DNA of 64,000 nucleotides from NCBI GenBank assembly GCA_041743505.1, contig JBGTMQ010000020.1, positions 17,099-81,098 on the forward strand. Reading direction: 5' to 3'. The notes beneath the pieces are model-generated. The model ran no database searches. It saw only the letters and a list, made by a program, of their open reading frames with translations, and was not told the origin of the DNA. The position numbers and the translations under genes were made by a program. Positions 1 through 64,000 of this stretch are shown one piece after another. This DNA comes from Candidatus Saccharimonadia bacterium. GTDB lineage: Bacteria; Patescibacteriota; Saccharimonadia; UBA4664. Numbering within the stretch: the first letter of the stretch is position 1; every line of letters begins with the position of its first letter.

Positions 1-516
1 TTCGATGGGTTCGAGATGTCGGTCCGGGCAGTACTGGGCCAGCAGATCAGCGTCAAAGCCGCCACTGTCATTGCCGGCCGCCTCGCGGCCACATTCGGCC
101 CGCCAATCAGCACTCCCCATGCCGGGCTCACGACCATTTTCCCGCCTCCCGCAGTATTAGCCAATGCATCACTCCAAGACCTTATCGGCTGCGGCCTCTA
201 TAGCAAACGGGCCGAAACCATCCAATCCCTTGCCCGGGCCTGCGTCGATGGCCTTTATCTCACTCCGCAGGCCGACATTAGCAGCACCATAGCCACCCTT
301 AAGGCCCTCCCCGGTATCGGCGAATGGACGGCCCAATACATTGCCTTGCGTGCCCTCGCCTGGCCGGACGCCTTTCCGCATACCGACTACGCGGTCAAAA
401 AGGTCCTCGGCGAACAAAATCCCACCAAGGTCCTTGAACTAGCCAAACCCTGGCAACCCTGGCGCGCCTACGCCACCATGCATTTATGGCAATCGCTTAA
501 TCAATCAGCAGATTAA
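1..516 (+). CDS. alkA: DNA-3-methyladenine glycosylase II (AlkA-type HhH-GPD domain), 5'-truncated by window edge
   Basis: Frame is open from base 1. The HhH-GPD region (LPGIGEWTAQYIALRALAWPDAFPHTDYAV) is typical of the AlkA C-terminal domain. Its stop overlaps the ogt start (ATGA). Confidence 0.75.
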   Translation, partial: FDGFEMSVRAVLGQQISVKAATVIAGRLAATFGPPISTPHAGLTTIFPPPAVLANASLQDLIGCGLYSKRAETIQSLARACVDGLYLTPQADISSTIATLKALPGIGEWTAQYIALRALAWPDAFPHTDYAVKKVLGEQNPTKVLELAKPWQPWRAYATMHLWQSLNQSAD

Positions 517-1007
517 TGAAGGAGAACATTATGCTATATGACATCTTCGATTCACCATTTGGCCGGCTAACCATTAGTACCGTCGATGGCGCTCATCTCG
601 CCGAACTGCACATGGAAGGCGACCGCTACTTCACCGCCATACCATCAAGTTGGACGCGCGACTCCAGCCATCCGCTACTCCAGCGAGCCAACCAGGAATT
701 AGAGGAATATTTCGCCGGCCGCCGCACCAGTTTCGATGTCCCGATCCGGCCCACTGGCACACCATTCCAGGAGGCGGTTTGGCAAAGGCTCCCAACCATT
801 CCCGCTGGAACCACCACGTCCTACACCAAAATCGCCCAATCGATCGGTAAGCCTCTGGCAGTCCGCGCGGTCGGCTCGGCCATTGGCCGCAATCCCATCT
901 GTATCATCGTACCCTGCCACCGGGTTATCACGTCCAAGGGCACTTTGGGCGGCTATGCGGCCGGACTCAAGGCCAAGGAGCGCCTGTTAGCTATCGAAAG
1001 TCGCTAG
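516..1007 (+). CDS. ogt: methylated-DNA--protein-cysteine S-methyltransferase
   Basis: Has the MGMT active-site PCHRV motif (IIVPCHRVI) with a DNA-binding HTH region upstream of it. An alternative ATG lies at 531. It is translationally coupled to alkA. Confidence 0.85.
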   Translation: MKENIMLYDIFDSPFGRLTISTVDGAHLAELHMEGDRYFTAIPSSWTRDSSHPLLQRANQELEEYFAGRRTSFDVPIRPTGTPFQEAVWQRLPTIPAGTTTSYTKIAQSIGKPLAVRAVGSAIGRNPICIIVPCHRVITSKGTLGGYAAGLKAKERLLAIESR

Positions 1008-1220
1008 CAGCCATCGTTGCCGAGCTTTCCGCACACCTTGACATCGCAGGTATGAGAACGTACTCTCCCGAGGAAAGTACCACATCTAAAGACATAAATT
1101 AATGGCTTCCCATAAACATAATATGCACTAAGAAAATCATCGACTCTCCCTGGGAGAGTAGGCACTACATAGGTTCACGCACGAAGCCCTGGAAACTAAG
1201 ATCGGCTACAATACAAAAGA

Positions 1221-1742
1221 GTGAATATCTTAACCTCAGCTCTTGGTCATTATGAAGCTACCGGTAACCCGGACGAGGCCGACTGTGTTATTGGCCACTC
1301 TTTCGGGACTCGAACCGAAGAAGGTAGTGTCAACCGCTCGCTAGCCAAATTTATACTTCAAAACGCTCACGGACGCCCCATTGTGGCTGACCGGATGCTG
1401 GCTAACGCATTTCCAAATCCCCAAACACAAGTTAGCTACATAGTTGAAGGACCTATTTCAAACTCTTTGGGCAAAGGCCTTGGCACTTGGGGGACATTGG
1501 TAAAAGCTAGGACCTACACCGACCTTAAAGGACTGTCGCGGCCACTAATGGTAGGCCAGGCATATCATATAGGCAGGGTAGTTATGCAAGCTACGAAGCT
1601 TGGCATCATATCAATTGTGCCGCCTGGTCTCCCGCGTCAATTCGAACCTAAATCAGGTCAACGCTGGACGCGGTCGTTGCTTATGTGGGTACCCCGGGAA
1701 GTCGTTGGCTCAATAGTGCTTCGAGCTCAACAAAGGCTATAA
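1221..1742 (+). CDS. hypothetical protein (possibly DUF218/YdcF-like)
   Basis: 173-aa ORF with coding-like composition. A 7-1-7 palindrome CTCTCCC-T-GGGAGAG lies about 65 bp upstream. I recognise no firm family. Confidence 0.45.
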   Translation: MNILTSALGHYEATGNPDEADCVIGHSFGTRTEEGSVNRSLAKFILQNAHGRPIVADRMLANAFPNPQTQVSYIVEGPISNSLGKGLGTWGTLVKARTYTDLKGLSRPLMVGQAYHIGRVVMQATKLGIISIVPPGLPRQFEPKSGQRWTRSLLMWVPREVVGSIVLRAQQRL

Positions 1743-1755
1743 TAAGGAGACAATT

Positions 1756-2028
1756 ATGTGTCGCAACATCAAGACCCTGTTCAACTTTGACCCGCCGGCC
1801 ACCGACGAAGAAATCCACGACGCCTCGATCCAGTTCGTCCGCAAACTATCCGGCTTCACCAAGCCGTCTCACATCAACGAGACCGCCTTCAACCAAGCCA
1901 TCGACCAAACCGCCGCCGTCGCCCGCCAGCTCCTCGACTCTCTCGTCACCAACGCCGAGCCTCACAACCGCGAAGTCGAAGCCGCCAAAGCCCGGGCCCG
2001 CGCCGCCGAACGGTTCGGCACGCCATGA
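1756..2028 (+). CDS. DUF2277 family protein
   Basis: The N-terminus MCRNIKTLFNFDPPATDEEI is the characteristic conserved start of actinobacterial DUF2277 proteins. An RBS-like AAGGAG lies upstream. Confidence 0.75.
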   Translation: MCRNIKTLFNFDPPATDEEIHDASIQFVRKLSGFTKPSHINETAFNQAIDQTAAVARQLLDSLVTNAEPHNREVEAAKARARAAERFGTP

Positions 2029-2411
2029 ACCACGCACAGGTACTAGCCTGGGTCGATGAATACGTCAAGGTCTGGCGCAGCCCCGGAACGTCACAGCTTG
2101 CCAGCATCTTCGCCGAGAATATCAGCTACCGCGCATCCCCCTGGAAAGACCCCATCAATGGCCTGACCAACCTTGGTCAATTCTGGGAGCAGGGCAGGAC
2201 CGGCCCCGACGAACCCTTCGAGCTACAGCGCGAAATCATCGCCGTCGAAAACAATACAGCCATAGTCAGAATCCAAGTCAACTACGCCAACGATACGCCG
2301 CCACGTTGGCGCGACCTCTGGGTCATAACCTTCAACGACCAAGGCTTATGCGCTACCTTCGAAGAGTGGCCCTTCGCCGAAGGCCAATTTGACGGGCATA
2401 GCCCATCGTGA
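2025..2411 (+). CDS. SnoaL-like / NTF2-fold protein
   Basis: 128 aa. ATGA overlap with the upstream gene. Composition is typical of SnoaL polyketide-cyclase-like small proteins. Confidence 0.55.
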   Translation: MNHAQVLAWVDEYVKVWRSPGTSQLASIFAENISYRASPWKDPINGLTNLGQFWEQGRTGPDEPFELQREIIAVENNTAIVRIQVNYANDTPPRWRDLWVITFNDQGLCATFEEWPFAEGQFDGHSPS

Positions 2412-2424
2412 CCATAATCAGCTC

Positions 2425-3276
2425 ATGACCTGGCAACTACTTACCGCTATCAGTGTCGCAGGTCTCTCTATATCAATAGTCCTGCAGCGAATCCTCATTC
2501 ACAAAGACAAAGCCGATCCCGTCGCATACGCCGTATTTTTCCAGGCGCTCGTCGCAGCCGTCATCGCAGTATTCGTAATATTCAACGGCTTCAGCCTCAA
2601 AAATATCAACAACTTCTGGCTCCCTGCCCTGGCCGCCATCGTCCTCTTCGGCGCCGGCCATATCGTCTACGCCAAGACTTTGCAGAAAGTGGAGGCGTCA
2701 GCTTTCTCGGTCCTATTCGCCACCCACGCTGTTTGGGTGATGGTGCTCGGCATCATTCTCTTCCACGAAAACCTCACCCTCATCCAAATCATCGGGTCCT
2801 TGCTAATATTCGCCAGCATTGGCCTGGTGGTGAATGATTATCGCCACTTATCCCTGGGTAAAGGCACATTTCTCGGCCTCGTGACCGGCCTGTTATTCGG
2901 TTTAGCCATCTTTTATTGGTCCTATGTCGGCCGCAATGTCGACACGCTGTCATGGGCTGCGGTCAGCTTTGTCGGAGCCGCCGCCGTCTCACTCCTATTC
3001 AGCCCCAAGGCCATCAAGAGTATGAGGCCGATGCTCACTAAATCGATCTTGCCAATCATGCTGCTACTAAGCATCTTTTACGCCATTGGCAGTGTTGCCA
3101 TGCTGTATGCCTATAAGGTAGGCAGCTTCAGCCTCGTTTCACCGCTCCGGCAAACCGGCATTATACTCACGACGCTCCTGGCGTTTCTCATCCTCTCCCA
3201 AGAACGCACTAGCGTCGGCCGGAAGCTACTGGCGGCCGCTATATGCACCGTAGGTGTAGTATTAATAGTGATATAA
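2425..3276 (+). CDS. EamA/DMT family transporter
   Basis: About 10 predicted TM helices in two EamA-like halves. The track ORF starts at 2389 inside the previous gene, so ATG 2425 was chosen. Confidence 0.7.
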   Translation: MTWQLLTAISVAGLSISIVLQRILIHKDKADPVAYAVFFQALVAAVIAVFVIFNGFSLKNINNFWLPALAAIVLFGAGHIVYAKTLQKVEASAFSVLFATHAVWVMVLGIILFHENLTLIQIIGSLLIFASIGLVVNDYRHLSLGKGTFLGLVTGLLFGLAIFYWSYVGRNVDTLSWAAVSFVGAAAVSLLFSPKAIKSMRPMLTKSILPIMLLLSIFYAIGSVAMLYAYKVGSFSLVSPLRQTGIILTTLLAFLILSQERTSVGRKLLAAAICTVGVVLIVI

Positions 3277-3286
3277 GGAGCTAGCC

Positions 3287-3979
3287 ATGAAATTACTTCT
3301 CACTTCCGCTGGCATTACCAACGATAGTATCCGCAAAGCCCTCGAAGAGCTCTTGGGCAAGCCAGTCAATAAATCCAAAGCCATCTGCATACCTACTGCT
3401 ATCTACGCCATGCCAAACGGCGGAGTCTATGGCTGGCAAATGCTCAAAGAGCTCGACCTCGGCTGGGAAGAATATGGCACCCTCGAACTCACCGCCGTAC
3501 CAACCATCCAGGAAGAAGACTGGCTGCCCAGCGTAGAAGCGGCCGACATCATCATCGTTGGCGGCGGTAACACCGGCTATCTCAGCTACTGGATGGAAAA
3601 ATCCGGCTTCTTCGACAAGCTGCCCGGCCTCCTCAAGACCAAAGTTTACCTGGGCATCAGCGCCGGCAGCGGCATGGTCACCCACAGCCTGAATTTCAAC
3701 CCCGCAAAAAAACAAGCCGGCATCTATTGGGACGATGAATACGACGAATACGCCCCACTCCACGCTGCCAGCGACCAGACCCTGCCTCTCGTCGGTTTCG
3801 TCATCCGCCCCCATCTGGGCGCCGACTATTTCCCGGCCGCCACCATGGCCAACATGACGCTCTGGGCTACCAAAGTTGATGTACCCATGTACGCCTTCGA
3901 CGACCAGACTGCCCTCAAAATCATCGACGGCAAGGTCGAGGTAGTTTCGGAAGGGGAGTGGAAGTTGTTTGAGAAGTAG
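3287..3979 (+). CDS. peptidase S51 (dipeptidase E-like) family protein
   Basis: MKLLLTSAG...VGGGNT...ISAGSG motifs match the S51/class I glutamine amidotransferase-like fold. RBS GGAG upstream. Confidence 0.65.
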   Translation: MKLLLTSAGITNDSIRKALEELLGKPVNKSKAICIPTAIYAMPNGGVYGWQMLKELDLGWEEYGTLELTAVPTIQEEDWLPSVEAADIIIVGGGNTGYLSYWMEKSGFFDKLPGLLKTKVYLGISAGSGMVTHSLNFNPAKKQAGIYWDDEYDEYAPLHAASDQTLPLVGFVIRPHLGADYFPAATMANMTLWATKVDVPMYAFDDQTALKIIDGKVEVVSEGEWKLFEK

Positions 3980-3985
3980 TTTGCA

Positions 3986-4171
3986 ATGGATACACCGCGT
4001 GCCTCAATCGAACAATCCGAAAACCTACTGCCCTGCCACGACAAACTATCGTTCCCAAGCCGCGAGCAGGCCCAAGCCGCCGCCACACAGGATGCCTATC
4101 ACTTTGGTAGCCGGCTAAAAGTCTACCAATGCCGATATTGCGGGTCGTGGCACCTGAGCAGCCAAAAATAA
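3986..4171 (+). CDS. small Cys/His-rich (zinc-ribbon-like) hypothetical protein
   Basis: 61 aa with LPCH...CRYCGSWH. Tightly packed between neighbouring genes. Confidence 0.4.
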   Translation: MDTPRASIEQSENLLPCHDKLSFPSREQAQAAATQDAYHFGSRLKVYQCRYCGSWHLSSQK

Positions 4172-4220
4172 AGCTATAATCCAAGCATGCAGCAAGCTAC
4201 CCATATCTTGAGCAGCCTCC

Positions 4221-5066
4221 ATGGTTAAAGTCGGCAACGTTAAAATCACCGCCGTGGTTGAGGCCGGGCTAGGTGGCGTCATCCAAGAACTCATCCCAAA
4301 GGCCACGCCGGAGGCAATCAAAGAAATTGCCTGGCTGTATCCGCATCACGCCGATGAGAACGGGCAGCTTAAGGCCCAGGTCCAGACTTTCCTAGTCGAA
4401 GCCGGCGACCAAAAAATCGTCATTGATCCTGGTGTAGGCAACGGTCGCAGAAGACCCGAGTTCCCCACACTCACCAACTTGCAAACAAGTTTTATCGTGC
4501 GTCTATCGCAAACATTTAAGCCTGGTGACGTGGACTTCGTTATATGCACGCATCTGCATTGTGACCATGTCGGCTGGAATACAACATTGGTTGATGGAAA
4601 ATGGATGCCGACATTCCCTAATGCCGAGTATATCTTTTGCGAGGATGAGTTTAACTACTGGAACAGTCGGCCCACTAAGGAGCTACCCGATGACCGTGCT
4701 GGCTTTGACGAGTCGGTGTTGCCTGTATGCGATGCCGGACTATCGCGGCTGGTACCAAGTAACCATAAGCTACTCAAAGAAATATCCCTCATCCCGACAC
4801 CCGGTCACACCCCCGGACATGTCGGCGTTATTATAGAATCCGCCGGGCAGCGGGCCGTCATTGTCGGTGACGCCGTACACCACCCGTGCCAAATTGCCCA
4901 TCCGGATTGGTCAACTGTCGATACCAATAGTGAACGCGCTAACCTTACCCGTCGCCAGTTGCTCGAGCAGTTTGCAGATACCGGCACGCTGCTTATTGGC
5001 GCCCACTTCGCCCGCCCCGAGGCCAGCCGGCTCGAGCGTGACGGCCTGGGCTTTAAGCTGACATGA
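4221..5066 (+). CDS. MBL-fold metallo-hydrolase
   Basis: HxHxDH motif (THLHCDHVGW) and downstream His/Asp ligands. Confidence 0.75.
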   Translation: MVKVGNVKITAVVEAGLGGVIQELIPKATPEAIKEIAWLYPHHADENGQLKAQVQTFLVEAGDQKIVIDPGVGNGRRRPEFPTLTNLQTSFIVRLSQTFKPGDVDFVICTHLHCDHVGWNTTLVDGKWMPTFPNAEYIFCEDEFNYWNSRPTKELPDDRAGFDESVLPVCDAGLSRLVPSNHKLLKEISLIPTPGHTPGHVGVIIESAGQRAVIVGDAVHHPCQIAHPDWSTVDTNSERANLTRRQLLEQFADTGTLLIGAHFARPEASRLERDGLGFKLT

Positions 5067-5144
5067 TCGACAGCGCCCGATCTAACTTCTCAATCCCACA
5101 AAAATAAAATAGCCCGCTCCCAAATACAGGAACGGGCCTAGTGG

Positions 5145-5861
5145 TCAAAACATCGCGGGCTGCGCCGGGGTCCACTCGTCGTCAAGTTGGCGCAATGGCT
5201 CTTGACCCAGTGCTGCCAAAGCACACATCGCAGACATGAACCGCTCAGTCTCCTGGTGCATTTTGTCGGCCGCGCTATCAAGGTGACCCAGGCCGTCACG
5301 GCGCTGCTCATCTGTCGCGGCCTTCTCAGCCGCTCGGCGAAGCACCGGCAGCGACACCTCAAGCCAATCCGCTACGTGTCTGAGCATCGTATAGCATTGG
5401 TCCTTTTGCCGCCGCTTTGAAGCCGACTGGGCTAAACGGTCTATCACAACCTCGTCCGGCGCCGGCAAATAGTAGGCAAACCAACACACACTAAAGGGGA
5501 TAGCATACAGCCGGATATCTTCTCCGCCGCGCTCAACCCGCCCATCCTCGTTGACCGGCGTATCACGTGGGCAAATCGCCACCAACAAAAAACTACTAGG
5601 CCCCATTGCGGGGGTGTCGGGAAGCGGCGGGTTATAGAGCTCGGGAATCACCGGCTTAACGGTCATGTCCGCTCGAACCTGCTCAATCGTTTCCGCCAAG
5701 ACGGTCACACATTTAGCCTGTAAGTCAGCCGGGGCGATATGGTATGCACTATCACTGCCACTCACACTGGCGGATTCACCAGGCCGCCCCTCGAATTCGT
5801 CCATCTTCCAGGCCATACTGATCAGTATCTTGTCAAGCGCAAAAGAGCCGGTGATACTCAC
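5145..5861 (-). CDS. hypothetical protein
   Basis: 238 aa. GTG start at 5861 with AGGAG 6 nt upstream. A convergent terminator hairpin lies downstream. Confidence 0.5.
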   Translation of the reverse strand: MSITGSFALDKILISMAWKMDEFEGRPGESASVSGSDSAYHIAPADLQAKCVTVLAETIEQVRADMTVKPVIPELYNPPLPDTPAMGPSSFLLVAICPRDTPVNEDGRVERGGEDIRLYAIPFSVCWFAYYLPAPDEVVIDRLAQSASKRRQKDQCYTMLRHVADWLEVSLPVLRRAAEKAATDEQRRDGLGHLDSAADKMHQETERFMSAMCALAALGQEPLRQLDDEWTPAQPAMF

Positions 5862-6035
5862 GGTCTGCTCCTAACCTCGAAGAATTCTTTCAATCCCAAC
5901 CCTAGAATAGAATATTCTATTAAGAATAGCAAGAATATGAAATCATTCCGATAGTCACATCACCCATTGAAACCCGCATCCAACCGGCCTATAGTTCGGA
6001 CGTTACGGGCAAAAACTTAACGAAGGAGCAATGAT

Positions 6036-6431
6036 ATGAATCCGGTATCGCATTTCGAAATCTCAGTTGATGATGTGGCCGCGGCCAAGGAATTTTATGA
6101 GCAGGTGTTTGGTTGGGATATTAATACCATGGAATTACCTGGCGGTGAAACCTACACCTCAGTAACGACCACACCAGTCGACGAGAACATGATGCCCACA
6201 GCGCCTGGCGCAATCAATGGCGGCCTCGTCAAGCGCACCGACGACATAAAAAGCCCGGTTATCACCATCAAAGTCGACTCCATCGAAGACACCATCAAAA
6301 AAGTCGAAGCTGCCGGCGGCCAGGACGTTGGCGAGAAAGGTATCATTCTCGGGATGGGAGAGTACGCTTACTTAAAGGACACTCAGGGCAACGTCATCGG
6401 CTTGTGGCATGACCTCCCGCCACAGTCTTAA
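6036..6431 (+). CDS. VOC (glyoxalase/bleomycin-resistance) family protein
   Basis: 131 aa with a glyoxalase-like beta-alpha-beta-beta-beta signature (HFEISVDD...AKEFY). RBS GAAGGAG upstream. Confidence 0.7.
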   Translation: MNPVSHFEISVDDVAAAKEFYEQVFGWDINTMELPGGETYTSVTTTPVDENMMPTAPGAINGGLVKRTDDIKSPVITIKVDSIEDTIKKVEAAGGQDVGEKGIILGMGEYAYLKDTQGNVIGLWHDLPPQS

Positions 6432-6445
6432 CATCTAGTAGGCTA

Positions 6446-6474
6446 CTGACAATCCGGCCCGGATTCGCTACAAT
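6446..6474 (+). promoter_or_regulatory. sigma70-like promoter for the surface-lectin gene (CTGACA-17-TACAAT)
   Basis: -35 CTGACA at 6446-6451, a 17-bp spacer, then -10 TACAAT at 6469-6474, about 25 bp before the start codon. Confidence 0.4.
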
Positions 6475-6499
6475 TTGAGCATAAGCTTATTGAGGTGAT

Positions 6500-8464
6500 A
6501 TGAAAAAAATAGCACCGCTGATGTCGGGTTTTGTGCTCGTTTTATCAGCCATCGTGCTGCCGGTGTGGGGAAGCGGCATAGCCCACGCGACCGGCCTGGC
6601 CAGCGAATCATTTACCAGCGTGTCCACCACAGCCAATGCCTGGCTCAGTGGCGGTAGCGGCAGCGTGGCCTGCCTAACGGCCGCCAGCTCGGCCGCCGCC
6701 AACTCAATTCCCAACTGTGGCGCCGCCATCGACAGCCCTGGAGACGGAGCCCTGCGTCTGACGCCGGCCACCAACGCCCGGTCCGGATATGCCATTTACA
6801 ACACGCCCATTTCCGCTGGTGACGGCCTGGAAATCGGCTTCGACATGTACCAGTACCGTCCCGGCACCGGTCCTGCCGCCGACGGCATTTCCTTCTTCCT
6901 TATCGATGGCGCGTCCAGCCCCACCCAGCCCGGTGCATCCGGCGGCTCGCTTGGATACTCTTCGGGCGGTATTACGCCGGGCATCGTGGGCGGATATGTT
7001 GGCATTGGATTTGATTTCTTTGGTAATTTCTCATCCTCCGGCGCAGGCACTGGCGGTACCGGCGCCCTCGCCAACTCAATTGGCGTTCGCGGGTCTGAAG
7101 CCACCGGCTACCAATTTGTGGGCAACAATGCCGCTGACGGCCAACTAGCCGTCTCGCCCACCTCAAACCGCAACGATGCCAGTCGCCACGTTAAGGTCAC
7201 CATCAGTACCGGCAATATCATGACCGTCGCCGTCGATTACGGTAGCGGCTACGTCACTGAGTTATCCAACCTCGACCTCAATACCATCAACGGCGCCGGC
7301 TCACTGCCCGCGACCTTCAAGTTCGGCTTCGCCGCCTCCACTGGTGGCTTCAATAATATCCACGAAATCAGCGGCTTCAGCGTCGCCACGCTCCGGCCGA
7401 ATGTCAGCGTCAACGTCGCCTCCACCGGCACCTTCCAGCAGGGAGGCACCGGCCATTACACCTTGTCCGTTTCTAACGACGCCGGCGCCGAAGCCACCAC
7501 CGGCACCATTACCGTCACCGACACGCTGCCGGCCGGTCTCACGCCAACCAGCGCCAGCGGCACCGGCTGGTCATGCACCATCGTGGGGCAACTCGTCACC
7601 TGTACCCGGCCCGGCAGTGGCGGTGCCGCCCTGGGCGCAGGCCAAACGGCGCCCGTCATTAATCTCACCACGGCCATTAGCAGCACTGCCGCCGCCTCAC
7701 TCAATAACACCGCCACAGTCACCACCGCCGACAACAGCAACGCCACGCCCTCCGACACCGACACCGTTAGCGTAGCGGCTGGTAGCAGCCGCGACTCCGA
7801 CGGCATGTTCGACGCGGTCGAATTAGCCGCACCCAACGCCGGTGACGCCAACAACGACGGCACGGCCGACGCCGACCAGGACAACGTCACCGCGCTACCC
7901 GATCCCGTATCAGGCCACTACGCCGTGCTCGAGGCCAGCGGCTGCGGCGATAACACCAACGTCAGCGTGGCCGGCGAATCCGCCAACGCCGCCGCCGATG
8001 GCAGCTACAGTTACCCGGCTGGCCTCATGAATTTCACGCTCACCTGCGGCGCCCCCGGTAGTACTGCCACCGTCACACAGTACTACTACGGCAACTTCGA
8101 CCTGGCCAATCTCGTCATGCGCAAATACAACGCCGTAACCCACACCTATCAAAACGTCCCCGGCGCCGCCATCAGCCTCACCACCATCGGCGGGCTGCCC
8201 GCCATCAAAGCCGTCTACCAAATCACTGACGGCGGCCCGCTCGACCAAGACGGAGTGGCCAACGGTACCATCGTCGACCCGGCCGGCCCGGCTGTTCTGG
8301 CGGCAGCCACCAGCTCCGGCCCCGGCGTACCCAACACCGGCTTGGCAACTCAGTCACAGCTCCTGCCAACCCTGGCCGGATTGCTCGGACTCGGGCTCTT
8401 CATCTACGTTAGCAGGAGACCCCGCCGTGCCCAAGGCTCTCGCGCTCAGGACCTTCGTCCGTAG
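6500..8464 (+). CDS. cell-wall-anchored surface protein: signal peptide + legume-type (L-type) lectin-like domain + DUF11-like repeats + LPXTG-like sorting signal
   Basis: N-terminal signal peptide. The lectin-like block is ALRLTPATNARSGYAIY...ISFFLIDG. DUF11-style repeats follow (TITVTDTLPAGLTPTSASGTGWSC). The C-terminus has VPNTG, then a hydrophobic stretch, then an RRPRR tail. Confidence 0.65.
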   Translation: MKKIAPLMSGFVLVLSAIVLPVWGSGIAHATGLASESFTSVSTTANAWLSGGSGSVACLTAASSAAANSIPNCGAAIDSPGDGALRLTPATNARSGYAIYNTPISAGDGLEIGFDMYQYRPGTGPAADGISFFLIDGASSPTQPGASGGSLGYSSGGITPGIVGGYVGIGFDFFGNFSSSGAGTGGTGALANSIGVRGSEATGYQFVGNNAADGQLAVSPTSNRNDASRHVKVTISTGNIMTVAVDYGSGYVTELSNLDLNTINGAGSLPATFKFGFAASTGGFNNIHEISGFSVATLRPNVSVNVASTGTFQQGGTGHYTLSVSNDAGAEATTGTITVTDTLPAGLTPTSASGTGWSCTIVGQLVTCTRPGSGGAALGAGQTAPVINLTTAISSTAAASLNNTATVTTADNSNATPSDTDTVSVAAGSSRDSDGMFDAVELAAPNAGDANNDGTADADQDNVTALPDPVSGHYAVLEASGCGDNTNVSVAGESANAAADGSYSYPAGLMNFTLTCGAPGSTATVTQYYYGNFDLANLVMRKYNAVTHTYQNVPGAAISLTTIGGLPAIKAVYQITDGGPLDQDGVANGTIVDPAGPAVLAAATSSGPGVPNTGLATQSQLLPTLAGLLGLGLFIYVSRRPRRAQGSRAQDLRP

Positions 8465-9146
8465 CCTCCCCAGTCCTCAAGGTCGCCGGTTGCTCATTAT
8501 CATCGCGGGTCTCAGCCTGCTCGCTTTCAGTGCCAACAGCCTACTGACTCGCTACCAAGCCACCCACAATCCGAGTCCACAGCTACCCGAAACCACCGTC
8601 ACGCATTCCACGACCACCCCCGACGAAACCCCTGTCAAAGCCAAAGACTTCGATACCGGCCCTAAGGTCCCGGCCAACCAGCCTCGCCAGATCATCCTAC
8701 CCACCATCGGCGCCCAGGGTTACATCCAAAAAATCGGCCTTGACCAACACCAAGCCGTCGCCGTACCCACCAATATCCATGTGGCCGGTTGGTTCGTCGG
8801 TCAAACCCGCCCCGGGGAGCCCGGCCTCAGCCTCATCGGCGGTCATGTTCAGGGCCGCTACCAGCCCGGCATATTCAAAAACCTCACCAAAATCAAACCC
8901 GGTGACACCTTCCGCATTGAACTCGGCGACCACTCCATCCGCCAATTCCAGGTCACCCGCGTTTCCAAACTCAACCTCACTGACACCGCCCAACAAATGC
9001 TCCTCCAAGACAAAACCATTACTCACCAACTCAACCTCATTACCTGCGGCGGCAACTACGACGCCAAAACAAAACAATACGACCAACGGGTGCTGGTAGT
9101 AAGCAGGCTAACTGAATCGAAAAATCCTATAATGTCTGATCACTAA
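8427..9146 (+). CDS. class F-like sortase
   Basis: N-terminal membrane anchor, a sortase His region (LIGGHVQG), and the TLxTC catalytic motif (LNLITCGG). Overlaps the substrate gene's 3' end. Confidence 0.75.
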   Translation: MPKALALRTFVRSLPSPQGRRLLIIIAGLSLLAFSANSLLTRYQATHNPSPQLPETTVTHSTTTPDETPVKAKDFDTGPKVPANQPRQIILPTIGAQGYIQKIGLDQHQAVAVPTNIHVAGWFVGQTRPGEPGLSLIGGHVQGRYQPGIFKNLTKIKPGDTFRIELGDHSIRQFQVTRVSKLNLTDTAQQMLLQDKTITHQLNLITCGGNYDAKTKQYDQRVLVVSRLTESKNPIMSDH

Positions 9147-9222
9147 CTATGTAGTGGAACTTAGCATGTAGTTTGACTACATAGTTGTAGGAGAGATAGA
9201 AACTTAAGTCCAGGCCAAAACT

Positions 9223-9249
9223 AGGCGCTCCGTCGAACTGACGGAGCGC
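9223..9249 (+). terminator. stem-loop terminator after sortase operon
   Basis: Perfect 11-bp stem GGCGCTCCGTC-gaactg-GACGGAGCGCC. Confidence 0.4.
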
Positions 9250-9608
9250 CGGGTGCCGCAAGCTAGTAGGGCATCGCGACGGTGACACAGCGATCGGTGG
9301 GCAGGTTGAAACACAGTCGGGCCACGTCGCTTGTAAACTTCGTGATATCAGCCACATACTCGACCTTTGAAATCACCCACTCGTTGGACCGCTCCAAATA
9401 GGTGGGCGCTTCCAGTGTAACAGTGGCAACAAGCCTGCCTCCGAAGGACAGAAAGTCACCTCCTCAGTATGGCGCTGACCGAAGGAGTGAATACCACGAG
9501 TCTGCAAAATTGTCAATTAACCAACATTATTTCTGTATCCCAACCCATTGAAAATCGCCATAGAATGGGCCAAAGTTGGTAACGCAATGTTATAAAAGGA
9601 GAACAATT

Positions 9609-10031
9609 ATGCCACAACTTCATCCCTACCTTGCGTTCGACGGTAATTGCCGCGAAGCGATGGAATTCTATCAACAAGCCTTGGGCGCCGAGCTTACCTT
9701 GCAAAAAGTTGGTGAAACACCCGCCAAAGACGGCATGCCGCCCGAAACGCACGACAGCGTCATGCACTCCAGCCTGGAAAAGAACGGCCAGGTGCTCGTA
9801 ATGGCTTCAGATATGATGTCCGAAGAAACAGCTAAACACGGCAACGACGTAAGCCTTTGCTACAGTGGCGAAACCGAAGAAGAGACCCGCGCGGCCTTCA
9901 AAAACCTGTCCGAAGGCGGCAAAGTCACCAGCGAACTCAAGCTCGAATTCTGGGGCGACCTGTACGGGGACTTGTACGACAAATATGGCTTCCGCTGGAT
10001 GTTTAACTACGGCAAAAGCCAAGACAAATAA
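9609..10031 (+). CDS. VOC family protein (PhnB-like)
   Basis: The start MPQLHPYLAFDGNCREAMEFY is typical of PhnB/glyoxalase-like proteins. RBS AAGGAG upstream. The track ORF starts at 9576. Confidence 0.65.
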   Translation: MPQLHPYLAFDGNCREAMEFYQQALGAELTLQKVGETPAKDGMPPETHDSVMHSSLEKNGQVLVMASDMMSEETAKHGNDVSLCYSGETEEETRAAFKNLSEGGKVTSELKLEFWGDLYGDLYDKYGFRWMFNYGKSQDK

Positions 10032-10045
10032 TATAACACTCAACA

Positions 10046-10527
10046 TGACCCAAACCATCCACCAAATCCTCGATGATATCGGCATTGCCTACCAGCAATA
10101 TGACCATCCACCCGTCTTTACCGTTGAAGAAGCTGCAAAGTACGACCGGGGCCACGCCGGACATAGCAAGAATCTGTTTCTAAGAAACAAGAAGGGCAAC
10201 AGGCACTTCTTAGTCGTATTAGGCGCCGACAAGCAAGTCAACATAAGAGACATTGCCGATGCTGTCGGGGAAAATAATCTTGGCTTCGCTTCACCAGAAA
10301 GATTACTAAAATACCTCGGACTCACGCCAGGTTCAGTCTCTCCATTTGGTCTCGTCAATGACACAGCCAAGGGAGTAGAGGTCATTGTCGACAACGAGCT
10401 TCTGAAATCTGACAACCAAGGATTTCATCCCAATATAAATACCTCCACGTTAATCCTCAGCACGGAGGATTTTAAGAAATTTCTGTCGTCTACCGGGAAC
10501 AAAGTAACCTATTTGGAGGTCACATGA
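10046..10527 (+). CDS. YbaK/ProX-type aminoacyl-tRNA deacylase (prolyl-tRNA editing protein)
   Basis: YbaK-family motifs (HFLVVLGADKQVN...LGLTPGSVSPFG). The true start MTQTIHQ lies inside a longer track ORF. Confidence 0.7.
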
Positions 10528-11093
10528 GAAAACTATTTGTTTCAAATCTTGTATCAGTCGACGGCATGTTTGCCGGCTCCGGCGGCAATATCGATTGGCA
10601 CGTTTTCGATGATGAGCTCAACAAACACGCCATCGGTATGATGAATACCGTCGACACCATGATTCTGGGCGGCAAAACCTTTGGCCTGTTCGAGGATTTC
10701 TGGCCTGCTGCCGGCAAGGACCCTGCCACAGACCCCGACGACCTGGTAATCGCCCGCCTGATGGACGAGTACACCAAAATCGTATTCTCCAAATCGCGCC
10801 ACGAAACCAACTGGCAAAACACCAAAATACACCACAACATTGATCCAGCAGAAATCCGCGAACTCAAGAACCAACCCGGCAAAGATATCGTCATCTTCGG
10901 CAGCGGCACCATCGTTCAGGCCATGACTAATCTTGGCCTCATAGATGAATACCAGCTCATCATCAACCCCGTCATTCTGGGCCAGGGTAAACCATTATTC
11001 GAAGGCATCAACCACAAGCTGGACTTAAATCTCACTTCATCCAAGACCTTCAGCTCCGGGAACGTTCTGTTGTGCTATCAGCCCACAAAATAA
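10524..11093 (+). CDS. dihydrofolate reductase family protein (RibD C-terminal domain-like)
   Basis: The start MRKLFVSNLVSVDG...ILGGKTF matches the RibD_C/DHFR-like family. ATGA overlap with the upstream gene. Confidence 0.7.
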   Translation: MRKLFVSNLVSVDGMFAGSGGNIDWHVFDDELNKHAIGMMNTVDTMILGGKTFGLFEDFWPAAGKDPATDPDDLVIARLMDEYTKIVFSKSRHETNWQNTKIHHNIDPAEIRELKNQPGKDIVIFGSGTIVQAMTNLGLIDEYQLIINPVILGQGKPLFEGINHKLDLNLTSSKTFSSGNVLLCYQPTK

Positions 11094-11171
11094 TGCCCCG
11101 ATAGGTGAGATGCTTCCGCCTGGAATAGTAGAAGAATCTCGATCCATCGGGGTTGGGTCGCCAATTATCCG

Positions 11172-11357
11172 TCAGCTGCCTCTTCTCCAGCTCGTCCAGC
11201 CAGGGGTTGTCCCTTCGGGCTGAGGCGTAAATCTGCCAGTCGCCCCGGCAATCTTGCTGCCGTCATCAAGCGTAACGACACCATCTTCTACCGATACTAC
11301 TCCTTTAGTGGTAATGACGGTGTTACCGTCAACTGGAATTTCTTTGGGCTCGGCCAT
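11172..11357 (-). CDS. small hypothetical protein
   Basis: 61 aa starting at MAEPK, with GGGAG 4 nt upstream. The longer track ORF is likely 5' UTR. Confidence 0.35.
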   Translation of the reverse strand: MAEPKEIPVDGNTVITTKGVVSVEDGVVTLDDGSKIAGATGRFTPQPEGTTPGWTSWRRGS

Positions 11358-11468
11358 CGTGGCTCCCTGGAATCGTAGGAACAAACTAGGATGCATCTGC
11401 ATTGTAGGTGAATACGTTACTAAGCTATGACATAAATAACATGAAGTCAAATCGATCTTCACCCCTAC

Positions 11469-12104
11469 TTATTCCTCGGTCTCAATACCAACTTCCGCCG
11501 CTATGACCGCCGCTAAGCTAATTAACTGAGCAGTATCGACCAGAGCTCCCTTTAGGCCCATAACGCCCTTTAGGCCGGTGAGGTTAGAAGTCCGCAAATC
11601 TACCTTAGACAAGGCCGCATCACCAAAATGAGCGCCGGTAAGATTGCATTTTTCAAACCTAGCCTGGGACAGATGTGCCGCATAAAAGTCAGCTTCTTGG
11701 AGGTTACAATTTACAAAAGTGACCGATTTAAGCTTGGAAAATCGAAAATTAGCCATATTCAGTTTACAGTTAGAAAACACTACTTCCTCAAAACTGGCGT
11801 CCGATACTATCAGGCCCGAGAAGTTACCGCCTTTAACCTCGACCCGTAGCCAACCCGACCCATCCAAATCCGAGCCAAACATTAAGCAGTCCTCGGCATA
11901 GACGTCAGTCAAATTGAAGTGCTTGAGCTTGCTCGTCTCCAGAGACACGCGCAGTAGCATTGCCGCCTCGATGCTAACGGCATTAAGATCAGTGCTGGAA
12001 AAGTCGGCGTCCTCAACTAGGACACCGGACAAGTCTTGCTCGCCGGCCAGGGTGGCGCCAGTGAACCGGGTGAGCTGTTGGGGTATATGAAGCCGCATAC
12101 CCAT
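11469..12104 (-). CDS. pentapeptide repeat protein (Qnr/MfpA-like fold)
   Basis: Tandem A(D/N)LxX pentapeptide repeats run through all 211 aa. Confidence 0.8.
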   Translation of the reverse strand: MGMRLHIPQQLTRFTGATLAGEQDLSGVLVEDADFSSTDLNAVSIEAAMLLRVSLETSKLKHFNLTDVYAEDCLMFGSDLDGSGWLRVEVKGGNFSGLIVSDASFEEVVFSNCKLNMANFRFSKLKSVTFVNCNLQEADFYAAHLSQARFEKCNLTGAHFGDAALSKVDLRTSNLTGLKGVMGLKGALVDTAQLISLAAVIAAEVGIETEE

Positions 12105-12146
12105 TAGCTTAGCAAACTCCAGCCTTATGCGTAGAAAATTTCGGCC

Positions 12147-12177
12147 CGCCTGGTGATGTACCAGGCGGGCCGTTTGC
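12147..12177. promoter_or_regulatory. perfect 12-bp-arm inverted repeat in divergent promoter region
   Basis: GGCCCGCCTGGT-gatgta-ACCAGGCGGGCC, between the pentapeptide gene and DUF397 copy 1. Confidence 0.3.
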
Positions 12178-12351
12178 GTACCTCTGCAAGGTTATATTGG
12201 CGAATATATGCTTTCTAACATACAAATGCTAAAAGCTGAGCATGACTGTTTATAAAATGACAAAAGAGTTCAACAAAATTATTGACAACTATGATTGGCA
12301 TGGTTGACAATAGAAGGGCGCAATCCAGCGCCAAGCACCGAAGGAGTAACA

Positions 12352-12582
12352 ATGGGCCTTCCGGCTATCGCAAAAGCCGAAAACCTGTCAGTTTCGTGGC
12401 AGAAGAGCACGCTTTGCTCTAACCCGAGCGGCTGCGTCGAGCTCGCAGAACTGAGAACAGGAGTGATTGTTCTCCGCGACTCGCAGAACCCTTCCGGACC
12501 CGCCTTGTGCTTTACGCCTGGTGAAATTGCAGCATTCATTGGCGGCGCCCAAAAGGGCGAGTTCGACAAATACACTGTCTGA
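12352..12582 (+). CDS. DUF397 domain protein (copy 1)
   Basis: DUF397 consensus blocks are present, including RDSQNPSGPALCFTPGEIAAFIGGAQKGEFD. RBS AAGGAG at 12341. An inverted repeat lies at 12317-12332. Confidence 0.7.
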   Translation: MGLPAIAKAENLSVSWQKSTLCSNPSGCVELAELRTGVIVLRDSQNPSGPALCFTPGEIAAFIGGAQKGEFDKYTV

Positions 12583-12620
12583 CACCACGCTGCACAACAC
12601 TTACGGCTCTAATGCCGCCT

Positions 12621-13244
12621 CTACAAGCGCTCATCCTTCGGATGGGCGTTTTCTCTTTCGTAGCTCTCGCCAATGATACCCTTGGGTTTAATCCGGTCGA
12701 GGCCCAACTTCTGACCGCGTTCGCATGCCCCACCGTAGGTTGAAGACCAAATCGCGTACACCCCCAACAGTCGCTGCATTCGCGAGAGTCCTGCCTCAGC
12801 CGCAAACCTATCAAACAATTTGGCACTGTACCACTCTACTGATGTTTTGCCATTTATATCAATCGGCACCTGGTCCTGATTTGCATCGGCAAAAAAGGTG
12901 GCGCCGGGATGGCCGCGGTCGTGCTGCGACAATCCCAATAGGACCGCCTCAATAAACCCAGCTGGCAACTGGACCCCCGTGTAGATCTGAATTTCGTCCA
13001 GCGCTTCGGCCCCCTTGTCTGTCACGCGCTGGGCGTGATCTATGCCGTGGTAAGTTAGGCGCGGGTTGTCACATGTAAACAGCGAGTTTGCCAATATACG
13101 ACTAAAATCCGAGTGTCCCCGGTCATCAAAAGCAGCTAGGGTTCCCAGTTCAGTCACGTTGCCGTCAGCCGGTGCCAGCGACGGTGGTAGCCCTTGTGGG
13201 TACCAACTCGCAAAGTCAGAGTCAATGAGACGGCCAATCTCCAT
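12621..13244 (-). CDS. hypothetical protein with HD-domain-like H...HD motifs
   Basis: 208 aa from MEIGRL, with AGGAG upstream. Motifs YHGIDHAQRV then LLGLSQHDRGH resemble HD phosphohydrolase motifs I and II. The longer track ORF is the 5' extension. Confidence 0.4.
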   Translation of the reverse strand: MEIGRLIDSDFASWYPQGLPPSLAPADGNVTELGTLAAFDDRGHSDFSRILANSLFTCDNPRLTYHGIDHAQRVTDKGAEALDEIQIYTGVQLPAGFIEAVLLGLSQHDRGHPGATFFADANQDQVPIDINGKTSVEWYSAKLFDRFAAEAGLSRMQRLLGVYAIWSSTYGGACERGQKLGLDRIKPKGIIGESYERENAHPKDERL

Positions 13245-13500
13245 CTGAGCTCCTAAGCGTTGAGGTGCAGAATGTAGAAAACAAACCGACACATATGTTA
13301 TAACACACTCAATTAACAAATGTAGTTTATATATAGTTTGCATAAAGTGAGCTAATAAGCCGAACACAGTTCCTTCTGGAAGCAAGTGTTTGGCCATCAG
13401 TAGTTGACAAAAGTAGTTGACAGAATTATTTGACACCCACGTCTGACATGATTGACAATGATCTTGGCACAACCGATGTGCCAATGCGGAAGGACAGAAA

Positions 13501-13728
13501 ATGGTAGAAAAGGCAGTAGTTTTGGACGCTCAGGCACAATTGCCTGGGGTCGTGTGGCGCAAGAGTAGCCGCAGCGGCCAGCTCGGCAACTGTGTCGAGG
13601 TTGCCTCCCTGGAGAGCGGACAGACGGCTGTCCGGGATTCCAAGAACCCGGCTGGCCCGGCCCTGATCTACACCTCCGCCGAGTGGGCAGCCTTCACAGC
13701 CGGCGTGAACGACGGCGAATTCAGCTAG
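13501..13728 (+). CDS. DUF397 domain protein (copy 2)
   Basis: VWRKSSRSGQLGNCVEVA...VRDSKNPAGPALIYTSAEWAAFTAGVNDGEF is close to the DUF397 consensus. Confidence 0.8.
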   Translation: MVEKAVVLDAQAQLPGVVWRKSSRSGQLGNCVEVASLESGQTAVRDSKNPAGPALIYTSAEWAAFTAGVNDGEFS

Positions 13729-13918
13729 TAGCTAGCTGATGTTCTAGCGGCTAATTTCACTTTCGGGATATAATCCCGCAGTTCCATAGCGCCTATCCGC
13801 AAGGATGGGCGCTTTTCCTATTGCCGAATTTCGTAGTTTTTACCAATAGACATTACGGTATGACATAAATAACATATTGCTATGGCACAACTCAGTGCCA
13901 TCCTGAGAAGGGGTAACA

Positions 13919-14137
13919 ATGAACGGCATGAGGATCTTGAACGCCCAGGCCGACTTGCCTGGAATTGTGTGGCGCAGCCGCTGCAACGGCAGCGACCAGT
14001 GCGTCGAGGTGGGAGGACTACCGAACGGCCTCAAGGCCGTCCGCGACTCCAAGAACAAGACGGGTCCGGCGCTGGTCATCACCGGGGCAGAGTTCGCCGC
14101 AGTCACCGCCGGCATCCGCAATGGTGAATTCTCCTAG
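13919..14137 (+). CDS. DUF397 domain protein (copy 3)
   Basis: IVWRSRCNGSDQCVEV...VRDSKNKTGPALVITGAEFAAVTAGIRNGEF matches the DUF397 consensus. Confidence 0.8.
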   Translation: MNGMRILNAQADLPGIVWRSRCNGSDQCVEVGGLPNGLKAVRDSKNKTGPALVITGAEFAAVTAGIRNGEFS

Positions 14138-14339
14138 CACCGCCTGAACACTCGCTGTAACCCGCTTGGGCTGGGACATCCAGCGCACCTAACCCAAGCG
14201 GCTAATCGCAACCTTGTTGGTTAACCCCTTCAGCTAGATAGCGTCTACCTTGTGGGTAGGCGCTTTCTCTTTCGTAGCTCTCGCCAATGATTCATACTAA
14301 ATGTACTAGTAAACTTGAACCATAACACCGGAGACACCT

Positions 14340-15113
14340 ATGCGGGCACTTTGGACCGGCGCAATTTCATTTGGACTCATAAATATTCCCGTCAAGCTCT
14401 ATTCCGGCTCCGAAACCCGGGATGGTCTCGACTTGCGCATGCTCCATAAGAAAGATAATGCGCCCATCCGCTATGCCAAAATCTGCACCGCCGAAGGCGC
14501 CGAAGTACCCTACGAGGAAATCGTCAAAGGCTACGAGTATGCCAAAGGCCAGTTTGTGGTCCTGGAGGATGAGGATTTTGAGGCGGCTGACGCCAAAAAA
14601 ACCAGCACCATCGATATCGTCGAGTTTGTCGATGAAGACCAGATCGACGTCCGTTATCTGGAGAAGCCGTATTATCTGGAGCCCGCCAAGGGAGCCGACA
14701 AGGCCTATGCCTTGCTCCGTGAAGCGCTCAAAAAATCCAACCGGCTGGCCGTCGCCACGTTTGTCTTACGGCAGCGCGAACATTTGGCGCTCATCAAGAC
14801 CGTCGGCCAGGCCCTCGTACTCAACCAAATGCGTTTCCCGGCTGATTTACGCTCGCCGGGCGGGCTTAAGCTGCCGCCCAAAAGTGCCGCCACCGAGCGC
14901 GAACTGGATATGGCGCTCAAGCTAGTCGAGCAGCTGACGCATCCATTTATCCCCGAAGACTTCCACGATACCTACACCGAAGAATTGCAGACGCGCATCG
15001 AAGCCAAGGTCAAAGGCAAGCCCACGCCCAAAGCTGCCCCCGCCCAAGCCGCACCCGCCCAGGATATGATGGCCGCCCTCAAAGCCAGTCTTGAGGCCAC
15101 CAGCACCAAATGA
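14340..15113 (+). CDS. ku: Ku protein (NHEJ DNA end-binding)
   Basis: Canonical bacterial Ku N-terminus (MRALWTGAISFGLINIPVKLY) and core. Lys/Ala-rich C-terminal tail. Confidence 0.9.
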   Translation: MRALWTGAISFGLINIPVKLYSGSETRDGLDLRMLHKKDNAPIRYAKICTAEGAEVPYEEIVKGYEYAKGQFVVLEDEDFEAADAKKTSTIDIVEFVDEDQIDVRYLEKPYYLEPAKGADKAYALLREALKKSNRLAVATFVLRQREHLALIKTVGQALVLNQMRFPADLRSPGGLKLPPKSAATERELDMALKLVEQLTHPFIPEDFHDTYTEELQTRIEAKVKGKPTPKAAPAQAAPAQDMMAALKASLEATSTK

Positions 15114-17602
15114 GCCTCGAACAGTACCAGGCCAAACGGCGCTTTGACCAAACCCCCGAGCCGCAAGCCGGGCAGGGAAGTGGGCCGCTGCGCTTTGTGG
15201 TCCAAAAGCACGCCGCCTCGCATTTGCACTACGATTTTCGCTTGGAAATGGGCAGTATCCTTAAAAGCTGGGCCGTACCCAAGGGTCCCTCACTCAACCC
15301 TCACGACAAGCGCCTGGCCATGATGACCGAAGACCATCCCTACGACTACCGTACCTTCGAAGGCATCATCCCCGAAGGCAATTACGGCGCCGGCACGGTT
15401 ATGGTCTGGGATGAAGGTACCTACGAGCCGGTCGTCTGGGACAAAAAAACCGGCGTCACTCTGCATCTCAGCCGCCAGGAACAAGACAAAGCCGCCCGTC
15501 ACAGCGTCCATGCCGGCCACCTCACCTTCATCCTACGTGGCCAAAAACTAAACGGTGAGTTCGCCCTTATCAAAATGCATGACGCCGAGGAAAACGCCTG
15601 GCTGCTCGTTAAGGCCGACAAAGATGATGCGGTCACCACCAAAGATGTCACCAAGCAGGACCGCTCAGCCCTCAGCGGCCGCACCTTGGACGAAATAGCC
15701 AAAGGCGGCGGCGCTGCCTGGACTCGCGCTCCCGGCCTGTCCGGCGCGCCGCCCGCGCCACTGCCCGATACCGTAGCGCCAATGCTGGCCACCCTGGCCG
15801 AAGCGCCGTTCGATGACCCGGACTGGCTCTACGAAATCAAATGGGACGGCTACCGCGCCATCGCCACTATCACTCCCGAAGGCGTAAAATTACGCTCCCG
15901 CCGCGACCAGGATTTTGCCGCCAAATACCCGCCCGTCACCTCCGCGCTCCAGGACATCCGCGGCGCCACCGCCGTCCTCGACGGCGAGATCGTGGTGCTC
16001 GACGACCAGGGCCGGTCGGTTTTTGAGGGTCTCCAGACCTACGCCGACACCGCCGGCACCCTGGTCTACTACGTCTTCGACCTGCTCTACTTGGACGGCC
16101 ACGATCTCACCGGCCTGCCGCTCACCCGGCGCAAACAAATCTTGCGTGATTGGCTGCCGCCCTCCGGGCACGTCCGCTACAGCGACCATGTCAACGAACT
16201 TGGCACCGGCTTTTTTGCCGCTGCCAAGCAGCAAAACCTGGAAGGCATCATGGCCAAGGACGGGCGCAGCCGTTATACACCGGGCAAGCGCAGTCACAGC
16301 TGGTTCAAGATCAAAACCCATGCCCGGCAGGAGGCCGTCATTGGCGGCTACACCGCGCCCCGCGGCTCGCGCTCCGGCTTTGGCGCCCTCGTTCTGGGCG
16401 TCTACGATGAAGACGGCCAACTCCACTACATCGGCCACACCGGCGGCGGCTTTGACGAGCGCTCCATCGCTGACACGCTAGCGAAACTCGAACCACTTCG
16501 CCAACCCGGATCGCCATTTGCCGAAACCTTCAAAACCAACGCTCCGGCTACCTGGGTCAAACCAAAACTTGTTGCCGAGGTCGAGTTCCGCGAGTGGACC
16601 GACGACGGCCATATGCGCCAACCAATCTTCCTCGGCCTGCGCCCCGACAAGTCACCCAAATCCGTCCACCGCGAAACCGCCGTCACCCCGCCACCCGAAA
16701 CCAAACCACTCGCCGCCTCAACTGGCACACGCCGCGCTCCCATCCACCACCCCGACAAAGTCTTCTGGCCCGATGACGGCATCACCAAGGGTGAGCTGGC
16801 CGCCTACTACCAGGCCATCGCGCCCACGCTCCTGCCGTACCTCAAAGACCGCCCCGAATCCCTCAACCGGTTTCCGCATGGCATTGCCGGCGACAGTTTT
16901 TACCAGAAAAACGTCGAGGATGCCCCCGATTGGGTCCGCCGCGTCACCGTCCATTCCGACAGCGAAAACCATGACGTGCATTACGTTGTCTGCGACGACC
17001 TCGATACGCTCCTGTATCTCGTCAACCTCGGCTGCATTGAGCTCAACCCTTGGAACTCGCGCATCCAGCACCCAGAACACCCCGATTGGGCCGTCATCGA
17101 CCTGGACCCCGAAGACGTCAGCTTCGACACCGTCGTCGAGGTCGCCCAAATGGTCCATCAGGTCCTAGAATCTGCCGGCATCCCGCATTACCCCAAAACC
17201 TCCGGCGCCACGGGTCTGCACATCTACATTCCCATGGACGCCCAATACACCTACGACCAGGTCAAAAATTTTGCCCACATCAACTGCCAGCTCGTAGGCG
17301 CCAGGCTGCCCGACGTCACCAGCCTGGAGCGCAGCCCGGCCAAACGCCAGCAGCGGGTCTATCTGGACTACTTGCAAAACCGCCGTGGCCAAACCCTGGC
17401 TGCCGCCTACGCTGTCCGCCCCCGGCCCGGTGCCACCGTCTCCACGCCGCTGCATTGGGACGAAGTCAAACCCGGCCTCGACCCCAAAACCTTTACGATT
17501 CACACCATGCCGGCCCGCCTCCAGGAAGCCGGCGACCTCTGGCAACCGGTTATCGGCCCCGGCGTCGATCTGCTCAAGGCATTAAAGCACCTGGACGCGT
17601 AA
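15110..17602 (+). CDS. ligD: multidomain ATP-dependent DNA ligase LigD (phosphoesterase - ligase - polymerase order)
   Basis: The N-terminal PE domain carries HYDFRLE. The ligase domain has the KxDG adenylation motif (EIKWDGYRA). The C-terminal LigD polymerase/primase domain follows. Overlaps the ku stop (ATGA). Confidence 0.9.
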   Translation: MSLEQYQAKRRFDQTPEPQAGQGSGPLRFVVQKHAASHLHYDFRLEMGSILKSWAVPKGPSLNPHDKRLAMMTEDHPYDYRTFEGIIPEGNYGAGTVMVWDEGTYEPVVWDKKTGVTLHLSRQEQDKAARHSVHAGHLTFILRGQKLNGEFALIKMHDAEENAWLLVKADKDDAVTTKDVTKQDRSALSGRTLDEIAKGGGAAWTRAPGLSGAPPAPLPDTVAPMLATLAEAPFDDPDWLYEIKWDGYRAIATITPEGVKLRSRRDQDFAAKYPPVTSALQDIRGATAVLDGEIVVLDDQGRSVFEGLQTYADTAGTLVYYVFDLLYLDGHDLTGLPLTRRKQILRDWLPPSGHVRYSDHVNELGTGFFAAAKQQNLEGIMAKDGRSRYTPGKRSHSWFKIKTHARQEAVIGGYTAPRGSRSGFGALVLGVYDEDGQLHYIGHTGGGFDERSIADTLAKLEPLRQPGSPFAETFKTNAPATWVKPKLVAEVEFREWTDDGHMRQPIFLGLRPDKSPKSVHRETAVTPPPETKPLAASTGTRRAPIHHPDKVFWPDDGITKGELAAYYQAIAPTLLPYLKDRPESLNRFPHGIAGDSFYQKNVEDAPDWVRRVTVHSDSENHDVHYVVCDDLDTLLYLVNLGCIELNPWNSRIQHPEHPDWAVIDLDPEDVSFDTVVEVAQMVHQVLESAGIPHYPKTSGATGLHIYIPMDAQYTYDQVKNFAHINCQLVGARLPDVTSLERSPAKRQQRVYLDYLQNRRGQTLAAAYAVRPRPGATVSTPLHWDEVKPGLDPKTFTIHTMPARLQEAGDLWQPVIGPGVDLLKALKHLDA

Positions 17603-17635
17603 CGACGTCAACGCTCTTTGCCGTACAATAGCCCT

Positions 17636-18286
17636 ATGACGAAAAACATTCTCTGTTTCGGAGACAGCATTATCTATGGGTATGGAGACCTGGAAGGCGG
17701 CTGGGTAGCCCGCCTGCGAAAGCGAATCGACCTAAACTCACCCGAATCCGACCCTCAAGTATTCTTCATGACCTATAACCTCGGAATACCGAGTGATACC
17801 TCTCGGCGCCTCATGGACCGGTTTGAGCTCGAGCTGGCCGCCTACACCAGAGACCCGGCCGATAACTACCTCATCATTTCCATCGGCACCAATGATGCCA
17901 TCCGCAATACTTCAGATAAATCGTTATGGACAGAATTGCCCCAATATAAAGCCAATATTACGGCCCTAATCAACCAGGCCCAAGCCGCCGGCGCCCCAGT
18001 CGTATTCCTCGGTAATATGCCGGTCGATGAGACAAAAACTCATCCGTATGTCTATGACGCCACCATTGAATCAAGCAATCATGACATCAAAACCTACGAG
18101 CTCACCGCCCAACAGGCATGCAAAGAAAATGACGTAGACTTTATCCCGGTATTCGAAAAAGCCATTCAAACCGACTATCCATCAATGTTATCCGGCGACG
18201 GCGTGCACCCTAACGCCAAAGGCCACGCCTACCTGGCCGGCCTGGCCTGGGAGTATATCAACGGCCAAAAATGGCTCCGGGTATAA
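17636..18286 (+). CDS. SGNH/GDSL hydrolase family protein
   Basis: GDS block I (ILCFGDSIIYG), plus GxND and DGVHP blocks. Confidence 0.75.
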   Translation: MTKNILCFGDSIIYGYGDLEGGWVARLRKRIDLNSPESDPQVFFMTYNLGIPSDTSRRLMDRFELELAAYTRDPADNYLIISIGTNDAIRNTSDKSLWTELPQYKANITALINQAQAAGAPVVFLGNMPVDETKTHPYVYDATIESSNHDIKTYELTAQQACKENDVDFIPVFEKAIQTDYPSMLSGDGVHPNAKGHAYLAGLAWEYINGQKWLRV

Positions 18287-18485
18287 TTTATATGTTGACT
18301 TATATTTAATAATGTGATATTGTGTATATATCTGTGGAATAACCGTAAGGCGAGACGCCAGACCGTGAAGCTATTCGCGCCTGACGCCTCGCCTTAAGCA
18401 AGGTTATCCGCAGTGATCTTTTCACTGTGGATTAAGAGGGGTACCTGCTAGGGTATCGACGTTCTTACACACCAAGGAGCATTCT

Positions 18486-18941
18486 ATGTCTCGCGCTGCA
18501 CTCGCAACCAAGGTCGAAGAGCTCTCCAACCAGGTCGCCGTGCTGACCGCTTCCCTCGCGAAGGTTCAGCAGGTTCAGGCCGCAGCCCTCCAGGCTGTCA
18601 CGTTCCTGCCTCAGGAGGTTGCCAGCCTGCTCAACGAGCAGAACCTGGGCGACGGTCAGATGACGCCGGACGGCGCTGGCATGACCTACAAGGTCGGCGA
18701 GCTGCTCACGGTCACCATCTACCCGTTCCGCGAGGAGTTCGTCCTCACCGACGCTGGTGGCAAGATTCGTCCGCTCTGGGTCAGGTTCGGCCCGGACCAC
18801 CCGGTCACCGACAAGATCGTCCTCGAGGTCCTCGGCTTCCAGGCCCTGGTCCTGAACCCGACGATCACCACCACGCCCTCAAGCTTCTGGGCGACGGGCG
18901 TCAACGCCCTCAGGGCTCCGGCGACCACCACCACATCCTGA
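18486..18941 (+). CDS. hypothetical protein
   Basis: 151 aa with RBS AAGGAG. Followed by three stem-loops. Confidence 0.5.
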   Translation: MSRAALATKVEELSNQVAVLTASLAKVQQVQAAALQAVTFLPQEVASLLNEQNLGDGQMTPDGAGMTYKVGELLTVTIYPFREEFVLTDAGGKIRPLWVRFGPDHPVTDKIVLEVLGFQALVLNPTITTTPSSFWATGVNALRAPATTTTS

Positions 18942-18962
18942 TATCCGCTCCCCAGTGAAAAA

Positions 18963-18997
18963 GGCGGTGGGATCGACACTATGTCGATCCCACCGCC
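18963..18997 (+). terminator. stem-loop terminator
   Basis: GGCGGTGGGATCGACA-cta-TGTCGATCCCACCGCC is a perfect 16-bp stem. Confidence 0.45.
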
Positions 18998-19024
18998 CCA
19001 CATCGCAATTATTCTGAAAAAAAA

Positions 19025-19045
19025 TCCGGCACCCGCCGGGTTTTT
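19025..19045 (+). terminator. rho-independent terminator
   Basis: CCGGCACCCGCCGG followed by TTTTTT. Confidence 0.6.
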
Positions 19046-19065
19046 TGTTCCCACTTCTAAAAAAT

Positions 19066-19090
19066 CAGCCCCGCCAACATGCGGCGGGGC
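19066..19090 (-). terminator. rho-independent terminator for minus-strand gene 19100..19618
   Basis: GCCCCGCC-aacatgc-GGCGGGGC, preceded on the plus strand by an A-run (a U-tract on the minus strand). Confidence 0.5.
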
Positions 19091-19099
19091 CTGGCGGAT

Positions 19100-19618
19100 T
19101 TAACCGCCGAGTTTATGCTTGAGATCAGCGAGGCCGGTGGCATAGGCCTGCAGGCGTCGGTCGCCAAGATCATTGAGGTCGGCCGGCTCGCAACCAATGG
19201 TTACCCGGCCGTCAGACAAAAGGTACATCCGAACTCGGGACTGGTCGCGATCAATCACACAAATGCTCCAGGCCGCGAACTTCTTGGTCTTGGGCCCCTC
19301 ATCGGCAGCCTCATCACCGGAAATTCTTTCCAGCAAGGTCTTGACGACGTCTGAAGCCATCTCTTTGATCAGAGCGCTAGGGCTGTAATCGGGCTCATCG
19401 TCCACGACCACATCAATCATGGTGCCATCCGGGAAGTTGTTAGCCCTGAGTAGCAGCAACACCACCGGGATATCGTTTCGGATCTGCCGGCGCAAGGCGT
19501 TGCGGCGCTGAGTCTTCTCTGAGCCCTGGCCGCCGTTGCCGCTGGTTGCTGCTCGCGCCTCGGTGCTGAGCCGCTCGCTGACTACATCTTCTGCCAGTCC
19601 CACTGGAACCACTCCCAT
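19100..19618 (-). CDS. hypothetical protein
   Basis: 172-aa ORF with coding-like composition and a terminator immediately downstream. Confidence 0.45.
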   Translation of the reverse strand: MGVVPVGLAEDVVSERLSTEARAATSGNGGQGSEKTQRRNALRRQIRNDIPVVLLLLRANNFPDGTMIDVVVDDEPDYSPSALIKEMASDVVKTLLERISGDEAADEGPKTKKFAAWSICVIDRDQSRVRMYLLSDGRVTIGCEPADLNDLGDRRLQAYATGLADLKHKLGG

Positions 19619-19711
19619 CTAAAGGAACACTCGGACTGTTTGTAACTTCGTACAACGTCCCCTATAGTAGCATAAAATCTAAACAAATCAAGCAATACGC
19701 ATCTCGTTACA

Positions 19712-19740
19712 TTGACGCAGATAACAAATAGCACCTATAA
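19712..19740 (+). promoter_or_regulatory. sigma70-like promoter (TTGACG-17-TATAAT) for NUDIX gene
   Basis: TTGACG at 19712-19717, a 17-bp spacer, then TATAAT at 19735-19740. Confidence 0.45.
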
Positions 19741-19764
19741 TCCGGAAGACTGAAGGGACAAACC

Positions 19765-20361
19765 ATGAAGCTCGATTTCGCCTGGGACAACGACGGTCAG
19801 TATCATCAATACTGCCTGCACTGCCATGCCGAGACAGTCAAATCGATCCAAGAAAACGGCCGGGCCGCCTACCACTGCGCCTCCTGTAGCCACACGCATG
19901 ACCGGTCCATTGTCATCGATCCGGCCATCAACTGGTGGATCGCTGCCGACGGTGAGTACTGGCATGAAAGCGCCGGCATATTTGTCCGTAACCCTCATGG
20001 CAAGTTTTTGTTCTTTGAACGGACGAAATTCCCGTTCGTTCTAACAATCCCGGCCGGCCATGTCAACGCCAATGAAGCCCCCGAAGCCAGTGCCGTACGC
20101 GAGCTCGCCGAAGAGGTCGGGATCCAGGCCACCGCACTAACCAAGATAGTCACAGATGATATCGTAGGCGACTCTTGCCGCCGCGGCTCCGACGCACACC
20201 GTTGGCATGCGTACCTCCTGGCCCTTGATAAGCCAGCCAATGTTCAAGTCAATGATGAAGGTGGCAACCCGGTCTGGCTGACGCTTGATGAGGTGGGAGG
20301 CAAGAATTTTTCATTTCCCACCAATTACATCATCAAGCACTATCCGGGCGCCTTTCAGTAA
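19765..20361 (+). CDS. NUDIX hydrolase with N-terminal zinc-ribbon
   Basis: Nudix box GHVNANEAPEASAVRELAEEVGI. The N-terminus has CLHCH...CASCSH. Confidence 0.8.
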   Translation: MKLDFAWDNDGQYHQYCLHCHAETVKSIQENGRAAYHCASCSHTHDRSIVIDPAINWWIAADGEYWHESAGIFVRNPHGKFLFFERTKFPFVLTIPAGHVNANEAPEASAVRELAEEVGIQATALTKIVTDDIVGDSCRRGSDAHRWHAYLLALDKPANVQVNDEGGNPVWLTLDEVGGKNFSFPTNYIIKHYPGAFQ

Positions 20362-20384
20362 CAAGCCCTGACTCAAAAAAAGCA

Positions 20385-20413
20385 GGCCCGACGATCTTCG
20401 TGATCGTCGGGCC
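20385..20413. terminator. bidirectional stem-loop terminator
   Basis: GGCCCGACGATC-ttcgt-GATCGTCGGGCC flanked by A/T runs. Confidence 0.5.
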
Positions 20414-20670
20414 AATATACTTACACGCAATCCGCCTTAAGCGGGGACGAGCCGGTAGCCGTGAATTTCACAGTGCTCCATCGGATCGCCGAGCCGGAGT
20501 ACTGCCCCTTCTTCGCAGCCGAATTCCGGGCAGACGAACACGGGCGCCGAAGGATAGCTTGGCCCCGGTGGGGTACAAACCCACTGAAAGGCATGATCGA
20601 TCCGGGTGACGAGGGTTCTTGCCCCTCCCCGGGCTCGTAAGCCTAAGCTAGCCATGTAAAACACCCGCTT

Positions 20671-20973
20671 TCAGGTCGACTGACCGGCTTGCGTCTGATC
20701 AGCGCGGCGCCAATAACCGGCGCTGCTGGTGAGCAAGCCAATAAACATCTTGCCGGGAAATTGCTCAGTAAATCTGTCACCGAGCTCCCGCAGCGGTTCA
20801 CCGGATAGATAGGTGGTACCCATAAACATAAACACCGCGCCGCACTCGCGGCACTGCGTGTCCTCGTCCGGGAACGCATTCGCCCCGCAGGCCGTGCATT
20901 CGGAATGAAACCGCCCGATGGCAATGGTGTGGTTGAATACATCGTCTGCAGCGGTCGGTCCGGCGATCGTCAT
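20671..20973 (-). CDS. zinc-ribbon hypothetical protein
   Basis: About 100 aa from MTIAGP, with CTAC...CREC motifs. Confidence 0.35.
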   Translation of the reverse strand: MTIAGPTAADDVFNHTIAIGRFHSECTACGANAFPDEDTQCRECGAVFMFMGTTYLSGEPLRELGDRFTEQFPGKMFIGLLTSSAGYWRRADQTQAGQST

Positions 20974-21071
20974 GTCAAACTTCTCTCTAGGAGTCGTGGC
21001 GCATGTCCACAAAGCAGCCATTGAAGTAAGCTGTTACTATTGTAGCACAAAATAAACTATTAGTCAAATAT

Positions 21072-22214
21072 CTACGCTACCTGTAGTTTCCTAACCTTGC
21101 TCAGCGAGTACCCGCAAACAACTAACAATGCTGTCCCGGTCACAACCATCAGCGCCAGGAAAGACGACGTATCCAATATCAGTCCCGCCACCGGTATATA
21201 GGCCGCGGCACCGAGCCGGCTCATGAGGCTACCCAGCGACAGAATGCTCGCCCGCTGAGTCGTCTCGATCGTCTGGTTCAGGGTAATATCAACAGCCGCA
21301 TCAATATAACCGCTCAGAATCCCCCCGATCCACAGCGCCCCAATCGAGACAGCTACCAGCTGGACGATACCTATCGGAATAATACTCAGCACAAACGCCA
21401 CAAACGCCACAACAATATGGCTGCGCCAGCCACGTTGGTAGAGCTTAATACCGAGTAAAGGCGTCAGCAAACTAATCCCCATAATGACACCCCAATAAGC
21501 CAGTGGAATACCCATTTGCTCCAATAACGGGTTAAAGAACCACTTAATGCTGACAATAAAGGCCATCACGCTAGCCGAGATAATTAATAAATGCAGAATA
21601 ATCGGCTTGGAACGGATGTGATCCAAGCTGGCAAAAGCCGTCATAAAAATGTTTGCCTGGCCACTTTTCACCACCGGCGACCTCACCGTCAGCACGAAAC
21701 CCGCCGCCAGTACATAGAACACGCCCGTTAAAATAAAAGGCAGATTAATACTTATCAGCGCCAGCAAAGAGCCAAGGGCCGTGGCAGTCACGTTAACGAG
21801 CGTGCCGTAAAACTTTACCTGGAGTTGGTCAGCCTTAAAATTACCCGATACCGCGTGTAGCAAGGCGGCATCGCTGCCCGAAACAAGAGAGATACCCAGG
21901 GCTGCGAAACTCAGGCATACCAGGTAGTACCCGAAGCTGGCGCCAAGCACCATCGCAATCAATGCCACCCCGGCAATGATATATCCCGCTACCAACGAAA
22001 CCTTATGGCCAAAATGATCACCCACCACCCCGGTCGGAAACTCCAGCGCCACGACGGCCAGATAATAAATACTAATCAGCTGAAAGGTCTGAGGCAATGA
22101 CATGTTGTGGTTCTGCAAAAACAGCACCCCAATTGCAATCCAGAATGCCGCGCTAGACGCCAAACGGGCGGCCTTTACCTTGGTCGCATCAGACACAGTG
22201 GCGGCAATTTTCAT
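21072..22214 (-). CDS. MFS transporter
   Basis: 12 TM helices. The MFS signature region is GVVGDHFGHKV. The palindrome TAAGTGTA-agta-TACACTTA abuts the start codon. Confidence 0.8.
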   Translation of the reverse strand: MKIAATVSDATKVKAARLASSAAFWIAIGVLFLQNHNMSLPQTFQLISIYYLAVVALEFPTGVVGDHFGHKVSLVAGYIIAGVALIAMVLGASFGYYLVCLSFAALGISLVSGSDAALLHAVSGNFKADQLQVKFYGTLVNVTATALGSLLALISINLPFILTGVFYVLAAGFVLTVRSPVVKSGQANIFMTAFASLDHIRSKPIILHLLIISASVMAFIVSIKWFFNPLLEQMGIPLAYWGVIMGISLLTPLLGIKLYQRGWRSHIVVAFVAFVLSIIPIGIVQLVAVSIGALWIGGILSGYIDAAVDITLNQTIETTQRASILSLGSLMSRLGAAAYIPVAGLILDTSSFLALMVVTGTALLVVCGYSLSKVRKLQVA

Positions 22215-22411
22215 AAGTGTAAGTATACACTTAGCGTGCCTTCACGGGCACGATAACCGCAATAGGCCCCGGTCCAACCGATCGGGGCCTAGTTATTAAT
22301 AAAACACCTACCATTACAAGACAGTTACCCCAAAAAACTGCTCGATATCGGACGCCTTTTTGTGAGAACAAACCACTAGCCCATTAAGCATAAGCAATAT
22401 AATATAACAAC

Positions 22412-23347
22412 ATGAAATATAAATGGCGCTACTACGCCCTTGCCATTGTTGTCTGGTTAAGCTACGTTGCATTGACGTACAATCCAGCGCAACACGCTAT
22501 TTCGGCCGAAAAATATCATATCTCAGAGGCCGCTATGCTGCTCGTGATCGCCAGCGTTCAGCTCCCGTTCCTCGTCTGCTGGCTATTTGCAGCCACGGGC
22601 TGGCTATATTTCCGCCAATACGTGAGCAGTCTTCCCGGCAATGCCGCTGACCGCCGGGGCTACCGTCTCTTGCTGTGGGGTCTGCTGGTGCTTATTTTGG
22701 GGCTTATTGTACCCTCGCTCATCCGGGCGGTGTATGCCAACTATGCCGGTGTCGAACCGGGACCGGTGCACACCTGGGTCAGAACTTACTCCACCCTCAT
22801 TTTCCCGCTCATCGGCTTCTTTTTGGCTTCAGTCGGTTCGGCCCAGCTGCTTGAGAGTCTCAAACTAAAAGTCGAGCCCTGGTATAAGTCCATGACTGCC
22901 ATCATCCCCATGGCGGTTTTTGCCGTTTTCTACCTCAGCCTCATCTTTACCAATCCCGCCCGCCAGATCTCGTCTAATCCGGCCATCCCCGCCACTTACT
23001 ACCTGCCCGATCTGGCCATTATCTTAACCATCGTCATCCCGGTTATCGCCACCTGGGCTTTTGGATTCCGCATGGTGCTCAATCTGGAGCACTACAGCCA
23101 TTATGTCGACCCGCAGCACAAGCCCGCCCTCATCAACATCTATAATGGTGCCTTAACGATCATTGGTAGCGTCATCTTGCAGCAAGTATTAGCCTCACTC
23201 GGACCCAGCCGGCTGACCGGACTCAATTTGGGCCTGATCCTCACGCTGGTGTATATCCTCCTGCTCGTCATCGGCATTGGCTATGCCTTAATTGCTCGCG
23301 GCGCCAAACAGCTCGCTGTCGCGGGTGCGCCCAAGGTTGCGGACTAG
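22412..23347 (+). CDS. polytopic membrane protein of unknown function (co-transcribed with histidine kinase)
   Basis: 311 aa with about 8 TM helices. Ends 4 nt before the kinase gene. Confidence 0.55.
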   Translation: MKYKWRYYALAIVVWLSYVALTYNPAQHAISAEKYHISEAAMLLVIASVQLPFLVCWLFAATGWLYFRQYVSSLPGNAADRRGYRLLLWGLLVLILGLIVPSLIRAVYANYAGVEPGPVHTWVRTYSTLIFPLIGFFLASVGSAQLLESLKLKVEPWYKSMTAIIPMAVFAVFYLSLIFTNPARQISSNPAIPATYYLPDLAIILTIVIPVIATWAFGFRMVLNLEHYSHYVDPQHKPALINIYNGALTIIGSVILQQVLASLGPSRLTGLNLGLILTLVYILLLVIGIGYALIARGAKQLAVAGAPKVAD

Positions 23348-23350
23348 GCC

Positions 23351-25060
23351 ATGTCCGTCATCCAAAAATTAGTTCTGTCGTTCTTGGCGCTGGCGTTAGG
23401 GCCGGTCCTCCTGATCGCCCCGTTAATCTACTTCAGCATTAGCCAAACCCTCGCCCAGCAAGCCCATCAGCGGCTGGAATCAGTCGCCATTATTCAGGCC
23501 GACTGGGCGCAAAAAGTCGTCAATCACAACCGGGACCGGCTCACCACGCTAACCCTCAAGCCTGAGCTGGCCTCAGGCCTCGACCGGCTGAGCCGTGGGC
23601 CGGCCTCCTCAGACCGCGCCCGCCTCAACGAGCTCCTGCTAGCTACGAAGAGCCAATCCGATAGCTACACCACCGTTGTCGTAGCCGACCCGAATGGCGC
23701 CGTGGTCAGCGCTACCGATCCGGCGCGGCTCGGCCAAAGCGTCGCTGCCCAGGCCGCCTTTCAGACCGGCCGGCAACGAGCTGACGTCTCCAATCACTTC
23801 TTTACTCTGCCTTCAGGCCAAGACGGGCTTTACCTGACCGCCCCGGTCAAGCACCAGGGCCGGCTCGTCGGCGTCGTGCTCATCGAGTCCAATGCTGCCG
23901 GCTTCGCTACGGCCGTCCAAAATCACGCCGGCCTCGGCACCAGCGGGGAAGTGGTACTGCTAAAACAGAACCAGTCCCCGGACTATCAGGCTAATGCCGT
24001 ACTGGCCGTCACCCGGCCCATTGAAGGAACCAACTGGCACCTGGTTGTCAAAATGGACCAATCCGAAGCGTATGCGCCGCTCGCCGGCCTACGCGACACC
24101 TTCCTCATCCTCATCTTTGTCGTCCTGGTTATCGCTGTCTTTGCCGCCCTCTTTGTGGCCCGCTCCACCATCGATCCGGTCATCACCCTCGCCCGGGCTG
24201 CTGAGCTCATGAGCAAGGGTGACCTGTCCCAGCGCGTACCCGTAACCTCGAAAGACGAGCTTGGCAGCCTCGCCACCGCCTTCAACAACATGGCCGGCGG
24301 CCTCGAGAAGATCGACCTGGCCAAGTCCGAGTTCATCACCCTCATGTCACACCAGCTCCGCACCCCGGCCACCGCCGTCAAAGGTTTCATGGCCATGGTG
24401 CTCGACGGCTATGCCGGCAAACTTACGGCCAAACAAAACAAGCTCCTCCAGGCCGCCTATCACGAAAACGAGCGCCAAATGCGCATCGTCGATGACATCC
24501 TGCTGGTCGAAGCCGCCAACACCAACCAAATGGGCCTCATAAAAGCCCCCACCAATCTCACTAGCCTCATCACTGAGGCCGTTGCCGCCCAAGACGGCAT
24601 TTTCCGCGAGCATGAGCAGAAGATCATCGTTAGCCAGCCCAAAGGCTCGATTATGCTCACGTTAGACGAAGAAAAAATCCGCATGGTCCTCGAAAATCTC
24701 ATCAACAACGCCAGCAAATACTCACCGGACCAGACCGAGATTCGCGTTACCGTCAAGCGTGAAAACCGTGGCGCCGCCATCAGCATTACCGATCAGGGCT
24801 TCGGTATCGCTCCCGCCGATATCAGTAAACTATTCCAGCGCTTCTCGCGCCTGCCTAATCCGAATACCACCCAGGCCCAAGGCAGCGGTCTCGGCCTCTA
24901 TCTCGTCAAAAAAATCATCCAACTTCACGAAGGAGACATCACTATCACCTCTGAAGTCGGTAAAGGTACCACCATCACCGTCCATTTGCCCGGACCTGGC
25001 CACAGTTTGTCTCCGGTTTCAGTCGCGCAAGCCAGTCCCGTACCGCCCGGCACCTCCTAA
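23351..25060 (+). CDS. sensor histidine kinase (extracytoplasmic sensor domain - HAMP - HisKA - HATPase_c)
   Basis: Two TM segments bracket a sensor domain of about 200 aa. A HAMP domain follows, then the H-box (LMSHQLRTPATAVKGF) and N/G1/G2 boxes (NLINNASKYS...DQGFGI...GSGLGL). Confidence 0.85.
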   Translation: MSVIQKLVLSFLALALGPVLLIAPLIYFSISQTLAQQAHQRLESVAIIQADWAQKVVNHNRDRLTTLTLKPELASGLDRLSRGPASSDRARLNELLLATKSQSDSYTTVVVADPNGAVVSATDPARLGQSVAAQAAFQTGRQRADVSNHFFTLPSGQDGLYLTAPVKHQGRLVGVVLIESNAAGFATAVQNHAGLGTSGEVVLLKQNQSPDYQANAVLAVTRPIEGTNWHLVVKMDQSEAYAPLAGLRDTFLILIFVVLVIAVFAALFVARSTIDPVITLARAAELMSKGDLSQRVPVTSKDELGSLATAFNNMAGGLEKIDLAKSEFITLMSHQLRTPATAVKGFMAMVLDGYAGKLTAKQNKLLQAAYHENERQMRIVDDILLVEAANTNQMGLIKAPTNLTSLITEAVAAQDGIFREHEQKIIVSQPKGSIMLTLDEEKIRMVLENLINNASKYSPDQTEIRVTVKRENRGAAISITDQGFGIAPADISKLFQRFSRLPNPNTTQAQGSGLGLYLVKKIIQLHEGDITITSEVGKGTTITVHLPGPGHSLSPVSVAQASPVPPGTS

Positions 25061-25085
25061 ATAGATCGGCCGGACACATGAAAAC

Positions 25086-25113
25086 GGCGCCCAAACATCG
25101 GTGTTTGGGCGCC
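25086..25113. terminator. bidirectional stem-loop terminator
   Basis: GGCGCCCAAACA-tcgg-TGTTTGGGCGCC. Confidence 0.5.
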
Positions 25114-25143
25114 ATATATAGTCTGCAAGGCGCACCCCCGGAC

Positions 25144-25614
25144 CTATGCACGTTTCTTTCTTCGGATCGTGCGCCGGATGGGGCCGGCCGCCGCAGCTGC
25201 TACGTCACGCCAGGCCTCAGGATTCTTAATCCTCAATGAGATTGCCGCCTGGTGAACGCCCTCACGGACACTAGCCAGTAGTTCGCTCCGTAGGGCCGCC
25301 TGGAGCACCCGGGTTAGGTAGCGCTGCTCTGTCTGGCCGTCCTTGGTGCGGTCAATACCCAGGGCGCCTCCCACCATACCGGCCAGCTGCCGGTCGGCTA
25401 TCTCCACCCGGCCATGCTGCGTCCGCCGCCGCCGTATAATCACCACCGCCAAAGCGATAACCAGGCCAACAATCCACCGCTCCGAATGAAGCGGCGAACC
25501 GGCCTGCAACATCCGCTGCCAGGTCGTCTCATCAATGCCAAAATAACCGGTCAGAGTTCGCCTGGTATCCTCTACAATGCCTTGCTCGTCATCATTCAGT
25601 CGGGACTCAGGCAT
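25144..25614 (-). CDS. hypothetical membrane-anchored protein
   Basis: 156 aa with a central TM segment and an Arg-rich C-terminus. Confidence 0.4.
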   Translation of the reverse strand: MPESRLNDDEQGIVEDTRRTLTGYFGIDETTWQRMLQAGSPLHSERWIVGLVIALAVVIIRRRRTQHGRVEIADRQLAGMVGGALGIDRTKDGQTEQRYLTRVLQAALRSELLASVREGVHQAAISLRIKNPEAWRDVAAAAAGPIRRTIRRKKRA

Positions 25615-25699
25615 ATCACTTCCTCTCAGATCCCGCCGTACTCAAGCGTTTGCTGTGAGCTAGATAGATTATACAGCCGGCACCTGAAACCTTTGCCTA

Positions 25700-25823
25700 G
25701 GTACTAGAATTTTTCTAATAGTTGCCAAAACAACGCAAAATCAAGCATAATAATAGCTCCATAAAGCCATTATACAGCCATCATGTAAGTGTACCTTTCC
25801 TGACTAGAAAAATTCTAGTACCC
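25700..25823. repeat. ~123-bp repeat element with palindromic inverted termini, copy 1
   Basis: Left end GGTACTAGAATTTTTCTAATAG and right end ACTAGAAAAATTCTAGTACC. The same family occurs at 29797-29918 and 40341-40463. Confidence 0.6.
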
Positions 25824-25883
25824 ACGGGCAGGGGATGGCGTACAGACCAAGAGTCACCGCAAACACCAGAAACCCCGGCAACA

Positions 25884-25913
25884 CTTGACATATTTCCGTT
25901 AAACGTGATATAA
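25884..25913 (+). promoter_or_regulatory. sigma70-like promoter (TTGACA-18-TATAAT)
   Basis: TTGACA at 25884 and TATAAT at 25908, upstream of the 25958 gene and its RBS GAGGAG. Confidence 0.45.
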
Positions 25914-25957
25914 TAGTAAGATCTGTTGATTGAAAACTCAGGTCAGAGGAGACTAGC

Positions 25958-26293
25958 ATGCTCTGCATTTGCGACCATCTTGCCAGCCTTGTCAACTACT
26001 CCGGCGCCAACTTGTCACGCCTATCCAACCAGGCCGCCGCGGCGGCCTGGTTGGATGAGTACAACGCTCTCGCCGGCGACCCGGAAATCCAAGGTGAGCC
26101 CCTCACCGTGGAAGATATGGGTGATCTTGACTGGTACGACCAGGACGGCTACCGCCTGGTGGCATACGTTCGAACCGAGTCCGGCAACCTCGTCCTCTAC
26201 CTGGACGATGACGGCCCCACTCACCGCATCATGTGCCGTCCTCTCCAGAGCACGGACCGGTGTCCGCCCGAACTCTTGCTGGCAATCATCTGA
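25958..26293 (+). CDS. hypothetical protein
   Basis: 111 aa with a good promoter and RBS. Confidence 0.45.
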   Translation: MLCICDHLASLVNYSGANLSRLSNQAAAAAWLDEYNALAGDPEIQGEPLTVEDMGDLDWYDQDGYRLVAYVRTESGNLVLYLDDDGPTHRIMCRPLQSTDRCPPELLLAII

Positions 26294-26403
26294 CCCTACA
26301 ACGATCAACAGATACTCCCGGGCTTTAGCTATTGCAGCTAGCCCGGGAGAATCTCGCAATTATCAAAACAGGCTCCATTTGGGAGTCTGTTTTTTTGTCT
26401 GCC

Positions 26404-26784
26404 CTAAATCTCGCCTGTCTTTTTAGGCAATTCCTGGACCGACCATTTATTCCCATCCGGATCGCTAAAATACACAAACCTGCCCCATGCCAAATCCTCG
26501 ATATCACTTACGTCAACCCCGCGGCTCGCCAAGTGTTCATGTGCCTTTTCGATGTCCGCCACCACCATCTGCACGCCCTCAAGCGAACCCGGCTTCATTT
26601 CCGTCAACCCGGTGCCAATATAAATCGAACAAGCCGAACCGGGCGGCGTCAGCTGCACAAAACGCAAATTTTCATTTACTTGCTGGTCGTGATCGGCCAC
26701 AAATCCCACCTTCTCTGTATAAAAAGCCTTAGCCCGGTCTACATCGCCTACCGGCACCGGTACAAGCTCAAGTTTCCAATCCAT
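26404..26784 (-). CDS. VOC (glyoxalase) family protein
   Basis: 126 aa with a glyoxalase-like fold signature (VGDVDRAKAFYTEKVGF...FSDPDGNKW). Confidence 0.75.
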   Translation of the reverse strand: MDWKLELVPVPVGDVDRAKAFYTEKVGFVADHDQQVNENLRFVQLTPPGSACSIYIGTGLTEMKPGSLEGVQMVVADIEKAHEHLASRGVDVSDIEDLAWGRFVYFSDPDGNKWSVQELPKKTGEI

Positions 26785-27044
26785 AAAACATCCTCCTCAG
26801 AGTCCTTTAATGATCCTTTTATTCATTATACGTCCACTCGGCCACAATATTTTGCGGTATTTTTAATGGCCGGCCCAGACGTATAATAAAAGCAACTTCT
26901 ACTAAGCCCACCACAAGAAGCACCTATGCACAAGCTCTCCGCCGGCGTCTCAAAAACATGGTAAAAATAACTTGACATAACACTAAATATCATGATATAA
27001 AGATACCACTGCCTACCAGGTTGTACCCAACGAAATGAGTCGCC

Positions 27045-27446
27045 ATGACCCAGCCCGACCCCGGCCTCCCGCCAGACGAGCAGGTTGTCCGGCAGCCAGA
27101 TCCGCTACTTCTTCGCAAGCTCATGGACCTCCTGGACTCGGAAACCGGCTCTTACAGCATCCTCTTCCACGAAGGTGGCGTCGATGGAGCCCCGCTGCAA
27201 TTCCCGTTCATTCGAGCCGGGAATGGCCGGTCATCCCCTAAGGGAGGTGTCCGGTTCGACATCGGTGATCCACTGCCCAGGCCGGACCTCGCGTTCCTGT
27301 ATCAAGCCAGGCACTCCATGCCCCCGCTCACAGGGGCAGGCCCGCTCACCGAGGCAGATTGGTTTGGTCCCATCACCCCGCCAGACCCAGCCCCGGAAAC
27401 CGGTTTCAACCAGGCCTTATATGAACAACTCTTGCATTTTGTTTGA
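27045..27446 (+). CDS. hypothetical protein (possibly the 5' part of a frameshifted gene)
   Basis: 133 aa. Overlaps the next ORF by 26 nt in a different frame. Confidence 0.35.
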   Translation: MTQPDPGLPPDEQVVRQPDPLLLRKLMDLLDSETGSYSILFHEGGVDGAPLQFPFIRAGNGRSSPKGGVRFDIGDPLPRPDLAFLYQARHSMPPLTGAGPLTEADWFGPITPPDPAPETGFNQALYEQLLHFV

Positions 27447-27789
27447 TGATGCCGGCCGCCTCATACCCCCGCTGTTCCCACCCGACGCCCAGGAAAGAGT
27501 GACTGTGGCCTCGTCTCCGTTTCCCACACCCGATGAGGTAGACGCCCGCTGGGCCGACCAGACCGGACCCGCGTACGACCAGTTCAAGTCTCTCGTCGAC
27601 AAGAAACTAAAGCAAGGGCCGGCTAGTCAAGGCGTTTATTCCGTGGACATCCCGCACAACGTCCCTCAGGATGTAGTGGCGCGGGTCAGAGCTGAACTGG
27701 CCCTCTCAGGCTGGGACACCACCCAAGGGTCCAGTGCCAAGAACGAGCCGTACATGGAGTTCTGGCGCAAGTCCCGCCCAATCACCTAG
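27421..27789 (+). CDS. hypothetical protein (possibly the 3' part of a frameshifted gene)
   Basis: The coding-looking part begins at MNNSCILF. The upstream part of the track ORF is out-of-frame-like (Ser/Arg-rich). Confidence 0.35.
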   Translation: MNNSCILFDDAGRLIPPLFPPDAQERVTVASSPFPTPDEVDARWADQTGPAYDQFKSLVDKKLKQGPASQGVYSVDIPHNVPQDVVARVRAELALSGWDTTQGSSAKNEPYMEFWRKSRPIT

Positions 27790-27910
27790 CGTACACGCTC
27801 CATCAACAGCCCCCGGCCCGCAAAGCCGGGGGCGAATTATGCGGTACACCCTAAACTCCTTCAGCAACAAAATTAGCGCATCACTCATAAGTAATGCGCT
27901 TTAGGTACTG

Positions 27911-28345
27911 CTACCACTCTCCACAGAGGCCTGCTTTCTGCAAACGTTGCTTGAGAGGGGCATAATCATTGTTTGTTGCAACGAGGTAAACCTCCTGGGT
28001 CGTGCGGCCATAGGCAGCATCGCACTTCAGCGCGCTAATGCGGTCACCGAGCCGGGCGTAGCGCGTTACTTGAAAGCTAAAACCGCCTCCACCGCGTGCC
28101 CGTTTTCTAGGCTGTTTCGCATCGACTGACTGGCTCCGCACACCGCTACCGTCCACCGTTGTAGTGACCGCATGCTTTTTATTAGTGCGGCCAATGCGGC
28201 GCCTGGGCTTTATAGCGCCCAGGCGGATCTGGGAAATCTCCGGCCATGGTTCAATGCTGCTCAAGAACCTCATCAAACCTTCGACCTGGGTTGAATGTGC
28301 ACCGACTAAGATCTTGCCCCGCCGATGCCTCATAGGGTGCGCCAT
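27911..28345 (-). CDS. basic hypothetical protein
   Basis: 144 aa, Arg/Lys-rich. Weak RBS. Confidence 0.3.
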   Translation of the reverse strand: MAHPMRHRRGKILVGAHSTQVEGLMRFLSSIEPWPEISQIRLGAIKPRRRIGRTNKKHAVTTTVDGSGVRSQSVDAKQPRKRARGGGGFSFQVTRYARLGDRISALKCDAAYGRTTQEVYLVATNNDYAPLKQRLQKAGLCGEW

Positions 28346-28558
28346 GTCGTACCTTTCGCAGGGGACTGGAAAGTATATTAAAGCATAAGATCAAGCGTAA
28401 CGCTACATCTTGTATAATATAGAGCCGCTCGCGAAAGCTCCTTGGGGCGACACCTTTGGCATGTTCGCTGACAAGTATGGCATAGAATGGTTGGTCAACA
28501 TCGCCGGTCAATAATCCTAATATTGTACTGATAATTTAGTCCTTGCCATAAATAAAGC

Positions 28559-28590
28559 ACCCCGCCGACCGTCAGCATCGGCAGGGTGCC
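28559..28590. repeat. REP-like hairpin (family of 2; other copy 37167-37198)
   Basis: ACCCCGCCGACC-gtcagca-TCGGCAGGGTG. A similar CCCCGCCGACC...ATCGGCAGGGCGGGG lies downstream of another minus-strand gene. Confidence 0.4.
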
Positions 28591-28625
28591 GGTCGTACGG
28601 TTAGCGGGGTCAGTTGTCCAATGTG

Positions 28626-29189
28626 TTATCTTGCCGAAGCAGAAATGACGGCCTCGAGGTACCACCGTGTGGCGAGCGTGGTGTACGGCACTACGTCCTC
28701 TGGGACTGCAGCACCAGTCTCGCGCCAGACCTCAGGCTGCACCGTATATGTGACCGCGTGAGCTGCTTGCCTGGCCTCTGCCGAATTCGGACCGTGCTGA
28801 CGCAGGGCCTCGTCGTAGCGGACCAGAGCCTCGTGCATCCGGCGATACGTATTGATCTCACTGTCGCCGATGTTTCGTGTGGCGGTTTTTGGGTACCTCT
28901 TGTCCCAAGCCATGGGGTGTGGGTGGGTGACTGGCCGGTTTCTGAAGGTCTCCAGACCTGCGACCAAGGCTCCAAAGGCCTGCACACGGCGCCTAAACCG
29001 GCCGGTCTCTCTGTGATGATCGGCTGCCCGGTCAAGGACGAATTCCATGTTGCTGGGCCAGCCGTCGAATTCCCATCGGAGCCCGGCGCCGTTGATCTCG
29101 TACATGTATGCATTCAACGCGCGCTGAGCCCGGCCCACATCAGCAACGCTGAAGACGCCCGCCGGTGTGATCTCGTTGGTGCTACTCAT
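28626..29189 (-). CDS. hypothetical protein
   Basis: 187 aa with GGAG upstream of the ATG. The antisense track ORF 28614..29213 was judged spurious. Confidence 0.45.
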   Translation of the reverse strand: MSSTNEITPAGVFSVADVGRAQRALNAYMYEINGAGLRWEFDGWPSNMEFVLDRAADHHRETGRFRRRVQAFGALVAGLETFRNRPVTHPHPMAWDKRYPKTATRNIGDSEINTYRRMHEALVRYDEALRQHGPNSAEARQAAHAVTYTVQPEVWRETGAAVPEDVVPYTTLATRWYLEAVISASAR

Positions 29190-29271
29190 CTCAACTCCAG
29201 TCTGTCGGGTTGAACAGTCGAGTCAATTATAACATATAATGTAAACAAAAGCAATAGCAGCCATGCCGGCA

Positions 29272-29727
29272 TTATTTCCTAAACCGTTCAGAGCTAATAA
29301 GATCTAGCCACAAAAATTCGTTACCCCGAGCAAAACCGGCTGCCTCGTAGGTGTGTATAGCCGGCAAATCCTCCGGAGACGTTAACACCGACATAAACTC
29401 ATAACCCATGTCATTGACTTTCCCAATGGCGGCTTTTACTAATGCCGTAGCAATGCCTTGTTTGCGCATGTCTGGCCTGACATAAATATTCTCAATCAGC
29501 GCTTTGCTCAGCGGCCGGTTGCAGTTCACGATAATAAACCCAACGATAGCTCCGTCAGGCTGTACCGCAACGAGCATTATAACTGCTTCGTTGTTCACGC
29601 TTGCCCGCAAGATATCTTCTGGCCAAAAAGTGACAATTAGGTCACTTGTGTCAAACTCTCCTACACGTTCGCCCAGCACGTGCATGGTCTTAACATCTTC
29701 TAATACAGCTTCCCTTATGATTGCCAC
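29272..29727 (-). CDS. GNAT family N-acetyltransferase
   Basis: Acetyl-CoA binding motif RKQGIATALVKAAI. Confidence 0.75.
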   Translation of the reverse strand: MAIIREAVLEDVKTMHVLGERVGEFDTSDLIVTFWPEDILRASVNNEAVIMLVAVQPDGAIVGFIIVNCNRPLSKALIENIYVRPDMRKQGIATALVKAAIGKVNDMGYEFMSVLTSPEDLPAIHTYEAAGFARGNEFLWLDLISSERFRK

Positions 29728-29796
29728 CTTCTTACTTCACTCCAAAAATATCAAATCAATTTTAGCATCCGGCAAGTTCCCGATCTGTATATAGAC

Positions 29797-29918
29797 ATAC
29801 TAGAATTTTTCTAATCGGCCGGCCATAATGGCCACGCCACCGAGATAATGGCTCCACTAAGCCACTGCTACATAACAAATTAACCCATTTTGGCAACTAC
29901 TAGATAAATTCTAGTACC
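29797..29918. repeat. ~123-bp repeat element with palindromic inverted termini, copy 2
   Basis: Left end ATACTAGAATTTTTCTAATCGG and right end ACTACTAGATAAATTCTAGTACC. The interior shares ATAAT(A/G)GCTCCA..AAGCCA with copy 1. Confidence 0.6.
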
Positions 29919-30011
29919 TTACCGATATGGGTTGCCATAAGCTGTCAGCCAGGCCATATTGTTGCTTTCTTGTCCATTCTCAAGTACTATTCAAAAAACA
30001 ATAAGGACAAT

Positions 30012-30746
30012 ATGGAAGCTGCAAACTCTACGCAATTAAGGCCTTTTGGCGAACTGCTTAAGGCCGCATTCGATTCATACAAAAAGAATTTTAAAACGGT
30101 TGCTGCTCTCTCTGCCGTTGCTGTCGCTCCATGGCTGGTATTCTGGCTCGGCACACCCGACAATCAGGCTGACGACCTCAGCGGGCTAACGTTCTTGACC
30201 TCTATAGCGCTGCTCGTCTATATCGTGGCCTCAATCATAGTCACTATCGCTCTCTACTACCTCGCCGACGATAAGCATCCGGATAAGAGCGTTTCCGGCC
30301 TCCTCAAGCTCAGTCTGTCCAAGTTCATACCGATACTCTGGATATCAATACTAGTTGGGTTGGCAACAATCGGTGGTCTCATACTGCTGATAATCCCAGG
30401 CATAATTTTTGCGATCTGGTTCAGCCTTACCACTCAAGCAGTACTATTCGAGGATAAACGCGGCGTTCAGGCGCTGAAACAGAGTCGGGAATATGTCCGT
30501 GGCCGCTGGTGGGCCGTCTTTGGACGTATCATTCTACTCATCCTGGTCATGATCTTAGCCGCCATAATCGTCGCCGCCATAGCCAGCATCCTATCGGCCA
30601 TCGTCGGACCCCGCGCCGATGCTCTCAACGACCTCGTTAGCATATTTATACTGACACCCATCGTTACCATGTTCAGCTACCACCTCTACCGCTCAGCCGC
30701 CGACACTCATACCGTCGCCGCAAAAGAGCCGGCACCGGCATCGTAA
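30012..30746 (+). CDS. polytopic membrane protein (DUF975/YciC-like?)
   Basis: RBS AAGGA then ATG at 30012. About 6 TM helices. Confidence 0.55.
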   Translation: MEAANSTQLRPFGELLKAAFDSYKKNFKTVAALSAVAVAPWLVFWLGTPDNQADDLSGLTFLTSIALLVYIVASIIVTIALYYLADDKHPDKSVSGLLKLSLSKFIPILWISILVGLATIGGLILLIIPGIIFAIWFSLTTQAVLFEDKRGVQALKQSREYVRGRWWAVFGRIILLILVMILAAIIVAAIASILSAIVGPRADALNDLVSIFILTPIVTMFSYHLYRSAADTHTVAAKEPAPAS

Positions 30747-30772
30747 TTCCGCAATAGCACGGAAGTCTACTC

Positions 30773-30799
30773 AAAAGGAGGCCAATTAGCCTCCTTTTT
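30773..30799. terminator. rho-independent terminator
   Basis: AAAAGGAGGCC-aatta-GCCTCCTTTTT. A near-identical copy lies at 31617-31642. Confidence 0.7.
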
Positions 30800-30907
30800 C
30801 TGGTGAACTATTCTATTGACAAATGAATAGATACTTTACTTTTTACAGTAAAGATACTATACTTCTTAAAGTATCAATAACTAAAGTACTTTTCAAGGAG
30901 TAAATAA

Positions 30908-31573
30908 ATGAATCCAAATCGAAAAGCAGCTGGTTTAGCCGGCATCTTAACTGGTCTGTTGCTGGCCGGAGAATTTTTCTTTTTTATGTTAAGCAACTAC
31001 TCGCCTGCCGCATACAATAATGCGAATGAGGCACTCGCAATTCTTACAGATAATGTAAACATTTTGCGGGCTGCGGTACTGTTCGGTATCGCAGGGGCAA
31101 TCGTAAGAATAGTATACGTCGCAGGATTAGCCGCTGTTTTGTATCCAAAAGCACCATCGCAAGCTGTTGCTGTAAAATACTTTGGTATATTGGGCGGTAT
31201 CGGTCATGGACTAGTAGCTCTGACCTTTTTTAGCGGCCTGCCAGTATTGGTTACGCTTGCCGCCCAAGACGCTATGCTGGCGCAACAGGTGTGGCATAGC
31301 TTCACTATTATAACCAGCGGCTTTCAAAGTCTCGGTAACACCCTGCTAGGCCTCTTCCTGCTTGTATCCGGTTTTGTTATCGTTCGCCATCGAGTACTAT
31401 CCTCAGGCCTTGGTTGGGTCGGTATAGCCGGAGGTGTAGCGACACTTATTGGGGTGTTCAGCGCTCAGACCGCGTTTTCCGGTATCGGCTTCATGGCATT
31501 CATGACTTCATTGCCACTTGCCGTAATCTTCAACATTTGGTCGGGTATAAAATTGTACAAACTAGCCGATTGA
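30908..31573 (+). CDS. membrane protein (low-GC cassette)
   Basis: 221 aa with about 6 TM helices. The cassette is AT-rich relative to its flanks and has the RBS AAGGAG. Confidence 0.55.
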   Translation: MNPNRKAAGLAGILTGLLLAGEFFFFMLSNYSPAAYNNANEALAILTDNVNILRAAVLFGIAGAIVRIVYVAGLAAVLYPKAPSQAVAVKYFGILGGIGHGLVALTFFSGLPVLVTLAAQDAMLAQQVWHSFTIITSGFQSLGNTLLGLFLLVSGFVIVRHRVLSSGLGWVGIAGGVATLIGVFSAQTAFSGIGFMAFMTSLPLAVIFNIWSGIKLYKLAD

Positions 31574-31616
31574 TACCTTGTTTAAAACTACTTCGTCAAA
31601 CATGTATTGAACTCAA

Positions 31617-31642
31617 AAGGAGGCCAGTTGGCCTCCTTTTGA
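31617..31642. terminator. rho-independent terminator (near-identical to 30773-30799)
   Basis: AAAAGGAGGCC-agtt-GGCCTCCTTTT. Confidence 0.7.
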
Positions 31643-31664
31643 GTAGATCGGTTAGTTGGTTATT

Positions 31665-34481
31665 TTAGCGGGGCCCAGGATCTGGACTGGGTGAAGGAGT
31701 CGGGGTAGGTGTCGGAGTTGTAGTCGGAGTTGGCTCCGGCTCGTTCTCAGGTTCTAGCACCACACTCACCGCATCCGGCAGGCTGGCAGAGTAGATGTAC
31801 CTGGCCTCCGGATCAAATGGAGCCTGCAGTTCCAGGTCAGCCTCGCCGCCCTGACCGACGACACCCCGGCCGATAGCCCGGACGCCACCTTCGCGCAAAA
31901 CCTCCAGCTTGGTAATCACAGCACCCTCAGTCGCGTACTTAACGAACTCATGGTTGAACTTAATTTCGCTCTTAAAGAACTTATCAAGCACCAGTTTGCG
32001 CGGGTTACTGGTCCACATCTTCAAGGTCGGGTCACCAATGACATGCCAAATGTGATACTCGTAACCCATGTCACCCACGCTCACGCTGCCGGCCGTCTGC
32101 TCGGCACTTACCTGAGTGGCCAGGTAAACTTTGCCCCAGTTCAGAATGTCGCCGAGCCGCTTGTGGCTGGTGTTACCGCCATGTGCTGGCACGGTGTCAG
32201 GCCAGACGGCGTCAAAGAAGCCGCGGGTCAAGGCGTTGTTGGCCCAGGTCGGGCTGTTGCGAGTGTCACCAATCACGCCGATTGCGCCACCGTCGGCTTT
32301 GCGCAATGCGCGCTCAGCCCAGTAGACGCCGTTGTTCGTGGTGCCGTAGGTGCCACCGGCTGTCTCGTTGTCAAACAAGCCACTGGCGCAGTTTACGCTG
32401 AACACCACTGGTAGCCGCTCACCGTTACTCAGTGCGTCAACATCGCCGTTGCCGAAACCAGGGTCACCCCAGCCGCCGGGCCAGCCGTGGTCACGGTGCA
32501 GGAATAGGAAGCGGCCGTCGTTCCAGGCGGCGCTCACGTCAGCCGTGTCACCATCCCAGGCAAAACCGCTACCGGCGCCAATGCCTGCGGGCAACAACGT
32601 GCCGTTGTAGTATCGCCGTGGCGTGGTGTCGCCGTTGTAGGCCGCCTGCGTCTGGATACAATCGCCGCTGGCGTTCTCCTGGATACAGTAACCACCGTTA
32701 TCAATCGTGCGGGTGTAGATCCGCGGCGCCGTATAACCACGGTCCAGCAGCTCGCCGCGCACCAGCTCAGTGGTCTCCACAAACGCCCGCTGGTCAGTAC
32801 CAGGCTGGCCGTTCAATGGCGTCCCATTAGCATTCATGCGGAAGCCCTGGAACTGAGAGGCTAGGCCGGCAGTAGTGTAAAACGGTGCGCCGTTACCCAA
32901 GCCCAGGTTAGGCGGGCTGGCTTCGTAATCTACGATCTTGTCGACCACAGTGTTAGCTTGCGCCAGGGTATCCACCGGTATCCGGCCGGTGCCGAAGTCC
33001 GGGAAGAAGGCGTCAAACAAAATCTGGACGTAGTTGGAGTAGGGGAAATCCGAACCGGCGTTGTCAGGCTGGCCGGCCGGGTAGAACGTCGGGATGAACT
33101 CGGCGTCACCCAACAGCAGCACATACGATGGCCGGACTTGGCAGTCGTCGTACCGGTCCTCGATGAAGTCATCGATTTCCTCAGCCGTGTCCCGGGCCGG
33201 CACGCCGGAGCCCACGTTAAACACGCTCGTCGATAGGCCCTTGGCCTGCTTGTGAGTCGCCAATTCATCCGCCGCCGCCCGGAAGTCCGGGTGCGTCAGG
33301 ATTAGGAATTCCTCACCAAAGCACGGCAGTATCGAAATATCGAAGTCCCGCACATAGTTCTTAATCACCGCCTTGTTGAGCACGGATTCGGCCACTACGC
33401 CGTGGTTACTCTCAAACGGGTGCAGGCTGCGCTTGGTAATAAAGTTACCCTCGCCGCCTTCAAAGTTCACCTGCACATGGAAGCCACTAAACAGCTGGTA
33501 CCGGTCACTCACCGGGTTGTATCGGGCCGTGGCGCACTCCAGCTGCGCCATTTTCAGGTCACGGTACTGACCCATCGGCCGGATAGTACACGGATTAGGC
33601 GGCAGTAGCCGGTTCTGCCGGTAGGTTTCGGCATTAATCTTAAATGGCTTGTCCGCAAAGGTCTGCATTGGTGGCTCTGGTGGCGTTCCATCGTCTGTGG
33701 GCACGTCATTTGGCGCATCCACCGGCTGCTCCTGGAACGGCACCAAATTCAGGCGCAAGTCACCACCCATCTTACTATCAACTTGCGATAGCTTCGGCTC
33801 CGCTCCTTCCGGAATACCAATCAGCGTCCGCCAGACCGGAATCGCCGGCTCACCCGGCTTGCCAACCATGGTCTCCATACCCGGCATATGCACCTGGGTA
33901 AAGGTTTGGCCGCCGCCCTTCATGGTAGTAAGGGTCGGTTGCGGGAAGGATACGTCAAAGCTGAGCTGCTTGTTGTCCGACGTTCCAAGTTTGGTCTCGG
34001 GCTGGCCGCCGAGATCCTCAAAACCACACCGCTTGCCCTCGGGCAGACTCATTAGTATGTCGTGGCGCAGGGTCCAGACCCGAGCGTACAACTCCTCTAG
34101 GTATGCACTGGGTCGCTTGTGGCGCTGCCGCTCCAGCCTGTCGAGCAGTTGGGTCAGCTTTTTGACGGTATGGCATTTATTTTTAAACCACCACCCCCAC
34201 GAATGCCCCACGGCATCATCGTACTCGCGCAGGACGCCTTTCTTGTCATCCAGCGATGAGTCCTGTGCCCCGGCAATCTGGCCACGCGTCTCATTAGCCG
34301 AGGTCTGAATTTGTTGGTCATTCGCGGCCTGAGGTCCCTGAGGCGCGGCTAAAACCGGCCCCATCGGCGCCACCAACATCGCCCCGGCCAGGCCAAACAC
34401 CATCACGATCCGGTGAATCCGCTGCCTGCCTAACCGGCGCAGCCCGCTCTTAATAGTCTGTAAGTTTTGTTGCACGAACAC
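31665..34481 (-). CDS. secreted peptidase C25 (gingipain/clostripain-like) family protein with Pro/Thr-rich C-terminal tail
   Basis: Signal peptide. His-Gly and Cys catalytic-dyad context (LHRDHGWPGG ... VFSVNCASGLFD). Conserved LLLGD..IPT block. PTPTPTPS tail. Confidence 0.55.
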   Translation of the reverse strand: MFVQQNLQTIKSGLRRLGRQRIHRIVMVFGLAGAMLVAPMGPVLAAPQGPQAANDQQIQTSANETRGQIAGAQDSSLDDKKGVLREYDDAVGHSWGWWFKNKCHTVKKLTQLLDRLERQRHKRPSAYLEELYARVWTLRHDILMSLPEGKRCGFEDLGGQPETKLGTSDNKQLSFDVSFPQPTLTTMKGGGQTFTQVHMPGMETMVGKPGEPAIPVWRTLIGIPEGAEPKLSQVDSKMGGDLRLNLVPFQEQPVDAPNDVPTDDGTPPEPPMQTFADKPFKINAETYRQNRLLPPNPCTIRPMGQYRDLKMAQLECATARYNPVSDRYQLFSGFHVQVNFEGGEGNFITKRSLHPFESNHGVVAESVLNKAVIKNYVRDFDISILPCFGEEFLILTHPDFRAAADELATHKQAKGLSTSVFNVGSGVPARDTAEEIDDFIEDRYDDCQVRPSYVLLLGDAEFIPTFYPAGQPDNAGSDFPYSNYVQILFDAFFPDFGTGRIPVDTLAQANTVVDKIVDYEASPPNLGLGNGAPFYTTAGLASQFQGFRMNANGTPLNGQPGTDQRAFVETTELVRGELLDRGYTAPRIYTRTIDNGGYCIQENASGDCIQTQAAYNGDTTPRRYYNGTLLPAGIGAGSGFAWDGDTADVSAAWNDGRFLFLHRDHGWPGGWGDPGFGNGDVDALSNGERLPVVFSVNCASGLFDNETAGGTYGTTNNGVYWAERALRKADGGAIGVIGDTRNSPTWANNALTRGFFDAVWPDTVPAHGGNTSHKRLGDILNWGKVYLATQVSAEQTAGSVSVGDMGYEYHIWHVIGDPTLKMWTSNPRKLVLDKFFKSEIKFNHEFVKYATEGAVITKLEVLREGGVRAIGRGVVGQGGEADLELQAPFDPEARYIYSASLPDAVSVVLEPENEPEPTPTTTPTPTPTPSPSPDPGPR

Positions 34482-34673
34482 GGTCTCCTAATTAAACATA
34501 AGCACTATACCGACTCAAGTCTAAGCATTATAGAGACGTTTTGTACATAAGATAGCTTTTGATTAGATACGATCACAAAAATTTTTGGAAGTTTGCCTAA
34601 TGCGCACCTATAAGCCGGAAACAGGCAGCAGAAACAGCTGTGCAACTAGTGGGTAGCCTTCAGGCTCATTACC

Positions 34674-35573
34674 TTACTTCAAAGTCTTGTCAAAGTGCTC
34701 GGCCGAAATATCAACCGAACGTGTAACTTGTGGCTCCTGATCGTAAAAATCAGTCTGCTCGCCCTCAGTCCAAGTGATGTTCTTTTTACCCGGCACAAAG
34801 TCATAAAAAGCCTTTACGCCGTCAACCGTCGCTGCCGCCTCGCTGTGAACGATCTGCAATGGAACCGCCATGTCTCGTCCATAACGGACCGCGTCAAATG
34901 TCAGCCAGCCAAGCCAACCCATAACTGCAAACCGGTTGGTCCATTCCGAAATTCCACCCCGGTCATGATCCAAGTAAAAATCCAACCTCATCGGCATGGC
35001 GGCTTGCGGGTCCGTTTCGCTTAGCGCCGGGACATAGTCAATCTCTCCCGTTGCTTCGTATTTTATCCGGGCGGCCCGGCCTCGCGCCATCCGTTCCGCC
35101 ACTCCTTCATCGCCACCATACATGGCCCGGATAATCTCGCCGTTGTGCAGCCAAGGCGCTACAAACGCCAGCGACTTTACACGCCCATCAGCAATGCTAT
35201 TCGCCGCCGCATAACCCGCGCTAGCGCAAATACCTAGAATGCCCAGCTTATCGCCGTCAATTTCTGGCCGGCTTTCCAAAAACGTAACGGCATTATGAAT
35301 GTCCTGAATCTTTAAGTCTGGCGATTCAAATTGCCGGGGCTCACCATCCGACGCGCCAAAGTTACGAAAATCAAACGACAATGCCGCCAAACCTTTCTCG
35401 GCCAGCCGCTTGGCATACCGGTCCGCCATTTGCTCCTTCACGCTTGTCCATGTTCCGACCACCACAATCGCTGCCAAACCGCTAGATTCGGCGGCCGGCA
35501 AGTATAAATTGCCGCGCAAGGTCATGCCTTCACTATCAAACGTGACAGCTTTAGCGTGTATCTGGTGCGTCAT
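34674..35573 (-). CDS. alpha/beta hydrolase (dienelactone hydrolase / acyl-peptidase-like)
   Basis: Nucleophile elbow GICASAGYAA and a downstream Asp/His region. Confidence 0.65.
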   Translation of the reverse strand: MTHQIHAKAVTFDSEGMTLRGNLYLPAAESSGLAAIVVVGTWTSVKEQMADRYAKRLAEKGLAALSFDFRNFGASDGEPRQFESPDLKIQDIHNAVTFLESRPEIDGDKLGILGICASAGYAAANSIADGRVKSLAFVAPWLHNGEIIRAMYGGDEGVAERMARGRAARIKYEATGEIDYVPALSETDPQAAMPMRLDFYLDHDRGGISEWTNRFAVMGWLGWLTFDAVRYGRDMAVPLQIVHSEAAATVDGVKAFYDFVPGKKNITWTEGEQTDFYDQEPQVTRSVDISAEHFDKTLK

Positions 35574-36055
35574 TCACGACCCGCTGACTTGCTCAGCTCA
35601 ACGCTCAGACTAAGGGTTGTCGCGTCTACTTGGGCGCCCACGAGCTGGCCCTGCACCCCCCGGTATTTGTCGGTGCCACCGGTAATGGATAGGGTAAAGT
35701 CAGACTCGCTGGAATCTATCACCCCTTGGACTGCAATATCGCCGTCAGGTAACTGGAGCGTGGCCGTACAATAAAGCACTGTAGCAGATTCACCTACTTG
35801 CACACACAAACCCCGGCCATTGCCCACCTGGGTATTGCCGGTTTGGTCAAACAACCGGTTATCGCCAGCAAACTGGTCACCGGCACTCGGGCCCGGAGCA
35901 CCTAGGTCAATTGATGTGAGGTTTGTGCGCTCCACTAGTTTGATAGTATGGCCTCGCTCAGTCCTAGGCGTTTGCTTGGCCATTACTGTTGGTACTAATG
36001 CCAGTGACGCCGCTACGGCCGCGCCAATTCCAATAACTAGTATTTTCTTCTGCAT
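35570..36055 (-). CDS. secreted hypothetical protein (beta-rich)
   Basis: Signal peptide. Overlaps the hydrolase gene by 4 nt, which suggests an operon. Confidence 0.5.
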   Translation of the reverse strand: MQKKILVIGIGAAVAASLALVPTVMAKQTPRTERGHTIKLVERTNLTSIDLGAPGPSAGDQFAGDNRLFDQTGNTQVGNGRGLCVQVGESATVLYCTATLQLPDGDIAVQGVIDSSESDFTLSITGGTDKYRGVQGQLVGAQVDATTLSLSVELSKSAGRE

Positions 36056-36341
36056 TCATACACCTCATCAAATTAGTCTACGCACAGGATACTAATCGGA
36101 TTGACCTAATGGTGCATTGTGCAGATTGCCTATCATGGTAGTCAAAATGATAGTGAAATAAAACAATTGTTATGACTAGCCCGGCTAGCTTACAGTAGGT
36201 CGCGTAACGATTAGGAGAAAAACATGAATCCAGTAACCTGGTTCAGCAAGCCTTCGGCTGGAGAATGCTGCCTGAGACAAAAGAAAAAGCCCCGCTGGCT
36301 ACGAGATTCACTCTCGTGCTAGCGGGGTCATGCGACGTAAC

Positions 36342-36947
36342 TTATGTGGCCCAGAGGGCGAGCGCTTGCTCGTGCAAGTTAGCCCGAGCCTGTTCAATGG
36401 CCCATGCGGAAAATTCTGCGGGTGTCATGAGTTGCAGGCCGAGCGCCTCCGCCTCCTCCTGGGTGTGGTAGAAGTCGGAGTATTTAGCTGCCCGAATATA
36501 CTGCAGCTCGCCTCCCGGCTGCCGAACGATCCAGTCGCCCGGATGCACGATGTCGCTGTGTTCCCGGACCACGTCCCCGCCTTGAGCCGACGGTATGAGC
36601 GTCACAATCCGGCAGGCCTGGTCAGCCTGGTAGGCCTTGGGCAGGGTCACCTTAACCCAGTAGCCCGGACCAACCTTCACATGCATATTTTCCCATTGGG
36701 CTCTGGCTGAACCCCGGCGTACGTCGCCGTCGCTGTTAAGCAGCCCATAGAAGCTACCATAGAAAACCTGCAGGCCGCCGGCCAGAGGCTTGATGATCGT
36801 CGGTAGCTCCTGGCCATCCTCTGTCAGAGGGATGGTTATAAGTACGGCCTGCTTCGGGGCCGGCTTCGGAAAAATGGTGCGAGCCTGGCCCTCATCGAAG
36901 GTAACCTCCGGAAGATTTTCCGGAGGGACATCAGCATGGACTACCAC
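36342..36947 (-). CDS. hypothetical protein
   Basis: 201 aa. A rho-independent terminator (hairpin plus U-tract on the minus strand) lies at 36290-36335. Confidence 0.5.
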   Translation of the reverse strand: MVVHADVPPENLPEVTFDEGQARTIFPKPAPKQAVLITIPLTEDGQELPTIIKPLAGGLQVFYGSFYGLLNSDGDVRRGSARAQWENMHVKVGPGYWVKVTLPKAYQADQACRIVTLIPSAQGGDVVREHSDIVHPGDWIVRQPGGELQYIRAAKYSDFYHTQEEAEALGLQLMTPAEFSAWAIEQARANLHEQALALWAT

Positions 36948-37166
36948 AACGCCGTCACCTCTTTCTGGGATGTACGAAGGTCATATATTTTGAACGTTAC
37001 TACTCGGACGAATTCTGGCGTCACGATGACGAAGTATAGCATATTTTATCCTATATGTCAAAGAAACTCCCTTGAATGCAGGAATCGTCAAATGCCTCGT
37101 CGGCGGATGGTTGCGCCGCCACCCAGCGGTAAATACAAGGCCGGCCCAATATCACACGAAAACGCC

Positions 37167-37198
37167 CCGCCGACCACAAGGATCGGCAGGGCGGGGTA
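37167..37198. repeat. REP-like hairpin (second copy)
   Basis: GCCCCGCCGACC-acaag-GATCGGCAGGGCGGGG. Confidence 0.4.
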
Positions 37199-37202
37199 GC
37201 TG

Positions 37203-37652
37203 TCAGCCCACCAAGCAGTAGGCAAACTTCGGCCTATGACCAAGAAGATATTGCTCAGCCTCGGCCGGCGTGGGCGTCAATTTGGCATCGTTAACATCTA
37301 CTTCGCCGTGGCCTCTAGCAACTTCATCCAGCTCGTAAACCTCGATGTCCCGGCCCTGACGCTTGCCGGCGATATTGTCTTCGCCTAGCTTGCGCTCCAG
37401 CTCGACCGCACAGCCCCTAACAGCCACGATCGCCTCGATAGTGGTCTCGGTCGTATTACCTGAGGTCTCGTCTTCCAGTCTGGGGTTGCCGCCGCCGGGC
37501 GCCAGGGTGAAGCCACTGGCCACAACGTCGGCCCGGAAATCCGCAAGCTGGTTCTGGCGGTCTTTATGATTCCACCAGAATAACGCAGAAATGAGGCCGG
37601 CACCTAATACAACGGCAAGGATGACAGCGACAGTCTTCAGAGCTCCACGCAT
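37203..37652 (-). CDS. membrane-anchored hypothetical protein
   Basis: N-terminal TM anchor; 149 aa. Confidence 0.45.
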   Translation of the reverse strand: MRGALKTVAVILAVVLGAGLISALFWWNHKDRQNQLADFRADVVASGFTLAPGGGNPRLEDETSGNTTETTIEAIVAVRGCAVELERKLGEDNIAGKRQGRDIEVYELDEVARGHGEVDVNDAKLTPTPAEAEQYLLGHRPKFAYCLVG

Positions 37653-37749
37653 ATCCTGCCCCTTTCAAGAGGGTCCGGTGATGAACTGATATATTAAAAC
37701 ATATTATTGAACACAGTGCAATAGTAATGTCTGAAGTGAATGCCCCCGT

Positions 37750-38205
37750 CTAGACGACGGGGGCATCGGGCTCCTTCGAAGGAGACTTAGCTTCGATGGG
37801 CTTGGCCTGGGACGGGAATACGAGCTTCCCGGTAACCGACAGGTTAATGACGCCTAGGCCGGCGACGCTCACAAGGTAAGCCACCATATAAGGCATACCC
37901 ATCATGATCAACACCGCAAAGGCTGCCTGGTTCAGTACCGTACTGCCGGATTTCAGCAGCTGGAATCTATACCATTGCTGCCATAGTGATGTGGTGTGTG
38001 CACCCTTCCAGGTAAACCTCCGGTGAAGGTAGAAGTGAAGCTGGGTCGTAAAGCCTACGCGCGTCAGATTGGCCAGGATCGGGAACATGCCCAGTCCGCT
38101 CACCAGCACCCATAGGACGACAATATTGATTCCTGTGATAAAGAAACCCACGCCCACAAATTTGAGGCGACGCCTCGTGCGCTCCGTCGGTGGTTGCCTG
38201 ACCAT
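37750..38205 (-). CDS. GtrA family protein (lipid-linked sugar translocation)
   Basis: 4 TM helices. The N-terminal KFVGVGFFITGINIVVLWVL matches the GtrA signature. Confidence 0.65.
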   Translation of the reverse strand: MVRQPPTERTRRRLKFVGVGFFITGINIVVLWVLVSGLGMFPILANLTRVGFTTQLHFYLHRRFTWKGAHTTSLWQQWYRFQLLKSGSTVLNQAAFAVLIMMGMPYMVAYLVSVAGLGVINLSVTGKLVFPSQAKPIEAKSPSKEPDAPVV

Positions 38206-38364
38206 TATGCCCCCTGCGGTTGGCTTGTCCGGGGTTGAAGCTCTATAATATGTTATAATATTATGATATATAAGTCAATATTTAACTTGGGACTAACAAA
38301 CTTTACACTTTACTAATATTATATTATAGTGAAGCAGCCGCAACCTCGTTGAAAGGAACAGAAG

Positions 38365-38631
38365 ATGGCCACTCGTCAGGAGCTACGCGATTGTCTGTGC
38401 GAGCTTATCTCGAAGGTAGCCGAGGAACGTCAGACTGAGCTTGCGCTCAGAAGAGAAGTATCAGTGCCGTTGAGCGGGATGCTTGCCCAGGCAAGGCTCA
38501 CCAACCTAGAGCTCAGTGAGCTCCTAGAGGAAATCAGTGACGCAGAGGTGTTGCAGGACCTGGTTGCCGAGTCCGGGTGGAGCGGCAGCCGTGACGAGGG
38601 CGAGCAGGCTCTCATCCTGAAGAAAGCGTGA
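38365..38631 (+). CDS. hypothetical acidic protein
   Basis: 88 aa, followed by a strong terminator. Confidence 0.35.
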   Translation: MATRQELRDCLCELISKVAEERQTELALRREVSVPLSGMLAQARLTNLELSELLEEISDAEVLQDLVAESGWSGSRDEGEQALILKKA

Positions 38632-38697
38632 CACAAGTATACTAAGCCCTGGATGGTAGTCTCAGGGAACCTAACATTACATAGCAGAGGTGAAAGT

Positions 38698-38733
38698 CAA
38701 AAAAGGTTCCAGAATAAATTCTGGAACCTTTTT
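38698..38733. terminator. rho-independent terminator (perfect hairpin with A/T flanks)
   Basis: AAAAAGGTTCCAGAA-taaa-TTCTGGAACCTTTTTC. Confidence 0.7.
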
Positions 38734-38807
38734 CATCTGAAATTTTGAAAATAAATCCTGGTGAGCTCTAGGGGAATCGAAACCGGTTATTAGGACGAGT
38801 GTTCAGA

Positions 38808-38960
38808 TTATTCAATCTTCAGGGTAAGTTTCCCAAGGAAGTGAGTCTCTAGCATCCGGTGCGCGTCTGCGACCTGCTGGAGCGGAAACGTAAGTGTTTC
38901 TAAGCCACCAAAGTGATCGATAGCCATTGCTTGCATAGTGTGTGGTACTGTCTGCTTCAT
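38808..38960 (-). pseudogene. remnant of a Zn-dependent quinone oxidoreductase (MDR superfamily) with an in-frame internal deletion
   Basis: The 50-aa ORF is MKQTVPHTMQAMAIDHFGGLETLTF|PLQQVADAHRMLETHFLGKLTLKIE. Its first half matches the conserved N-terminus of such enzymes (MKA.VI..FGGPEVL) and its second half their extreme C-terminus (AHRLLE...GKIVLK). A strong SD GAGGAGG lies upstream. Confidence 0.55.
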
Positions 38961-39021
38961 AGTGTCCTCCTCTTATACTAATACATCCCGCGACCTTTAG
39001 TCAGCTAGGCGTGCTTATTTA

Positions 39022-39053
39022 ATGTTAACACGTTAATATTAATGTGTTAACAT
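39022..39053. promoter_or_regulatory. 32-bp near-perfect palindrome (putative MarR autoregulatory operator)
   Basis: ATGTTAACACGTTAATATTAATGTGTTAACAT ends at the MarR start codon. It is palindromic except at the paired positions 11 and 22. Confidence 0.55.
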
Positions 39054-39488
39054 GTGTGTATGGAAACTTCGACCGCCTACGCAGTGCACAAGTTAGCCGT
39101 TGAGATGGACCGCGCGGCTGATAGACTCCTGCAGGAGCGTCTAGGCATTTCGTACGGACGTTTTTACTTCTTGCTCGTTCTGGTGGAAAGCGGACAAGTG
39201 CCCCAGCATAGCATTGCCACGACAATGGGTTATAGTGCTCCGGCGATCAGTAACATGGCCGGCGAACTTGTAAAAGACGGGCTTGTCGAAGCAATATCAG
39301 ATCCGGCCCATGGGCGTCGCCGCCTGATAACGATTACTCCAAAAGGCAACAGACTCCTTAGCCAAAGCCTGGAATTACTTGATGAATGCTTTTCAGAATT
39401 GACAACATTAGCCGGCATTGACGAGGTACAGTACAAAGCGGACACAGAACAATTAATCATGGCACTCGTGCGTAAACGAAGGAGGTAA
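39054..39488 (+). CDS. MarR family transcriptional regulator
   Basis: Winged-helix MarR core (SIATTMGYSAPAISNMAGELVKDGLVEAISDPAHGRRRLITITPKG). GTG start at 39054 or ATG at 39060. Confidence 0.8.
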   Translation: MCMETSTAYAVHKLAVEMDRAADRLLQERLGISYGRFYFLLVLVESGQVPQHSIATTMGYSAPAISNMAGELVKDGLVEAISDPAHGRRRLITITPKGNRLLSQSLELLDECFSELTTLAGIDEVQYKADTEQLIMALVRKRRR

Positions 39489-39489
39489 C

Positions 39490-40013
39490 ATGAAACATAA
39501 ACGGGTAGTTTTAGGGGTTGCGGTTGTAATGACCGGTTTGAGTGCGGGTTTGTTTTATGCGTATGCCATATCTGTGAATCCCGCCTTCAGACATCTTTCG
39601 GATGAGACCTATATCGCTGCTATGCAGGCTATTGATAGAGACATACAAAATCCGATCTTTTTTATAAGTTTTTTGGCCCGGCTTTACTACTACCGCTAGC
39701 AGCCTATCTGTATAGAAATGGGTCGGTGTATCACCGGTTTAAGCTTTTGTTAGTGGCCGCGACACTCTATATTATTGGGGCTTTCGGTACGACAGCCGTA
39801 GTAAATGTACCCCTCAATGAGGCACTCGCAAAAGTCCCGATAGAAACATCAAGCCCGAGCCAACTTGCAGCAGCCCGGATAAAATATGCCGAACCTTGGA
39901 ATAACTGGCATATTGTGCGGACAATTGCCGCCACGTCAGCGTTCGCGGTAGCGGTCGCAGCCTGCCTAGTCCCAGAGAATAAGCGTAAAGATAAAAGTCC
40001 AGCAATTGACTAA
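39490..40013 (+). pseudogene. DUF1772 (anthrone oxygenase-like) membrane protein gene split by a frameshift in a T6 homopolymer
   Basis: ORF 39490..39699 ends FLARLYYYR*. Shifting +1 in the TTTTTT run at 39671-39676 reads F(F)GPALLLPLAAYLYRNGSVYHRFKLLL and continues into ORF 39726..40013. Together these reconstruct a 4-TM DUF1772-type protein of about 165 aa. Confidence 0.55.
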
Positions 40014-40091
40014 AATATGACGATGTTGGTCATTTTGTTTTGGGGTTGCTATAGCTGTTTCACATCGGGGCGTGCTGTTAAGAATCTCTTT

Positions 40092-40166
40092 TGGTGATCC
40101 CACGGGGAATCGAACCCCGGTTGCCGGGATGAAAACCCGGTGTCCTAACCGCTAGACGATGGGACC
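40092..40166 (-). tRNA. tRNA-Glu (anticodon UUC)
   Basis: The reverse complement GGTCCCATCGTCTAGCGGTTAGGACACCGGGTTTTCATCCCGGCAACCGGGGTTCGATTCCCCGTGGGATCACCA folds as a cloverleaf. It has a 7-bp acceptor stem, a D-arm, a 5-bp anticodon stem with loop TTTTCAT, a GGGGTTCGATTCCCC T-arm, and an encoded CCA. Confidence 0.85.
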
Positions 40167-40340
40167 AAAGTGTATGGGTGTGGGCCGTGCCAACTGGCTG
40201 GCAAGAAGCCGCTTCGTTAATTCAACACATGTTACATTAACATTTTCGGGCGGTTCCTTCAATAAGAATATGCCACGCAGTTCAGTTGTGGGCAAGCTGA
40301 TAAGGCAGAATCCCAATCCATCCCTCGTCCCACTTAAGCA

Positions 40341-40463
40341 GGTACTAGATTTCTTCTAGTCTCGCAGCCGCCGCAACGAAGCGGCTGTATTAATGGCTTC
40401 GCATAGGAAACATTACGCAATGATCTACGCTATATTGTCAACTACTAGAAAAATTCTAGTACC
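40341..40463. repeat. ~123-bp repeat element with palindromic inverted termini, copy 3
   Basis: Left end GGTACTAGATTTCTTCTAGTC and right end ACTACTAGAAAAATTCTAGTACC. Confidence 0.6.
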
Positions 40464-40583
40464 CCATACCAGCGAAATGCCAAAGGGTCGCCAATGAAGC
40501 CGTCAGAAAAAACGCCTATCTTGTAAATTGCCGCAGGACCTGCCCTGGTCAAAACCATCATCCTGAACTAATAATGGGGAAGT

Positions 40584-41888
40584 ATGAAAAACCTCTCCGG
40601 GCGCACCGCCCGCCTCATCACGCTCATGCGATCCAGCGACTTCATCCGCCACAACAGCATCCTCTTCGTCGGGTCATTCGCCGTCAGCGTCCTGAACTAC
40701 CTGTACTACCCGATACTCGGCCGCCTCATGAGCCCCAGCGATTTCGGTGAGGTCCAAGTCCTCGTCTCGCTGTTTATGCAGGCCACCATCTTCCTCACCG
40801 TCGTCACCAATGTGGCCGTCAATGTCGTCACCAACGAGAGCAACGAAACCCTCCGCAACCGCATCGTCTATGAACTCGAGCATTTCGCCACCCTCATCAC
40901 AGTCGTCACCCTGGGTGTAGCCCTCTTATTTATCGGCCAACTCCAAGAATTTCTCCGGTTCGAACACCCTGCGCCCTTCTTCGCTCTGGCCCTCGTCCTC
41001 GTCATCAGCGCGCCCCTGGCTCTGCGCCAAGCCTACCTGCGCGGCCGCTCGGCCTTTGGCCTTATGTCTATCGCTAGCATTACCTCTTCTCTTGCCAAAA
41101 TCATCTTCTCCGTCATCTTCGTTCTCCTGGGCTGGCGGGCGGTCGGCGCCATCGGCGGCATTATCGCCGCGCAAATCATCGCCCTTATATACACCGCCTC
41201 TCAAGCCCGCAAACTCGGACTGGTTGGCAAAATCAACTGGCGGCTCTGGCGCAAGCCGGACTTAGGCCTACTCCGGCCGCAGCTGCCATACTCACTACTC
41301 GTCTTAATCGTCTCCCTCATAACCACGGTGCTTTTCAGCTTCGACGTCATCATCGTCAAGCACTTCTTCCCGGCTGAGATCGCCGGTTACTACGCCGGTA
41401 TCGCCACCATCGCCCGCATCATTTACTTCTTAACCGGCTCCATCGCCGTCGTCCTACTAACCGCCGCCAAGATAGAAGCCGGCCGCGCCACCAACCACCG
41501 CCTGCTTACGCGCTCCATGTTGCTACAAACGGCCATCGGCGGCGCTGCTCTGGTGTTCTTCTCGCTCTTCCCACAGTTTTCCACTCAGCTCCTCATCGGC
41601 TCCAAATACCTGCCCTATGCTCATCTTTTGCCCATGCTTAGCCTGGCCCTCTTCATCCTCGCCACTCTCAACCTGCTCCTTCACTACGACCTGGCCCTCC
41701 GCCGCTACAGCGCCGCTGTTGTCTCAATACTAGGTGGCGTCGTCATGATCGCAGCCGTGCAGATGAATCACGCCTCCCTCGAAGCCGTTGTCCAAAGCCT
41801 GCTCATCGGCTCCCTGGCCGCCCTCGCCATCCGCGGCCTCGACAGCCTCCGCCGCCGCGCACTGCAACAATTACAGTACCCCTCATGA
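40584..41888 (+). CDS. oligosaccharide/polysaccharide flippase (Wzx-like, MOP superfamily)
   Basis: 434 aa with at least 12 TM helices and a conserved N-terminal region of polysaccharide biosynthesis proteins. Confidence 0.7.
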   Translation: MKNLSGRTARLITLMRSSDFIRHNSILFVGSFAVSVLNYLYYPILGRLMSPSDFGEVQVLVSLFMQATIFLTVVTNVAVNVVTNESNETLRNRIVYELEHFATLITVVTLGVALLFIGQLQEFLRFEHPAPFFALALVLVISAPLALRQAYLRGRSAFGLMSIASITSSLAKIIFSVIFVLLGWRAVGAIGGIIAAQIIALIYTASQARKLGLVGKINWRLWRKPDLGLLRPQLPYSLLVLIVSLITTVLFSFDVIIVKHFFPAEIAGYYAGIATIARIIYFLTGSIAVVLLTAAKIEAGRATNHRLLTRSMLLQTAIGGAALVFFSLFPQFSTQLLIGSKYLPYAHLLPMLSLALFILATLNLLLHYDLALRRYSAAVVSILGGVVMIAAVQMNHASLEAVVQSLLIGSLAALAIRGLDSLRRRALQQLQYPS

Positions 41889-42112
41889 AATGAATATCAA
41901 TTTCCCCGCCACTATGGCGAACCTCATATGCACCTTACCAAACAGCATTATAGGCAATAACCAGGGCGAAGTACCTATATTGTTTACAAATTAGACAAAA
42001 TTTTTGTGGTTCATCACATATTGACCGGCCACGGATGTCTTTATGGTTTATAGAGCCGCACACGTCAGTGTGCTGTATTATGTAGCGTAAGTGGAGGAGT
42101 GATATATACCAG

Positions 42113-43144
42113 ATGGCGCAATCTCAGAAACTCATCAGCATTATTGTGCCTTGTCACAACGAGCAAGCCAATATCGAGCCGCTTTACCAGGCATTATCAC
42201 AAACCATCAATGACCTACCGGAATCTTTCGAGTTTATTTTTGTCGATGACGGCAGTAAGGACGACACCCTAATCGGCCTCCGCGAGCTGGCTGAGCGCGA
42301 CGAACGGGTCCGGGTTATCGAAATGGTGCGCAACTTCGGCAAGGAAATCGCCATTACCGCCGGCCTGCATCAATCCAGCGGCGATGCGGCTATTTGTCTG
42401 GACGCCGACCTCCAACACCCCCCGGAACTCATCCCGGACCTCATAGCCAAGTGGCACGGCGGCGCCGAAGTCGTCGTCGGTATCCGCTCACCCGGCTCCC
42501 GCCACGCCTCATTTATTAAGCTGGCCGGCAGCGCCGTCTTTTATAGGCTCATGAACGCCATCTCCGACGTCGAAATCGTCGCCCGCGCCACCGATTATCG
42601 CCTTATCGACCGGGTCGTCATCAACGAGTTCAACCGCTTCACCGAGCACAGCCGCATCACCCGCGGGCTCATCGACTGGTTGGGCTTCAAGCGCGCCTAC
42701 GTCGAATTCAAAACCCCCAGCCGCAACGCCGGTAACGCCGGTTACGGCATATTCAAGCTCGTCAATCTGGCCCTCAACTCCTTTGTTTCCATGAGCCTTG
42801 TCCCACTCCGCTTCGCCGGCTGGCTTGGCGCCGTCATCATGCTCACCTCGGGCGCTACCGGCCTATTCATTTTCATCGAGAAATACCTTCTCAAGGACCC
42901 CTGGGGCCTTGGCTTCTCCGGCCCGGCCATCCTGGCCGTCATCATCCTGTTCCTCGTCGGCCTCATGCTGGTCTGCCTTGGGCTCATCTCGCTCTATATT
43001 GGTGTCATCCACACCGAAGTCATGAACCGCCCGCTCTACGTCACCCGCAGCCGCAATCGCCGGGGCGGCCGCATCCTCGTTGATGCCCAGGAGGTGGTCG
43101 AGCATCAAAAACAAGAACAAGAGCACGAGGCGCTCCGCCGGTGA
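42113..43144 (+). CDS. family 2 glycosyltransferase (GtrB / polyprenol-phosphate glycosyltransferase-like, with C-terminal TM helices)
   Basis: ISIIVPCHNE...FVDDGSKDDT...DADLQHPPE matches GT2 DXD architecture. Two C-terminal TM helices are typical of GtrB/DPM1-like enzymes. Confidence 0.8.
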   Translation: MAQSQKLISIIVPCHNEQANIEPLYQALSQTINDLPESFEFIFVDDGSKDDTLIGLRELAERDERVRVIEMVRNFGKEIAITAGLHQSSGDAAICLDADLQHPPELIPDLIAKWHGGAEVVVGIRSPGSRHASFIKLAGSAVFYRLMNAISDVEIVARATDYRLIDRVVINEFNRFTEHSRITRGLIDWLGFKRAYVEFKTPSRNAGNAGYGIFKLVNLALNSFVSMSLVPLRFAGWLGAVIMLTSGATGLFIFIEKYLLKDPWGLGFSGPAILAVIILFLVGLMLVCLGLISLYIGVIHTEVMNRPLYVTRSRNRRGGRILVDAQEVVEHQKQEQEHEALRR

Positions 43145-44286
43145 ACATCCTCTGGCTAACCTGGAAGGACCGCCGGAATCCTCTTGCTGGCGGGGCCGAA
43201 GTGGTCAATGAAGAGCTGGCCAAGCGCCTGGCCTCAGGCGGCCACAAAGTCACCTTCCTGGTCGCAGGATTTCCCGGCAGCCAGCCCCAAGAAGACCGCG
43301 ACGGCTTCCATATCATTCGCATCTCCAGCCGCTATATGGTCTATTTAGCTGCCTTCAGCTACTTCCGTCGCCACCAAACCGAACTCAACCCTGACCTAGT
43401 CATCGACGAGTGCAACACCATGCCGTTCTTTTCGGCTTGGTACACGCACAAACCAACCATTATGTTCTTCCACCAACTTTGCCGCATTACCTGGTTTTAT
43501 CAATTTCCCCAACCCCTCTCCACCATCGGCTGGCTGGCCGAACCCGTTTACCTTCGCCTGCTCAAACGCAGCCCGGTTATCACCATCTCAAACTCCGCCA
43601 AACAAGACCTTATCCGCCACGGCTTCAAGGCCGCCGACATCCACATCATCTCCGAAGGCTCCCACCTCACACCCGTCAAAGACCCTGCCGGTGTCGTCAA
43701 ATTTGCCACCCCCACCATCATCAGCCTCGGCTCCATTCGTCCCGTCAAACGCACCCTCCACCAGCTCCAAGCCTTCGAACACGCCAAAGCTACCATGCCT
43801 GACCTCCGCTTCATCATTGGCGGCGACTCCTCGGGCAGCTACGGCAGCCAATTCCTCGAAGCCATCAAGCGTAGCCCCTACGCCGCCGATATTGACTACC
43901 GCGGCCATGTCAGCGACGCCGAAAAACTCGAACTCATGCAGCGTGCCCACGCCATCGTCGTCACCAGCGTCAAAGAAGGCTGGGGACTCATCGTCACCGA
44001 AGCCAACTCGCAGGGCACCCCGGCCGTCGTCTACGACGTCGACGGCCTCCGCGATAGCGTCCGCGACGGCCAAACCGGCCTAATAACGCCAGCCAATACA
44101 CCCGAAGCGCTAGGAGACAAAATCATTGAACTCCTCCGCGACCCCGCCCGCTACCAAACCCTCCGCACGCAAGCCTGGCAATGGAGCAAAACCATCACCT
44201 TCGATCAAAGCTACGCCGACTTCACCAAAGTCCTCAATCTGACTACTACCCCTAACGAATCCCGACAAGAAGTTCCTACTCCGTGA
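43141..44286 (+). CDS. family 4 glycosyltransferase (GT-B fold)
   Basis: GT4 EX7E region EGWGLIVTEANSQGTPAVVYDVDGL. GTGA overlap with the preceding GT2. Confidence 0.8.
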   Translation: MNILWLTWKDRRNPLAGGAEVVNEELAKRLASGGHKVTFLVAGFPGSQPQEDRDGFHIIRISSRYMVYLAAFSYFRRHQTELNPDLVIDECNTMPFFSAWYTHKPTIMFFHQLCRITWFYQFPQPLSTIGWLAEPVYLRLLKRSPVITISNSAKQDLIRHGFKAADIHIISEGSHLTPVKDPAGVVKFATPTIISLGSIRPVKRTLHQLQAFEHAKATMPDLRFIIGGDSSGSYGSQFLEAIKRSPYAADIDYRGHVSDAEKLELMQRAHAIVVTSVKEGWGLIVTEANSQGTPAVVYDVDGLRDSVRDGQTGLITPANTPEALGDKIIELLRDPARYQTLRTQAWQWSKTITFDQSYADFTKVLNLTTTPNESRQEVPTP

Positions 44287-44650
44287 CAGAACTGGAATGC
44301 TGGCTCCGCAAAGTACTCTTAAATGCTAAATAAGCACCCAGGCCGGACAAAACAACCACTAGAAAGTAAACCGGGGACAGTAGCTCCGGCTGGAATCCAG
44401 TTTCCGCTATGGCTAAGCCATTAACAATCACGCTTGGTGCTATTTGTATAACGAGAATACCACCCAGTATTCGCAAAGCAACTCTTGAAGGTCTCACCAA
44501 CACAGTCATAGCCAGAGCGATCGCTATTATGGCTATGACTACAGCAATAAGCCTGTAAAAATTTAGATCAAAGCCAGGTATGTACACGTGTAAGAAATAA
44601 ATTGACACCCCAATCGCCAAAAATGCCGCGGAACGAGATAAATTACTCAT
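44276..44650 (-). CDS. small membrane protein
   Basis: 124 aa with 4 TM helices; low-GC region. Confidence 0.4.
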   Translation of the reverse strand: MSNLSRSAAFLAIGVSIYFLHVYIPGFDLNFYRLIAVVIAIIAIALAMTVLVRPSRVALRILGGILVIQIAPSVIVNGLAIAETGFQPELLSPVYFLVVVLSGLGAYLAFKSTLRSQHSSSVTE

Positions 44651-44742
44651 CCTTAGTTTAAGAATTGCTTAAGCATAAACATAATTTAACATTTTACTGA
44701 AGCAAAGAATATCAGCAAACCGCTTCTACTAACGATATTTAC

Positions 44743-45045
44743 TTACTGACCGAATAATGCCCAAATCCAACCCATTTGAATACTAACAAACAACCCCCAG
44801 CCAATAAGGGCCAGATAAGTTCCAGCCTTGCGAATGAGCAATAGTCGCTTTCGAATCTTCTGATCTTTTTGACGGCGGATCGCCATCGTGATGCCGATGA
44901 ATGCCGCGACGAGGATGACGAGAAAAATAATTGTATAGTTCACATAGTCATAAAAGCGTTGGGCCCAAAGATCTTGCCAAACGGGACTACCGTACGTAAG
45001 GAAGCCTAAATGATATTGGATAATACTCATGTCTACAGTGTACAT
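44743..45045 (-). CDS. small membrane protein, paralog family A (copy 1)
   Basis: The C-terminal 75 aa are near-identical to 48544..48831. Related to 47008..47286. Confidence 0.5.
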   Translation of the reverse strand: MYTVDMSIIQYHLGFLTYGSPVWQDLWAQRFYDYVNYTIIFLVILVAAFIGITMAIRRQKDQKIRKRLLLIRKAGTYLALIGWGLFVSIQMGWIWALFGQ

Positions 45046-45101
45046 AATTTATCCCTACAAAAGCTAAGTCTAGGAGAGCAAGATGCACTCTCCGGGACTA
45101 T

Positions 45102-45461
45102 ATGTTGTTCTTAGCTTGCCCAGGGCAGCTTCCAAAATTTGGAAATACCCTACTAGAACGCTACACTAAGACAGAAATGACGCGCCTAAGTCTTAGTCTT
45201 GTACTACTCCTCAGCGGCCTCCTATTGGCGTTGGTAGCATATACTTGGGCAGCCCCTCAAGTCTGCGCACTCAAGGGTTTACCAATGAACTCATTTGGTT
45301 GCCTGTACATCGTTATCTATGCAACGGCGGGCGCACTACTCGTGCCGTTCTTAGCGGGTCTCGTACTGTACGTACGAGAACTCCGCCGAACTCTTAAGCC
45401 CAATTCAAACACCAAGCAGGGTAAAAGTATGATACCCAGCAAAAAAGATCTAATTATGTGA
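45102..45461 (+). CDS. small membrane protein
   Basis: 119 aa with 2-3 TM helices. Confidence 0.3.
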   Translation: MLFLACPGQLPKFGNTLLERYTKTEMTRLSLSLVLLLSGLLLALVAYTWAAPQVCALKGLPMNSFGCLYIVIYATAGALLVPFLAGLVLYVRELRRTLKPNSNTKQGKSMIPSKKDLIM

Positions 45462-45470
45462 TGATTTCAA

Positions 45471-45785
45471 CTAACGAAGGTTTTCCCAACCTGTTGGAAC
45501 GATTGAAAGAAACTTATAGACGGCCAACTGAGCGATTAAAAGGAACACGGCGAGAGAAGCAGAAGCAATAAGCCAGCCTTTACGCGGCTTATTTAGCCAA
45601 AACCAGCCGAGCCAAGCTAAGCCAGTACCAATAGCTGTTACAGCACCAAATTCAACAACAGAAACCCCCTGATAACGTGCATACTTCCAATACAGGACGG
45701 AAAAGATAATGTAATACACAGGAACAGCTAGTTGGCGAATCACATTGAGGCATTGCTTATTCATGGATATATAGGGAGAAGTCAT
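45471..45785 (-). CDS. small membrane protein, paralog family B (copy 1)
   Basis: Shared motifs with 45802..46095 (IIF..YWKYA.YQG....EFG.V.......LAWLGWF.LN.PRK). Confidence 0.5.
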   Translation of the reverse strand: MTSPYISMNKQCLNVIRQLAVPVYYIIFSVLYWKYARYQGVSVVEFGAVTAIGTGLAWLGWFWLNKPRKGWLIASASLAVFLLIAQLAVYKFLSIVPTGWENLR

Positions 45786-45801
45786 CTGCCCTTACTGTTC
45801 A

Positions 45802-46095
45802 TTATTTGATATTTTCCCAACCCGCGGGAAGAGAAGTCATAAATGTATACACATATATCAGAGCGAATAGTAAAACTATTACTAACGAGGCTGAGGAAAT
45901 AAGCACTGCTTTACGTGGTTGATTCAATAAGAACCAGCCGAGCCAAGCAAGCACGCCACCAGCGGTGATAACGCTACCAAATTCATAGGCAGTGAAGCCT
46001 TGGTAAAACGCGTATTTCCAAAAAATGATTATGAAAATAATGTAAGTCAAAGGGATACTTAGTTGACGAGCTATGGTAGAATATTGCTTACTCAT
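45802..46095 (-). CDS. small membrane protein, paralog family B (copy 2)
   Basis: Tandem paralog of 45471..45785. Confidence 0.5.
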   Translation of the reverse strand: MSKQYSTIARQLSIPLTYIIFIIIFWKYAFYQGFTAYEFGSVITAGGVLAWLGWFLLNQPRKAVLISSASLVIVLLFALIYVYTFMTSLPAGWENIK

Positions 46096-46357
46096 AGCAA
46101 TATTCTACCATAAGCGAATAAGCAGATCGATCGCTGAATTTAATAAGCGGGTGGACACCGAAAGGCGCCCACCCGCAACCTTATCCCAGCCTTACGAGCT
46201 TCTGCTACAGTATTCTTGATGACATCATTGAGCTTGAATCCAAAACTTCAGTACGAGCACAAAAAAAGTCCACATCCCGAGTCATATCGTGATGTGGACT
46301 AAAATCTAGTTGCGAGTACAGATTGAACCGCGGCTAGTATTCGGCTAACATTATGAC

Positions 46358-46600
46358 ATGAAAGGCACGAACAAAGGTTCAAAACCCGTGAAAAACAGGT
46401 CAATAGCGGGGCTAATACTCATATGCCTGAGTCCTCTCGCTGCGTTGCCGGCGGTCACATTTCTAGGTTCGAGCGTATGCCAGCCCCAAGGCGGCTTTTT
46501 AGACTTCAGTTGCCTCCAGCCTAACGCCTACCTTGGAGCCGCTGCTTTAGCATCGGCGCTACTTATTGGTTGCCTGCTGTATTTTTGGCCTTCGCGCTAA
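46358..46600 (+). CDS. small membrane protein
   Basis: 80 aa with 2 TM helices. Confidence 0.3.
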   Translation: MKGTNKGSKPVKNRSIAGLILICLSPLAALPAVTFLGSSVCQPQGGFLDFSCLQPNAYLGAAALASALLIGCLLYFWPSR

Positions 46601-46737
46601 GGACATAGCATTGCGTTATCCTTACTGCTCCTGCAAGTTAATTATATAACGCCTCTATACGCAGTACTTTGGACACTAACTTGGCTGCTTGCTGGGCTCA
46701 TCGTATGCATTCGAGATTCGGCCTGGGCTTCAATGCT

Positions 46738-46995
46738 CTACAATAACCCCACATAGTTTCCGGATGGTATAAAAACGAAGAAATACCACGCTAGCCCACC
46801 AAGGGAAGCTATTGCTGCACAATAAGCTAGAGTTTTGAGAGTCTTCTTTATTTGCGAGCGCCGCTGGCTTTTCCGCCCAGCCAAATACCAATAACTACCA
46901 AGTAACGCAAGCACGATAATCAGTGGCAAAACGATAACTAAGAATATGTGTGCATAAAAAGCTGAAGCTGGAATAAAGCCGTCTGGGTAGTACAT
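46738..46995 (-). CDS. small membrane protein
   Basis: 85 aa with 2 TM helices. Confidence 0.35.
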   Translation of the reverse strand: MYYPDGFIPASAFYAHIFLVIVLPLIIVLALLGSYWYLAGRKSQRRSQIKKTLKTLAYCAAIASLGGLAWYFFVFIPSGNYVGLL

Positions 46996-47007
46996 AGTCG
47001 TGTATTA

Positions 47008-47286
47008 CTAGCCGAGCGGTATCAGAGACATTCCTACGCCGACAAAAAATAGCCACCCTATTAATGAGAGATAAGTACCAATTTTGCGAGCTAACAATAG
47101 TTGCTTTCGAACCTTCTGATTCTTTTGATGACGGATGGCAATTGTTACCACTGTAAAGGCGGCAATAAGAACGACAAAGAAAATAATCGTATAAAGCTCA
47201 TATTCGTAAAGTCGCTGATTCCAAGTATTTTGCCAGTCAGGATCATTCGGGGAAAATGCACCGAAAAGAAATTGGATATTATTCAT
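47008..47286 (-). CDS. small membrane protein, paralog family A (copy 2, diverged)
   Basis: Shares the FSP.DP.W...W.QR.Y.Y..YTIIF...L.AAF...T.AIR.QK.QK.RK.LLL.RK.GTYL.LIGW motif set with family A. Confidence 0.5.
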   Translation of the reverse strand: MNNIQFLFGAFSPNDPDWQNTWNQRLYEYELYTIIFFVVLIAAFTVVTIAIRHQKNQKVRKQLLLARKIGTYLSLIGWLFFVGVGMSLIPLG

Positions 47287-47323
47287 ATATTACAGTCTAC
47301 ACAATTTAGCAACACAAAAGCAT

Positions 47324-47356
47324 AGTCCCGGGGAGCATACTATGCTCCCCGGGACT
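47324..47356. terminator. 33-nt perfect hairpin (family of 3: also ~45068-45099 degenerate, 48868-48900)
   Basis: AGTCCCGGGGAGCATA-g-TATGCTCCCCGGGACT sits between the 3' end of the hydrolase-domain gene and the 5' end of a family-A gene. Confidence 0.5.
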
Positions 47357-47363
47357 ATTGTAA

Positions 47364-47978
47364 TCAGTGTATACCGGCACGCAGTGCTGCAACAGCAGCA
47401 TTAGCGATCTTGGTCTGACCAGCATCATTGGGATGTGGGTAGCCGAAGTAGCGAGTTTGCTGCAACCGCGACAAAGGGCTATTACCAAATGCCGTCCGGA
47501 GGTCAATCACCATGACACCGGGACCTGCCAAGTCTTGGTGTAGTAGATTCAATCCATCAACTACACTTTGAGCACCATGCCATGTGCCTGTCTTGGTCGG
47601 GTCGGACGGGGTAACTGGAATTTGTCGATTCTGGCTGCATACATTATTCGCCGCCAGTGTGTAGGGGTATAGCATGTCGACAAATCTAGTGCTGGCTGAA
47701 GCCGCTCGACCGTCAGCCATTATGCGGATGAGATCGGCACGAATTGGGCCTCGTTGATCCTGAAGCCGATTGTAAAGCGTCTGCGTGTCTGGGCAGTCAG
47801 ACCAATTCTTTACGTTCCATGGCTTAAGGCTACCCGTACGATTTGCATCGTAAAAATCTTTCAGCGTGGCATCGAACCTGATATTGTTCGCACCTCCAGT
47901 TAGGCTAACGATATTCCAGCTCCCCGAGTTTGAGCGGAGACTGCGAACCATTGCATCAATCTGACCTTGCTCGAACAT
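47364..47978 (-). pseudogene. truncated paralog of the SGNH-hydrolase C-terminal domain of 48912..51479 (lacks catalytic GDS block)
   Basis: The 204-aa product aligns almost residue-for-residue with the last roughly 205 aa of the 855-aa protein. It starts just after the position of block I (GDSFSSG), so the nucleophile is absent. Confidence 0.6.
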
Positions 47979-48020
47979 TTGCCGGGTGCTGGCTCCGCTC
48001 TGTGCAACGAGCAGAGTACG

Positions 48021-48224
48021 ATAACGCCAGCCAATACACCCGAAGCGCTAGGTGACAAAATCATTGAACTCCTCCGCGACCCCGCCCGCTACCAAACCCT
48101 CCGCACGCAAGCCTGGCAATGGAGCAAAACCATCACCTTCGATCAAAGCTACGCCGACTTCACCAAAGTCCTCAATCTAACTACCACCCCCAACCAATCC
48201 CGCCAAGAAGTTCCTACTCCGTGA
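48021..48224 (+). repeat. duplicated copy (~97% identical) of the 3' end of the GT4 gene (44083-44286), fused to hydrolase-derived sequence
   Basis: About 195 bp of 44092-44286 recurs with roughly 6 mismatches. The junction uses the 9-bp microhomology ATAACGCCA, present in both parents at 44083-44091 and 49569-49577. It creates the chimeric ORF 47967..48224. Confidence 0.8.
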
Positions 48225-48321
48225 CGGGTCTTTATGCCGAACTTATAGATTTACGCACAAAAACCTGAGCGACAACAATAAGAAAATACCCGAGTGGAGT
48301 GCTATAGACTGCTAAAAACGA

Positions 48322-48519
48322 TTAAGAATTCAGCCAAATATATTGGTAATAATAAAACGCAGCTATCAAAAGCAGAAATGATAGCATTAATAAAGCGAAC
48401 GGCCTCCACCGTAGAGTCTTTGTCTTTTGGAATTGCGTCAGACCCAAACCAAGAGAAACAGCACCACCCAAAAGAATAATACCGAGCAGAACAAGCTCTA
48501 AATATGTAGACGATTTCAT
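48322..48519 (-). CDS. small membrane protein
   Basis: 65 aa with 2 TM helices. Confidence 0.3.
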   Translation of the reverse strand: MKSSTYLELVLLGIILLGGAVSLGLGLTQFQKTKTLRWRPFALLMLSFLLLIAAFYYYQYIWLNS

Positions 48520-48543
48520 ATAAGCATTATAGAAGACATTTAC

Positions 48544-48831
48544 TTACTGACCGAATAATGCCCAAATCCAACCCATTTGAATACTAACAAACAGCCCCCA
48601 GCCAATAAGGGCGAGATAAGTTCCAGCCTTGCGAATGAGCAATAATCGCTTTCGAATCTTCTGATCCTTTTGACGGCGGATCGCCATCGTGATGCCGATG
48701 AATGCCGCGACTAGGATGATAAGGAAGATAATGGTGTAGTTTACGTAATCATAAAAGCGGTTGGTCCAAAAAGCGACCCATTCAGGGTCTGTCGGAGAAA
48801 AATCACCAAGATAAAAATGTATATGATTCAT
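48544..48831 (-). CDS. small membrane protein, paralog family A (copy 3)
   Basis: About 95% nt identity to 44743..45045 over the 3' roughly 230 bp. The 5' ends differ. Confidence 0.55.
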   Translation of the reverse strand: MNHIHFYLGDFSPTDPEWVAFWTNRFYDYVNYTIIFLIILVAAFIGITMAIRRQKDQKIRKRLLLIRKAGTYLALIGWGLFVSIQMGWIWALFGQ

Positions 48832-48911
48832 AGCAATAGTCTACGATAATTTTGCATAGAAAAGCAAAGTCCCGGAGAGTAAGGTGCGCTCTCCGGGACT
48901 ATATGTTGTTC

Positions 48912-51479
48912 TTAGCGTGCATCAGCTCTCAGGGCCGTAACCGCAATGCTAGCCATCTTGGTCTGTCCAGCATCGTTGGGGTGCGGATAACCAAAGTAGC
49001 GGGTTTGCTGCAATCGCTGCAATGGTCTGTTGCCAAACGCCACTCGTAGGTCAACCTTAATCACGTCAGGGCCTGCGAGGATCTGATGTAGGCGGTCAAG
49101 TTCATCAATGACGCTTTGGGCGCCATGCCAGGTACCCATTTGAGATGGGTTAGAAGGATTGGTAGGCACCTGGCGGTCCTGGCTGCACACATTGCTCGTC
49201 GGTAGTACGTATGGATAGAGCATGTCAACAAACCTGGTGCTGGACGAAGCCTCTCGGACAGTAGCAACAATCTGAGCCAGGTCGGCAGTGATTGTGCCTC
49301 TCTGAGCTAGCAAGCGGTTATATAATGCTTGCGTATCGGGGCAGTCAGACCAGTTGGTGACCGCCCACGGCTTAGGATCGCCCGAAGGATGCTCCTCATA
49401 GAATTCACGCAGCGTGTTGAGAAAGTCGATGTTGTTTGCACCTCCAGTAAGGCTGACGATATTCCAGCTCCCTGCGTTTGCACGAATGGTGCGAACCATC
49501 ACATCAATCTGACCTTGCTCGAACATTTGCCGGGTGCTGGCTCCGCTCTGTGCAACGAGCAGAGTACGATAACGCCACTCGTTAGGCACGCCAACGTTGA
49601 GTTTGCTGGCAGCGCGAGTTACCCAGGAGAAGTTTGGATCGTTCGCTGCGTATGACTTTGGGCTACACGACCCAACTAACGGCCACTCGATGGGTGCACA
49701 ACTGCGATTATCCACATCCTGATGGTGACCGCTACTGAAAGAGTCACCAACGCCAATCCATCTCGGTGCCGGAGGCACCTTCAGCTTCGTTGGCGCACCC
49801 CCATAAACAGGCGCATCAGACTTGGCAATCCGGGCAGTAATCGAGACGTTACCACTCGGCGGGAGCCGGTGGATCGAATCAAAGACCTTCCACTGGAAAC
49901 GGTACTGGCTGGGAGCCGTACCGCCCGCGGCACAAATCTGAGGCCGCTTCTCCCAATTACCGGCCGCTATAATCAGCGTAGCCGGACATGAGACGCCTGA
50001 CAGGTCAACCGTTACATCTAGGTGATACAGTGGCGTAGTATTGCCCACTGTCCAATTCACGCCAGTAACCTTGCCGTGCTGCTTGCCATCGGCAGGCGGC
50101 GGCGGAGGCGGTGGGTTGTCCACGGGGCTCTTCCACAGCACCGTTTGCGGGTATGCCCCGGTCAAACCGGGCACATTAAACGCATCAACGCTGTAGCTGG
50201 CCTCGCTTGACTCAGTGCCGCCATTCTTGTGCAGGAGCGACAAAACCGCCTTTCCAGGGACTAACGCCATCGACGGCTTCCATCCGTAATTGAACCAGCT
50301 CTGCTGGTTAGCCGAGCTGTCGCCCTTAAGGATGATGGGACTTTGTGCTGCGCCACCAGCGCTAAAGTGTGAAACTTGCACACCGGCACAGGCATCCGAC
50401 CACAAATTACAGTCGAAACTGAAATTGATTGCCAACAGCACCTGCCCGGTCCCGTCCACATGAGGAGCTTGAACCCCGCGCAGGTAAGTACCGGCTGGAG
50501 ACGTAATCGTCTGGTGCCAGCCAGCTTGCCCTGAACCGTCAACATACTGCACATCAGCACCGCTAGATACGTGGCTGACAACCACAGCACCCCCATTGGG
50601 GGTAGCTGCCACGTACGGCCCGCCATGATTACAGCGGGTAATGTGGGGCAATGTCTTGGTCCAGGCCACACCCGCCGGACCAAACTTAGTCAGCTTGGCG
50701 TCGCCATTGGCATCCAAGCAACCCTCTGGTGTGAGAGTCTGCGTGTACCACACGACGAACAACTCGCCTGTGGCCGAAGCCGAAACATCCCGGCCAACTG
50801 CGTCGGCCGGAGCTGGTGAAGCTGTGAACGGTCCGCCTGCAGTGCGGCCGTCGTATCCGAGGTACCACACACGGCCCGAACCACTATAAGCCACCAGGCC
50901 ACGGTCATAAGCCAGCAGCTTGTCGCTACTGCCGTAAGCAAAACCGCTCAAGGCCACACCAGCAAACAGTTCGTGACCGTCACTAGCATCGTAACCATGC
51001 AGCGTGCTGCCGGTCATGCCATAAACCTGGCCGTTAGCACCAACTGCGAGCAGATCCAACCCCGTTACGGACTTACTCCACTTCTCAGTCGAGCCGCTCG
51101 CTGCAATCAGCCGGGCTTGGCCGCTGCCGGGGTTCTGGACCCGGTAGGTGTTACCCGAAGCGTCCACTACTGGTCCCGGACCAATGTAGTCCTGGTCCTG
51201 GTAGCCCACGTTCCAGCTAGCCGTCCCAGTCGCATTAATGCCCACCAGGGCGTCGCCGCCACTCGGAACACCACCATTTGAGATGGCCGTATTGGCAATA
51301 ACACCACCGTTCGGCTGCGGCGACAAAGCCGCAAAATGCCGCACCGGCACACTCCACGCAGCCCCATTCCCAAACGGGCTGGGTGCAGCTGCTGCCACAC
51401 CTGGCACTAACATCGAGAACACCAGAGTACACAAAAGCACCACGGTCAAAGACCCGGTGCTGCGGCGTGACCTAGTCAC
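48912..51479 (-). CDS. secreted multidomain protein: signal peptide + PQQ/beta-propeller-like repeat region + poly-Pro linker + C-terminal SGNH/GDSL hydrolase domain
   Basis: Signal peptide with an AAAAP cleavage-like site. Repeated G..Y/W blocks suggest a beta-propeller. PPPPPPPPA linker. SGNH block I IGVGDSFSSG and block III SLTGGANNID. Confidence 0.6.
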   Translation of the reverse strand: MTRSRRSTGSLTVVLLCTLVFSMLVPGVAAAAPSPFGNGAAWSVPVRHFAALSPQPNGGVIANTAISNGGVPSGGDALVGINATGTASWNVGYQDQDYIGPGPVVDASGNTYRVQNPGSGQARLIAASGSTEKWSKSVTGLDLLAVGANGQVYGMTGSTLHGYDASDGHELFAGVALSGFAYGSSDKLLAYDRGLVAYSGSGRVWYLGYDGRTAGGPFTASPAPADAVGRDVSASATGELFVVWYTQTLTPEGCLDANGDAKLTKFGPAGVAWTKTLPHITRCNHGGPYVAATPNGGAVVVSHVSSGADVQYVDGSGQAGWHQTITSPAGTYLRGVQAPHVDGTGQVLLAINFSFDCNLWSDACAGVQVSHFSAGGAAQSPIILKGDSSANQQSWFNYGWKPSMALVPGKAVLSLLHKNGGTESSEASYSVDAFNVPGLTGAYPQTVLWKSPVDNPPPPPPPADGKQHGKVTGVNWTVGNTTPLYHLDVTVDLSGVSCPATLIIAAGNWEKRPQICAAGGTAPSQYRFQWKVFDSIHRLPPSGNVSITARIAKSDAPVYGGAPTKLKVPPAPRWIGVGDSFSSGHHQDVDNRSCAPIEWPLVGSCSPKSYAANDPNFSWVTRAASKLNVGVPNEWRYRTLLVAQSGASTRQMFEQGQIDVMVRTIRANAGSWNIVSLTGGANNIDFLNTLREFYEEHPSGDPKPWAVTNWSDCPDTQALYNRLLAQRGTITADLAQIVATVREASSSTRFVDMLYPYVLPTSNVCSQDRQVPTNPSNPSQMGTWHGAQSVIDELDRLHQILAGPDVIKVDLRVAFGNRPLQRLQQTRYFGYPHPNDAGQTKMASIAVTALRADAR

Positions 51480-51737
51480 GACCCCCTCCTTAACATGAGT
51501 AGGCTAAAACTGTGAATGAACTTAGAACCTTGACATTATACACTGGATAGTAAAATAAGTCAACAAAAGCTACTCGGCGCAACCAATCCTACCTGCATAA
51601 GTCGGCCCAATGTCCATAATATTTGTCATATTTCACAAAACACCGCTTGCCATTAGCTTGTAAACTAGTGTAGATAATTCACAAGTACGTTGGAGTAATC
51701 CAACCACATCAAGCCGTTTTAAGCAGGTACCCAGCTC

Positions 51738-52571
51738 ATGAACCAACCGCTCATATCCGTTATCGTCCCCACTCGCAACAGCGAGCCGGTCCTGCGTCCT
51801 TGCCTCCAATCCATCAAAGACCAAACCTACCCCAACATTGAGCTCATCGTCGTTGACCGCGATTCCACCGACGCCACCAAGCAAATCGCCGCCGAATTTA
51901 CGACTCATATATATAACCACGGCCCCGAACGCTCAGCTCAACGCAACCTCGGCGCCCAAAAGGCCACCGGCCAGTACCTCGCCATTATCGATTCCGATAT
52001 GGAATTAGACCCCGAAGTCATCGAACAATGCTTCGCCCAATTCGTCGCCGACCCCACCTTGGCCGGCGTTGTCATCCCCGAAGAATCCTTCGGCCAAGGC
52101 TTCTGGGCCCAATGCAAACGCCTCGAGCGCTCATTCTACGTCGGCGTCACCTGGATCGAGGCGGCCCGCTGTTTCCCGACCAAAACCTACCACCAACTTG
52201 GCGGTTACGACGTCACCATGGTTAGTGGCGAAGACTGGGATCTCGCCCGCCGCGCCGAACAACTCGGTCCCATCGGCCACACCCAGGCCCTCATCCGCCA
52301 CAACGAAGGCCGCATCAACCTCTGGAAAACTCTCAAAAAGAAGTACTACTACGCCCAACAAGCCAAAGCCTATCTCGAAAAAAGCCAAACCGGCTCCAAA
52401 CTCACCGCCCAAGTCGGCCCGCTCCAGCGCTACAAACTGTTTTTCTCAAAACCCGGCCACCTCTTCCGCAATCCAATCCTTGGCATCGGCATGCTCTTTA
52501 TGAAAACCTGCGAATACGCCGCCGGAGCATTCGGCTACTATGGCAGCAGTCTTCGTCGTAAGCCTGTGTAA
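51738..52571 (+). CDS. family 2 glycosyltransferase
   Basis: ISVIVPTRNSE...VVDRDSTD...IDSDMEL (DXD) matches the GT2 fold. High-GC. Confidence 0.75.
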   Translation: MNQPLISVIVPTRNSEPVLRPCLQSIKDQTYPNIELIVVDRDSTDATKQIAAEFTTHIYNHGPERSAQRNLGAQKATGQYLAIIDSDMELDPEVIEQCFAQFVADPTLAGVVIPEESFGQGFWAQCKRLERSFYVGVTWIEAARCFPTKTYHQLGGYDVTMVSGEDWDLARRAEQLGPIGHTQALIRHNEGRINLWKTLKKKYYYAQQAKAYLEKSQTGSKLTAQVGPLQRYKLFFSKPGHLFRNPILGIGMLFMKTCEYAAGAFGYYGSSLRRKPV

Positions 52572-52691
52572 ATCGCCCATCCCAAACCACAATTCGGCAC
52601 TATATTTTGTGAATCTCTCTAAATTAGTTGCGACACGCAGCTAGATTTAGGTTATATTAGAGCTATATACAGCCATAACCGAAATAAATGC

Positions 52692-53639
52692 ATGACCAAG
52701 CTCGATCAATCAAATCAGTCGCCTGTGAGTATAGTTATCCCGACCTTTAACCGGCCGGATAAGCTGGAAAACCTTCTGCGCAGTATTGCTGGCTCTACAG
52801 TAAAAGATTGTGAAGTTATTATTGTTGATGATTGTTCAGCTGTTCCCACCGAAGACTCGCTTCAAAGTTATTTGCCCAGCCTTAACCTGCGGGTCAAAGT
52901 CATTCGGAACAAAACAAACCAGCAGCTCACCAAAAGCCGTAATATCGGGATGAAGGCAGCTAGCGGTAAGTACATTTTCCTTGTCGATGATGATAATATC
53001 CTCGATCCCAAGTGCATTGAGGTTTTGCGGGACAAATTAGCCAGCGATGAGCATATTGGAGTTGTTGGGCCCGTCACCTACTTCGCCAATAACCCTAAAA
53101 CAATCTGGTGGGCTGGCACTAGTCGAAATATGACAACCAGCCGCACCCATTTCATTGGAACCAGCCTACCTCTGCCCGATGAACCGTCCTGGCCGTCCGA
53201 TGACTTTCCCAATGCCTGGATGATTACCCGGGAGATTGTTGATCGCGGGTGTTTTTTGGATGAAAGGTATAAAATTCACTATGACGAAGCCGATTATTGC
53301 GCAAGAATAAAGAAGCTTGGCTACAAGCTCTTTGTCGTACGTGACGCCCGGTCAAATCACGATTTTGAACCTGATTCCCCGAGCGCTTTAGCTGAGCGAT
53401 GGCTAGACCACCGCCGTGTCTATTACTCGGCGCGTAATCGCGTAGTTTTTCATAAGGAGTACTCCACCTCAAGGGAATTTTTGCAGTTTGCGCTATTCTG
53501 GAATTGGCTATTCACAGCCTATTATATGCAATATATCTTGCGCATACCCACCAAAAACTGGAGCACTAAATTAAAGAGCTGTTTCTCTTATCTCAAGGGT
53601 TCTATCGATGGGTTTTATGGCTTTAGAGAAGGTATCTAA
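52692..53639 (+). CDS. family 2 glycosyltransferase (low-GC)
   Basis: VSIVIPTFNRPD...IIVDDCS...LVDDDN matches the GT2 fold. Confidence 0.75.
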   Translation: MTKLDQSNQSPVSIVIPTFNRPDKLENLLRSIAGSTVKDCEVIIVDDCSAVPTEDSLQSYLPSLNLRVKVIRNKTNQQLTKSRNIGMKAASGKYIFLVDDDNILDPKCIEVLRDKLASDEHIGVVGPVTYFANNPKTIWWAGTSRNMTTSRTHFIGTSLPLPDEPSWPSDDFPNAWMITREIVDRGCFLDERYKIHYDEADYCARIKKLGYKLFVVRDARSNHDFEPDSPSALAERWLDHRRVYYSARNRVVFHKEYSTSREFLQFALFWNWLFTAYYMQYILRIPTKNWSTKLKSCFSYLKGSIDGFYGFREGI

Positions 53640-56600
53640 AAAAACCAAGACCGTCTTCTGGGCAGCGCTTGGCGGGGTAGGCATCATTGTGCTTGCCCTC
53701 TTGTCAATTAAAGGCAAGATGTTCATTATCCCGGACAATATGCCCATTACCTTAGAAAATTATCAGCACATTTTCTTGAGTAATAGCGCCTGGAGTCATT
53801 TCCTCAACATACCCACCTACGATCAGTCAATCTTTATATTTCGCCAGTACATCTTCTGGCTCTCCAAACTCTTCTCATTGGAATTAGGGCAAGGGCTCCT
53901 GTTAGGGAAAATTCTGTTCGTGCTTAGTGCCGGTTGGGGCATGTATCTGCTCGGTAAAGATATTAACCGCCGGTTCTTCGATGGCCGAATCGAAACGCTA
54001 TTCTTAATCATAGGCGCTATCTTGTACGCCTTGGCTCCGGCGTTTTTAATAGCCGATAGTTTCTGGGTTGGCATTCAGTTTGGCTACTATATTATTCCCC
54101 TCATACTTTTTAGCGTTACCAAAATAGTGCTAGACGGGAACTGGGTATACTTACCGCTGTACCTGTGGCTCCTGTCTCTCAATAACGCCATTCACTATAC
54201 CTATGGTGGTTACCCGGCATTAATCGGTATTTTTTGTCTGGCGCTTATCATTGGTGAAGGCCGGAGCGAAAAAATCAAACTAGTTCGCCTCGCCATGCGA
54301 CTGACCGTCATCGCGATCGGTTATCTCCTCATAATTTCACCCAACCTGGTCGGCTTGCTGTCTCCTGATGTCGGCATGGCCACCCAGATGACCAAGCAGT
54401 CGATTGACGCGCCGTGGTCGTCGGCTTCATTTGTGAACGTGGCCGTTGGCATGAGTTCTAACAACTTAATACTTGATTATTATTCACGCGATTCGCTCAC
54501 AAAAATCGCCTACGGATTCCTGGCCTTCGTTCCGATGATCGCTCTAATCTCGCTCCTATTTCTCCCAAAATACCGCGAAGCAGCCCAGAAATATTACCGG
54601 TTTCTACTCGCCATCATTATTGGCTATATGCTTGTAATTCTGTGTTTCTCAGATGGGAGCATTTTTAAGTTCATTCATTACTCACTAGCTTTCGATGCTC
54701 CAATGGGCCGCATCCTCAGAACCACGCGGGTGACCGAAAGCTTCGTCCTTATAGCCCTAGCTCTAATCATCCCATTTTCGCTGCACGAGATAAAACGCTA
54801 TTCAAAGATCCCCACCCGTATCATGGCCGTAATAGGCACCCTCGTATTATTGGCCTATATAACCCCCGTTTTAAAAGGGGATATAAACGGGCCAATAATT
54901 TCCGTGCCTAAGCAATATCTAGAGCAGTCCAATTTTCTCAAAACTGTCGCCGACCCTTCGGTCGACAAAACCGTGGCTGCGCCGGAGTTCACCGCCTCAT
55001 ATGGGAAAGATGCGGTTATGAAGCCGCATTGGAGCCCAAACGTGGGTATGATCGCCGAGTTCCTTGGTTACTCACAACCAATACAGGCCATCCTCACGCT
55101 TGATAACTTAAGACATTATTATTACTTCACCGTATCTGACTTTTATAAAAAATCGAATAACCTGATTTTTTCCGAGGAATTCTATGCCCTTGCTCATTTT
55201 TTAAGCCTGAATAACGTCCGGTATCTGATGTTTCACGCCGATACCCAATCAAATCTGAAAGATATCGAATTCGCCGACAAGATTCTCGATTCAAAGTACT
55301 GGCAAAGTGTCTATACCAATAAAGATATAACTGTGTTTGAAAACCAAGTCAGGCAACCGGCGGTTAGCGCTTATTCCCAAGATGAAACCTCGCTTGTGTC
55401 CGGCGGCTATCGGAGTGCTGCCAGGTTTATAAACCAATTGCCCGAAACACTGAACCAAAACCGGCTATTCGCCTTCTTAGACCAAGGCGCTAACCCTGCC
55501 CTAATAGGCACGACCGGGCGACTAATTACCGATAAAACACCCGGGGACCTCAACGGCGACATTATGGCAGCCAGCGTCATTGCCGAGAAATCACTACCAG
55601 GGGCCCAAATAATCTTTCCGGCCGAGAAAACCAAGCAGTACGCCCCAGAATCAGTCTGGTCCACCGGGACATACGCCAATAACCACGAGCAAGAGTGGCA
55701 CAGATATGTAAACGAAATGGACGATTACGCCTGGGATTTTGATTGGGGCCACGGCATTCTATTTATTAACCGGGCCAAAAATAAGTTAGAAATTCCCATT
55801 GAAAACGCCAGTCAGGGGCAATCCAAAATCCATGTCCGGTACCTCAAAAACGACAAGGGCGGAGACATGTATCTCAATATTAGCGGTCAGAGGTTCCATA
55901 TTAACTCAATATCCCCCTATGACGGCTTCGGCTGGGCCAGCTTTGACGTTGGCCAAACTAAAAATAACAACCACATCATCTTAGAAAATAGCAGCGGGTT
56001 TAACGCTGTTTCAACCATCCTCATCATCGACGATAAGGCAACCAATACTATTGCCTCTACTACCAAGCCTTTAATTACGAATGCCAAGATCATCGATAAC
56101 TCACTGGAAACCAGCCCCAATATCTCCCGCGCCTCAGGTTTTGAGAGTCCATCAGACATGGCCCAGTGGCGTGTGTCGAAGAAGGAGGGCTCCTTTACAT
56201 CCAAACTAGATACCAGCCAGCCCAAAGAGGGCAAGTCGTCTCTCGTAGTCCAAACTAGCGGCCAGTCGCGGGCCTGGAGCTGGATAGAGGGCCCATCCAT
56301 AAATGTTGAACCAGGCGAGAAGTATGTCTTCAGAACCAATATCAAGCTTTCCAATGCCATGAACTCACACATCGCGCTAATCGGTAAAGGGAAAAACGGT
56401 GAGAAACAGCTAACTCAACTGCCCGGAGCTATCAGCGGCACCAGTGAATGGCAGAGTTTCCGCCACACCATCAAAATCCCGTCCGGCGTTACTTCTGTTA
56501 GAGTCGCCCTCAATGCTGGCTGGGCAAAAGACAAGTCTCGACCTGCAAAAACCTGGTTTGATGCCATCAAATTAAACCCACTAACGCCCGCCTTACCTTT

Positions 56601-57039
56601 AGGTGAAGTAGAATCGATGTCCAAAAGCGTTACGAATTTAAAACAGCTAAATAACACTCGCTGGGAGGGCGACATCAGTCTACCCAACAACAAGCCTGTA
56701 TTCCTGGCCTTTAACCAAAGCTTCGATCCGGGATGGAAGCTTTTTCTAGCACCCGGCAATCAGTCTCAAAACAACGCAAGTTCTATTGGCTTCACAAAAC
56801 CCGGCCTGGAAATTGATACCAAGAAACATTTTAAGGCCAACGGTATTAATAATGGCTGGGAGATTGACCCAAGCTCGTTACCGCCTAATTTACAGAGCAC
56901 ACCCATGCATTTTGTAATCGAATATTGGCCTCAGCGCTCATACCTACTGGCTCAAATAGTCGAAGGATCAGCTCTCCTCCTCTCAGTCGCCGGTGCTATT
57001 GCCTTTGTCATATTCAGGAGGCGGAACAAACATGCATAG
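53608..57039 (+). CDS. giant polytopic membrane protein with large extracytoplasmic C-terminal domain and C-terminal TM anchor (GT-C / AftD-like architecture; paralog 1)
   Basis: About 12-13 N-terminal TM helices, then roughly 700 aa soluble, then a final TM (ALLLSVAGAIAFVIF) and a basic tail. It shares the C-terminal module (F.PGW.L ... NGW.ID ... PQR) with 59426..63205. Confidence 0.55.
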   Translation: MGFMALEKVSKKTKTVFWAALGGVGIIVLALLSIKGKMFIIPDNMPITLENYQHIFLSNSAWSHFLNIPTYDQSIFIFRQYIFWLSKLFSLELGQGLLLGKILFVLSAGWGMYLLGKDINRRFFDGRIETLFLIIGAILYALAPAFLIADSFWVGIQFGYYIIPLILFSVTKIVLDGNWVYLPLYLWLLSLNNAIHYTYGGYPALIGIFCLALIIGEGRSEKIKLVRLAMRLTVIAIGYLLIISPNLVGLLSPDVGMATQMTKQSIDAPWSSASFVNVAVGMSSNNLILDYYSRDSLTKIAYGFLAFVPMIALISLLFLPKYREAAQKYYRFLLAIIIGYMLVILCFSDGSIFKFIHYSLAFDAPMGRILRTTRVTESFVLIALALIIPFSLHEIKRYSKIPTRIMAVIGTLVLLAYITPVLKGDINGPIISVPKQYLEQSNFLKTVADPSVDKTVAAPEFTASYGKDAVMKPHWSPNVGMIAEFLGYSQPIQAILTLDNLRHYYYFTVSDFYKKSNNLIFSEEFYALAHFLSLNNVRYLMFHADTQSNLKDIEFADKILDSKYWQSVYTNKDITVFENQVRQPAVSAYSQDETSLVSGGYRSAARFINQLPETLNQNRLFAFLDQGANPALIGTTGRLITDKTPGDLNGDIMAASVIAEKSLPGAQIIFPAEKTKQYAPESVWSTGTYANNHEQEWHRYVNEMDDYAWDFDWGHGILFINRAKNKLEIPIENASQGQSKIHVRYLKNDKGGDMYLNISGQRFHINSISPYDGFGWASFDVGQTKNNNHIILENSSGFNAVSTILIIDDKATNTIASTTKPLITNAKIIDNSLETSPNISRASGFESPSDMAQWRVSKKEGSFTSKLDTSQPKEGKSSLVVQTSGQSRAWSWIEGPSINVEPGEKYVFRTNIKLSNAMNSHIALIGKGKNGEKQLTQLPGAISGTSEWQSFRHTIKIPSGVTSVRVALNAGWAKDKSRPAKTWFDAIKLNPLTPALPLGEVESMSKSVTNLKQLNNTRWEGDISLPNNKPVFLAFNQSFDPGWKLFLAPGNQSQNNASSIGFTKPGLEIDTKKHFKANGINNGWEIDPSSLPPNLQSTPMHFVIEYWPQRSYLLAQIVEGSALLLSVAGAIAFVIFRRRNKHA

Positions 57040-57451
57040 GCTTGCCAGAAACGAAAAACCTTCGCAACGGCTAGTTGAGGTTGTATTACGAAACGGCAAA
57101 GTTATAGCAGTTACATTACTTGTCATAAGTATTATCGCTGTTACAAAACCCTCACTTGGACTAATTATATTATTCACGCTGGTCGTACTCGTCAACCTAT
57201 TTCAGGTTGACGCCCTCAAGTTATTTGGTCTAGGGCTAATACTAATGGCAATCTGGCTAGCCCTTTTTACAAGTGACTTCATCCACGCCAAAAGCCTAAT
57301 GCCATCAGGATTAGCGGGCAATTTCCAAGGCTGGCCCTACTACTTGTTTTTTCTCGGCCTCACCCGGCTCCTATTCACCGAGACCCGCCCCAAGAGATCA
57401 ACAGCCGGCCAATTAAGCAGAAACCAGCGTATTTATGGCAGAAGTAAATAG
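57032..57451 (+). CDS. small membrane protein
   Basis: RBS AGGAGG at 57016 then ATG 57032. 4 TM helices. Confidence 0.4.
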   Translation: MHRLARNEKPSQRLVEVVLRNGKVIAVTLLVISIIAVTKPSLGLIILFTLVVLVNLFQVDALKLFGLGLILMAIWLALFTSDFIHAKSLMPSGLAGNFQGWPYYLFFLGLTRLLFTETRPKRSTAGQLSRNQRIYGRSK

Positions 57452-57748
57452 CCAAAAAACAAATAATGTACTCTGGGCGCAGTCTATCAGGTTAACTATT
57501 TTGTAAATTCGCACAATTACGCCGCTTGTCCCAGCTCCTAAACTAATCAAGCTACAATGTGATCCGTTGCTACCAGATCAACGACCGGAGTTATGCCGAA
57601 TTTACTTAAAATCTCAACTTAACTATGCCTAAACGCGCATTCCGTCAGGTGATTCCTGCACGATGAACAGCGCGCTTCTTTCTGTTGTCAAAACTAACCA
57701 CTCAGGCTCAGGCCTCTACTGTATAAACGTCGATTTAAGGAACTAAAC

Positions 57749-58810
57749 ATGAACAGGTTACCAGAGAAGTCTGCCGCTACTAACCCGCACAATGCTCTGA
57801 TAAGTGTCATAATCGTCAACTGGAACGGCAAAAAATGGCTTAAGCGCTGTCTAGATACGCTTCTAGCTCAAACTCACAGTAACACCGAGATAATACTGGT
57901 CGATAATGGCTCCGCCGACGACAGTGTGGAGTATATTAAAACGAATTACCCATCCATAAAATTGGTACTATCGAAAACAAATCTGGGGTTTGCCGGGGGT
58001 AATAACCTAGGCTATAAACATGCGCACGGGGAGTATATCTTGCTTCTCAATAACGACACCTATGTTGAGCCAGAATTTTTAGAGAAGTTTGTGGCAGCAT
58101 ACGCAGAGATTCCTCGACTCGGCAGTGTTCAGTGCAAGCTTGTGCTCATGTACGACCAAAAGCATCTCGATGTGGCCGGTTCATATTGGACCAGTAGTTC
58201 ATTTCTTTACCACTATGGTTACGGCAAAGACGCTACCGACAAAAGGTACAATCAAAAAATGCCTTTTTTCTCAAATAAAGGCGCCGCAATGCTATTGCGG
58301 CGCGATATTATAGAAGAGTTAGGTCTCTTCGATGACGATTTTTGGTGCTACTACGAAGAGACCGACTTGTGCCATAGACTCTGGGTGGCTGGCTACGAAT
58401 GCTGGTATTATCCAAATGCAACCGCCTACCATGCCATGGGCGGTACCTCGCTGCTGTTTCCCAATGATTTTATTCAGTTCCATAACTTCAAAAATAAACT
58501 ACTGAGTTTCTTAAAAAACTTTCAGCTCCGAACGCTAATTACAGTAATACCGCTTTACCTACTGGTCAATTTTCTTCTCAGTATATTATGGCTTATCAAA
58601 GGCAAACCGAAACATGCGTTAGCACTTTATAAGTCTATCTGGTGGAATGCCAAGCACTTTAAAGCTACACTCAAGAAACGACAGCATATCCAAAGCATGC
58701 GTCTATCAAGTGATAAACAAATTTTCGCGCAGGTTAAACGCAACCCGTCGTTTAGCTACTATACAAAGCTGTTTAATGGAACGCTGGCGGAATATGAAGA
58801 CCGAATATAG
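57749..58810 (+). CDS. family 2 glycosyltransferase (rhamnosyl/galactosyl-transferase-like)
   Basis: ISVIIVNWNGKKWL...ILVDNGSADDS...LLNNDT matches GT2. Confidence 0.8.
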   Translation: MNRLPEKSAATNPHNALISVIIVNWNGKKWLKRCLDTLLAQTHSNTEIILVDNGSADDSVEYIKTNYPSIKLVLSKTNLGFAGGNNLGYKHAHGEYILLLNNDTYVEPEFLEKFVAAYAEIPRLGSVQCKLVLMYDQKHLDVAGSYWTSSSFLYHYGYGKDATDKRYNQKMPFFSNKGAAMLLRRDIIEELGLFDDDFWCYYEETDLCHRLWVAGYECWYYPNATAYHAMGGTSLLFPNDFIQFHNFKNKLLSFLKNFQLRTLITVIPLYLLVNFLLSILWLIKGKPKHALALYKSIWWNAKHFKATLKKRQHIQSMRLSSDKQIFAQVKRNPSFSYYTKLFNGTLAEYEDRI

Positions 58811-59450
58811 TGATTACTTCAAACAGCACTATAAAAGCACACTTACAGAAAAGGACATCGTAATTTATAGGCAATGGTTTGATCGTCAGTGGCGGATAAT
58901 CAACCAGAAAATAGCTATCACCCCTTCATCTGAAATTCTAGAGATTGGATCGGGTTTTGGAGGCTTTTATGGCTTCATAAGAGACTCTGGCAATCAAAGC
59001 TACACCGGTCTGGAGCTTGACCCCGAGGCAGCTGCTTTCGCCAACCGCTACTATGACACACAGGTATTTAAGGTCAGTTCCATCGAAGACTATAACCCGC
59101 CAACCACATATGACATTATTTTTGCATTCGAAGTATTAGAGCACATCGACAACCCGGGTGAAACTATCGCCAAGATACACAAGATGCTTAAGCCAGGCGG
59201 CGTTTTTTGTGCCACGTCTCCTTATCCGTTCAAGAAGAATATTGATGCAGACGATACACATGTATCAGTTTTACACCCCGCTAATTGGCGGCGGCTTTTC
59301 CAGCGGACCGGTTTTACGGACATCTCGTCCCATCCCATGTCGTTTTTACCGTTAGTGTGGCGGATTAATAAAAAGGCCAATATCAAGCTACCGTTTTACA
59401 TTCCATTTCAGGGCTTTATATCCACATGTCTCTTTATCGTCCAAAAATAA
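58794..59450 (+). CDS. class I SAM-dependent methyltransferase
   Basis: Motif I ILEIGSGFGGF and motif II/III region DIIFAFEVLEHIDNP. Start MKTEYS at 58794 overlaps the upstream gene's 3' end. Confidence 0.7.
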   Translation: MKTEYSDYFKQHYKSTLTEKDIVIYRQWFDRQWRIINQKIAITPSSEILEIGSGFGGFYGFIRDSGNQSYTGLELDPEAAAFANRYYDTQVFKVSSIEDYNPPTTYDIIFAFEVLEHIDNPGETIAKIHKMLKPGGVFCATSPYPFKKNIDADDTHVSVLHPANWRRLFQRTGFTDISSHPMSFLPLVWRINKKANIKLPFYIPFQGFISTCLFIVQK

Positions 59451-62400
59451 TAACCCTACTCAATATAGCGTTGGCTCTGTTTTTATTAGCTCTGCCTTAT
59501 TATCTTTTTCAAGGCAAGCTTTATATAGGTGGAGACGACACTCGTCTGTATTATTTATTTCCAGCAGAGTATCTTGCCAATCTCGTAAGTACTTCATGGT
59601 TCACATTTTCTTCGACCGGCTTATATAATCCGAATTTCTTTCTAATACCGCTATTAACTGTAGTTTCGGTTTTTAAATTTATAATCCGAAACCCAGTTAT
59701 TCTGACGTACTTCTTTTTTTCGGCACCATTAATACTTGGGGCTTATTTTTTTCAAAAGCTGGTCGGCTCTTTTACTCGAAATAGCAAAGAACTCATCATT
59801 TTCTTAGCTTCGCTCCAGTATATTCTTTCTCCAATCATGCTAGTTGGGCAGCTCGACAAATTTTTGTATTCAGTCTGGTTGATTCCACTTCTACCAGCCC
59901 TACTATACTTTCTCGTCAAATATTGTAAGACCGGCAGCAGTTCTGCTCTAATCGGCGGCGTGGGTTGGAGTGTGGTGATGGCATTAGCGATGTATTCAAT
60001 ACCTTGGCTATTGGGCGCGTTAATCCCCATAGGGTTGAGCGCCCTTATTATATGTACGTATTTTAGACTTTGGAGCAAAGTGGTCTTGATAAGAGGCACT
60101 GTTTTCTTAAGCTTGATCTTTTTGTCCCAGAGTTTTTGGCTAGTCCCTTTCATTAATTCTGTGCTTGTTCCAAGTAGTAATAGTTATGGAGGACAGGCCC
60201 TTTCTGGGGCAGTAGCCGATACTTTCGCTTCGACTGTACAGGCTACCTCTACCGGCAACGTGTTCTACCCGTTAATAGGCTACTTCCATCGAACGATCGC
60301 CTTTGACTTCCAATGGGAACTCGCTTCCGTATATTTGCGCTTCTACGACTACATCGCCGTCCTAGGCTTGGCCTTTCCTGCCATTTTTGTTTATGCATGG
60401 ATAAAGTTCAAAAAATCCAATAACGAAATCAATTGGTACGTTTACCTCGGACTATGGCTGGCATTTTTGGCTACGCTCTTTCTCTTCACCGTCAACATTG
60501 GCTTCTTTAAATCTGTCTTCATTGCCATGGGGCAGATACCTGGTTTTGCGATGTTTAGAAATAGTTACGACAAATTCGCTCTGGCTTATATATTCGTATT
60601 TTCCATTTTATTTTACGTATCGCTCCACACCTACGTGAAAGCCGAGACTAACAAAAAGAAGCTTGCAGCGGTCCTCGCTGGCTTCACTATACTGATACTT
60701 GTAAATTTTGTGCCGGCCAAACAATTAATAAATAGGCCGCTCTGGACTACCCAGAAGTCCTTTACGACCATTGATTATCCTCGTGAATATGTAGATTTTA
60801 TGGAAGCCATTAAAGAAGATGTGCCAATAGATAGTAATATCCTGAGCGTACCTTTTGGGTCGTCATCATACACAATCGTCAAAGATGAAAGCTCAAATAA
60901 CGTCTTCGCGGGACGGTCGCCAGTTAAGATACTTTCCGGCCGAAACGATTTCAGCGGCGACTTGTCTTTTGATGCCACTACAGCCCAGTTGATAAATAAG
61001 TATATTCAATCCAGAGATTATCGAAAATTGAAAAATGTGCTTAATAATCACAACGTTGGCTATATTGTAGAAACTAACAATATTCCCGAAGAGGTAAAAA
61101 AGTCCTACCTATTTAACACCCAAACATTTAATAAGCAGGATGCCCAGTTTAAACATGCCCTTTATGGCCCTCTGGTGTCGACTAGTAGCACCGGTGCTTA
61201 CAAGTTATATAGTATTAACGGACGTTCAGGGATAGCCACAGCCACCACCGGGGTACACAAGTACGTTGTTAACAGCACTGATTATGCTGTAAATGATAGG
61301 TACTTATTTGAAAAAGATGGGTTACTTGGCTTTGCAAACAGCGAATTGCCAACAGCTAGCACGGAGCTAATAAGTAACGCCTTTGCTTACCAAATAAACC
61401 CAAGCAGTACTATCCATGCCCAAAAAGGCGACTATTTAATGCACCTGGATAGCCCAGATATCGCGAGTTTTGTTAGGCTGCGCACACCAGCCGGATTAGG
61501 CGTCAAGAGAGATTTTCATTACTACATTGAGGGCAAGAAAGACTACAAGGCCAATAGCGTTCCTGTCGGCGTGTTGCCTGCTAGCTCGGGCTTACTAGTC
61601 GATGACATTCCAGTATCTCCGGACAAAGTTGATGGATACAGCGCGAGTTCAACAGACGATGTTAGAACGCTGAATCTAGCGGTGGCAAATGTATTTGGTT
61701 CAACCCTTAATTTTCTAAACAGCTCACAGAAAAACGATTGTAATGCTCACTCATCAAAGGGACAGAAGACAGCCTTTAACTACAACGCCGCAAACGCTTC
61801 AATGGTGTTAACAGCTACCGATAAGCATCTCGCCTGCTCATGGCATGAATATGAAGCTAGCCCCGACGCAGTTTATCAATTGCGGTTTAACTATCAAACG
61901 AACGCTTCAAACCTTAAGGTCGTAATCACTGATGAGAATGGGAAGCAACTGGAGGCAAAGGCCCTTCCAAAAACGGCCAACCAGTTTGCTAATTATTCCG
62001 GCTTTATTAATGTGTCGTCGAGACCGTTCAGAGTTTATTTTTATTCAGGCTCAAGTGACCAGATGGCCCGTACGGAATACAAAGATCTCCAGTTGAGCGC
62101 CTATGCCCCTGGGGTAAAAATTAATATTTCGGAGCCTATTAATAAGCTACCCGATAAAATCGCCGTTACCGTCCCGGGCCAAGACACTGGGGCAGTTAAT
62201 ATGACTATTGGTAATAGTGCGACAGATAATAAAGTTTCACCTTTTGCGCTATGGCACCAATCAAATTGTAATGCCGTGAATGATTCTGATTCGGCCGTTT
62301 CATACATCGATAAGGATGGCGGTATTCAGCTTAGGTCTGAAAAAAAGCATGACGCCTGTATCTATAACGACTTCGAAATTAACCCAAACGATAATTATCA

Positions 62401-63205
62401 GCTGGATCTACGATATGACAAACCTCGCGACCAAAGCACATATGTATATATAGGCTTTGGTCGTGGCCACAAGCCGGTTACCTTTCCTCTAACCAATTCA
62501 GGGCAGCTTAAAGCCATGATAGAGCCACCGAAAAGCGCGGCCTTAATGCGGCTGTATTTGTATTCCGGACATTCACTGAGCCAGAACGAGATCACTTACA
62601 AAAGCCTTAACATTAGCTCAATGGCAAAATATGGCTACCGCAACAGTCTAGTTAGTGTCATTGGTAACAAAGAATATGATGTTGACACTAGTAAACTGAG
62701 CCCAACAAAGTACTTGATGACGGCTCATAATATCGATAGCGCTTTTCTGCTTAATTTAAGTGAAGCTTTTCATCCAGGATGGGAGCTAAGTATTAAGGGC
62801 AGAAAAGATAACTCAGCTATGCAGCACGCTGAAATAAATCAGTACTCTAATGGCTGGTACATTGATATTAATAAACTTTGTCGGGGGCAAAAGTTATGCA
62901 CCCAAAATGCCAACGGCTCCTATGACATGGAAATGGTCGCAGAGTTTAAGCCCCAGCGCTGGTTCCATGTTGGCTCTATCATCAGCGGCGCTACGCTCCT
63001 CGGCTGCATCGGCTACCTAACCTACAGTTGGCGGCGACGGAAGCAAAAACCTGGCGAGGAAACTGGTGAGCCACCACAGGATAACGAGCCACCGACGGAC
63101 CGAGAGCCGCCAAAAGCGCCACCAACTCCACCCATGCCGCAAAAACAGGTCCGTCGACGTAGTATGGACATGACTAGGCGCACAGGAGGCGTAAAACGGC
63201 TATGA
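59426..63205 (+). CDS. giant polytopic membrane protein with extracytoplasmic C-terminal domain, C-terminal TM and Pro-rich tail (paralog 2)
   Basis: About 12 N-terminal TM helices. Shares the C-terminal module with 53608..57039. Final TM LLGCIGYLTYSW, then RRRKQ and a Pro-rich tail. Confidence 0.55.
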   Translation: MSLYRPKIITLLNIALALFLLALPYYLFQGKLYIGGDDTRLYYLFPAEYLANLVSTSWFTFSSTGLYNPNFFLIPLLTVVSVFKFIIRNPVILTYFFFSAPLILGAYFFQKLVGSFTRNSKELIIFLASLQYILSPIMLVGQLDKFLYSVWLIPLLPALLYFLVKYCKTGSSSALIGGVGWSVVMALAMYSIPWLLGALIPIGLSALIICTYFRLWSKVVLIRGTVFLSLIFLSQSFWLVPFINSVLVPSSNSYGGQALSGAVADTFASTVQATSTGNVFYPLIGYFHRTIAFDFQWELASVYLRFYDYIAVLGLAFPAIFVYAWIKFKKSNNEINWYVYLGLWLAFLATLFLFTVNIGFFKSVFIAMGQIPGFAMFRNSYDKFALAYIFVFSILFYVSLHTYVKAETNKKKLAAVLAGFTILILVNFVPAKQLINRPLWTTQKSFTTIDYPREYVDFMEAIKEDVPIDSNILSVPFGSSSYTIVKDESSNNVFAGRSPVKILSGRNDFSGDLSFDATTAQLINKYIQSRDYRKLKNVLNNHNVGYIVETNNIPEEVKKSYLFNTQTFNKQDAQFKHALYGPLVSTSSTGAYKLYSINGRSGIATATTGVHKYVVNSTDYAVNDRYLFEKDGLLGFANSELPTASTELISNAFAYQINPSSTIHAQKGDYLMHLDSPDIASFVRLRTPAGLGVKRDFHYYIEGKKDYKANSVPVGVLPASSGLLVDDIPVSPDKVDGYSASSTDDVRTLNLAVANVFGSTLNFLNSSQKNDCNAHSSKGQKTAFNYNAANASMVLTATDKHLACSWHEYEASPDAVYQLRFNYQTNASNLKVVITDENGKQLEAKALPKTANQFANYSGFINVSSRPFRVYFYSGSSDQMARTEYKDLQLSAYAPGVKINISEPINKLPDKIAVTVPGQDTGAVNMTIGNSATDNKVSPFALWHQSNCNAVNDSDSAVSYIDKDGGIQLRSEKKHDACIYNDFEINPNDNYQLDLRYDKPRDQSTYVYIGFGRGHKPVTFPLTNSGQLKAMIEPPKSAALMRLYLYSGHSLSQNEITYKSLNISSMAKYGYRNSLVSVIGNKEYDVDTSKLSPTKYLMTAHNIDSAFLLNLSEAFHPGWELSIKGRKDNSAMQHAEINQYSNGWYIDINKLCRGQKLCTQNANGSYDMEMVAEFKPQRWFHVGSIISGATLLGCIGYLTYSWRRRKQKPGEETGEPPQDNEPPTDREPPKAPPTPPMPQKQVRRRSMDMTRRTGGVKRL

Positions 63206-64000
63206 TACGCTGGCGGCCATGGTTCATATACGGCGCACTCGCAGTAGTCATAATGGGACCATTGTTACTCCCGGGCTACATACTCACAATCGACATGCCC
63301 TGGACGCCTTGGCTGCCGGAACAGACGCCAGGGGACAGCAGCTGGCTGTTTTTCACGCTACTCGGCTGGCTAGGGATAGTGATTCCGAGCATGATACTGC
63401 AAAAGTTGCTATTACTCGCCATCTTCATAGTAGCCGGGGTCGGTGCCTACAAACTGGCCCAAGACAGGGTAGGGCAGTGGCCGGCTTATTTCGCCGGCGT
63501 AGTCTACGTCGTGAACCCGTTTGTTTACACCCGCCTCGTGGCCGGGCAGTACCTAATCTTGTTGGGCTATGCTCTATTGCCGTGGTTTGCCTTGGCGCTG
63601 GTCAAGCTGCTAGAGCGGCCGGGCTGGAAACGGGCGCTGTATCTGGCCGCCTGGGGCTTTGGCGTGGCGACAGTGGCCATCCATGACATCGGTTTAATAG
63701 CCTTACTCGCGCTCGTAATCGTACTGGCGGCCAGCTGGCGGCATTGGCCTGTCTTGCTTGGTTCTGCTAAATGGTTGGCGCTGGCCTTTGTCTCGTGGCT
63801 GGCCTTGTGCGCCATATGGCTAGTCCCATTAGTGATGGGCCGCTCATCCACAGCGCAACAAATCGGTGAGTTTAGCTGGAATCAGTTTGGTGGTTATATC
63901 ACCGCTGGCGAGCAAGCCTGGGTGCCGCTAAATACCCTCGCATTGCAGGGTTTTTGGATCGACACTGCCGGAAAATATGCTTTGCCGAGTGCTACCGGCG
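63202..64000 (+). CDS. N-terminal part of a third polytopic membrane protein (high-GC; 3'-truncated by window edge)
   Basis: The frame is open from ATG 63202 to the window end with no stop, and hydrophobic TM segments run throughout. It is absent from the ORF track because it has no stop codon. The track ORF 63219..63686 is in the wrong frame. Confidence 0.5.
   Translation, partial: MIRWRPWFIYGALAVVIMGPLLLPGYILTIDMPWTPWLPEQTPGDSSWLFFTLLGWLGIVIPSMILQKLLLLAIFIVAGVGAYKLAQDRVGQWPAYFAGVVYVVNPFVYTRLVAGQYLILLGYALLPWFALALVKLLERPGWKRALYLAAWGFGVATVAIHDIGLIALLALVIVLAASWRHWPVLLGSAKWLALAFVSWLALCAIWLVPLVMGRSSTAQQIGEFSWNQFGGYITAGEQAWVPLNTLALQGFWIDTAGKYALPSATG

Follow-up and report, generated by a model that had tools for sequence, protein, structure and literature searches.

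Three tandem BldB-like DUF397 genes with their own predicted promoters and terminators in a probable Saccharimonadia genome

We analysed a 64-kb stretch of DNA (the window) and found a locus that is best read as a tandem array of three BldB-like genes, each a monocistronic unit transcribed on its own, in a probable Saccharimonadia host; we put the probability of this reading, with the history proposed below, at roughly 75%. DUF397 is the BldB family, and BldB-type proteins are a hallmark of actinomycete developmental regulation. As a preliminary description had claimed, three DUF397 genes lie on the same strand (Pfam E-values of the order of 1e-14 to 6e-24), and all of them passed the PF04149 gathering score of 24 bits. 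Each unit has the same order of parts: a predicted sigma-70-like promoter, a palindrome at the predicted transcription start (+1), a GAAGG ribosome-binding site (RBS), the coding sequence, an intrinsic terminator and a trailing sequence of 19-22 nt. Homology between the three units spans their whole length, beyond the points listed previously. Promoters, transcription starts and terminators at the array are consensus and folding predictions. The features are as follows.

12142-12172, either strand: strong GC-rich hairpin with a 13-bp stem, located between the pentapeptide gene and unit 1 (about -29 kcal/mol for both strands; terminator-like on the minus strand)
12243-12311, plus strand: predicted promoter region of unit 1 (-35 TTGACA at 12282-12287, 18-nt spacer, -10 GACAAT at 12306-12311)
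12317-12332, plus strand: palindrome GGCGC-AATCCA-GCGCC of unit 1, 5 nt past the -10 box, predicted first transcribed bases (-8.6 kcal/mol)
12340-12346, plus strand: predicted RBS GAAGGAG of unit 1 (GAAGG invariant in all three units)
12352-12582, plus strand: DUF397 gene 1, 76 aa (PF04149, E 1.2e-16, 61 bits)
12621-13244, minus strand: 3'-truncated phosphodiesterase (PDE)-like gene, probably of the HD superfamily, 207 aa, convergent to unit 1, with an AGGAG RBS
12625-12677, plus strand: predicted intrinsic terminator and trailing sequence TTTCGTAGCTCTCGCCAATGAT of unit 1 (stem-loop 12625-12651, T-tract to about 12658)
13399-13459, plus strand: predicted promoter region of unit 2 (-35 TTGACA at 13430-13435, -10 GACAAT at 13454-13459)
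13464-13484, plus strand: palindrome TTGGCACA-ACCGA-TGTGCCAA of unit 2, predicted +1
13501-13728, plus strand: DUF397 gene 2, 75 aa (PF04149, E 6.5e-24, 84.3 bits)
13788-13847, plus strand: predicted intrinsic terminator of unit 2 (hairpin 13788-13813 with GCAA loop, T-tract, 11-nt insertion, degenerate trailing sequence TTTCGTAGTTTTTACCAAT)
13847-13875, plus strand: predicted promoter of unit 3 (TAGACA, 17-nt spacer, TAACAT)
13882-13901, plus strand: palindrome (A)TGGCAC-AACTCA-GTGCCA(T) of unit 3, core 13883-13900, predicted +1
13919-14137, plus strand: DUF397 gene 3, 72 aa (PF04149, E 7.6e-14, 52.1 bits)
14240-14291, plus strand: predicted intrinsic terminator and trailing sequence of unit 3 (hairpin 14240-14264; trailing 14264-14291 identical to unit 1)

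All three DUF397 ORFs are intact, and gene 2 is the most consensus-like copy. The three proteins share 39-58% amino-acid identity and the genes have pS values of 0.52-0.71, i.e. synonymous sites are saturated, in agreement with the earlier view that the copies are old, diverged paralogues. As judged from the coding sequences, dN/dS ratios of 0.24-0.45 show that the DUF397 proteins have been under purifying selection. No solved DUF397 structure was found.

The predicted promoter of unit 1 matches the consensus at 10 of 12 positions and contains in-phase TGACA-like boxes at 12282, 12295 and 12304, while the promoter region of unit 2 carries a 13-nt tandem repeat (AGTAGTTGACAAA, 2.8 copies) at 13399-13435. 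The promoter of unit 3 (9 of 12 positions) is weaker than the other two. In the window, TTGACA-N17-19-GACAAT occurs only at units 1 and 2 (12282 and 13430; 0.01 expected). A sigma-54 promoter, prompted by the TGGCAC of unit 3, was rejected, as the TTGC element is absent at the right spacing. The inverted repeats reported upstream of each start are indeed perfect and conserved in all three units, except that the one of unit 2 begins at 13464 and not at 13465. Palindromes of the form GGCRCAA...GYGCC, as in the array, were found nowhere else in the 64-kb window. At the predicted +1, the palindrome would form a 5'-terminal stem-loop that stabilises the 5' end of the mRNA, or would serve as an operator.

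If they were operators, the +1 palindromes and phased TGACA boxes would make the three genes a small regulon, repressed or activated by a regulator encoded elsewhere (e.g. of the XRE/WhiJ or TrmB type), and a role of the palindromes in RNA stability would fall away. Perfect palindromes across the predicted start site, free of G-U pairs, would fit such an operator role, as would the TTGACA-like boxes kept at 13-nt spacing in all three promoters; WhiJ9 is known to bind direct repeats (PMC10294661), and TrmB-associated palindromes of similar composition adjoin the PDE-like gene in relatives. However, Pfam scans gave no XRE/WhiJ- or TrmB-type regulator among the matches listed for the window, the half-site sequence and loop length vary by unit while pairing is kept via a G-C to A-T double change, and the resemblance to the TrmB-region palindrome is within chance expectation (an estimated ~0.3 such matches). 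We consider regulation through operators possible but rather unlikely. Homology of the unit hairpins with the TrmB-region palindromes of the relatives was likewise rejected, the 10/11 match being within chance, and no TrmB remnant was found in the window.

At the other end of each unit, folding predicts a GC-rich hairpin directly followed by a T-tract downstream of the stop codon, as in intrinsic terminators, at spacers of 42, 59 and 102 nt in the three units. The 11 pairs of the stem are preserved throughout the three copies, with two compensatory changes, five G-U-compatible changes and none broken. Every hairpin has a stability advantage of 5-6 kcal/mol on the plus strand, and the T-tract is found on that strand only; the terminator of unit 1 has a z-score of -5.6 (-16.4 kcal/mol on the plus strand versus -10.1 on the minus strand) and that of unit 2 a z-score of -4.2. 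The trailing sequence of unit 2, TTTCGTAGTTTTTACCAAT, abuts the -35 box of unit 3, and the start codon of Ku lies 48 nt downstream of the terminator element of unit 3. The 30-nt element noticed earlier downstream of the genes is, by this prediction, the T-tract of the terminator plus the trailing sequence. The repeat is real and its third copy (13803-13847, with an 11-nt insertion) is degenerate, as claimed, but the exact match is 28 nt long rather than 30 (12650-12677 = 14264-14291; 0 chance matches expected), with a mismatch at 12649 (T) versus 14263 (C); the wider repeat covers 38 nt at 92%. It had been read as a non-coding relic of the neighbour's 3' end, which does not hold for a plus-strand terminator that has kept every stem pair.

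An Rfam scan of 11.0-15.5 kb gave nothing credible, the sole match being Atu_C9 at 16 bits against a threshold of 40. A dispersed REP/MITE-like repeat was rejected, with only two matches within three mismatches in 64 kb, and the 19-mer core gave chance matches only (one orthologous Collinsella site with unrelated flanks and six singletons) across 185,579 species genomes, among which the source genome is absent. Thus, the element did not appear as a widespread, unrelated repeat in the 64 kb or in these genomes. An integron cassette array needs an integrase gene and attC sites with RYYYAAC...GTTRRRY cores at the cassette ends. An attC array was rejected here: the hairpins have T-tracts and are without GTTRRRY cores, the cassettes carry their own promoters, and the Phage_integrase family was absent among the matches listed for the window ORFs.

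Identity between units is 67-73% in the promoter, 75-88% in the terminator plus trailing sequence and 61-69% in coding DNA, and the conserved positions are the promoter hexamers, the RBS and the terminator stems. In a comparison of the three copies, conservation is far stronger in the regulatory flanks than at synonymous sites. The suggestion that selection or gene conversion has acted on the repeat was supported in that identity reaches 67-88% in the non-coding flanks, against differences at 52-71% of synonymous positions. It is improbable that the array is instead a decaying, functionless leftover of a foreign insertion, with flank similarity due solely to gene conversion. The 28-nt stretch that is exact in units 1 and 3 amid diverged sequence, the broken PDE-like gene next to the array and the lack of the array in relatives would all be expected of such a leftover; yet the three ORFs are intact, score above the Pfam threshold and show constrained dN/dS, and promoter hexamers, RBS and terminator stems are conserved while the stop-to-terminator spacers vary.

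The convergent neighbour of unit 1 is present as described, at 207 aa and not 208. Relatives of the protein came from an exhaustive HMMER search (a k-mer search returned the query alone) and form an unnamed family of proteins of ~310-330 aa that probably belongs to the HD superfamily and is most similar to class-I cyclic-nucleotide phosphodiesterases. Its HD-like assignment was supported at the level of the family profile, which matched PDE catalytic domains in the PDB (3v93, E 2.7e-5, about 64 residues; also PDE10A, PDE5 and PDE4), but not for the window protein itself, which had no match in a Pfam search; its homologues stay below the Pfam thresholds (HD PF01966, 13.5 bits against 22; PDEase_I PF00233, 13.9 bits against 24.8). 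An AlphaFold model with the alignment reached a pLDDT of 91 (single-sequence model, 36), and the best Foldseek matches against the PDB, all weak (E > 0.1), were HD-superfamily proteins, among them YhaM, BT4208, PDE4B and SAMHD1. The protein keeps H66, H70, H108-D109, H112 and E137, which are invariant in the family. Alignment with full-length members showed that it is without the C-terminal ~110-120 aa, including the invariant Asp of an MRAxDV motif that is presumably the last metal ligand of the family.

The PDE-like protein is cut at about residue 192, where family homology ends at the repeat boundary. For 22 of the 34 relatives the alignment ends at 12669, within the last 9 nt of the repeat, and no remnant of the C-terminal third was found in the 64-kb window, so the tail (...ESYERENAHPKDERL) derives from the DUF397 unit and not the reverse. 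Past the Gly, this tail shows no similarity to any relative, and about 15-18 codons at its end arise by reading through the unit 1 terminator on its opposite strand; the minus strand of the terminator element encodes the last 17. The Ile-Ile-Gly codons within the 9 nt at the repeat edge agree with the family consensus, so these 9 nt may stem from the PDE-like gene or from the repeat, and the breakpoint given is approximate. The gene is probably a pseudogene or remnant, and its product is expected to be inactive; the truncated ORF keeps a good RBS and an intact frame, so some residual function is possible. The hairpin at 12142-12172 may be a terminator left orphaned when the formerly full-length gene was cut short.

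The preliminary description had proposed that a DUF397 gene and this HD-like neighbour formed a convergent, possibly toxin-antitoxin-like pair, which was triplicated and then lost the partner from units 2 and 3, with the 30-mer as its relic. In favour of this, the element overlaps the 3' end of this ORF in unit 1 and the Ile-Ile-Gly codons at the repeat edge are family-like; bidirectional terminators shared with a convergent gene are also known for 10 of the 24 XRE-DUF397 pairs of S. clavuligerus (PMC8269248). Nevertheless, the supposed partner comprises the N-terminal two thirds only of a longer protein with a tail unlike any relative, the element folds as a terminator of the DUF397 strand, the only one with G-U pairs and a T-tract, and PADLOC and NCBIfam searches returned nothing for the DUF397 or PDE-like proteins. 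In addition, five full-length PDE-like relatives have no DUF397 neighbour on their own contigs (these loci have 48-57% GC; one is also near Ku-LigD and a sortase). Since these relatives are without a DUF397 neighbour and the host's close relatives are without the array, the ancestral unit would have been the DUF397 gene alone, and not DUF397 plus a convergent partner. The toxin-antitoxin framing found no support here either: each DUF397 gene is predicted to be monocistronic, with no partner ORF for a type II two-gene operon. XRE-DUF397 pairs had been predicted to be type II toxin-antitoxin systems by Makarova et al. 2009 (PMC2701414), but published tests in Streptomyces argue against it, as over-expressed DUF397 proteins of 15 tested pairs showed no toxicity (PMC10364602, PMC6262351). 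The two-gene origin is thus largely refuted, and we regard it as highly improbable.

In XRE-DUF397 pairs, a gene with an XRE-type HTH (HTH_31/HTH_3) plus DUF5753 is adjacent, usually immediately upstream. No such pair stands at the array, and the absence of an XRE/DUF5753 partner noted previously was upheld within the 64-kb window. The contig measures at least 147 kb, and such a partner may lie elsewhere in the genome. A Pfam scan of the 71 ORFs of at least 63 aa in the whole window gave no HTH_3, HTH_31 or DUF5753 among the matches listed, and phmmer with an XRE-DUF5753 protein (L051:1896-2720) found nothing convincing (best 10.6 bits, on a membrane-like ORF). The locus L051, used as a positive control, contains a canonical XRE-DUF397 pair.

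The Ku next to the array shares 72% identity with a 'Candidatus Saccharimonadia' protein and 80% with a Ku encoded on a contig of 1.09 Mb. Ku and the names given to a few metagenome-assembled genomes place the host most probably in Saccharimonadia (TM7, Patescibacteria), with the proviso that Ku genes are prone to transfer. The genome is most likely not of the Streptomyces type. The host's close relatives carry Ku-LigD but no DUF397, PDE-like gene or repeat. The DUF397 proteins are up to 75% identical to actinobacterial ones (gene 2, 70-75% to proteins of Pseudonocardiaceae and Nocardia), and 20 of 20 relatives of gene 3 in metagenomes occur at 63-75% GC; this resemblance suggests a transfer from Actinomycetota. 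DUF397 is present in actinophages and in a Micromonospora plasmid, which are possible vehicles. None of the three paralogues is closer to its neighbouring copies than to actinobacterial DUF397 proteins, so a single acquisition followed by duplication would be one possible course; possibly an already tandem array was transferred and its flanks were homogenised later. No link of DUF397 to Saccharimonadia was found in the literature searched.

In the history that we favour, a DUF397 gene would have been acquired from Actinomycetota and placed under a promoter typical of the recipient lineage. The whole transcription unit, from the phased TGACA boxes and promoter through the +1 stem-loop, GAAGG RBS and coding sequence to the terminator and trailing sequence, would then have been duplicated twice, long ago. 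Unit 1 would have taken the place of the last (3') third of a PDE-like, presumably HD-superfamily gene already resident there, with the junction in or beside the short microhomology GCCAATGAT (Ile-Ile-Gly on the minus strand), and the truncated ORF would read through the opposite strand of the unit 1 terminator for its last 15-18 codons. Streptomyces BldB is small and does not bind DNA; it assembles into homo- and hetero-oligomers and acts, in trans, on XRE regulators of the WhiJ type whose genes lie elsewhere; canonical bldB has no adjacent whiJ or abaA paralogue and its product hetero-oligomerises with paralogues in trans (PMC10294661). By analogy, the DUF397 proteins described here may work as BldB does.

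Three BldB-type genes under selection, with their own predicted promoters, in a probable Saccharimonadia genome are one point of interest. Cultivated members of the Saccharimonadia group live on Actinobacteria (PMC10633639). A speculative scenario, to which we give low odds, is that an epibiont took BldB-type genes from its actinomycete host, supplied its own promoters, expanded and diversified them and uses them without an XRE partner of its own. If so, the captured proteins could mimic and hetero-oligomerise with host BldB/WhiJ-partner proteins, disturbing development or antibiotic production of the host, or alternatively could have been coupled anew to an unrelated regulator of the epibiont itself; if a host-to-epibiont transfer were confirmed, the DUF397 genes would be candidate host-interaction factors. 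In the units, a predicted promoter, 5' stem-loop and terminator are conserved much more strongly than the saturated synonymous sites, a clean natural example that could help to define promoter and terminator rules in Patescibacteria. The DUF397 plus HD partner module most probably does not exist, which removes a false lead, and the array exemplifies how a repeat that overlaps the end of an ORF can be read the wrong way round.

Compared with known systems, the PDE-like neighbour has the YH..HA..V and HD..HPG motifs of the class-I PDE/HD superfamily, whereas its family scores below the PF00233 and PF01966 thresholds and the window copy is without the C-terminal third. The predicted terminators resemble Rho-independent terminators in their 11-12-bp GC-rich stem, 3-4-nt loop and T-rich tail 42-102 nt past the stop codon, and differ in the conserved 19-22-nt sequence after the T-tract. 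With the XRE-DUF397 pairs (Scr1/Scr2, WhiJ/SCO4542) the array shares one small-protein family, but the defining XRE partner is missing from it. In Streptomyces, DUF397 genes in tandem, transcription units with a single DUF397 gene and a transcription start of its own ahead of DUF397 have all been described (PMC8269248). The array is also akin to Streptomyces BldB in the WhiJ/BldB/AbaA system, with which it shares small PF04149 proteins (72-76 aa here) and unpaired or tandem genes; in contrast to that system, there is no XRE/WhiJ or AbaA paralogue within the 64 kb, the host has a moderate GC content (53%) and is probably of Saccharimonadia, and each copy has its own predicted AT-rich sigma-70-type promoter and terminator.

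As in the preliminary description, three DUF397 genes (D1, D2 and D3; PF04149, BldB family) share one strand; they occupy 12.1-14.3 kb, and all three scored above the Pfam gathering score. Alignments of the three upstream and three downstream regions showed that homology spans the entire unit, and each gene appears to form a complete, homologous transcription unit with a predicted promoter and terminator.

Predicted features of the array and its convergent neighbour (promoters from consensus patterns; terminators with an 11-12 bp stem and a T-rich tail)
12282-12311, +, unit 1 promoter, TTGACA-18-GACAAT
12352-12582, +, D1, DUF397 (Pfam E 1.2e-16)
12621-13244, -, PDE-like ORF, 207 aa (AGGAG ribosome-binding site; no Pfam match)
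12625-12651, +, unit 1 terminator stem-loop
13430-13459, +, unit 2 promoter, TTGACA-18-GACAAT
13501-13728, +, D2, DUF397 (Pfam E 6.5e-24)
13788-13813, +, unit 2 terminator stem-loop
13847-13875, +, unit 3 promoter, weaker, TAGACA-17-TAACAT
13919-14137, +, D3, DUF397 (Pfam E 7.6e-14)
14240-14264, +, unit 3 terminator stem-loop

Across the window, the TTGACA-18-GACAAT pattern was found only in units 1 and 2 (0.01 expected). The palindromes previously described upstream of the DUF397 genes are real, with the second corrected to 13464-13484. They start 4-7 nt past the -10 hexamer, where transcription is predicted to begin, end 16-19 nt before the ATG and leave unpaired a GAAGG ribosome-binding site that is invariant in the units. 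Unit 1 differs from the other two units by a G-C to A-T double change that preserves pairing; apparently "broken" pairs in the pair comparison reflected a one-column misalignment from the shorter loop of unit 2. Such a +1 stem-loop might protect the mRNA 5′ end or act as an operator. A sequence in comparison locus L057, GC(G/A)CAACCGAT, matched the unit 2 hairpin at 10 of 11 positions, which is within chance expectation. In addition, the unit 2 promoter contains a 13-nt tandem repeat (AGTAGTTGACAAA, 2.8 copies, 13399-13435). TTGACA-like boxes are phased at -22, -9 and 0 relative to the box overlapping the -10 in all three promoters (12243-12311, 13399-13435 and 13847-13875), and 6 of the 31 TTGACA hexamers of the window fall in two short promoter stretches; these boxes may be a binding-site array for a direct-repeat-binding regulator.

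The terminator hairpins lie 42-102 nt 3′ of the stop codons, and in units 1 and 2 the 3′ region folded far more stably than shuffled sequence (z -5.6 and -4.2). All 11 stem pairs were kept in the three copies and none was broken, with two compensatory and five G-U-compatible single changes. In every hairpin, folding as + strand RNA is favoured by 5-6 kcal/mol over folding as - strand RNA, since the G-U pairs of the former turn into A-C mismatches in the latter, and a T-tract follows on the + strand only, which argues for predicted one-directional terminators of the DUF397 transcripts. The repeated element downstream of each gene consists of the terminator 3′ arm, the T-tract and a 19-22 nt trailing sequence, TTTCGTAG(C/T)T..CCAAT(GAT), which at the unit 2/unit 3 junction leads directly into the next -35 box. 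As reported earlier, the repeat is real, but the exact match is 28 nt (12650-12677 = 14264-14291, where chance would give none), nested in a 38-nt repeat of 92% identity, and its reading as a non-coding relic is not supported, since it is part of a predicted + strand terminator. A third copy (13803-13847) is degenerate and carries an 11-nt insertion. The 19-mer core gave only chance matches in 185,579 species genomes and is not a widespread repeat in that set.

Between D1, D2 and D3, identity was 39-58% for protein and 61-69% for coding DNA, with 0.52-0.71 of synonymous sites differing (pS), a dS of 0.9-2.1 and a dN/dS of 0.24-0.45. Promoter regions were 67-73% identical and terminators with trailing sequence 75-88%, and the spacers from stop codon to terminator were unequal (42, 59 and 102 nt). 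These values show that the proteins are under purifying selection and that the regulatory elements (67-88% identity against the pS above) have been kept well beyond neutral expectation by selection, gene conversion or both, as had been proposed for the exact downstream repeat. Elsewhere in the window, a low-GC stretch (44700-48900, about 46%) carries three paralogous small ORFs on the - strand (44743-45045, 47008-47286 and 48544-48831; N-terminal pattern ..F..G.FSP.DP.W...W..R.Y.Y), each accompanied by small hydrophobic ORFs, and two nearly identical hairpins, AAGGAGGCCAATTAGCCTCCTT (30775-30796) and AAGGAGGCCAGTTGGCCTCCTT (31617-31638), flank the gene at 30908-31573.

For the convergent 207-aa protein, a word-based search returned no relatives, and exhaustive HMMER against 1.84 billion representatives returned 35. 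Most are 306-335 aa long, and the alignment covers only their first ~195 residues. After ...KPKG(L/I)xG the family continues with a conserved (L)MRAxDVxP block and ~100 more residues; the window protein reads ESYERENAHPKDERL and stops. In tblastn, alignments of 22 of 34 relatives ended at position 12669, 9 nt inside the repeat (boundary 12677/12678), and the C-terminal third had no match anywhere in the 64 kb. The homology of the PDE-like gene to its family thus stops where DUF397 unit homology starts, and the last 15-18 codons are read-through of the opposite strand of the unit 1 terminator. The 9-nt overlap GCCAATGAT (Ile-Ile-Gly) suits both repeat and family consensus, and we infer microhomology at the junction. 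The preliminary description had derived the element from the 3′ end of this gene; because homology ends at the repeat boundary, the direction is reversed, and the tail derives from the DUF397 unit.

The "HD-like" assignment holds at superfamily level: in the PDB, the family profile matched catalytic domains of class-I cyclic-nucleotide phosphodiesterases (3v93, E 2.7e-5), with YH..HA..V and HD..HPG as motifs. PDEase_I and HD matches of family members in Pfam were sub-threshold, and the window protein had none. An AlphaFold model from the alignment (pLDDT 91) gave HD-superfamily enzymes as its best, weak, Foldseek matches. The window copy lacks an Asp that is invariant among aligned full-length members and would be the final metal ligand in the H..HD..D motif; it is probably inactive. 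Between unit 1 and the start of a pentapeptide-repeat gene stands a perfect 13-bp GC-rich hairpin at 12142-12172 (about -29 kcal/mol on either strand), possibly a terminator left over from the time when the PDE-like gene was full-length. Another family member, P0011 (L083 255-1194), is broken directly past the same Gly (KAIFG|TS*), with ~25 codons including the invariant Asp missing and the remaining C-terminus in a different frame. Either this gene was inactivated independently at that position, or the break is an artefact of assembly.

Full-length PDE-like relatives had no DUF397 neighbour in five other contigs, and with the partner truncated at the repeat boundary the proposed ancestral module of DUF397 plus an HD-like partner is not supported. 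Those five loci have 48-57% GC; at three of them the PDE-like gene and a TrmB-family gene are divergently paired, and at one, in a setting much like that of the window, Ku-LigD is 2 kb away and a sortase is close by. The PDE-like/TrmB intergenic regions (L057 4884-5000, L061 2567-2691, L062 2495-2628 and L060 571-689) contain a palindrome of the form TTGTGCAC-N-GTGCACAA. The same regions have GACAAT or TACAAT placed 7-9 nt ahead of the TrmB start, pointing to a leaderless TrmB transcript. In the window, a Ku-LigD operon (14340-17602; coding sequences overlapping by 4 nt) lies directly 3′ of the array; it is kept in relatives, but the genes upstream of it are different in each genome inspected. 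Genomes with a Ku 80-84% identical to that of the window have Ku-LigD and, within ±7 kb, no DUF397, PDE-like gene or repeat element, so the array is specific to the lineage of the window.

Named relatives of the Ku are mostly 'Candidatus Saccharimonadia' or Saccharimonadales and, from this gene alone, point to a Saccharibacteria-type host genome. The DUF397 genes have an actinobacterial character: proteins of Pseudonocardiaceae and Nocardia match D2 at 70-75% identity, D1 and D2 are nearer to actinobacterial proteins than to their adjacent paralogues, D3 is at roughly the same distance from both, and GC is 63-75% in each of the 20 metagenome loci related to D3. Possible transfer vehicles are actinophages and a Micromonospora plasmid, as DUF397 genes of Streptomyces and Saccharomonospora phages (KY092482, NC_047794, JX006077 and others) showed 36-54% identity to D2, and plasmid NZ_CP045310 70.5% DNA identity over 143 nt. 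Since cultivated Saccharibacteria live on Actinobacteria (PMC10633639), host-to-epibiont transfer is plausible. The three units have AT-rich promoters and terminators in common, which are similar to the GACAAT/TACAAT -10 boxes that precede TrmB genes in relatives, so the units were most likely duplicated in the recipient lineage.

As stated previously, no XRE/DUF5753 partner is evident in the 64-kb window: among the matches listed, HTH_3, HTH_31 and DUF5753 were absent from the 71 window-covering ORFs, and phmmer with the XRE-DUF5753 protein of a canonical actinobacterial pair (L051) found no credible match in the window. The only regulators among the matches listed were a MarR-family protein and one histidine kinase. 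Partner-less DUF397 genes also exist in Actinomycetota, since a metagenome-assembled genome (69% GC) carries two without an XRE neighbour (L050 4001-4687); these directly adjoin a BREX PglY gene, with an integrase in the vicinity. BldB forms homo- and hetero-oligomers with paralogues and works through WhiJ-type XRE regulators, and the canonical bldB gene likewise stands unpaired (PMC10294661). The toxin-antitoxin prediction for XRE-DUF397 pairs (PMC2701414) did not hold up when tested by experiment (PMC6262351, PMC10364602). On the best-supported reading, each of D1-D3 would be expressed separately and act in trans as a BldB-like adaptor. In S. clavuligerus, DUF397 genes are known both in tandem and as single-DUF397 transcription units, and DUF397-specific start sites have been described, as have terminators common to DUF397 and convergent genes (PMC8269248). 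The array appears to be of the same kind as these orphan and tandem genes; what is unusual here is the probable host, along with a repeat unit that, in a neat case, seems to have truncated a resident PDE-like gene.

Follow-up and report, generated by a model that had tools for sequence, protein, structure and literature searches.

REPINs, such as those of Pseudomonas fluorescens SBW25, are REP doublets that form hairpins, consist of two short, imperfect, mutually inverted palindromes, favour certain fixed spacings (71 and 110 bp) and are mobilised by RAYT transposases (PMC3116915, PMC3337134). The Correia repeat-enclosed elements (NEMIS) of Neisseria are MITE-sized (69-157 bp) with terminal inverted repeats of ~26 bp; their long forms have a conserved core that includes a central site for the protein IHF, and the elements lie 5' of genes, where they are able to supply promoters and alter regulation (PMC2649163). 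Paired palindromic operators ~90-115 bp apart, with a loop around divergent or overlapping promoters, are also known, exemplified by NagC, which represses nagE-nagB via a DNA loop (PMC4288165). In invertible promoters, which include E. coli fimS, the Bacteroides fragilis Mpi polysaccharide promoters and the PhaseFinder invertons, inverted repeats bracket a short, polar, promoter-bearing segment; these switches are located upstream of surface-structure genes and one repeat can be common to several loci (PMC11868660). Here we describe a ~125-bp non-coding cassette, present as three intact copies and one decayed copy in a MAG of an uncultured Saccharimonadales (CPR) bacterium, that shares some traits with each of the four systems.

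The intact copies are located at 25699-25823 (copy 1), 29796-29918 (copy 2) and 40341-40463 (copy 3) of the window, the 64,000-nucleotide stretch of DNA that was analysed, in agreement with an earlier note on this sequence, which began the first two at 25700 and 29797. Both ends of each copy are near-perfect 21-bp palindromes, in which 9-bp arms (GTACTAGAA) flank a 3-bp A/T centre in the layout GTACTAGAA-TTT-TTCTAGTAC. The six near-identical sites are present solely as three pairs. A search with the core ACTAGAWWWWTTCTAGT, allowing up to three mismatches, returned 12 matches, corresponding to the six sites on both strands, compared with 0.82 expected from dinucleotide shuffles, none of which (0/100) attained 12. 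A looser palindrome scan (up to two mismatches in 12 arm positions) added just two matches, which look like chance. The paired sites start at 25703/25803, 29799/29899 and 40344/40444, a start-to-start spacing of exactly 100 bp in all three copies, and the sequence TACTAGA...TCTA is undamaged in 6/6 sites. The description of the ends as inverted repeats was borne out: the arms of copy 1 (25700-25717 and 25805-25822) are complementary at 18/18 positions, while complementarity extends over 20 nt at 90% in copy 3 and 16 nt at 94% in copy 2. The left and right ends of copy 1 match at 16/17 positions as an inverted repeat and at 13/17 as a direct repeat. As the palindrome centre is asymmetric, reading TTT on one side and AAA on the other, the cassette ends are truly inverted, beyond being two palindromes.

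The 83-nt interior is polar. Copy 1 has the opposite orientation to copies 2 and 3: its B-to-A polarity is on the minus strand, with the A end at the left, whereas that of the other two is on the plus strand. In copy 1 the A-end palindrome, GGTACTAGAATTTTTCTAATAG (25700-25721), is followed by a conserved A-proximal block, AGTTGCCAAAA (25720-25730, plus strand), which contains a -35-like TTGCCA pointing into the cassette; the B-end palindrome is GACTAGAAAAATTCTAGTACC (25802-25822). Copy 2 extends from the B-end palindrome (C)ATACTAGAATTTTTCTAATCG (29797-29817) to the A-proximal block ATTTTGGCAACT and A-end palindrome CTACTAGATAAATTCTAGTACC (together 29887-29918), and copy 3 from GGTACTAGATTTCTTCTAGTC (40341-40361) to the block ATATTGTCAACT and palindrome CTACTAGAAAAATTCTAGTACC (40432-40463). 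An invariant core, TAATGGCT, begins at the same place in 3/3 copies, 39 bp away from the centre of the B site and 61 bp from that of the A site. It lies at 25765-25772 in copy 1 (minus strand; AGCCATTA on the plus strand), 29846-29853 in copy 2 (plus strand) and, inside ATTAATGGCTTCGCATAGGAAACAT, 40391-40398 in copy 3 (plus strand). Reading B to A, a -10-like hexamer accompanies the core, TATAAT preceding it on the minus strand in copy 1, GATAAT preceding it in copy 2 and ATTAAT in copy 3, and a -35 is absent. The A-to-B reading offers a good -35 (TTGCCA, TTGCCA and TTGACA, respectively) with a -10 that is poor in 2/3 copies.

In the correct orientation the interiors are identical at 38-43 of 83 positions (46-52%), compared with ~95% for the ends. 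The similarity between copies runs the full length of the cassette, interior included, and thus the proposal that it might be limited to a TAGAA..TTCTA core fails. Compared with copies 2 and 3, copy 1 displays a 1-nt deletion after GCCATTA that is offset by a 1-nt insertion further on, the 100-bp length being preserved through these compensating indels. The motif ATAAT(A/G)GCTCCA..AAGCCA, previously noticed in copies 1 and 2, is real, but it reflects a small dyad at the cassette centre, with copy 1 inverted. In single-stranded DNA, folding joins the two ends in a stem of 19-20 bp (z -3.7 to -6.2); the interiors score no better than shuffled sequences (z 0.06 to -1.9). Searches of the cassettes revealed no Rfam family above noise and no terminator-like site.

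All three intact copies are housed in divergent intergenic (5') regions, which, on a rough gene map, make up ~11 of the ~50 intergenic spacers in the window. The earlier note had placed two of the three in such regions; the third is copy 3, to the left of which, 175 bp from its B end, lies a minus-strand tRNA-Glu (40092-40166). The A end is oriented towards a membrane or envelope gene in 3/3 copies, 86-121 bp off, although this grouping of genes is post hoc. For copy 1 this is a minus-strand gene for a 156-aa single-pass membrane protein, with its start codon (25614) at a distance of 86 bp; for copy 2, a DUF7847/UPF0259-like membrane protein gene with its ATG (30012) at 94 bp; and for copy 3, a Wzx-type flippase gene, the first of a glycosyltransferase cluster, with its ATG (40584) at 121 bp. 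The B end of copy 2 is 70 bp from the start (29727) of a minus-strand GNAT gene. The view that the downstream plus-strand gene is what each copy serves lacks support in the case of copy 1. The gene to the right of this copy has a perfect promoter of its own outside the cassette (TTGACA-18-TATAAT, 25885-25914). Promoter-like sequences lie outside the cassette at several neighbouring genes.

A degenerate relative of the cassette, e4, occupies 1049-1162 on the plus strand, 42 bp past the ogt stop codon, in a region that is not divergent, 24 kb away. Its core, AATTAATGGCTTCCCATAAACATAATATGC, resembles that of copy 3 (z=7.6, 0/1000 shuffles), the left part resembles copy 1 (z=4.4), and an outer-arm remnant, GGTATGAGAAC, is retained at the homologous distance from the core. 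The c-type palindromes of the intact copies are lost, the core being the best-kept part, and e4 displays two different, GC-richer palindromes (1060-1080 and 1142-1162) that are 81 bp apart. That the sole copy outside a promoter region has kept the core and lost the palindromes suggests that the latter decay where they are presumably unused. No further copies were found in ~77 kb of the genome, and no relatives of the cassette in GTDB genomes, JGI metagenomes, IMG/VR, plasmids or phages; the databases also hold no close relatives of the host MAG. These collections thus provide no source insertion sequence for it.

We tentatively interpret the cassette as a paired-operator, DNA-looping control module that had earlier spread in a MITE-like manner. 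One dimeric DNA-binding protein would bind each 21-bp palindrome, and the two bound dimers, exactly 100 bp apart, may cooperate and probably bridge the DNA into a small loop enclosing TAATGGCT and the -10-like hexamer. A near-perfect palindrome with an A/T centre has the format expected of a dimeric-protein site. The contrast between conserved sites and divergent interiors suggests that the two sites are under selection, and the exact spacing with its balancing indels suggests the same for their geometry, which upholds the dual-operator suggestion of the earlier note in these two respects. The core keeps a fixed register from the B-site centre in 3/3 copies, the intact copies are invariably in divergent 5' locations, the A end tracks the membrane/envelope gene class (subject to the post hoc grouping above) and the palindromes are lost in e4, outside a promoter region. 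The folding of the interiors, no better than that of shuffles, and the lack of an Rfam match and of a terminator-like site speak against an RNA or single-strand structure.

Looped operator pairs resemble the cassette in that paired palindromic sites are recognized by one dimeric regulator at a comparable separation and flank promoters, the nag region being likewise divergent (PMC4288165). Repression in these systems relies on the sites cooperating via a small DNA loop with an architectural or promoter element at its centre. The gal repressosome is a second precedent, in which GalR binds OE and OI and HU is positioned at the loop apex. Looped pairs, however, have a known regulator, and from one target to another their spacers are unrelated and vary in length, whereas the cassette is homologous throughout, of one length and found in both orientations. 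At 10.5 bp per turn 100 bp equates to 9.5 turns, out of looping phase, which argues against an operator pair; the helical repeat measured for in vivo looping, ~11.1 bp per turn, gives ~9.0 turns. The dual-operator suggestion fares less well with respect to the protein, as no cognate binding protein was found among the ORFs near the copies. The only one of these with a DNA-binding domain is a MarR (39054-39488), whose gene start carries a different 32-bp palindrome (39022-39053) and which has no GTACTAGAA site. Also counting against operators are the weak promoter reading of the core, the neighbours' own promoter-like sequences outside the cassette, and a sample of three intact copies from one population. 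The site is absent from other genomes and thus no phylogenetic footprint supports the operator reading. Furthermore, a pure operator model is insufficient because the homologous interiors, both orientations and the decayed copy require a dispersal mechanism; full-length homology, copies both ways round and a decayed relative 24 kb off in a non-promoter spacer indicate that the unit was once dispersed whole.

These same three features, together with terminal inverted repeats of 18-20 bp, are what a selfish or inert non-autonomous element, MITE-like or REPIN-like, would display. The ends of such an element would serve a transposase encoded elsewhere as recognition sites or hairpins, the element would be without host function and effects on neighbouring genes would be incidental. 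We consider this explanation rather unlikely. The architecture is close to that of REPINs: the ends are highly conserved inverted imperfect palindromes and pair as single-stranded DNA, the spacer shows poor sequence conservation, the spacing takes a characteristic, fixed value, and the asymmetric palindrome centre marks orientation (TT/AA in REPINs, TTT/AAA in the cassette). REPIN spacers, however, form a hairpin with compensatory changes, a defining feature that the cassette spacer lacks, and the cassette interior has a conserved polar core, unlike REPINs. REPINs number tens to hundreds of copies, random over extragenic space, while ~77 kb holds just three intact cassettes, restricted to divergent promoter regions, and a decayed one. 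A GTAG tag is inconsistent, being beside only 2/6 palindromes, and no RAYT gene was found. Correia elements are of the same size, likewise have terminal inverted repeats and a conserved core, and can bear promoters and a central protein site (PMC2649163). They exceed 100 per genome, insert at TA with duplication and fall into several length classes, whereas the cassette displays no duplication and no length variation; the Correia ends are not themselves palindromic, as those of the cassette are, and there is no sequence similarity between the two. Target-site duplications are lacking at 3/3 copies (flanks CCTA|..|CACG, GACA|..|TTAC and AGCA|..|CCAT). As the earlier note had observed for transposases, the window ORFs contain no transposase domain, nor any RAYT or recombinase domain, and no transposase, recombinase or matching regulator was found in ~77 kb. 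The non-uniform conservation (ends ~95%, interiors ~50%) and the exact length held by compensating indels are not predicted by neutral decay after insertion. Of the original MITE-like proposal, the homology, the two orientations and the decayed copy stand; the missing duplications, transposase, further copies and relatives and the uneven conservation with its exact length speak against it.

It is unlikely that the copies are invertible promoter switches in which a site-specific recombinase encoded elsewhere flips the 83-bp interior between the inverted palindromes. Were this the case, the polar core would drive the left or the right gene, leading to phase variation of envelope and polysaccharide genes. 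True inverted repeats bracket a polar interior with promoter-like hexamers, the copies are all between divergent genes, copy 1 is flipped on the chromosome with respect to the others, and a Wzx/glycosyltransferase locus, whose function is classically phase-variable, is among the targets. One repeat recurs at several loci, as in the B. fragilis Mpi system (cited in PMC11868660). The ends also read 7-7-7 (GTACTAG-AATTTTT-CTAGTAC), and in so tight a loop a fixed short length would matter. Tyrosine-recombinase core sites, the lambda core among them, have this 7-7-7 layout. Central heterology, however, normally blocks tyrosine-recombinase exchange, and the central 7 bp match between ends in copy 1 only, differing in copy 2 (AATTTTT and AATTTAT) and copy 3 (ATTTCTT and AATTTTT). 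Serine invertases use a 2-bp crossover, to which the odd-length symmetric centre is unsuited. Classical invertible segments are ~170-314 bp, longer than the 83 bp between these repeats, and a loop of 83 bp sits at the physical minimum known for Cre/loxP. No recombinase was found in ~77 kb, and the A end points to the membrane-protein gene in 3/3 copies, as expected of a fixed, not a switching, orientation. In every assembly (two Logan runs and the window) the three loci appear in one orientation and contigs pass through the cassettes unbroken, although this is weak evidence because the assemblies are consensus sequences of the same population. Integron attC sites, including Vibrio VCRs, are similar in length (~57-141 bp) and, like the cassette, have mutually inverted ends, each a 'simple site' composed of an inverted pair of binding boxes, around a variable centre. 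The attC R''/R' consensus (RYYYAAC / GTTRRRY) is, however, absent from the cassette, as is an integrase, and the copies, separated by 4.1 and 10.5 kb with genes on both strands, do not follow each ORF in a same-orientation cassette array.

It is highly improbable that the cassette is transcribed and acts at the RNA level through its two AU-rich hairpins and single-stranded core, whether as a small RNA, a 5' leader or a signal for processing or stability. Each end could form a 7-9 bp hairpin or pair with the other, transcription from the core would give the A-side gene a 5' leader that includes the A-end hairpin, the core is what e4 keeps best and RNase III processes transcribed Correia elements (PMC2649163), but the hairpins are weak and A/T-rich, the Rfam, terminator and interior-folding results described above are negative, three sequences provide no usable covariation, and an RNA role needs neither exact 100-bp spacing nor perfect DNA dyads.

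The cassette is most likely a control module common to several genes. In the paired-operator interpretation, the loop would control transcription in the three divergent promoter regions, chiefly that of the membrane or envelope gene faced by the A end, and would place the 156-aa membrane protein (25614, minus strand), the DUF7847 membrane protein (30012) and the Wzx/glycosyltransferase cluster (40584) under shared control.

The three elements that the earlier note had described as a MITE-like element or dual-operator cassette were all recovered at its coordinates (copy 1, 25699/25700-25823; copy 2, 29796/29797-29918; copy 3, 40341-40463), far beyond chance expectation. A scan with the site core ACTAGAWWWWTTCTAGT, allowing up to three mismatches, returned 12 matches, which correspond to six sites read on both strands; 0.82 matches are expected from dinucleotide-preserving shuffles, and none of 100 shuffles reached 12. 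A looser scan of the 64 kb with the arm pattern alone (GTACTAGAA-N3-TTCTAGTAC) added just two matches, both chance-looking. Each site spans 21 bp and is nearly palindromic, two 9-bp arms flanking a centre of 3 bp, and the six are arranged as three pairs, which suits a dimeric regulator with at least two sites per control region. The site starts (25703/25803, 29799/29899 and 40344/40444) give a pair spacing of exactly 100 bp in all three copies. Read from outside to inside, the consensus of the six sites is (G)GTACTAGAATTTTTCTAGT, in which TACTAGA and TCTA are unchanged throughout; the seven changes comprise two in the outermost GG of one site, two G-to-A changes, each in the inner arm of a different site, and three at the A/T centre. 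Restriction-site avoidance was ruled out, as neither CTAG nor GTAC is under-represented. As any pair of palindromes is both a direct and an inverted repeat, the asymmetric parts of the sites were compared, namely the 3-nt centre (TTT in left sites, AAA in right sites) and the GG on the outer side. The left and right ends of copy 1 agree at 16 of 17 positions when inverted versus 13 of 17 when direct, bearing out the earlier view that the ends are true inverted repeats. The arms extend over 16-20 nt and are 90-100% complementary (18/18 in copy 1, 94% over 16 nt in copy 2 and 90% over 20 nt in copy 3).

The 83-nt interior between the sites is polar, and copy 1 is reversed relative to copies 2 and 3. 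In matching orientation the ungapped identities are 38 (copy 1 plus/copy 2 minus), 40 (copy 1 plus/copy 3 minus) and 43 (copy 2 plus/copy 3 plus) of 83, exceeding shuffles at p<5e-5, compared with 25, 17 and 13 in the opposite orientation. Gapped alignment concurs (z of 4.7-5.7 versus 1.5-2.2). The A end is defined here by the adjoining conserved block TAGTTG(C/A)CAA, the other end being B; the B-to-A direction lies on the minus strand in copy 1 and on the plus strand in copies 2 and 3. Conservation is uneven, at ∼95% for the ends and ∼50% for the interiors, within which the oriented alignment reveals two invariant blocks, the A-proximal block and AGCCATTA, the latter being the core TAATGGCT read from B to A. 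In each of the three copies the core begins at the same register, 39 nt from the centre of the B site and 61 nt from that of the A site. In copy 1 one base is missing after GCCATTA and one base is extra nearer the B end; the deletion is offset by the insertion and these compensating indels therefore keep the 100-bp distance. The same-strand motif reported for copies 1 and 2 is confirmed, but what it reflects is a small dyad, TAATRGCT-N6-AGCCAYT, placed exactly at the cassette centre; this dyad is clear in these two copies and weak in copy 3. The cassettes (123-125 bp) contain no credible ORF. Initiation of a conserved small peptide from the ATG in TAATGGCT was considered and rejected, as the ORFs are of 9, 11, 34 and 9 codons, lack a ribosome-binding site and are inconsistent in sequence.

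A detector of similar palindromes lying 60-160 bp apart, applied to the whole window, found only two families: the three cassettes and a pair at 1060-1080/1142-1162, separated by 81 bp. Between the latter, AATTAATGGCTTCCCATAAACATAATATGC matches the copy 3 core ATTAATGGCTTCGCATAGGAAACAT (local alignment z=7.6, with 0/1,000 shuffles as good). The left part of this degenerate relative, e4 (1049-1162), can be aligned to the copy 1 B end (z=4.4), with GGTA..AGAA and AGGAAAG(G)TAC among the matching stretches, and the distance from left arm to core is homologous (51 nt versus 49-50 nt). It lacks the c-type palindromes, those of the six end sites, and a profile built from copies 1-3 alone fails to recover it (E=8.8), so its kinship rests on the core and left arm. 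Its position, 42 bp after the ogt stop codon, is in a co-directional spacer and not a divergent one. Homologous interiors in both orientations, together with a decayed copy elsewhere, indicate that the cassette family was once dispersed to new places as a unit. Judging from e4, the c-type palindromes do decay, and have been kept only in the three copies within divergent promoter regions. The palindromes that bracket e4, GTACTCTCCCGAGGAAAGTAC (1060-1080) and GACTCTCCCTGGGAGAGTAGG (1142-1162), are GC-richer and have the outer frame GTACT...AGTA as in the main palindromes; they may be replacement sites, terminator-like hairpins after ogt, or chance. A core profile searched against all same-genome DNA returned the four known copies only, a candidate at 44412-44436 (E=1.8) not being accepted. 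The surrounding minus-strand segment, 44343-44470, is a weak possible fifth relative, in which TAATGGCT has upstream of it a palindrome, GAATAC-N6-GTATTC, whose centre lies 40 nt away, and downstream of it the half-site TTTCTAGT. Separately, the stretch 44083-49577 is AT-rich, has few long ORFs and contains large direct repeats (44083-44287/48021-48225 at 97%, 44734-44969/48535-48770 at 92% and 47880-48029/49428-49577 at 91%), as well as a 68-nt unit that occurs three times (45034, 47291 and 48835) and ends in a 12-13 bp GC hairpin, AGTCCCGGrGAGC...GCTCyCCGGGACT.

The window is ordinary chromosome, encoding Ogt, a sortase, Ku/LigD, a two-component kinase, a C25 peptidase and a glycosyltransferase cluster. 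The earlier note placed only two of the three copies in divergent promoter regions; all three in fact lie between divergently transcribed genes, a class that comprises ∼11 of the ∼50 spacers on a rough gene map of the window. Copy 1 is flanked by 25144-25614 on the minus strand and by a plus-strand gene at 25958, copy 2 by a GNAT gene (29272-29727, minus) and a plus-strand gene at 30012, and copy 3 by tRNA-Glu (40092-40166, minus) and wzx (40584, plus). The A ends face, respectively, the gene for a 156-aa single-pass membrane protein at 86 bp, the gene for a DUF7847/UPF0259-type membrane protein at 94 bp, and at 121 bp the Wzx flippase gene that heads the glycosyltransferase cluster; the grouping of these A-side genes as membrane or envelope functions is post hoc. 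The earlier assignment of copy 1 to the plus-strand gene on its right is doubtful, since that gene is preceded by a perfect promoter of its own, TTGACA-18-TATAAT, which lies beyond the cassette. Promoter content inside the cassette is, as read from hexamers, half-convincing. From B to A a −10-like hexamer (TATAAT, GATAAT and ATTAAT) stands just before GGCT without a −35, and from A to B a good −35 (TTGCCA, TTGCCA and TTGACA) abuts the A palindrome, with a good −10 in copy 1 only. A sigma-54 promoter in TTGGCAAC was discounted because the −12 element is missing.

Several further features lie near the cassettes. The sequence GGCTGTATAAT occurs twice on the minus strand, at 25769-25784 in the copy 1 core and at 25668-25683 just beyond the A end, in each case with TATAAT beginning 37-38 nt from a palindrome centre; the pattern was seen at copy 1 only, and the two copies may be tandem −35-less promoters directed toward the 25614 gene. 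A perfect spacerless 34-bp palindrome, ATCCAACCAGGCCGCCG|CGGCGGCCTGGTTGGAT (26023-26056), lies within the ORF 25958-26293 at a distance of 200 bp from copy 1, on its right. The two Logan contigs covering copy 1 both stop exactly at this palindrome (∼26052), probably a k-mer assembly break. A 33-nt inverted repeat (94%; 30766-30798/31615-31647) flanks the DUF4386 gene 30908-31573, and its arms, each a hairpin (AAAAGGAGGCCAnTTGGCCTCCTTTT), look like bidirectional terminators. At copy 3, a genomic island inserted at tRNA-Glu was rejected, the window holding no repeat of the tRNA 3′ end and no phage-family match. The small adjacent ORFs 39490-39699 and 39726-40013 match the N- and C-terminal halves of NCBIfam ChrI (chryseobasin maturation helper) and represent a split or frameshifted gene beside a MarR-family gene. 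Elsewhere in the window, 14340-17602 encodes Ku next to a LigD that has all three domains (phosphoesterase, ligase and primase-polymerase), a complete NHEJ pair in a small Saccharimonadales genome, and short direct repeats occur in and around the 856-bp divergent spacer upstream of Ku (12640-12677/14254-14291, 38 nt, 92%; 13522-13561/13937-13976, 40 nt, 80%). For the ORF 59426-63205, which has no Pfam match, the Logan assembly gives 1,259 aa and the NCBI record of this contig 1,075 aa, a difference of start site or annotation.

The host is a CPR/Patescibacteria MAG without a close relative in databases. The best non-self homologues of the histidine kinase encoded near the cassettes are from Candidatus Saccharimonadales, the closest being just 50% identical. 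At the nearest-relative loci, anchored by the histidine kinase (at most 50% identity) and the C25 peptidase (62-71%), neither synteny nor the site was found, nor any kind of palindrome pair. Exact-pattern scans with ACTAGAWWWWTTCTAGTAC gave 4 matches in IMG/VR, 18 in 185,579 GTDB species genomes and 35 in JGI metagenome contigs, all single, in scattered unrelated taxa and none with a partner site ∼100 bp away. A looser two-site pattern gave 18 unrelated matches in IMG/VR. The match that extended best, L057, corresponds to an ORF's 3′ end on an AT-rich contig and is hence chance, and BLAST of copy 1 against plasmids and phages returned noise only. Only two Logan runs (SRR28170470 and SRR28170471) carry the three loci, in contigs 99.94-100% identical to the window; they thus derive from the same population and provide no independent test. 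These contigs, which are consensus assemblies, run unbroken through the cassettes with one orientation per locus, and neither the other orientation nor an empty site was found in them. Some 13.5 kb of same-genome DNA beyond the window contained no further sites, giving a count of three intact copies and one decayed copy in ∼77 kb of a roughly 1-Mb genome. All support comes from three intact copies in a single metagenome-derived population. The sequence family is new, in that nothing similar occurs in any collection searched, and, as far as these comparisons reach, the cassette appears specific to this lineage. The literature searched on the site, and on inversions in Saccharibacteria, yielded nothing relevant. 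On any reading the kind of object is already known: an operator pair, an inverton or a REPIN/MITE-like repeat.

The interpretation we tentatively favour is that the cassette is of MITE-like origin and now serves as a paired-operator module. Neutral decay of a MITE would erode ends and interior alike and alter the length; the contrast in conservation, the exact length and the fixed polar register therefore argue for selection in place, which would act on two protein-binding sites and their geometry. All intact copies lie in divergent 5′ regions with the core at fixed distances of 39 and 61 bp from the site centres; the resemblance of that core to a promoter is weak. In the proposed mechanism, dimers bound at both palindromes would cooperate, probably through a 100-bp loop that would enclose the core and control transcription toward the A-side envelope gene from a putative promoter. 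With an in vivo looping helical repeat of roughly 11.1 bp per turn, 100 bp corresponds to ∼9.0 turns. The gal system is a working precedent for a looped operator pair. A further such precedent is nagE-nagB (PMC4288165). No candidate for the cognate regulator was found in the window, and the small unannotated ORFs near the cassettes contain no DNA-binding domain. The MarR-family protein (39054-39488) was considered as the binding protein, but the start of its own gene adjoins a different palindrome, making it an unlikely partner. That 32-bp palindrome, ATGTTAACACGTTAAT|ATTAATGTGTTAACAT (39022-39053), directly abuts the MarR-family gene, is unrelated to the GTACTAGAA site and is probably the autoregulatory operator of the gene.

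A purely selfish MITE or REPIN element is the strongest alternative, although we consider it rather unlikely. The cassette has the size and terminal inverted repeats of a MITE, being non-coding, within the 70-300 bp usual for MITEs and bounded by repeats within their range of about 15-30 bp. The REPIN architecture fits strikingly well: in REPINs (PMC3337134, PMC3116915) a pair of imperfect palindromes, mutually inverted and asymmetric at the centre, stands at a fixed distance around a variable spacer, and the cassettes resemble them in having a characteristic spacing (100 bp in all three copies) and a TTT/AAA centre asymmetry that is inverted between the ends. The near-uniform similarity expected of MITE copies is, however, not seen in the contrast between conserved ends and divergent interiors, and comparison of the sequences flanking each copy revealed no common direct repeat that could be a target-site duplication, although families that make none are still compatible. 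The earlier statement that no transposase is present in the window holds, and extends to recombinase and RAYT domains, none of which was detected in any window ORF; no related transposase or insertion sequence carrying the cassette ends was found in the window, IMG/VR, GTDB genomes, JGI metagenomes, plasmids or phages. The hairpin of a REPIN spacer is also absent, as the interiors fold like shuffles, and the window has no gene for a RAYT (an IS200/IS605-type tyrosine transposase) flanked by the repeats. REPIN palindromes have an unpaired GTAG (or CGTC) tag at one end (PMC3733652), but in the cassettes GTAG is found after just two of the palindromes, those at the A ends of copies 2 and 3; the A end of copy 1 has ATAG and the B ends have GTC. 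Copy number, as counted in ∼77 kb, and positional bias likewise count against a REPIN or MITE. Integron attC sites differ in both sequence and layout: the consensus RYYYAAC/GTTRRRY is absent from the cassette ends, and in place of a same-orientation array with a site after each ORF the copies are 4.1 and 10.5 kb apart, one of them inverted, among genes on both strands.

That the cassette is an inverton, an invertible promoter flipped by a site-specific recombinase, we regard as doubtful. Each end is laid out 7-7-7 and resembles the core site of a tyrosine recombinase, the interior is polar and the targets would be surface functions. Tyrosine recombinases require identical crossover regions in both repeats. 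The ends of copy 1 are identical in this respect (18/18), but the central 7 bp of the two ends differ by one mismatch in copy 2 and by two in copy 3. No site-specific recombinase was found in the window, only one orientation occurs at each locus in the two runs and the window (all consensus assemblies), and the A end faces a membrane gene in all three copies. The inverted repeats themselves are present, and what they bracket amounts only to half-promoters: one strand has a −35-like hexamer and the other a −10-like one. The fuller proposal, slightly less probable still, is that these are ultra-short (100-bp) invertible promoter switches which, under one common recombinase, flip between divergent genes, so that two membrane-protein genes and the Wzx/glycosyltransferase polysaccharide locus would undergo phase variation in a Saccharimonadales epibiont. 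If true, this would be the first promoter-inversion system described in CPR/Patescibacteria, as far as literature searches show, and among the smallest invertible segments known. A role for the cassette at the RNA level is highly improbable: whole cassettes form, as single-stranded DNA, a 19-20 bp end-to-end stem (z of −3.7 to −6.2), but a structured RNA or long foldback is unlikely because the interiors alone fold no better than shuffles (z of 0.06 to −1.9), Rfam at gathering and E<1 thresholds gave nothing except hairpin noise (generic miRNA-like matches) and no terminator-like sites were found in the cassettes, foldback of the whole element being further rejected by just 12-16 of 83 matches between an interior and its own reverse complement.

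CPR bacteria such as Saccharimonadales have, to our knowledge, tiny genomes with few recognizable regulators and almost no mapped cis-regulatory DNA. A sharply defined cassette before envelope and polysaccharide genes thus offers a testable handle on control of the cell surface, an important matter for an epibiont living attached to its host. Should a regulator prove to bind at the paired palindromes, the cassettes would mark out a small envelope regulon and would constitute a portable promoter-operator module. If the cassette is mobile, it would represent a new REPIN-like or MITE-like family whose ends are selected in place, and if the interior flips it would bring phase variation to a lineage in which none is known.

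Follow-up and report, generated by a model that had tools for sequence, protein, structure and literature searches.

In the window (a 64,000-nt stretch of contig JBGTMQ010000020.1 from a Candidatus Saccharimonadia bacterium), the 3' end of a glycosyltransferase gene, GT4, recurs downstream, fused to a truncated hydrolase allele. Judged from the sequence, the joint between them is a genuine illegitimate-recombination junction with microhomology-mediated anatomy, and the event is better described as the fusion of two diverged versions of an island than as the duplication of one. The features of the locus are as follows.

43141-44286, plus strand: GT4 glycosyltransferase, intact, 381 aa, third gene of the flippase-GT2-GT4-GT2b operon
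44083-44287, plus strand: tail A, the last 67 GT4 codons, the stop and 1 nt
44276-44650, minus strand: m124, small ORF with several hydrophobic TM-like segments and no counterpart beside tail B
44743-45045, minus strand: m100, small membrane protein of the m9x family
45067-45101, minus strand: module alpha terminator hairpin, orphaned and decaying (-16.3 kcal/mol, z -1.4 by folding)
45102-46995: array of five small ORFs with hydrophobic TM-like segments, listed next
45102-45461, plus strand: p119
45471-45785, minus strand: m104
45802-46095, minus strand: m97, paralogue of m104
46358-46600, plus strand: p80
46738-46995, minus strand: m85
47008-47286, minus strand: m92, m9x family, partner of the truncated hydrolase allele
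47322-47358, minus strand: module beta terminator hairpin of the truncated hydrolase allele, strong (-34.1 kcal/mol, z -7.6)
47364-48029, minus strand: HYD1 fragment, the C-terminal 221 codons of a hydrolase allele that has diverged
47954-48029: 76-nt patch identical to 49502-49577
47967-48224, plus strand: chimeric ORF, 85 aa, with 18 codons antisense to the hydrolase fragment and then 67 GT4-tail codons
48021-48029: the joint
48021-48225, plus strand: tail B, a GT4 3'-end relic that lacks an upstream GT4 body
48322-48519, minus strand: m65, small membrane gene
48544-48831, minus strand: m95, m9x family, small membrane gene of the intact module
48868-48902, minus strand: module gamma terminator hairpin of the intact hydrolase (-26.2 kcal/mol, z -7.3)
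48912-51479, minus strand: intact hydrolase, 855 aa
51535-51563, minus strand: sigma-70-like promoter upstream of the hydrolase (TTGACT-17-TATAAT, 11/12)
51738-52571, plus strand: GT2b, directly after GT4 in relatives and here the right edge of a 7.45-kb insertion

When the joint and its two parents were aligned side by side, the 9-mer ATAACGCCA was common to all three sequences. The joint reads, from left to right, ...GAGCAGAGTACG, then ATAACGCCA, then GCCAATACACC..., with a left flank matching the hydrolase parent (49546-49577) and a right flank matching the GT4 parent (44083-44110). On the GT4 side, 44083-44287 and 48021-48225 share 199 of 205 nt (6 mismatches, no gaps, 97.07%; blastn E 2.6e-95). 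On the hydrolase side, 47880-48029 is 91% identical to 49428-49577, and the wider homology (47068-48029 against 48613-49577) reaches only 70.7%. Divergence away from the joint is mosaic, with 0/76 nt on the hydrolase side, 1/158 nt on the tail side and 5/47 nt at the tail end. A preliminary description had reported the repeat, its switch point and the 9-mer in both parents, and self-alignment confirmed all of these coordinates to the base, placing the 9-mer at 44083-44091 and 49569-49577. Its reading of the switch point as a microhomology-mediated illegitimate joint is borne out by flanks that match their respective parents and by the chance of about 3e-5 that a random blunt joint would carry at least 9 bp of microhomology.

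Copies of ATAACGCCA begin at 44083, 48021 and 49569, and a single unrelated one lies at 54182. This distribution, at both parental sites and once more elsewhere, would also fit the insertion of a mobile element, or a site-specific recombinase that used the 9-mer as its core site. We regard such an insertion as exceedingly improbable, since the site has no inverted repeats, the borders have neither an Rfam match nor a tRNA, and no integrase, transposase or recombinase was found among the larger neighbouring ORFs scanned against Pfam. Furthermore, both flanking repeats (205 nt and 76 nt) consist of ordinary coding sequence and are not target-site duplications.

Since the source is a metagenome-assembled genome, the joint could also reflect a chimeric read or the mis-assembly of two co-existing strains with one island version each. 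No independent contig across the joint was found, and the Logan contigs end 30 nt into the repeats. Breaks at these repeats in two Logan assemblies of related runs show that the assembly graph has branches at this point, as it would with a mixture of strains. On the other hand, a two-strain graph would form a GT4-hydrolase bubble in which nothing leads from the hydrolase back into the GT4 tail, and joint k-mers must exist in the reads because assemblers do not join on a 9-nt overlap. The interior is 100% identical over 3103 nt in independent assemblies (the small-ORF array is identical in two of them, L021 and L022), and a direct-orientation 9-bp microhomology is typical of in vivo joints. We therefore consider an artefact very unlikely.

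The intact hydrolase, preceded by the SD sequence AAGGAGG, runs from a signal-peptide-like N-terminus through a beta-propeller (~50-450), a Pro-rich linker and a middle domain to a GDSL/SGNH esterase domain (~566-855; Lipase_GDSL_2, 40.6 bits against a cutoff of 32.9). Foldseek searches with AF2 models matched the propeller to BamB-like propellers and the C-terminal domain to Streptomyces lipase and phospholipase A1, the best structural matches of the latter being Streptomyces rimosus lipase 5MAL, S. albidoflavus phospholipase A1 4HYQ and S. scabies esterase 1ESC. Like these actinobacterial SGNH/GDSL lipases, the hydrolase has blocks I, II, III and V, but sequence identity is only 14-18%, the model is of moderate confidence (pLDDT 68), and here the domain shares one protein with a fused beta-propeller and middle domain.

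The HYD1 fragment retains blocks II, III and V. Its start corresponds to W635 in the full 855-aa protein, so the GDS block (S580, ~49740) is missing, and there is no signal peptide. The 204-aa fragment without a catalytic GDS block that had been described at 47364-47978 is indeed present and starts past S580; it uses an internal ATG at 47978, with an in-frame stop just upstream of the joint. The earlier view that this fragment is a simple duplicate of the neighbouring hydrolase was not supported. The two are 73% identical in amino acids, and their synonymous sites are saturated (pS ~0.8, dN/dS ~0.14 over ~196 codons). The 76-nt patch is their only exact match, and thus 47954 marks the start of divergence between the hydrolase alleles. 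Together, the restricted identity, the saturated synonymous sites and the low dN/dS indicate that the fragment is what remains of an allele that was once functional and had long evolved separately. With a dN of 0.20, a dS of at least 1.4 (221 codons) and a frame open throughout, it must have been a working gene through nearly all of this divergence and have been truncated recently.

GT4 itself matches Glycos_transf_1 (1.2e-28) and Glyco_transf_4 (1.3e-18) in Pfam. Its two tails differ by five synonymous changes and one non-synonymous change (E/Q), and five of the six fall within the last 47 nt. For these six substitutions only, the 5:1 bias has P = 0.0037 if both lineages were neutral and P = 0.034 if one lineage alone was constrained. 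The bias suggests that both tails diverged inside working genes, and two functional parental alleles would account for it better than the in-place decay of a copy. In both copies, the homology stops one base past the GT4 stop codon, which is a natural boundary if both parents had the island at the same site. No second GT4 locus that could serve as an internal source is on record for this genome, a MAG that may be incomplete, and the GT4 protein is the sole member of its 90% cluster, its next homologue being 67% identical.

These comparisons bear on a purely intragenomic origin, in which the 3' end of the neighbouring hydrolase and the GT4 tail were duplicated and diverged in place, or old tandem full-length paralogues were rearranged. 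Every piece does have a homologue within 5 kb, and gene conversion between nearby repeats could give identical patches. However, a fragment with neither GDS block nor signal peptide cannot keep a dN/dS of 0.14 while synonymous sites saturate, the tail adjoining the saturated fragment stayed 97% identical, and the synonymous bias of the tails argues against decay in place. The paralogue version additionally needs a second novel joint, coincidentally one base after the GT4 stop codon. We disfavour an intragenomic origin as improbable.

The 85-aa chimeric ORF that had been reported across the joint is present, with a TTG start. Neither an SD nor a -10-like box was found upstream of it, and it is absent from the called genes on record. 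This ORF is probably a by-product, and both it and the HYD1 fragment are probably silent relics.

The stretch between the GT4 ends has 41-44% G+C compared with 55-58% around it, and its ORFs with TM-like segments, some of them paralogous, agree with the earlier account of a low-GC region of small paralogous membrane genes. In their C-terminal 70 codons, m100 and m95 differ by 13 synonymous changes and 1 non-synonymous change (dS 0.34), and their N-terminal 25 codons diverge at an unrelated level; m92 and m95 are 57% identical in amino acids, with saturated dS and a dN of 0.32. Judging by their codon changes, both tails, the HYD1 fragment and the small genes bear a signature of purifying selection. 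Divergence between the beta and gamma terminator regions is saturated, with a compensatory change visible between the hairpins, and the beta hairpin is followed by GCUUUUGUGU. Equivalent hairpins with a U run lie downstream of the hydrolases of loci L019 and L018. In L019 an m95-homologous ORF follows the hydrolase, and the region downstream of the L018 homologue contains weak relatives of m65 (E 2e-8 to 3e-7, 38-40% identity over 43-55 aa). A third partial module (44734-45119) is 84% identical to 48535-48920, including an exact 28-nt match (45088-45115 with 48889-48916); its homology to the intact module stops ~5 nt past the hydrolase stop codon (exact to 45115), and tblastn found no hydrolase remnant right of the alpha terminator. 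This terminator (45067-45101) was probably separated from its hydrolase by an earlier recombination of this type.

L001-L016 have GT4 orthologues (49-67% identity) in an identical gene order. No more than ~105 nt separates GT4 from GT2b in ten related loci, so the 7.45-kb hydrolase/small-membrane-gene block is a lineage-specific insertion, and the hydrolase and small genes are found in 0/17 related loci. The operon of relatives is thus uninterrupted, in keeping with the claim that the block was spliced into it. Since the searchable collections hold no close relative (best GT4 67%, best hydrolase 53-84% identical), neither parental allele nor the unduplicated state was found.

We propose, as an explanation with somewhat better than even chances, a single illegitimate crossover between two diverged island alleles, with homology at one end and the 9-bp microhomology at the other. 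The variable island between GT4 and GT2b, confined to this lineage, would have existed in two versions that were fused at the joint: one with m124, m100, a terminator, five more small genes, m92, a terminator and the hydrolase allele HYD1, and the other with m65, m95, a terminator and the hydrolase allele HYD2. A closely related strain with the other version may have supplied DNA that paired at one end by ordinary homology, in either the conserved hydrolase part or GT4, while the other end of that DNA was joined through ATAACGCCA. A single step would be the simplest route, and its product would be a hetero-allelic tandem duplication in place of a clean allele replacement. GT4 would stay intact at the left and the hydrolase at the right, with the 205-nt GT4 3'-end relic and the displaced 221-codon hydrolase C-terminal fragment between them, the latter retaining its own terminator and small membrane genes downstream. 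Such a route would be homology-facilitated illegitimate recombination (HFIR), equivalent to the "C-terminal displacement" of Rhs/T6SS loci. HFIR has been proposed for exactly such displacement (PMC5361080), and Saccharibacteria are naturally competent via ComEC (PMC10633639).

The same final sequence could arise in two steps, when slippage or unequal exchange at the 9-mer duplicated in tandem the 1548 bp that run from the GT4 tail to hydrolase codon 635, followed by replacement of the left copy's interior through homologous recombination with a diverged island allele. Bacterial tandem duplications with short-junction join points are familiar, for example from the work of Roth and colleagues. 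In its structure the joint here looks like a classic join point of this type, and near-identity at both ends of the left unit only (158 nt of tail, 76 nt of hydrolase) is expected after interior replacement. As in tandem duplications (a recent example is PMC11111574), there are direct repeat units and a novel joint from unit end to unit start with few identical bases; here, however, the units are not mutual copies (3938 bp vs 1548 bp, mostly at saturated divergence). This route is unlikely, since it invokes two rare events where one suffices and its crossovers would need to land in homologous stretches of 158 nt and 76 nt. It differs from the single crossover only in the order of events, because an external diverged allele is still required.

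The single-crossover product resembles Rhs loci, which contain partial-core fragments nearly identical to the upstream gene in a low-GC trough (Jackson et al. 2009, PMC2935791). Both arrangements have a full-length gene and a downstream 5'-truncated fragment without a good start site, whose upstream end is (near-)identical to the full gene and whose remainder has diverged, with small gene(s) of its own after each tip and a low-G+C trough downstream. In both, core and tip are uncoupled from each other when genomes are compared, as seen here in P0003, which is 83-84% identical to the hydrolase over the N-terminal 450 aa and only 24% over the GDSL domain. The hydrolase C-module is also found behind other N-termini, and, as these alignments indicate, the hydrolase family swaps C-termini among relatives. 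On the other hand, the locus lacks YD/Rhs repeats, a PxxxxDPxGL motif and any T6SS or PAAR context, the tip that was displaced is a GDSL domain homologous to its replacement (73% identical in amino acids) rather than an unrelated toxin, and the identical "core" is only 76 nt, with a neighbouring GT4 piece carried along.

For Vibrio cholerae T6SS effector-immunity arrays, a homologous anchor and an illegitimate join have likewise been proposed, with the 3' end of the old effector and its small genes pushed downstream and arrays of small genes accumulating (Kirchberger et al. 2017, PMC5361080). Unlike in those arrays, the illegitimate joint here is preserved to the base with its microhomology, and the gene concerned encodes a predicted secreted enzyme (with a signal-peptide-like N-terminus) in what is, by the best hits of three operon genes, a probable member of the Saccharibacteria, rather than a T6SS cluster. 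HFIR in transformable bacteria (de Vries & Wackernagel 2002, Prudhomme et al. 2002 and Meier & Wackernagel 2003, all cited in PMC5361080; see also PMC3240628) similarly combines one-sided homology with a short microhomology joint and integrates extra DNA beside the anchor, and the host phylum here is naturally competent (PMC10633639). Those are laboratory events with defined donors, whereas we infer the donor here. Since the joint lies inside the homologous region, unlike in laboratory HFIR, the outcome would be duplication rather than deletion. Altogether, the locus represents a clean example of an already known kind of recombination scar.

The glycosyltransferase genes GT4 (43141-44286, + strand; Glyco_transf_4 and Glycos_transf_1 domains over cutoff) and GT2b (51738-52571, + strand) are separated by a gap of 7452 nt in the window. 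We scanned one genome per species with GT4 as the query and recovered 17 related loci, mostly from Saccharibacteria or Saccharimonadia MAGs and all at 66% identity or less. The tblastn matches of GT4 and GT2b lie -19 to 104 nt apart in 10 of these 17 loci (L002, L004-L010, L013, and L016), most of which keep the order flippase-GT2-GT4-GT2b, and neither the hydrolase nor any of the small genes was found at any of the 17. Since the gap is short in relatives and the island is absent from them, the entire stretch 44287-51737 is, by this comparison, a lineage-specific insertion on the opposite strand, in agreement with a preliminary description in which a hydrolase and small-gene module had been spliced into the glycosyltransferase operon. 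Other inserts of 0.9-3.8 kb occur at the GT4-GT2b junction (L001:4747-5580, L012:11092-12147, and L014:2820-6576), which may thus be a recurrent insertion point in the operon. These inserts are unrelated to the island; the one in L001 holds an ORF of about 230-290 aa that bears no likeness to it.

Around the operon, the window's only tRNA gene, tRNA-Glu(UUC) (40092-40166, - strand), is located some 420 nt upstream of the flippase gene, the first gene of the operon, and a 29-nt inverted match (93%), which may be chance, pairs 40435-40463, just upstream of the flippase gene, with 25700-25728, 15 kb away. Further upstream, 31665-34481 (- strand) encodes a 938-aa protein that combines a gingipain-type Peptidase_C25 domain (1e-53) with the propeptide domain belonging to it; an alpha/beta-hydrolase and a dirigent/AOC-like barrel protein come next, which makes this a secreted-enzyme neighbourhood. 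Downstream of the glycosyltransferases are a 1143-aa ORF with long hydrophobic stretches at its start and a CBM_4_9 domain (53608-57039, + strand) and a 1259-aa ORF with no Pfam match (59426-63205, + strand).

Self-comparison revealed more of the island than the first look at the sequence had. It carries one intact hydrolase gene, a fragment of a second, and small genes that are named by strand (m, minus; p, plus) and are interspersed with three hairpins.

Features of the island in minus-strand order
51479-48912, - strand: intact hydrolase gene HYD2 (855 aa)
48902-48868: strong hairpin, then a U-rich run (-26.2 kcal/mol, z -7.3)
48831 onward, - strand: small genes m95, then m65
48225-48021, antisense: relic of the GT4 tail
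48029-47364, - strand: hydrolase fragment HYD1
47358-47322: second strong hairpin (-34.1 kcal/mol, z -7.6)
Next, - strand: small genes m92 and m85, then p80 on the opposite strand
Next, - strand: small genes m97 and m104, then p119 on the opposite strand
45101-45067: third, decayed hairpin (-16.3 kcal/mol, z -1.4)
Last, - strand: small genes m100 and m124, then the real 3' end of GT4

A repeat search and self-BLAST of 40-54 kb reproduced to the base the repeat and 9-mer joint first noticed from the sequence. The GT4 end at 44083-44287 recurs at 48021-48225 without gaps and with 199 of 205 positions identical (E 2.6e-95), and 47880-48029 matches 49428-49577 at 91% identity. Printed side by side, the joint reads GAGCAGAGTACG-ATAACGCCA-GCCAATACACC, with the hydrolase gene (+ strand, to 49577) as its left flank and GT4 from 44083 as its right flank, so that 48029|48030 unites the equivalent of hydrolase position 49577 with the equivalent of GT4 position 44083. 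The 9-mer ATAACGCCA is found at 44083 and 49569 in the parents and once at the joint, and the parents share nothing else there. Microhomology of at least 9 bp has a chance probability of about 3e-5 at a random joint. The original reading of a microhomology joint was right, and both ORFs reported at this place, one of 85 aa (47967-48224, TTG start) and one of 204 aa (47364-47978), are present.

The tail relic consists of only the last 67 codons of GT4 and is therefore not a gene. It differs from the GT4 end at six places, of which five are synonymous third positions and one exchanges E and Q. One of the six falls within the first 158 nt, the other five within the last 47 nt. Five or more synonymous changes out of six would have a probability of 0.0037 with both lineages neutral and 0.034 with one constrained. 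In both copies, homology stops one base past the stop codon. The GT4 protein is the sole member of its 90% cluster and its next homologue is 67% identical. A protein search for a close relative gave nothing above 67% besides the query itself, neither this search nor the cluster gave a record of an internal source, and a one-genome-per-species contig scan with GT4 for an unduplicated ancestor gave nothing above 66%.

HYD2 begins with a signal-peptide-like N-terminus and continues with a beta-propeller (AF2 pLDDT 73, with matches to BamB-like, lectin-like, and other propellers), a Pro-rich linker, a middle domain, and a C-terminal GDSL domain that scores 40.6 bits for Lipase_GDSL_2 against a cutoff of 32.9. 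The SGNH blocks that place it among SGNH/GDSL hydrolases are present (GDS at 578-580, G646, GGANN around 680, and H833), and the predicted GDSL domain (pLDDT 68, a moderate value) has its best fold matches in a secreted Streptomyces lipase (5MAL), phospholipase A1 (4HYQ), and an esterase (1ESC). A PDB sequence search with either hydrolase domain gave no match, and the fold comparison alone was informative.

When HYD1 was compared codon by codon with HYD2, the 25 codons next to the joint were identical at the nucleotide level, within an exact repeat of 76 nt (47954-48029 = 49502-49577). Codons 26-50 from the joint already have a pS of 0.5, and the other 170 codons have a saturated pS of 0.67-0.80 with a dN of 0.2-0.3, giving the fragment a dN/dS of about 0.14 overall in a frame that is open from end to end. 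The fragment starts at W635, 55 residues past S580, so that it lacks the GDS (nucleophile) block, as had been noted, and also the signal-peptide-like N-terminus; the 204-aa fragment scores 29.4 bits, under the Pfam cutoff of 32.9, and is without the catalytic serine of block I. Since a fragment with no nucleophile serine and no export signal could not have been under such constraint, the divergence built up earlier, when HYD1 still belonged to a separate working gene, and HYD1 was truncated recently. Neither the ATG of the fragment nor the TTG of the chimeric 85-aa ORF has a Shine-Dalgarno sequence or a promoter-like box, and both are most likely silent relics, which annotation should call relics rather than genes.

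These comparisons bear on the simple duplication proposed in the preliminary description. The locus does have two direct copies with a novel joint at which the end of one unit abuts the start of the other, and the short identity at the joint is found in both parental sequences. However, the units measure 3938 and 1548 bp, and their divergence runs from 0% to saturated synonymous sites, so that a simple duplication is wrong. Instead, the precise microhomology joint and the near-identity confined to its immediate flanks, together with interiors that are long diverged yet selected and a tail boundary that coincides with the natural boundary of the island, indicate that the island had two parental alleles. 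Both would have lain directly after GT4 and ended in a hydrolase with an identical or nearly identical upstream part, one carrying HYD1 (version 1) and the other HYD2 (version 2). A single illegitimate crossover that joined the 9-mer in the version 1 hydrolase to the 9-mer in the GT4 tail before version 2 would directly yield the observed structure. A span of 300 nt preserves the junction with its microhomology, the two parental sequences, and the boundaries of the alleles. The tail relic carries a specific T at 48053, for which GTACGATAACGCCA upstream is the context of the joint and GGCCTAATAACGCCA upstream is the context expected for a strain with version 2 only, and HYD1-specific bases left of 47954 running into CTCGTTAGG are the context expected for a strain with full-length HYD1.

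Such a crossover would fit homology-facilitated illegitimate recombination (HFIR), in which one end of the incoming DNA is anchored through homology and the other is joined over a few bases; here the anchor may have been on either side of the joint. HFIR has been put forward to explain how T6SS effectors are displaced, with old 3' ends and immunity genes left over (PMC5361080). The arrangement also matches Rhs loci, where dissociated tips have partial cores nearly identical to the upstream gene and lie in a low-G+C trough (PMC2935791). ComEC-mediated DNA uptake and recombination have been described in Saccharibacteria (PMC10633639). A route in two steps, with a tandem duplication whose interior later underwent allelic replacement, would give the same arrangement as the one-step crossover and likewise requires an external allele. 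A mobile-element or site-specific origin was rejected: no recombinase was found in the larger neighbouring ORFs that were scanned, the 9-mer has no inverted repeats, and there is no Rfam family and no tRNA at the borders.

We also considered whether the joint could be an assembly artefact. The m92 protein is present in two independent Logan assemblies, whose contigs L021 (SRR28170470; window 44881-47983) and L022 (SRR28170471; 46733-47983) are both 100% identical to the window. All three of their ends within exact repeats, at 47983 in the 76-nt repeat (L021 and L022) and at 44881 in a 44-nt repeat (L021), stop exactly 30 nt inside, as a k=31 graph does at a branch, so the interior is reproduced and both repeat contexts are in the reads. 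These contigs stop short of the joint, which was not seen in an independent assembly; an exact 30-mer across it was unmatched in metagenome contigs. Nevertheless, a 9-nt overlap cannot make an assembler create the joint, and in a graph of two strains no path leads back to the GT4 tail from the hydrolase, so we rate an artefact as very unlikely. The N-terminal alignment gave no match in metagenome or viral contigs, exact look-ups of GT4, the hydrolase, its database relative P0003, the chimeric ORF, and m65 returned no record, and a literature search yielded nothing on Saccharibacteria GDSL lipases or on the SRA run numbers.

Because hydrolase homologues in L019 and L018 are followed by equivalent hairpins, each with a U-rich stretch, we read the hairpins of the window as hydrolase terminators. 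At the third, homology ends (exact match to 45115) about 5 nt past the stop codon of the hydrolase, and this terminator has lost its gene; a search for a hydrolase remnant to its right found none. All small ORFs contain hydrophobic TM-like segments, and they include two groups of paralogues (m100/m95/m92 and m104/m97), as expected from the first look at the sequence, which also picked out the low G+C between the GT4 ends. The last 70 codons of m100 and m95 differ by 13 synonymous changes and one non-synonymous change (dS 0.34), while their 25 N-terminal codons, predicted to be non-membrane, have diverged beyond recognition (dN 0.65); m100 (44743-45045) and m95 (48544-48831) thus seem to combine a conserved membrane body with a hypervariable head. 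The pairs m92/m95 and m104/m97 are saturated, with a dN of about 0.3. The two units thus form a mosaic of at least three ages, with purifying selection on all coding parts. Boxes resembling a -10 element (TAGACT, TAGAAT, or TATAAT; two with a TG extension) precede the ATG of small genes by 6-9 nt, with no Shine-Dalgarno sequence (minus-strand starts 45030, 46095, 47286, 48519, and 48831 for m100, m97, m92, m65, and m95), which suggests that their mRNAs are leaderless and begin immediately behind the terminators of the hydrolases. HYD2 has the Shine-Dalgarno sequence AAGGAGG and a near-consensus promoter. The small-gene stretches (44287-47363 and 48226-48911, and also L018:8857-10400) form troughs of 41-44% G+C beside hydrolase genes of 58-60% at two loci that are unrelated to each other, which could reflect amino-acid composition or foreign origin.

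Among database proteins, P0003 is 83% identical to HYD2 over residues 1-451 and 24% over the GDSL part, P0004-P0008 combine the same propeller with further variants of the GDSL domain, and a full HMMER search found the C-terminal module behind other N-termini too. The propeller and the middle-domain-plus-GDSL modules occur separately or recombined in 151 cluster representatives (P0133-P0276), some of 1000-1400 aa. This pattern indicates domain shuffling, and the hydrolase family is small and modular. In L019, the closest full-length relative, the hydrolase is followed by a terminator and then a homologue of the m100/m95/m92 family; in L018, small two-TM ORFs form an array after the hydrolase homologue, within a low-G+C trough (41.6% vs 58-60%), and two of them are weakly like m65 (38-40% identity over 43-55 aa). 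No small genes follow the hydrolase homologue in L020 or L024. Many representatives of 150-250 aa match only residues of about 640-850, and a wide recurrence of 5'-truncated GDSL fragments failed for both that were inspected. P0162 comes from a 604-nt contig, and P0198 (215 aa) is a complete gene with an under-called start, whose frame in L024:9545-10648 stays open further upstream, where it codes for the GDS block (VWVALGDSYSSGHH) and for the middle domain. Database proteins that are short and contain blocks II-V only may thus often be annotation artefacts.

The island resembles Rhs/CDI/T6SS EI arrays in several respects. A full gene is followed by a 5'-truncated fragment that shares 76 identical nt and then a tip diverged by 27% in amino acids with saturated dS; the tips keep their own small genes (HYD2 with m95/m65, the HYD1 fragment with m92/m85, and, as a third unit, the orphan terminator with m100/m124), as in arrays where such genes accumulate; and an N-terminal core bears unrelated C-termini, as in P0003 and the representatives in which both modules are recombined. 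On the other hand, the hallmarks of these systems (YD/Rhs repeats, VENN or PxxxxDPxGL motifs, and T6SS, CdiB, or PAAR partners) are missing here, where we find a Pfam GDSL domain only, a beta-propeller N-terminus, and glycosyltransferase neighbours. By these features, the island is not a member of such arrays and only appears to work alike. An effector accompanied by protective small proteins would fit this pattern. A bolder reading, which we consider rather unlikely, is that the island belongs to a polymorphic effector system of Saccharibacteria (CPR) that has not been described before. In it, a secreted beta-propeller protein would carry GDSL C-termini that resemble lipases or phospholipases and can be exchanged, each C-terminus would be matched with small membrane proteins, leaderless and fast-evolving, to protect the producer, and the system would diversify by C-terminal displacement after natural transformation. 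If this were true, the orphaned fragment would be a silent cassette, and its 76 nt of homology would give a handle for swapping it back in.

Here a known process is well preserved in an unusual host and protein family, and the footprint that recombination between diverged alleles has left at the joint in this candidate-phyla-radiation bacterium is unusually legible. To our knowledge, natural competence of Saccharibacteria has so far been shown only in the laboratory, and an HFIR-like event in nature would show that uptake of DNA remodels their surface and secretome loci outside the laboratory as well. The locus further draws attention to a family of hydrolases that exchanges its propeller and GDSL modules between genomes and is accompanied by arrays of small membrane genes, on which purifying selection is strong. 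This combination makes the family a candidate for host-interaction or competition functions in episymbionts.
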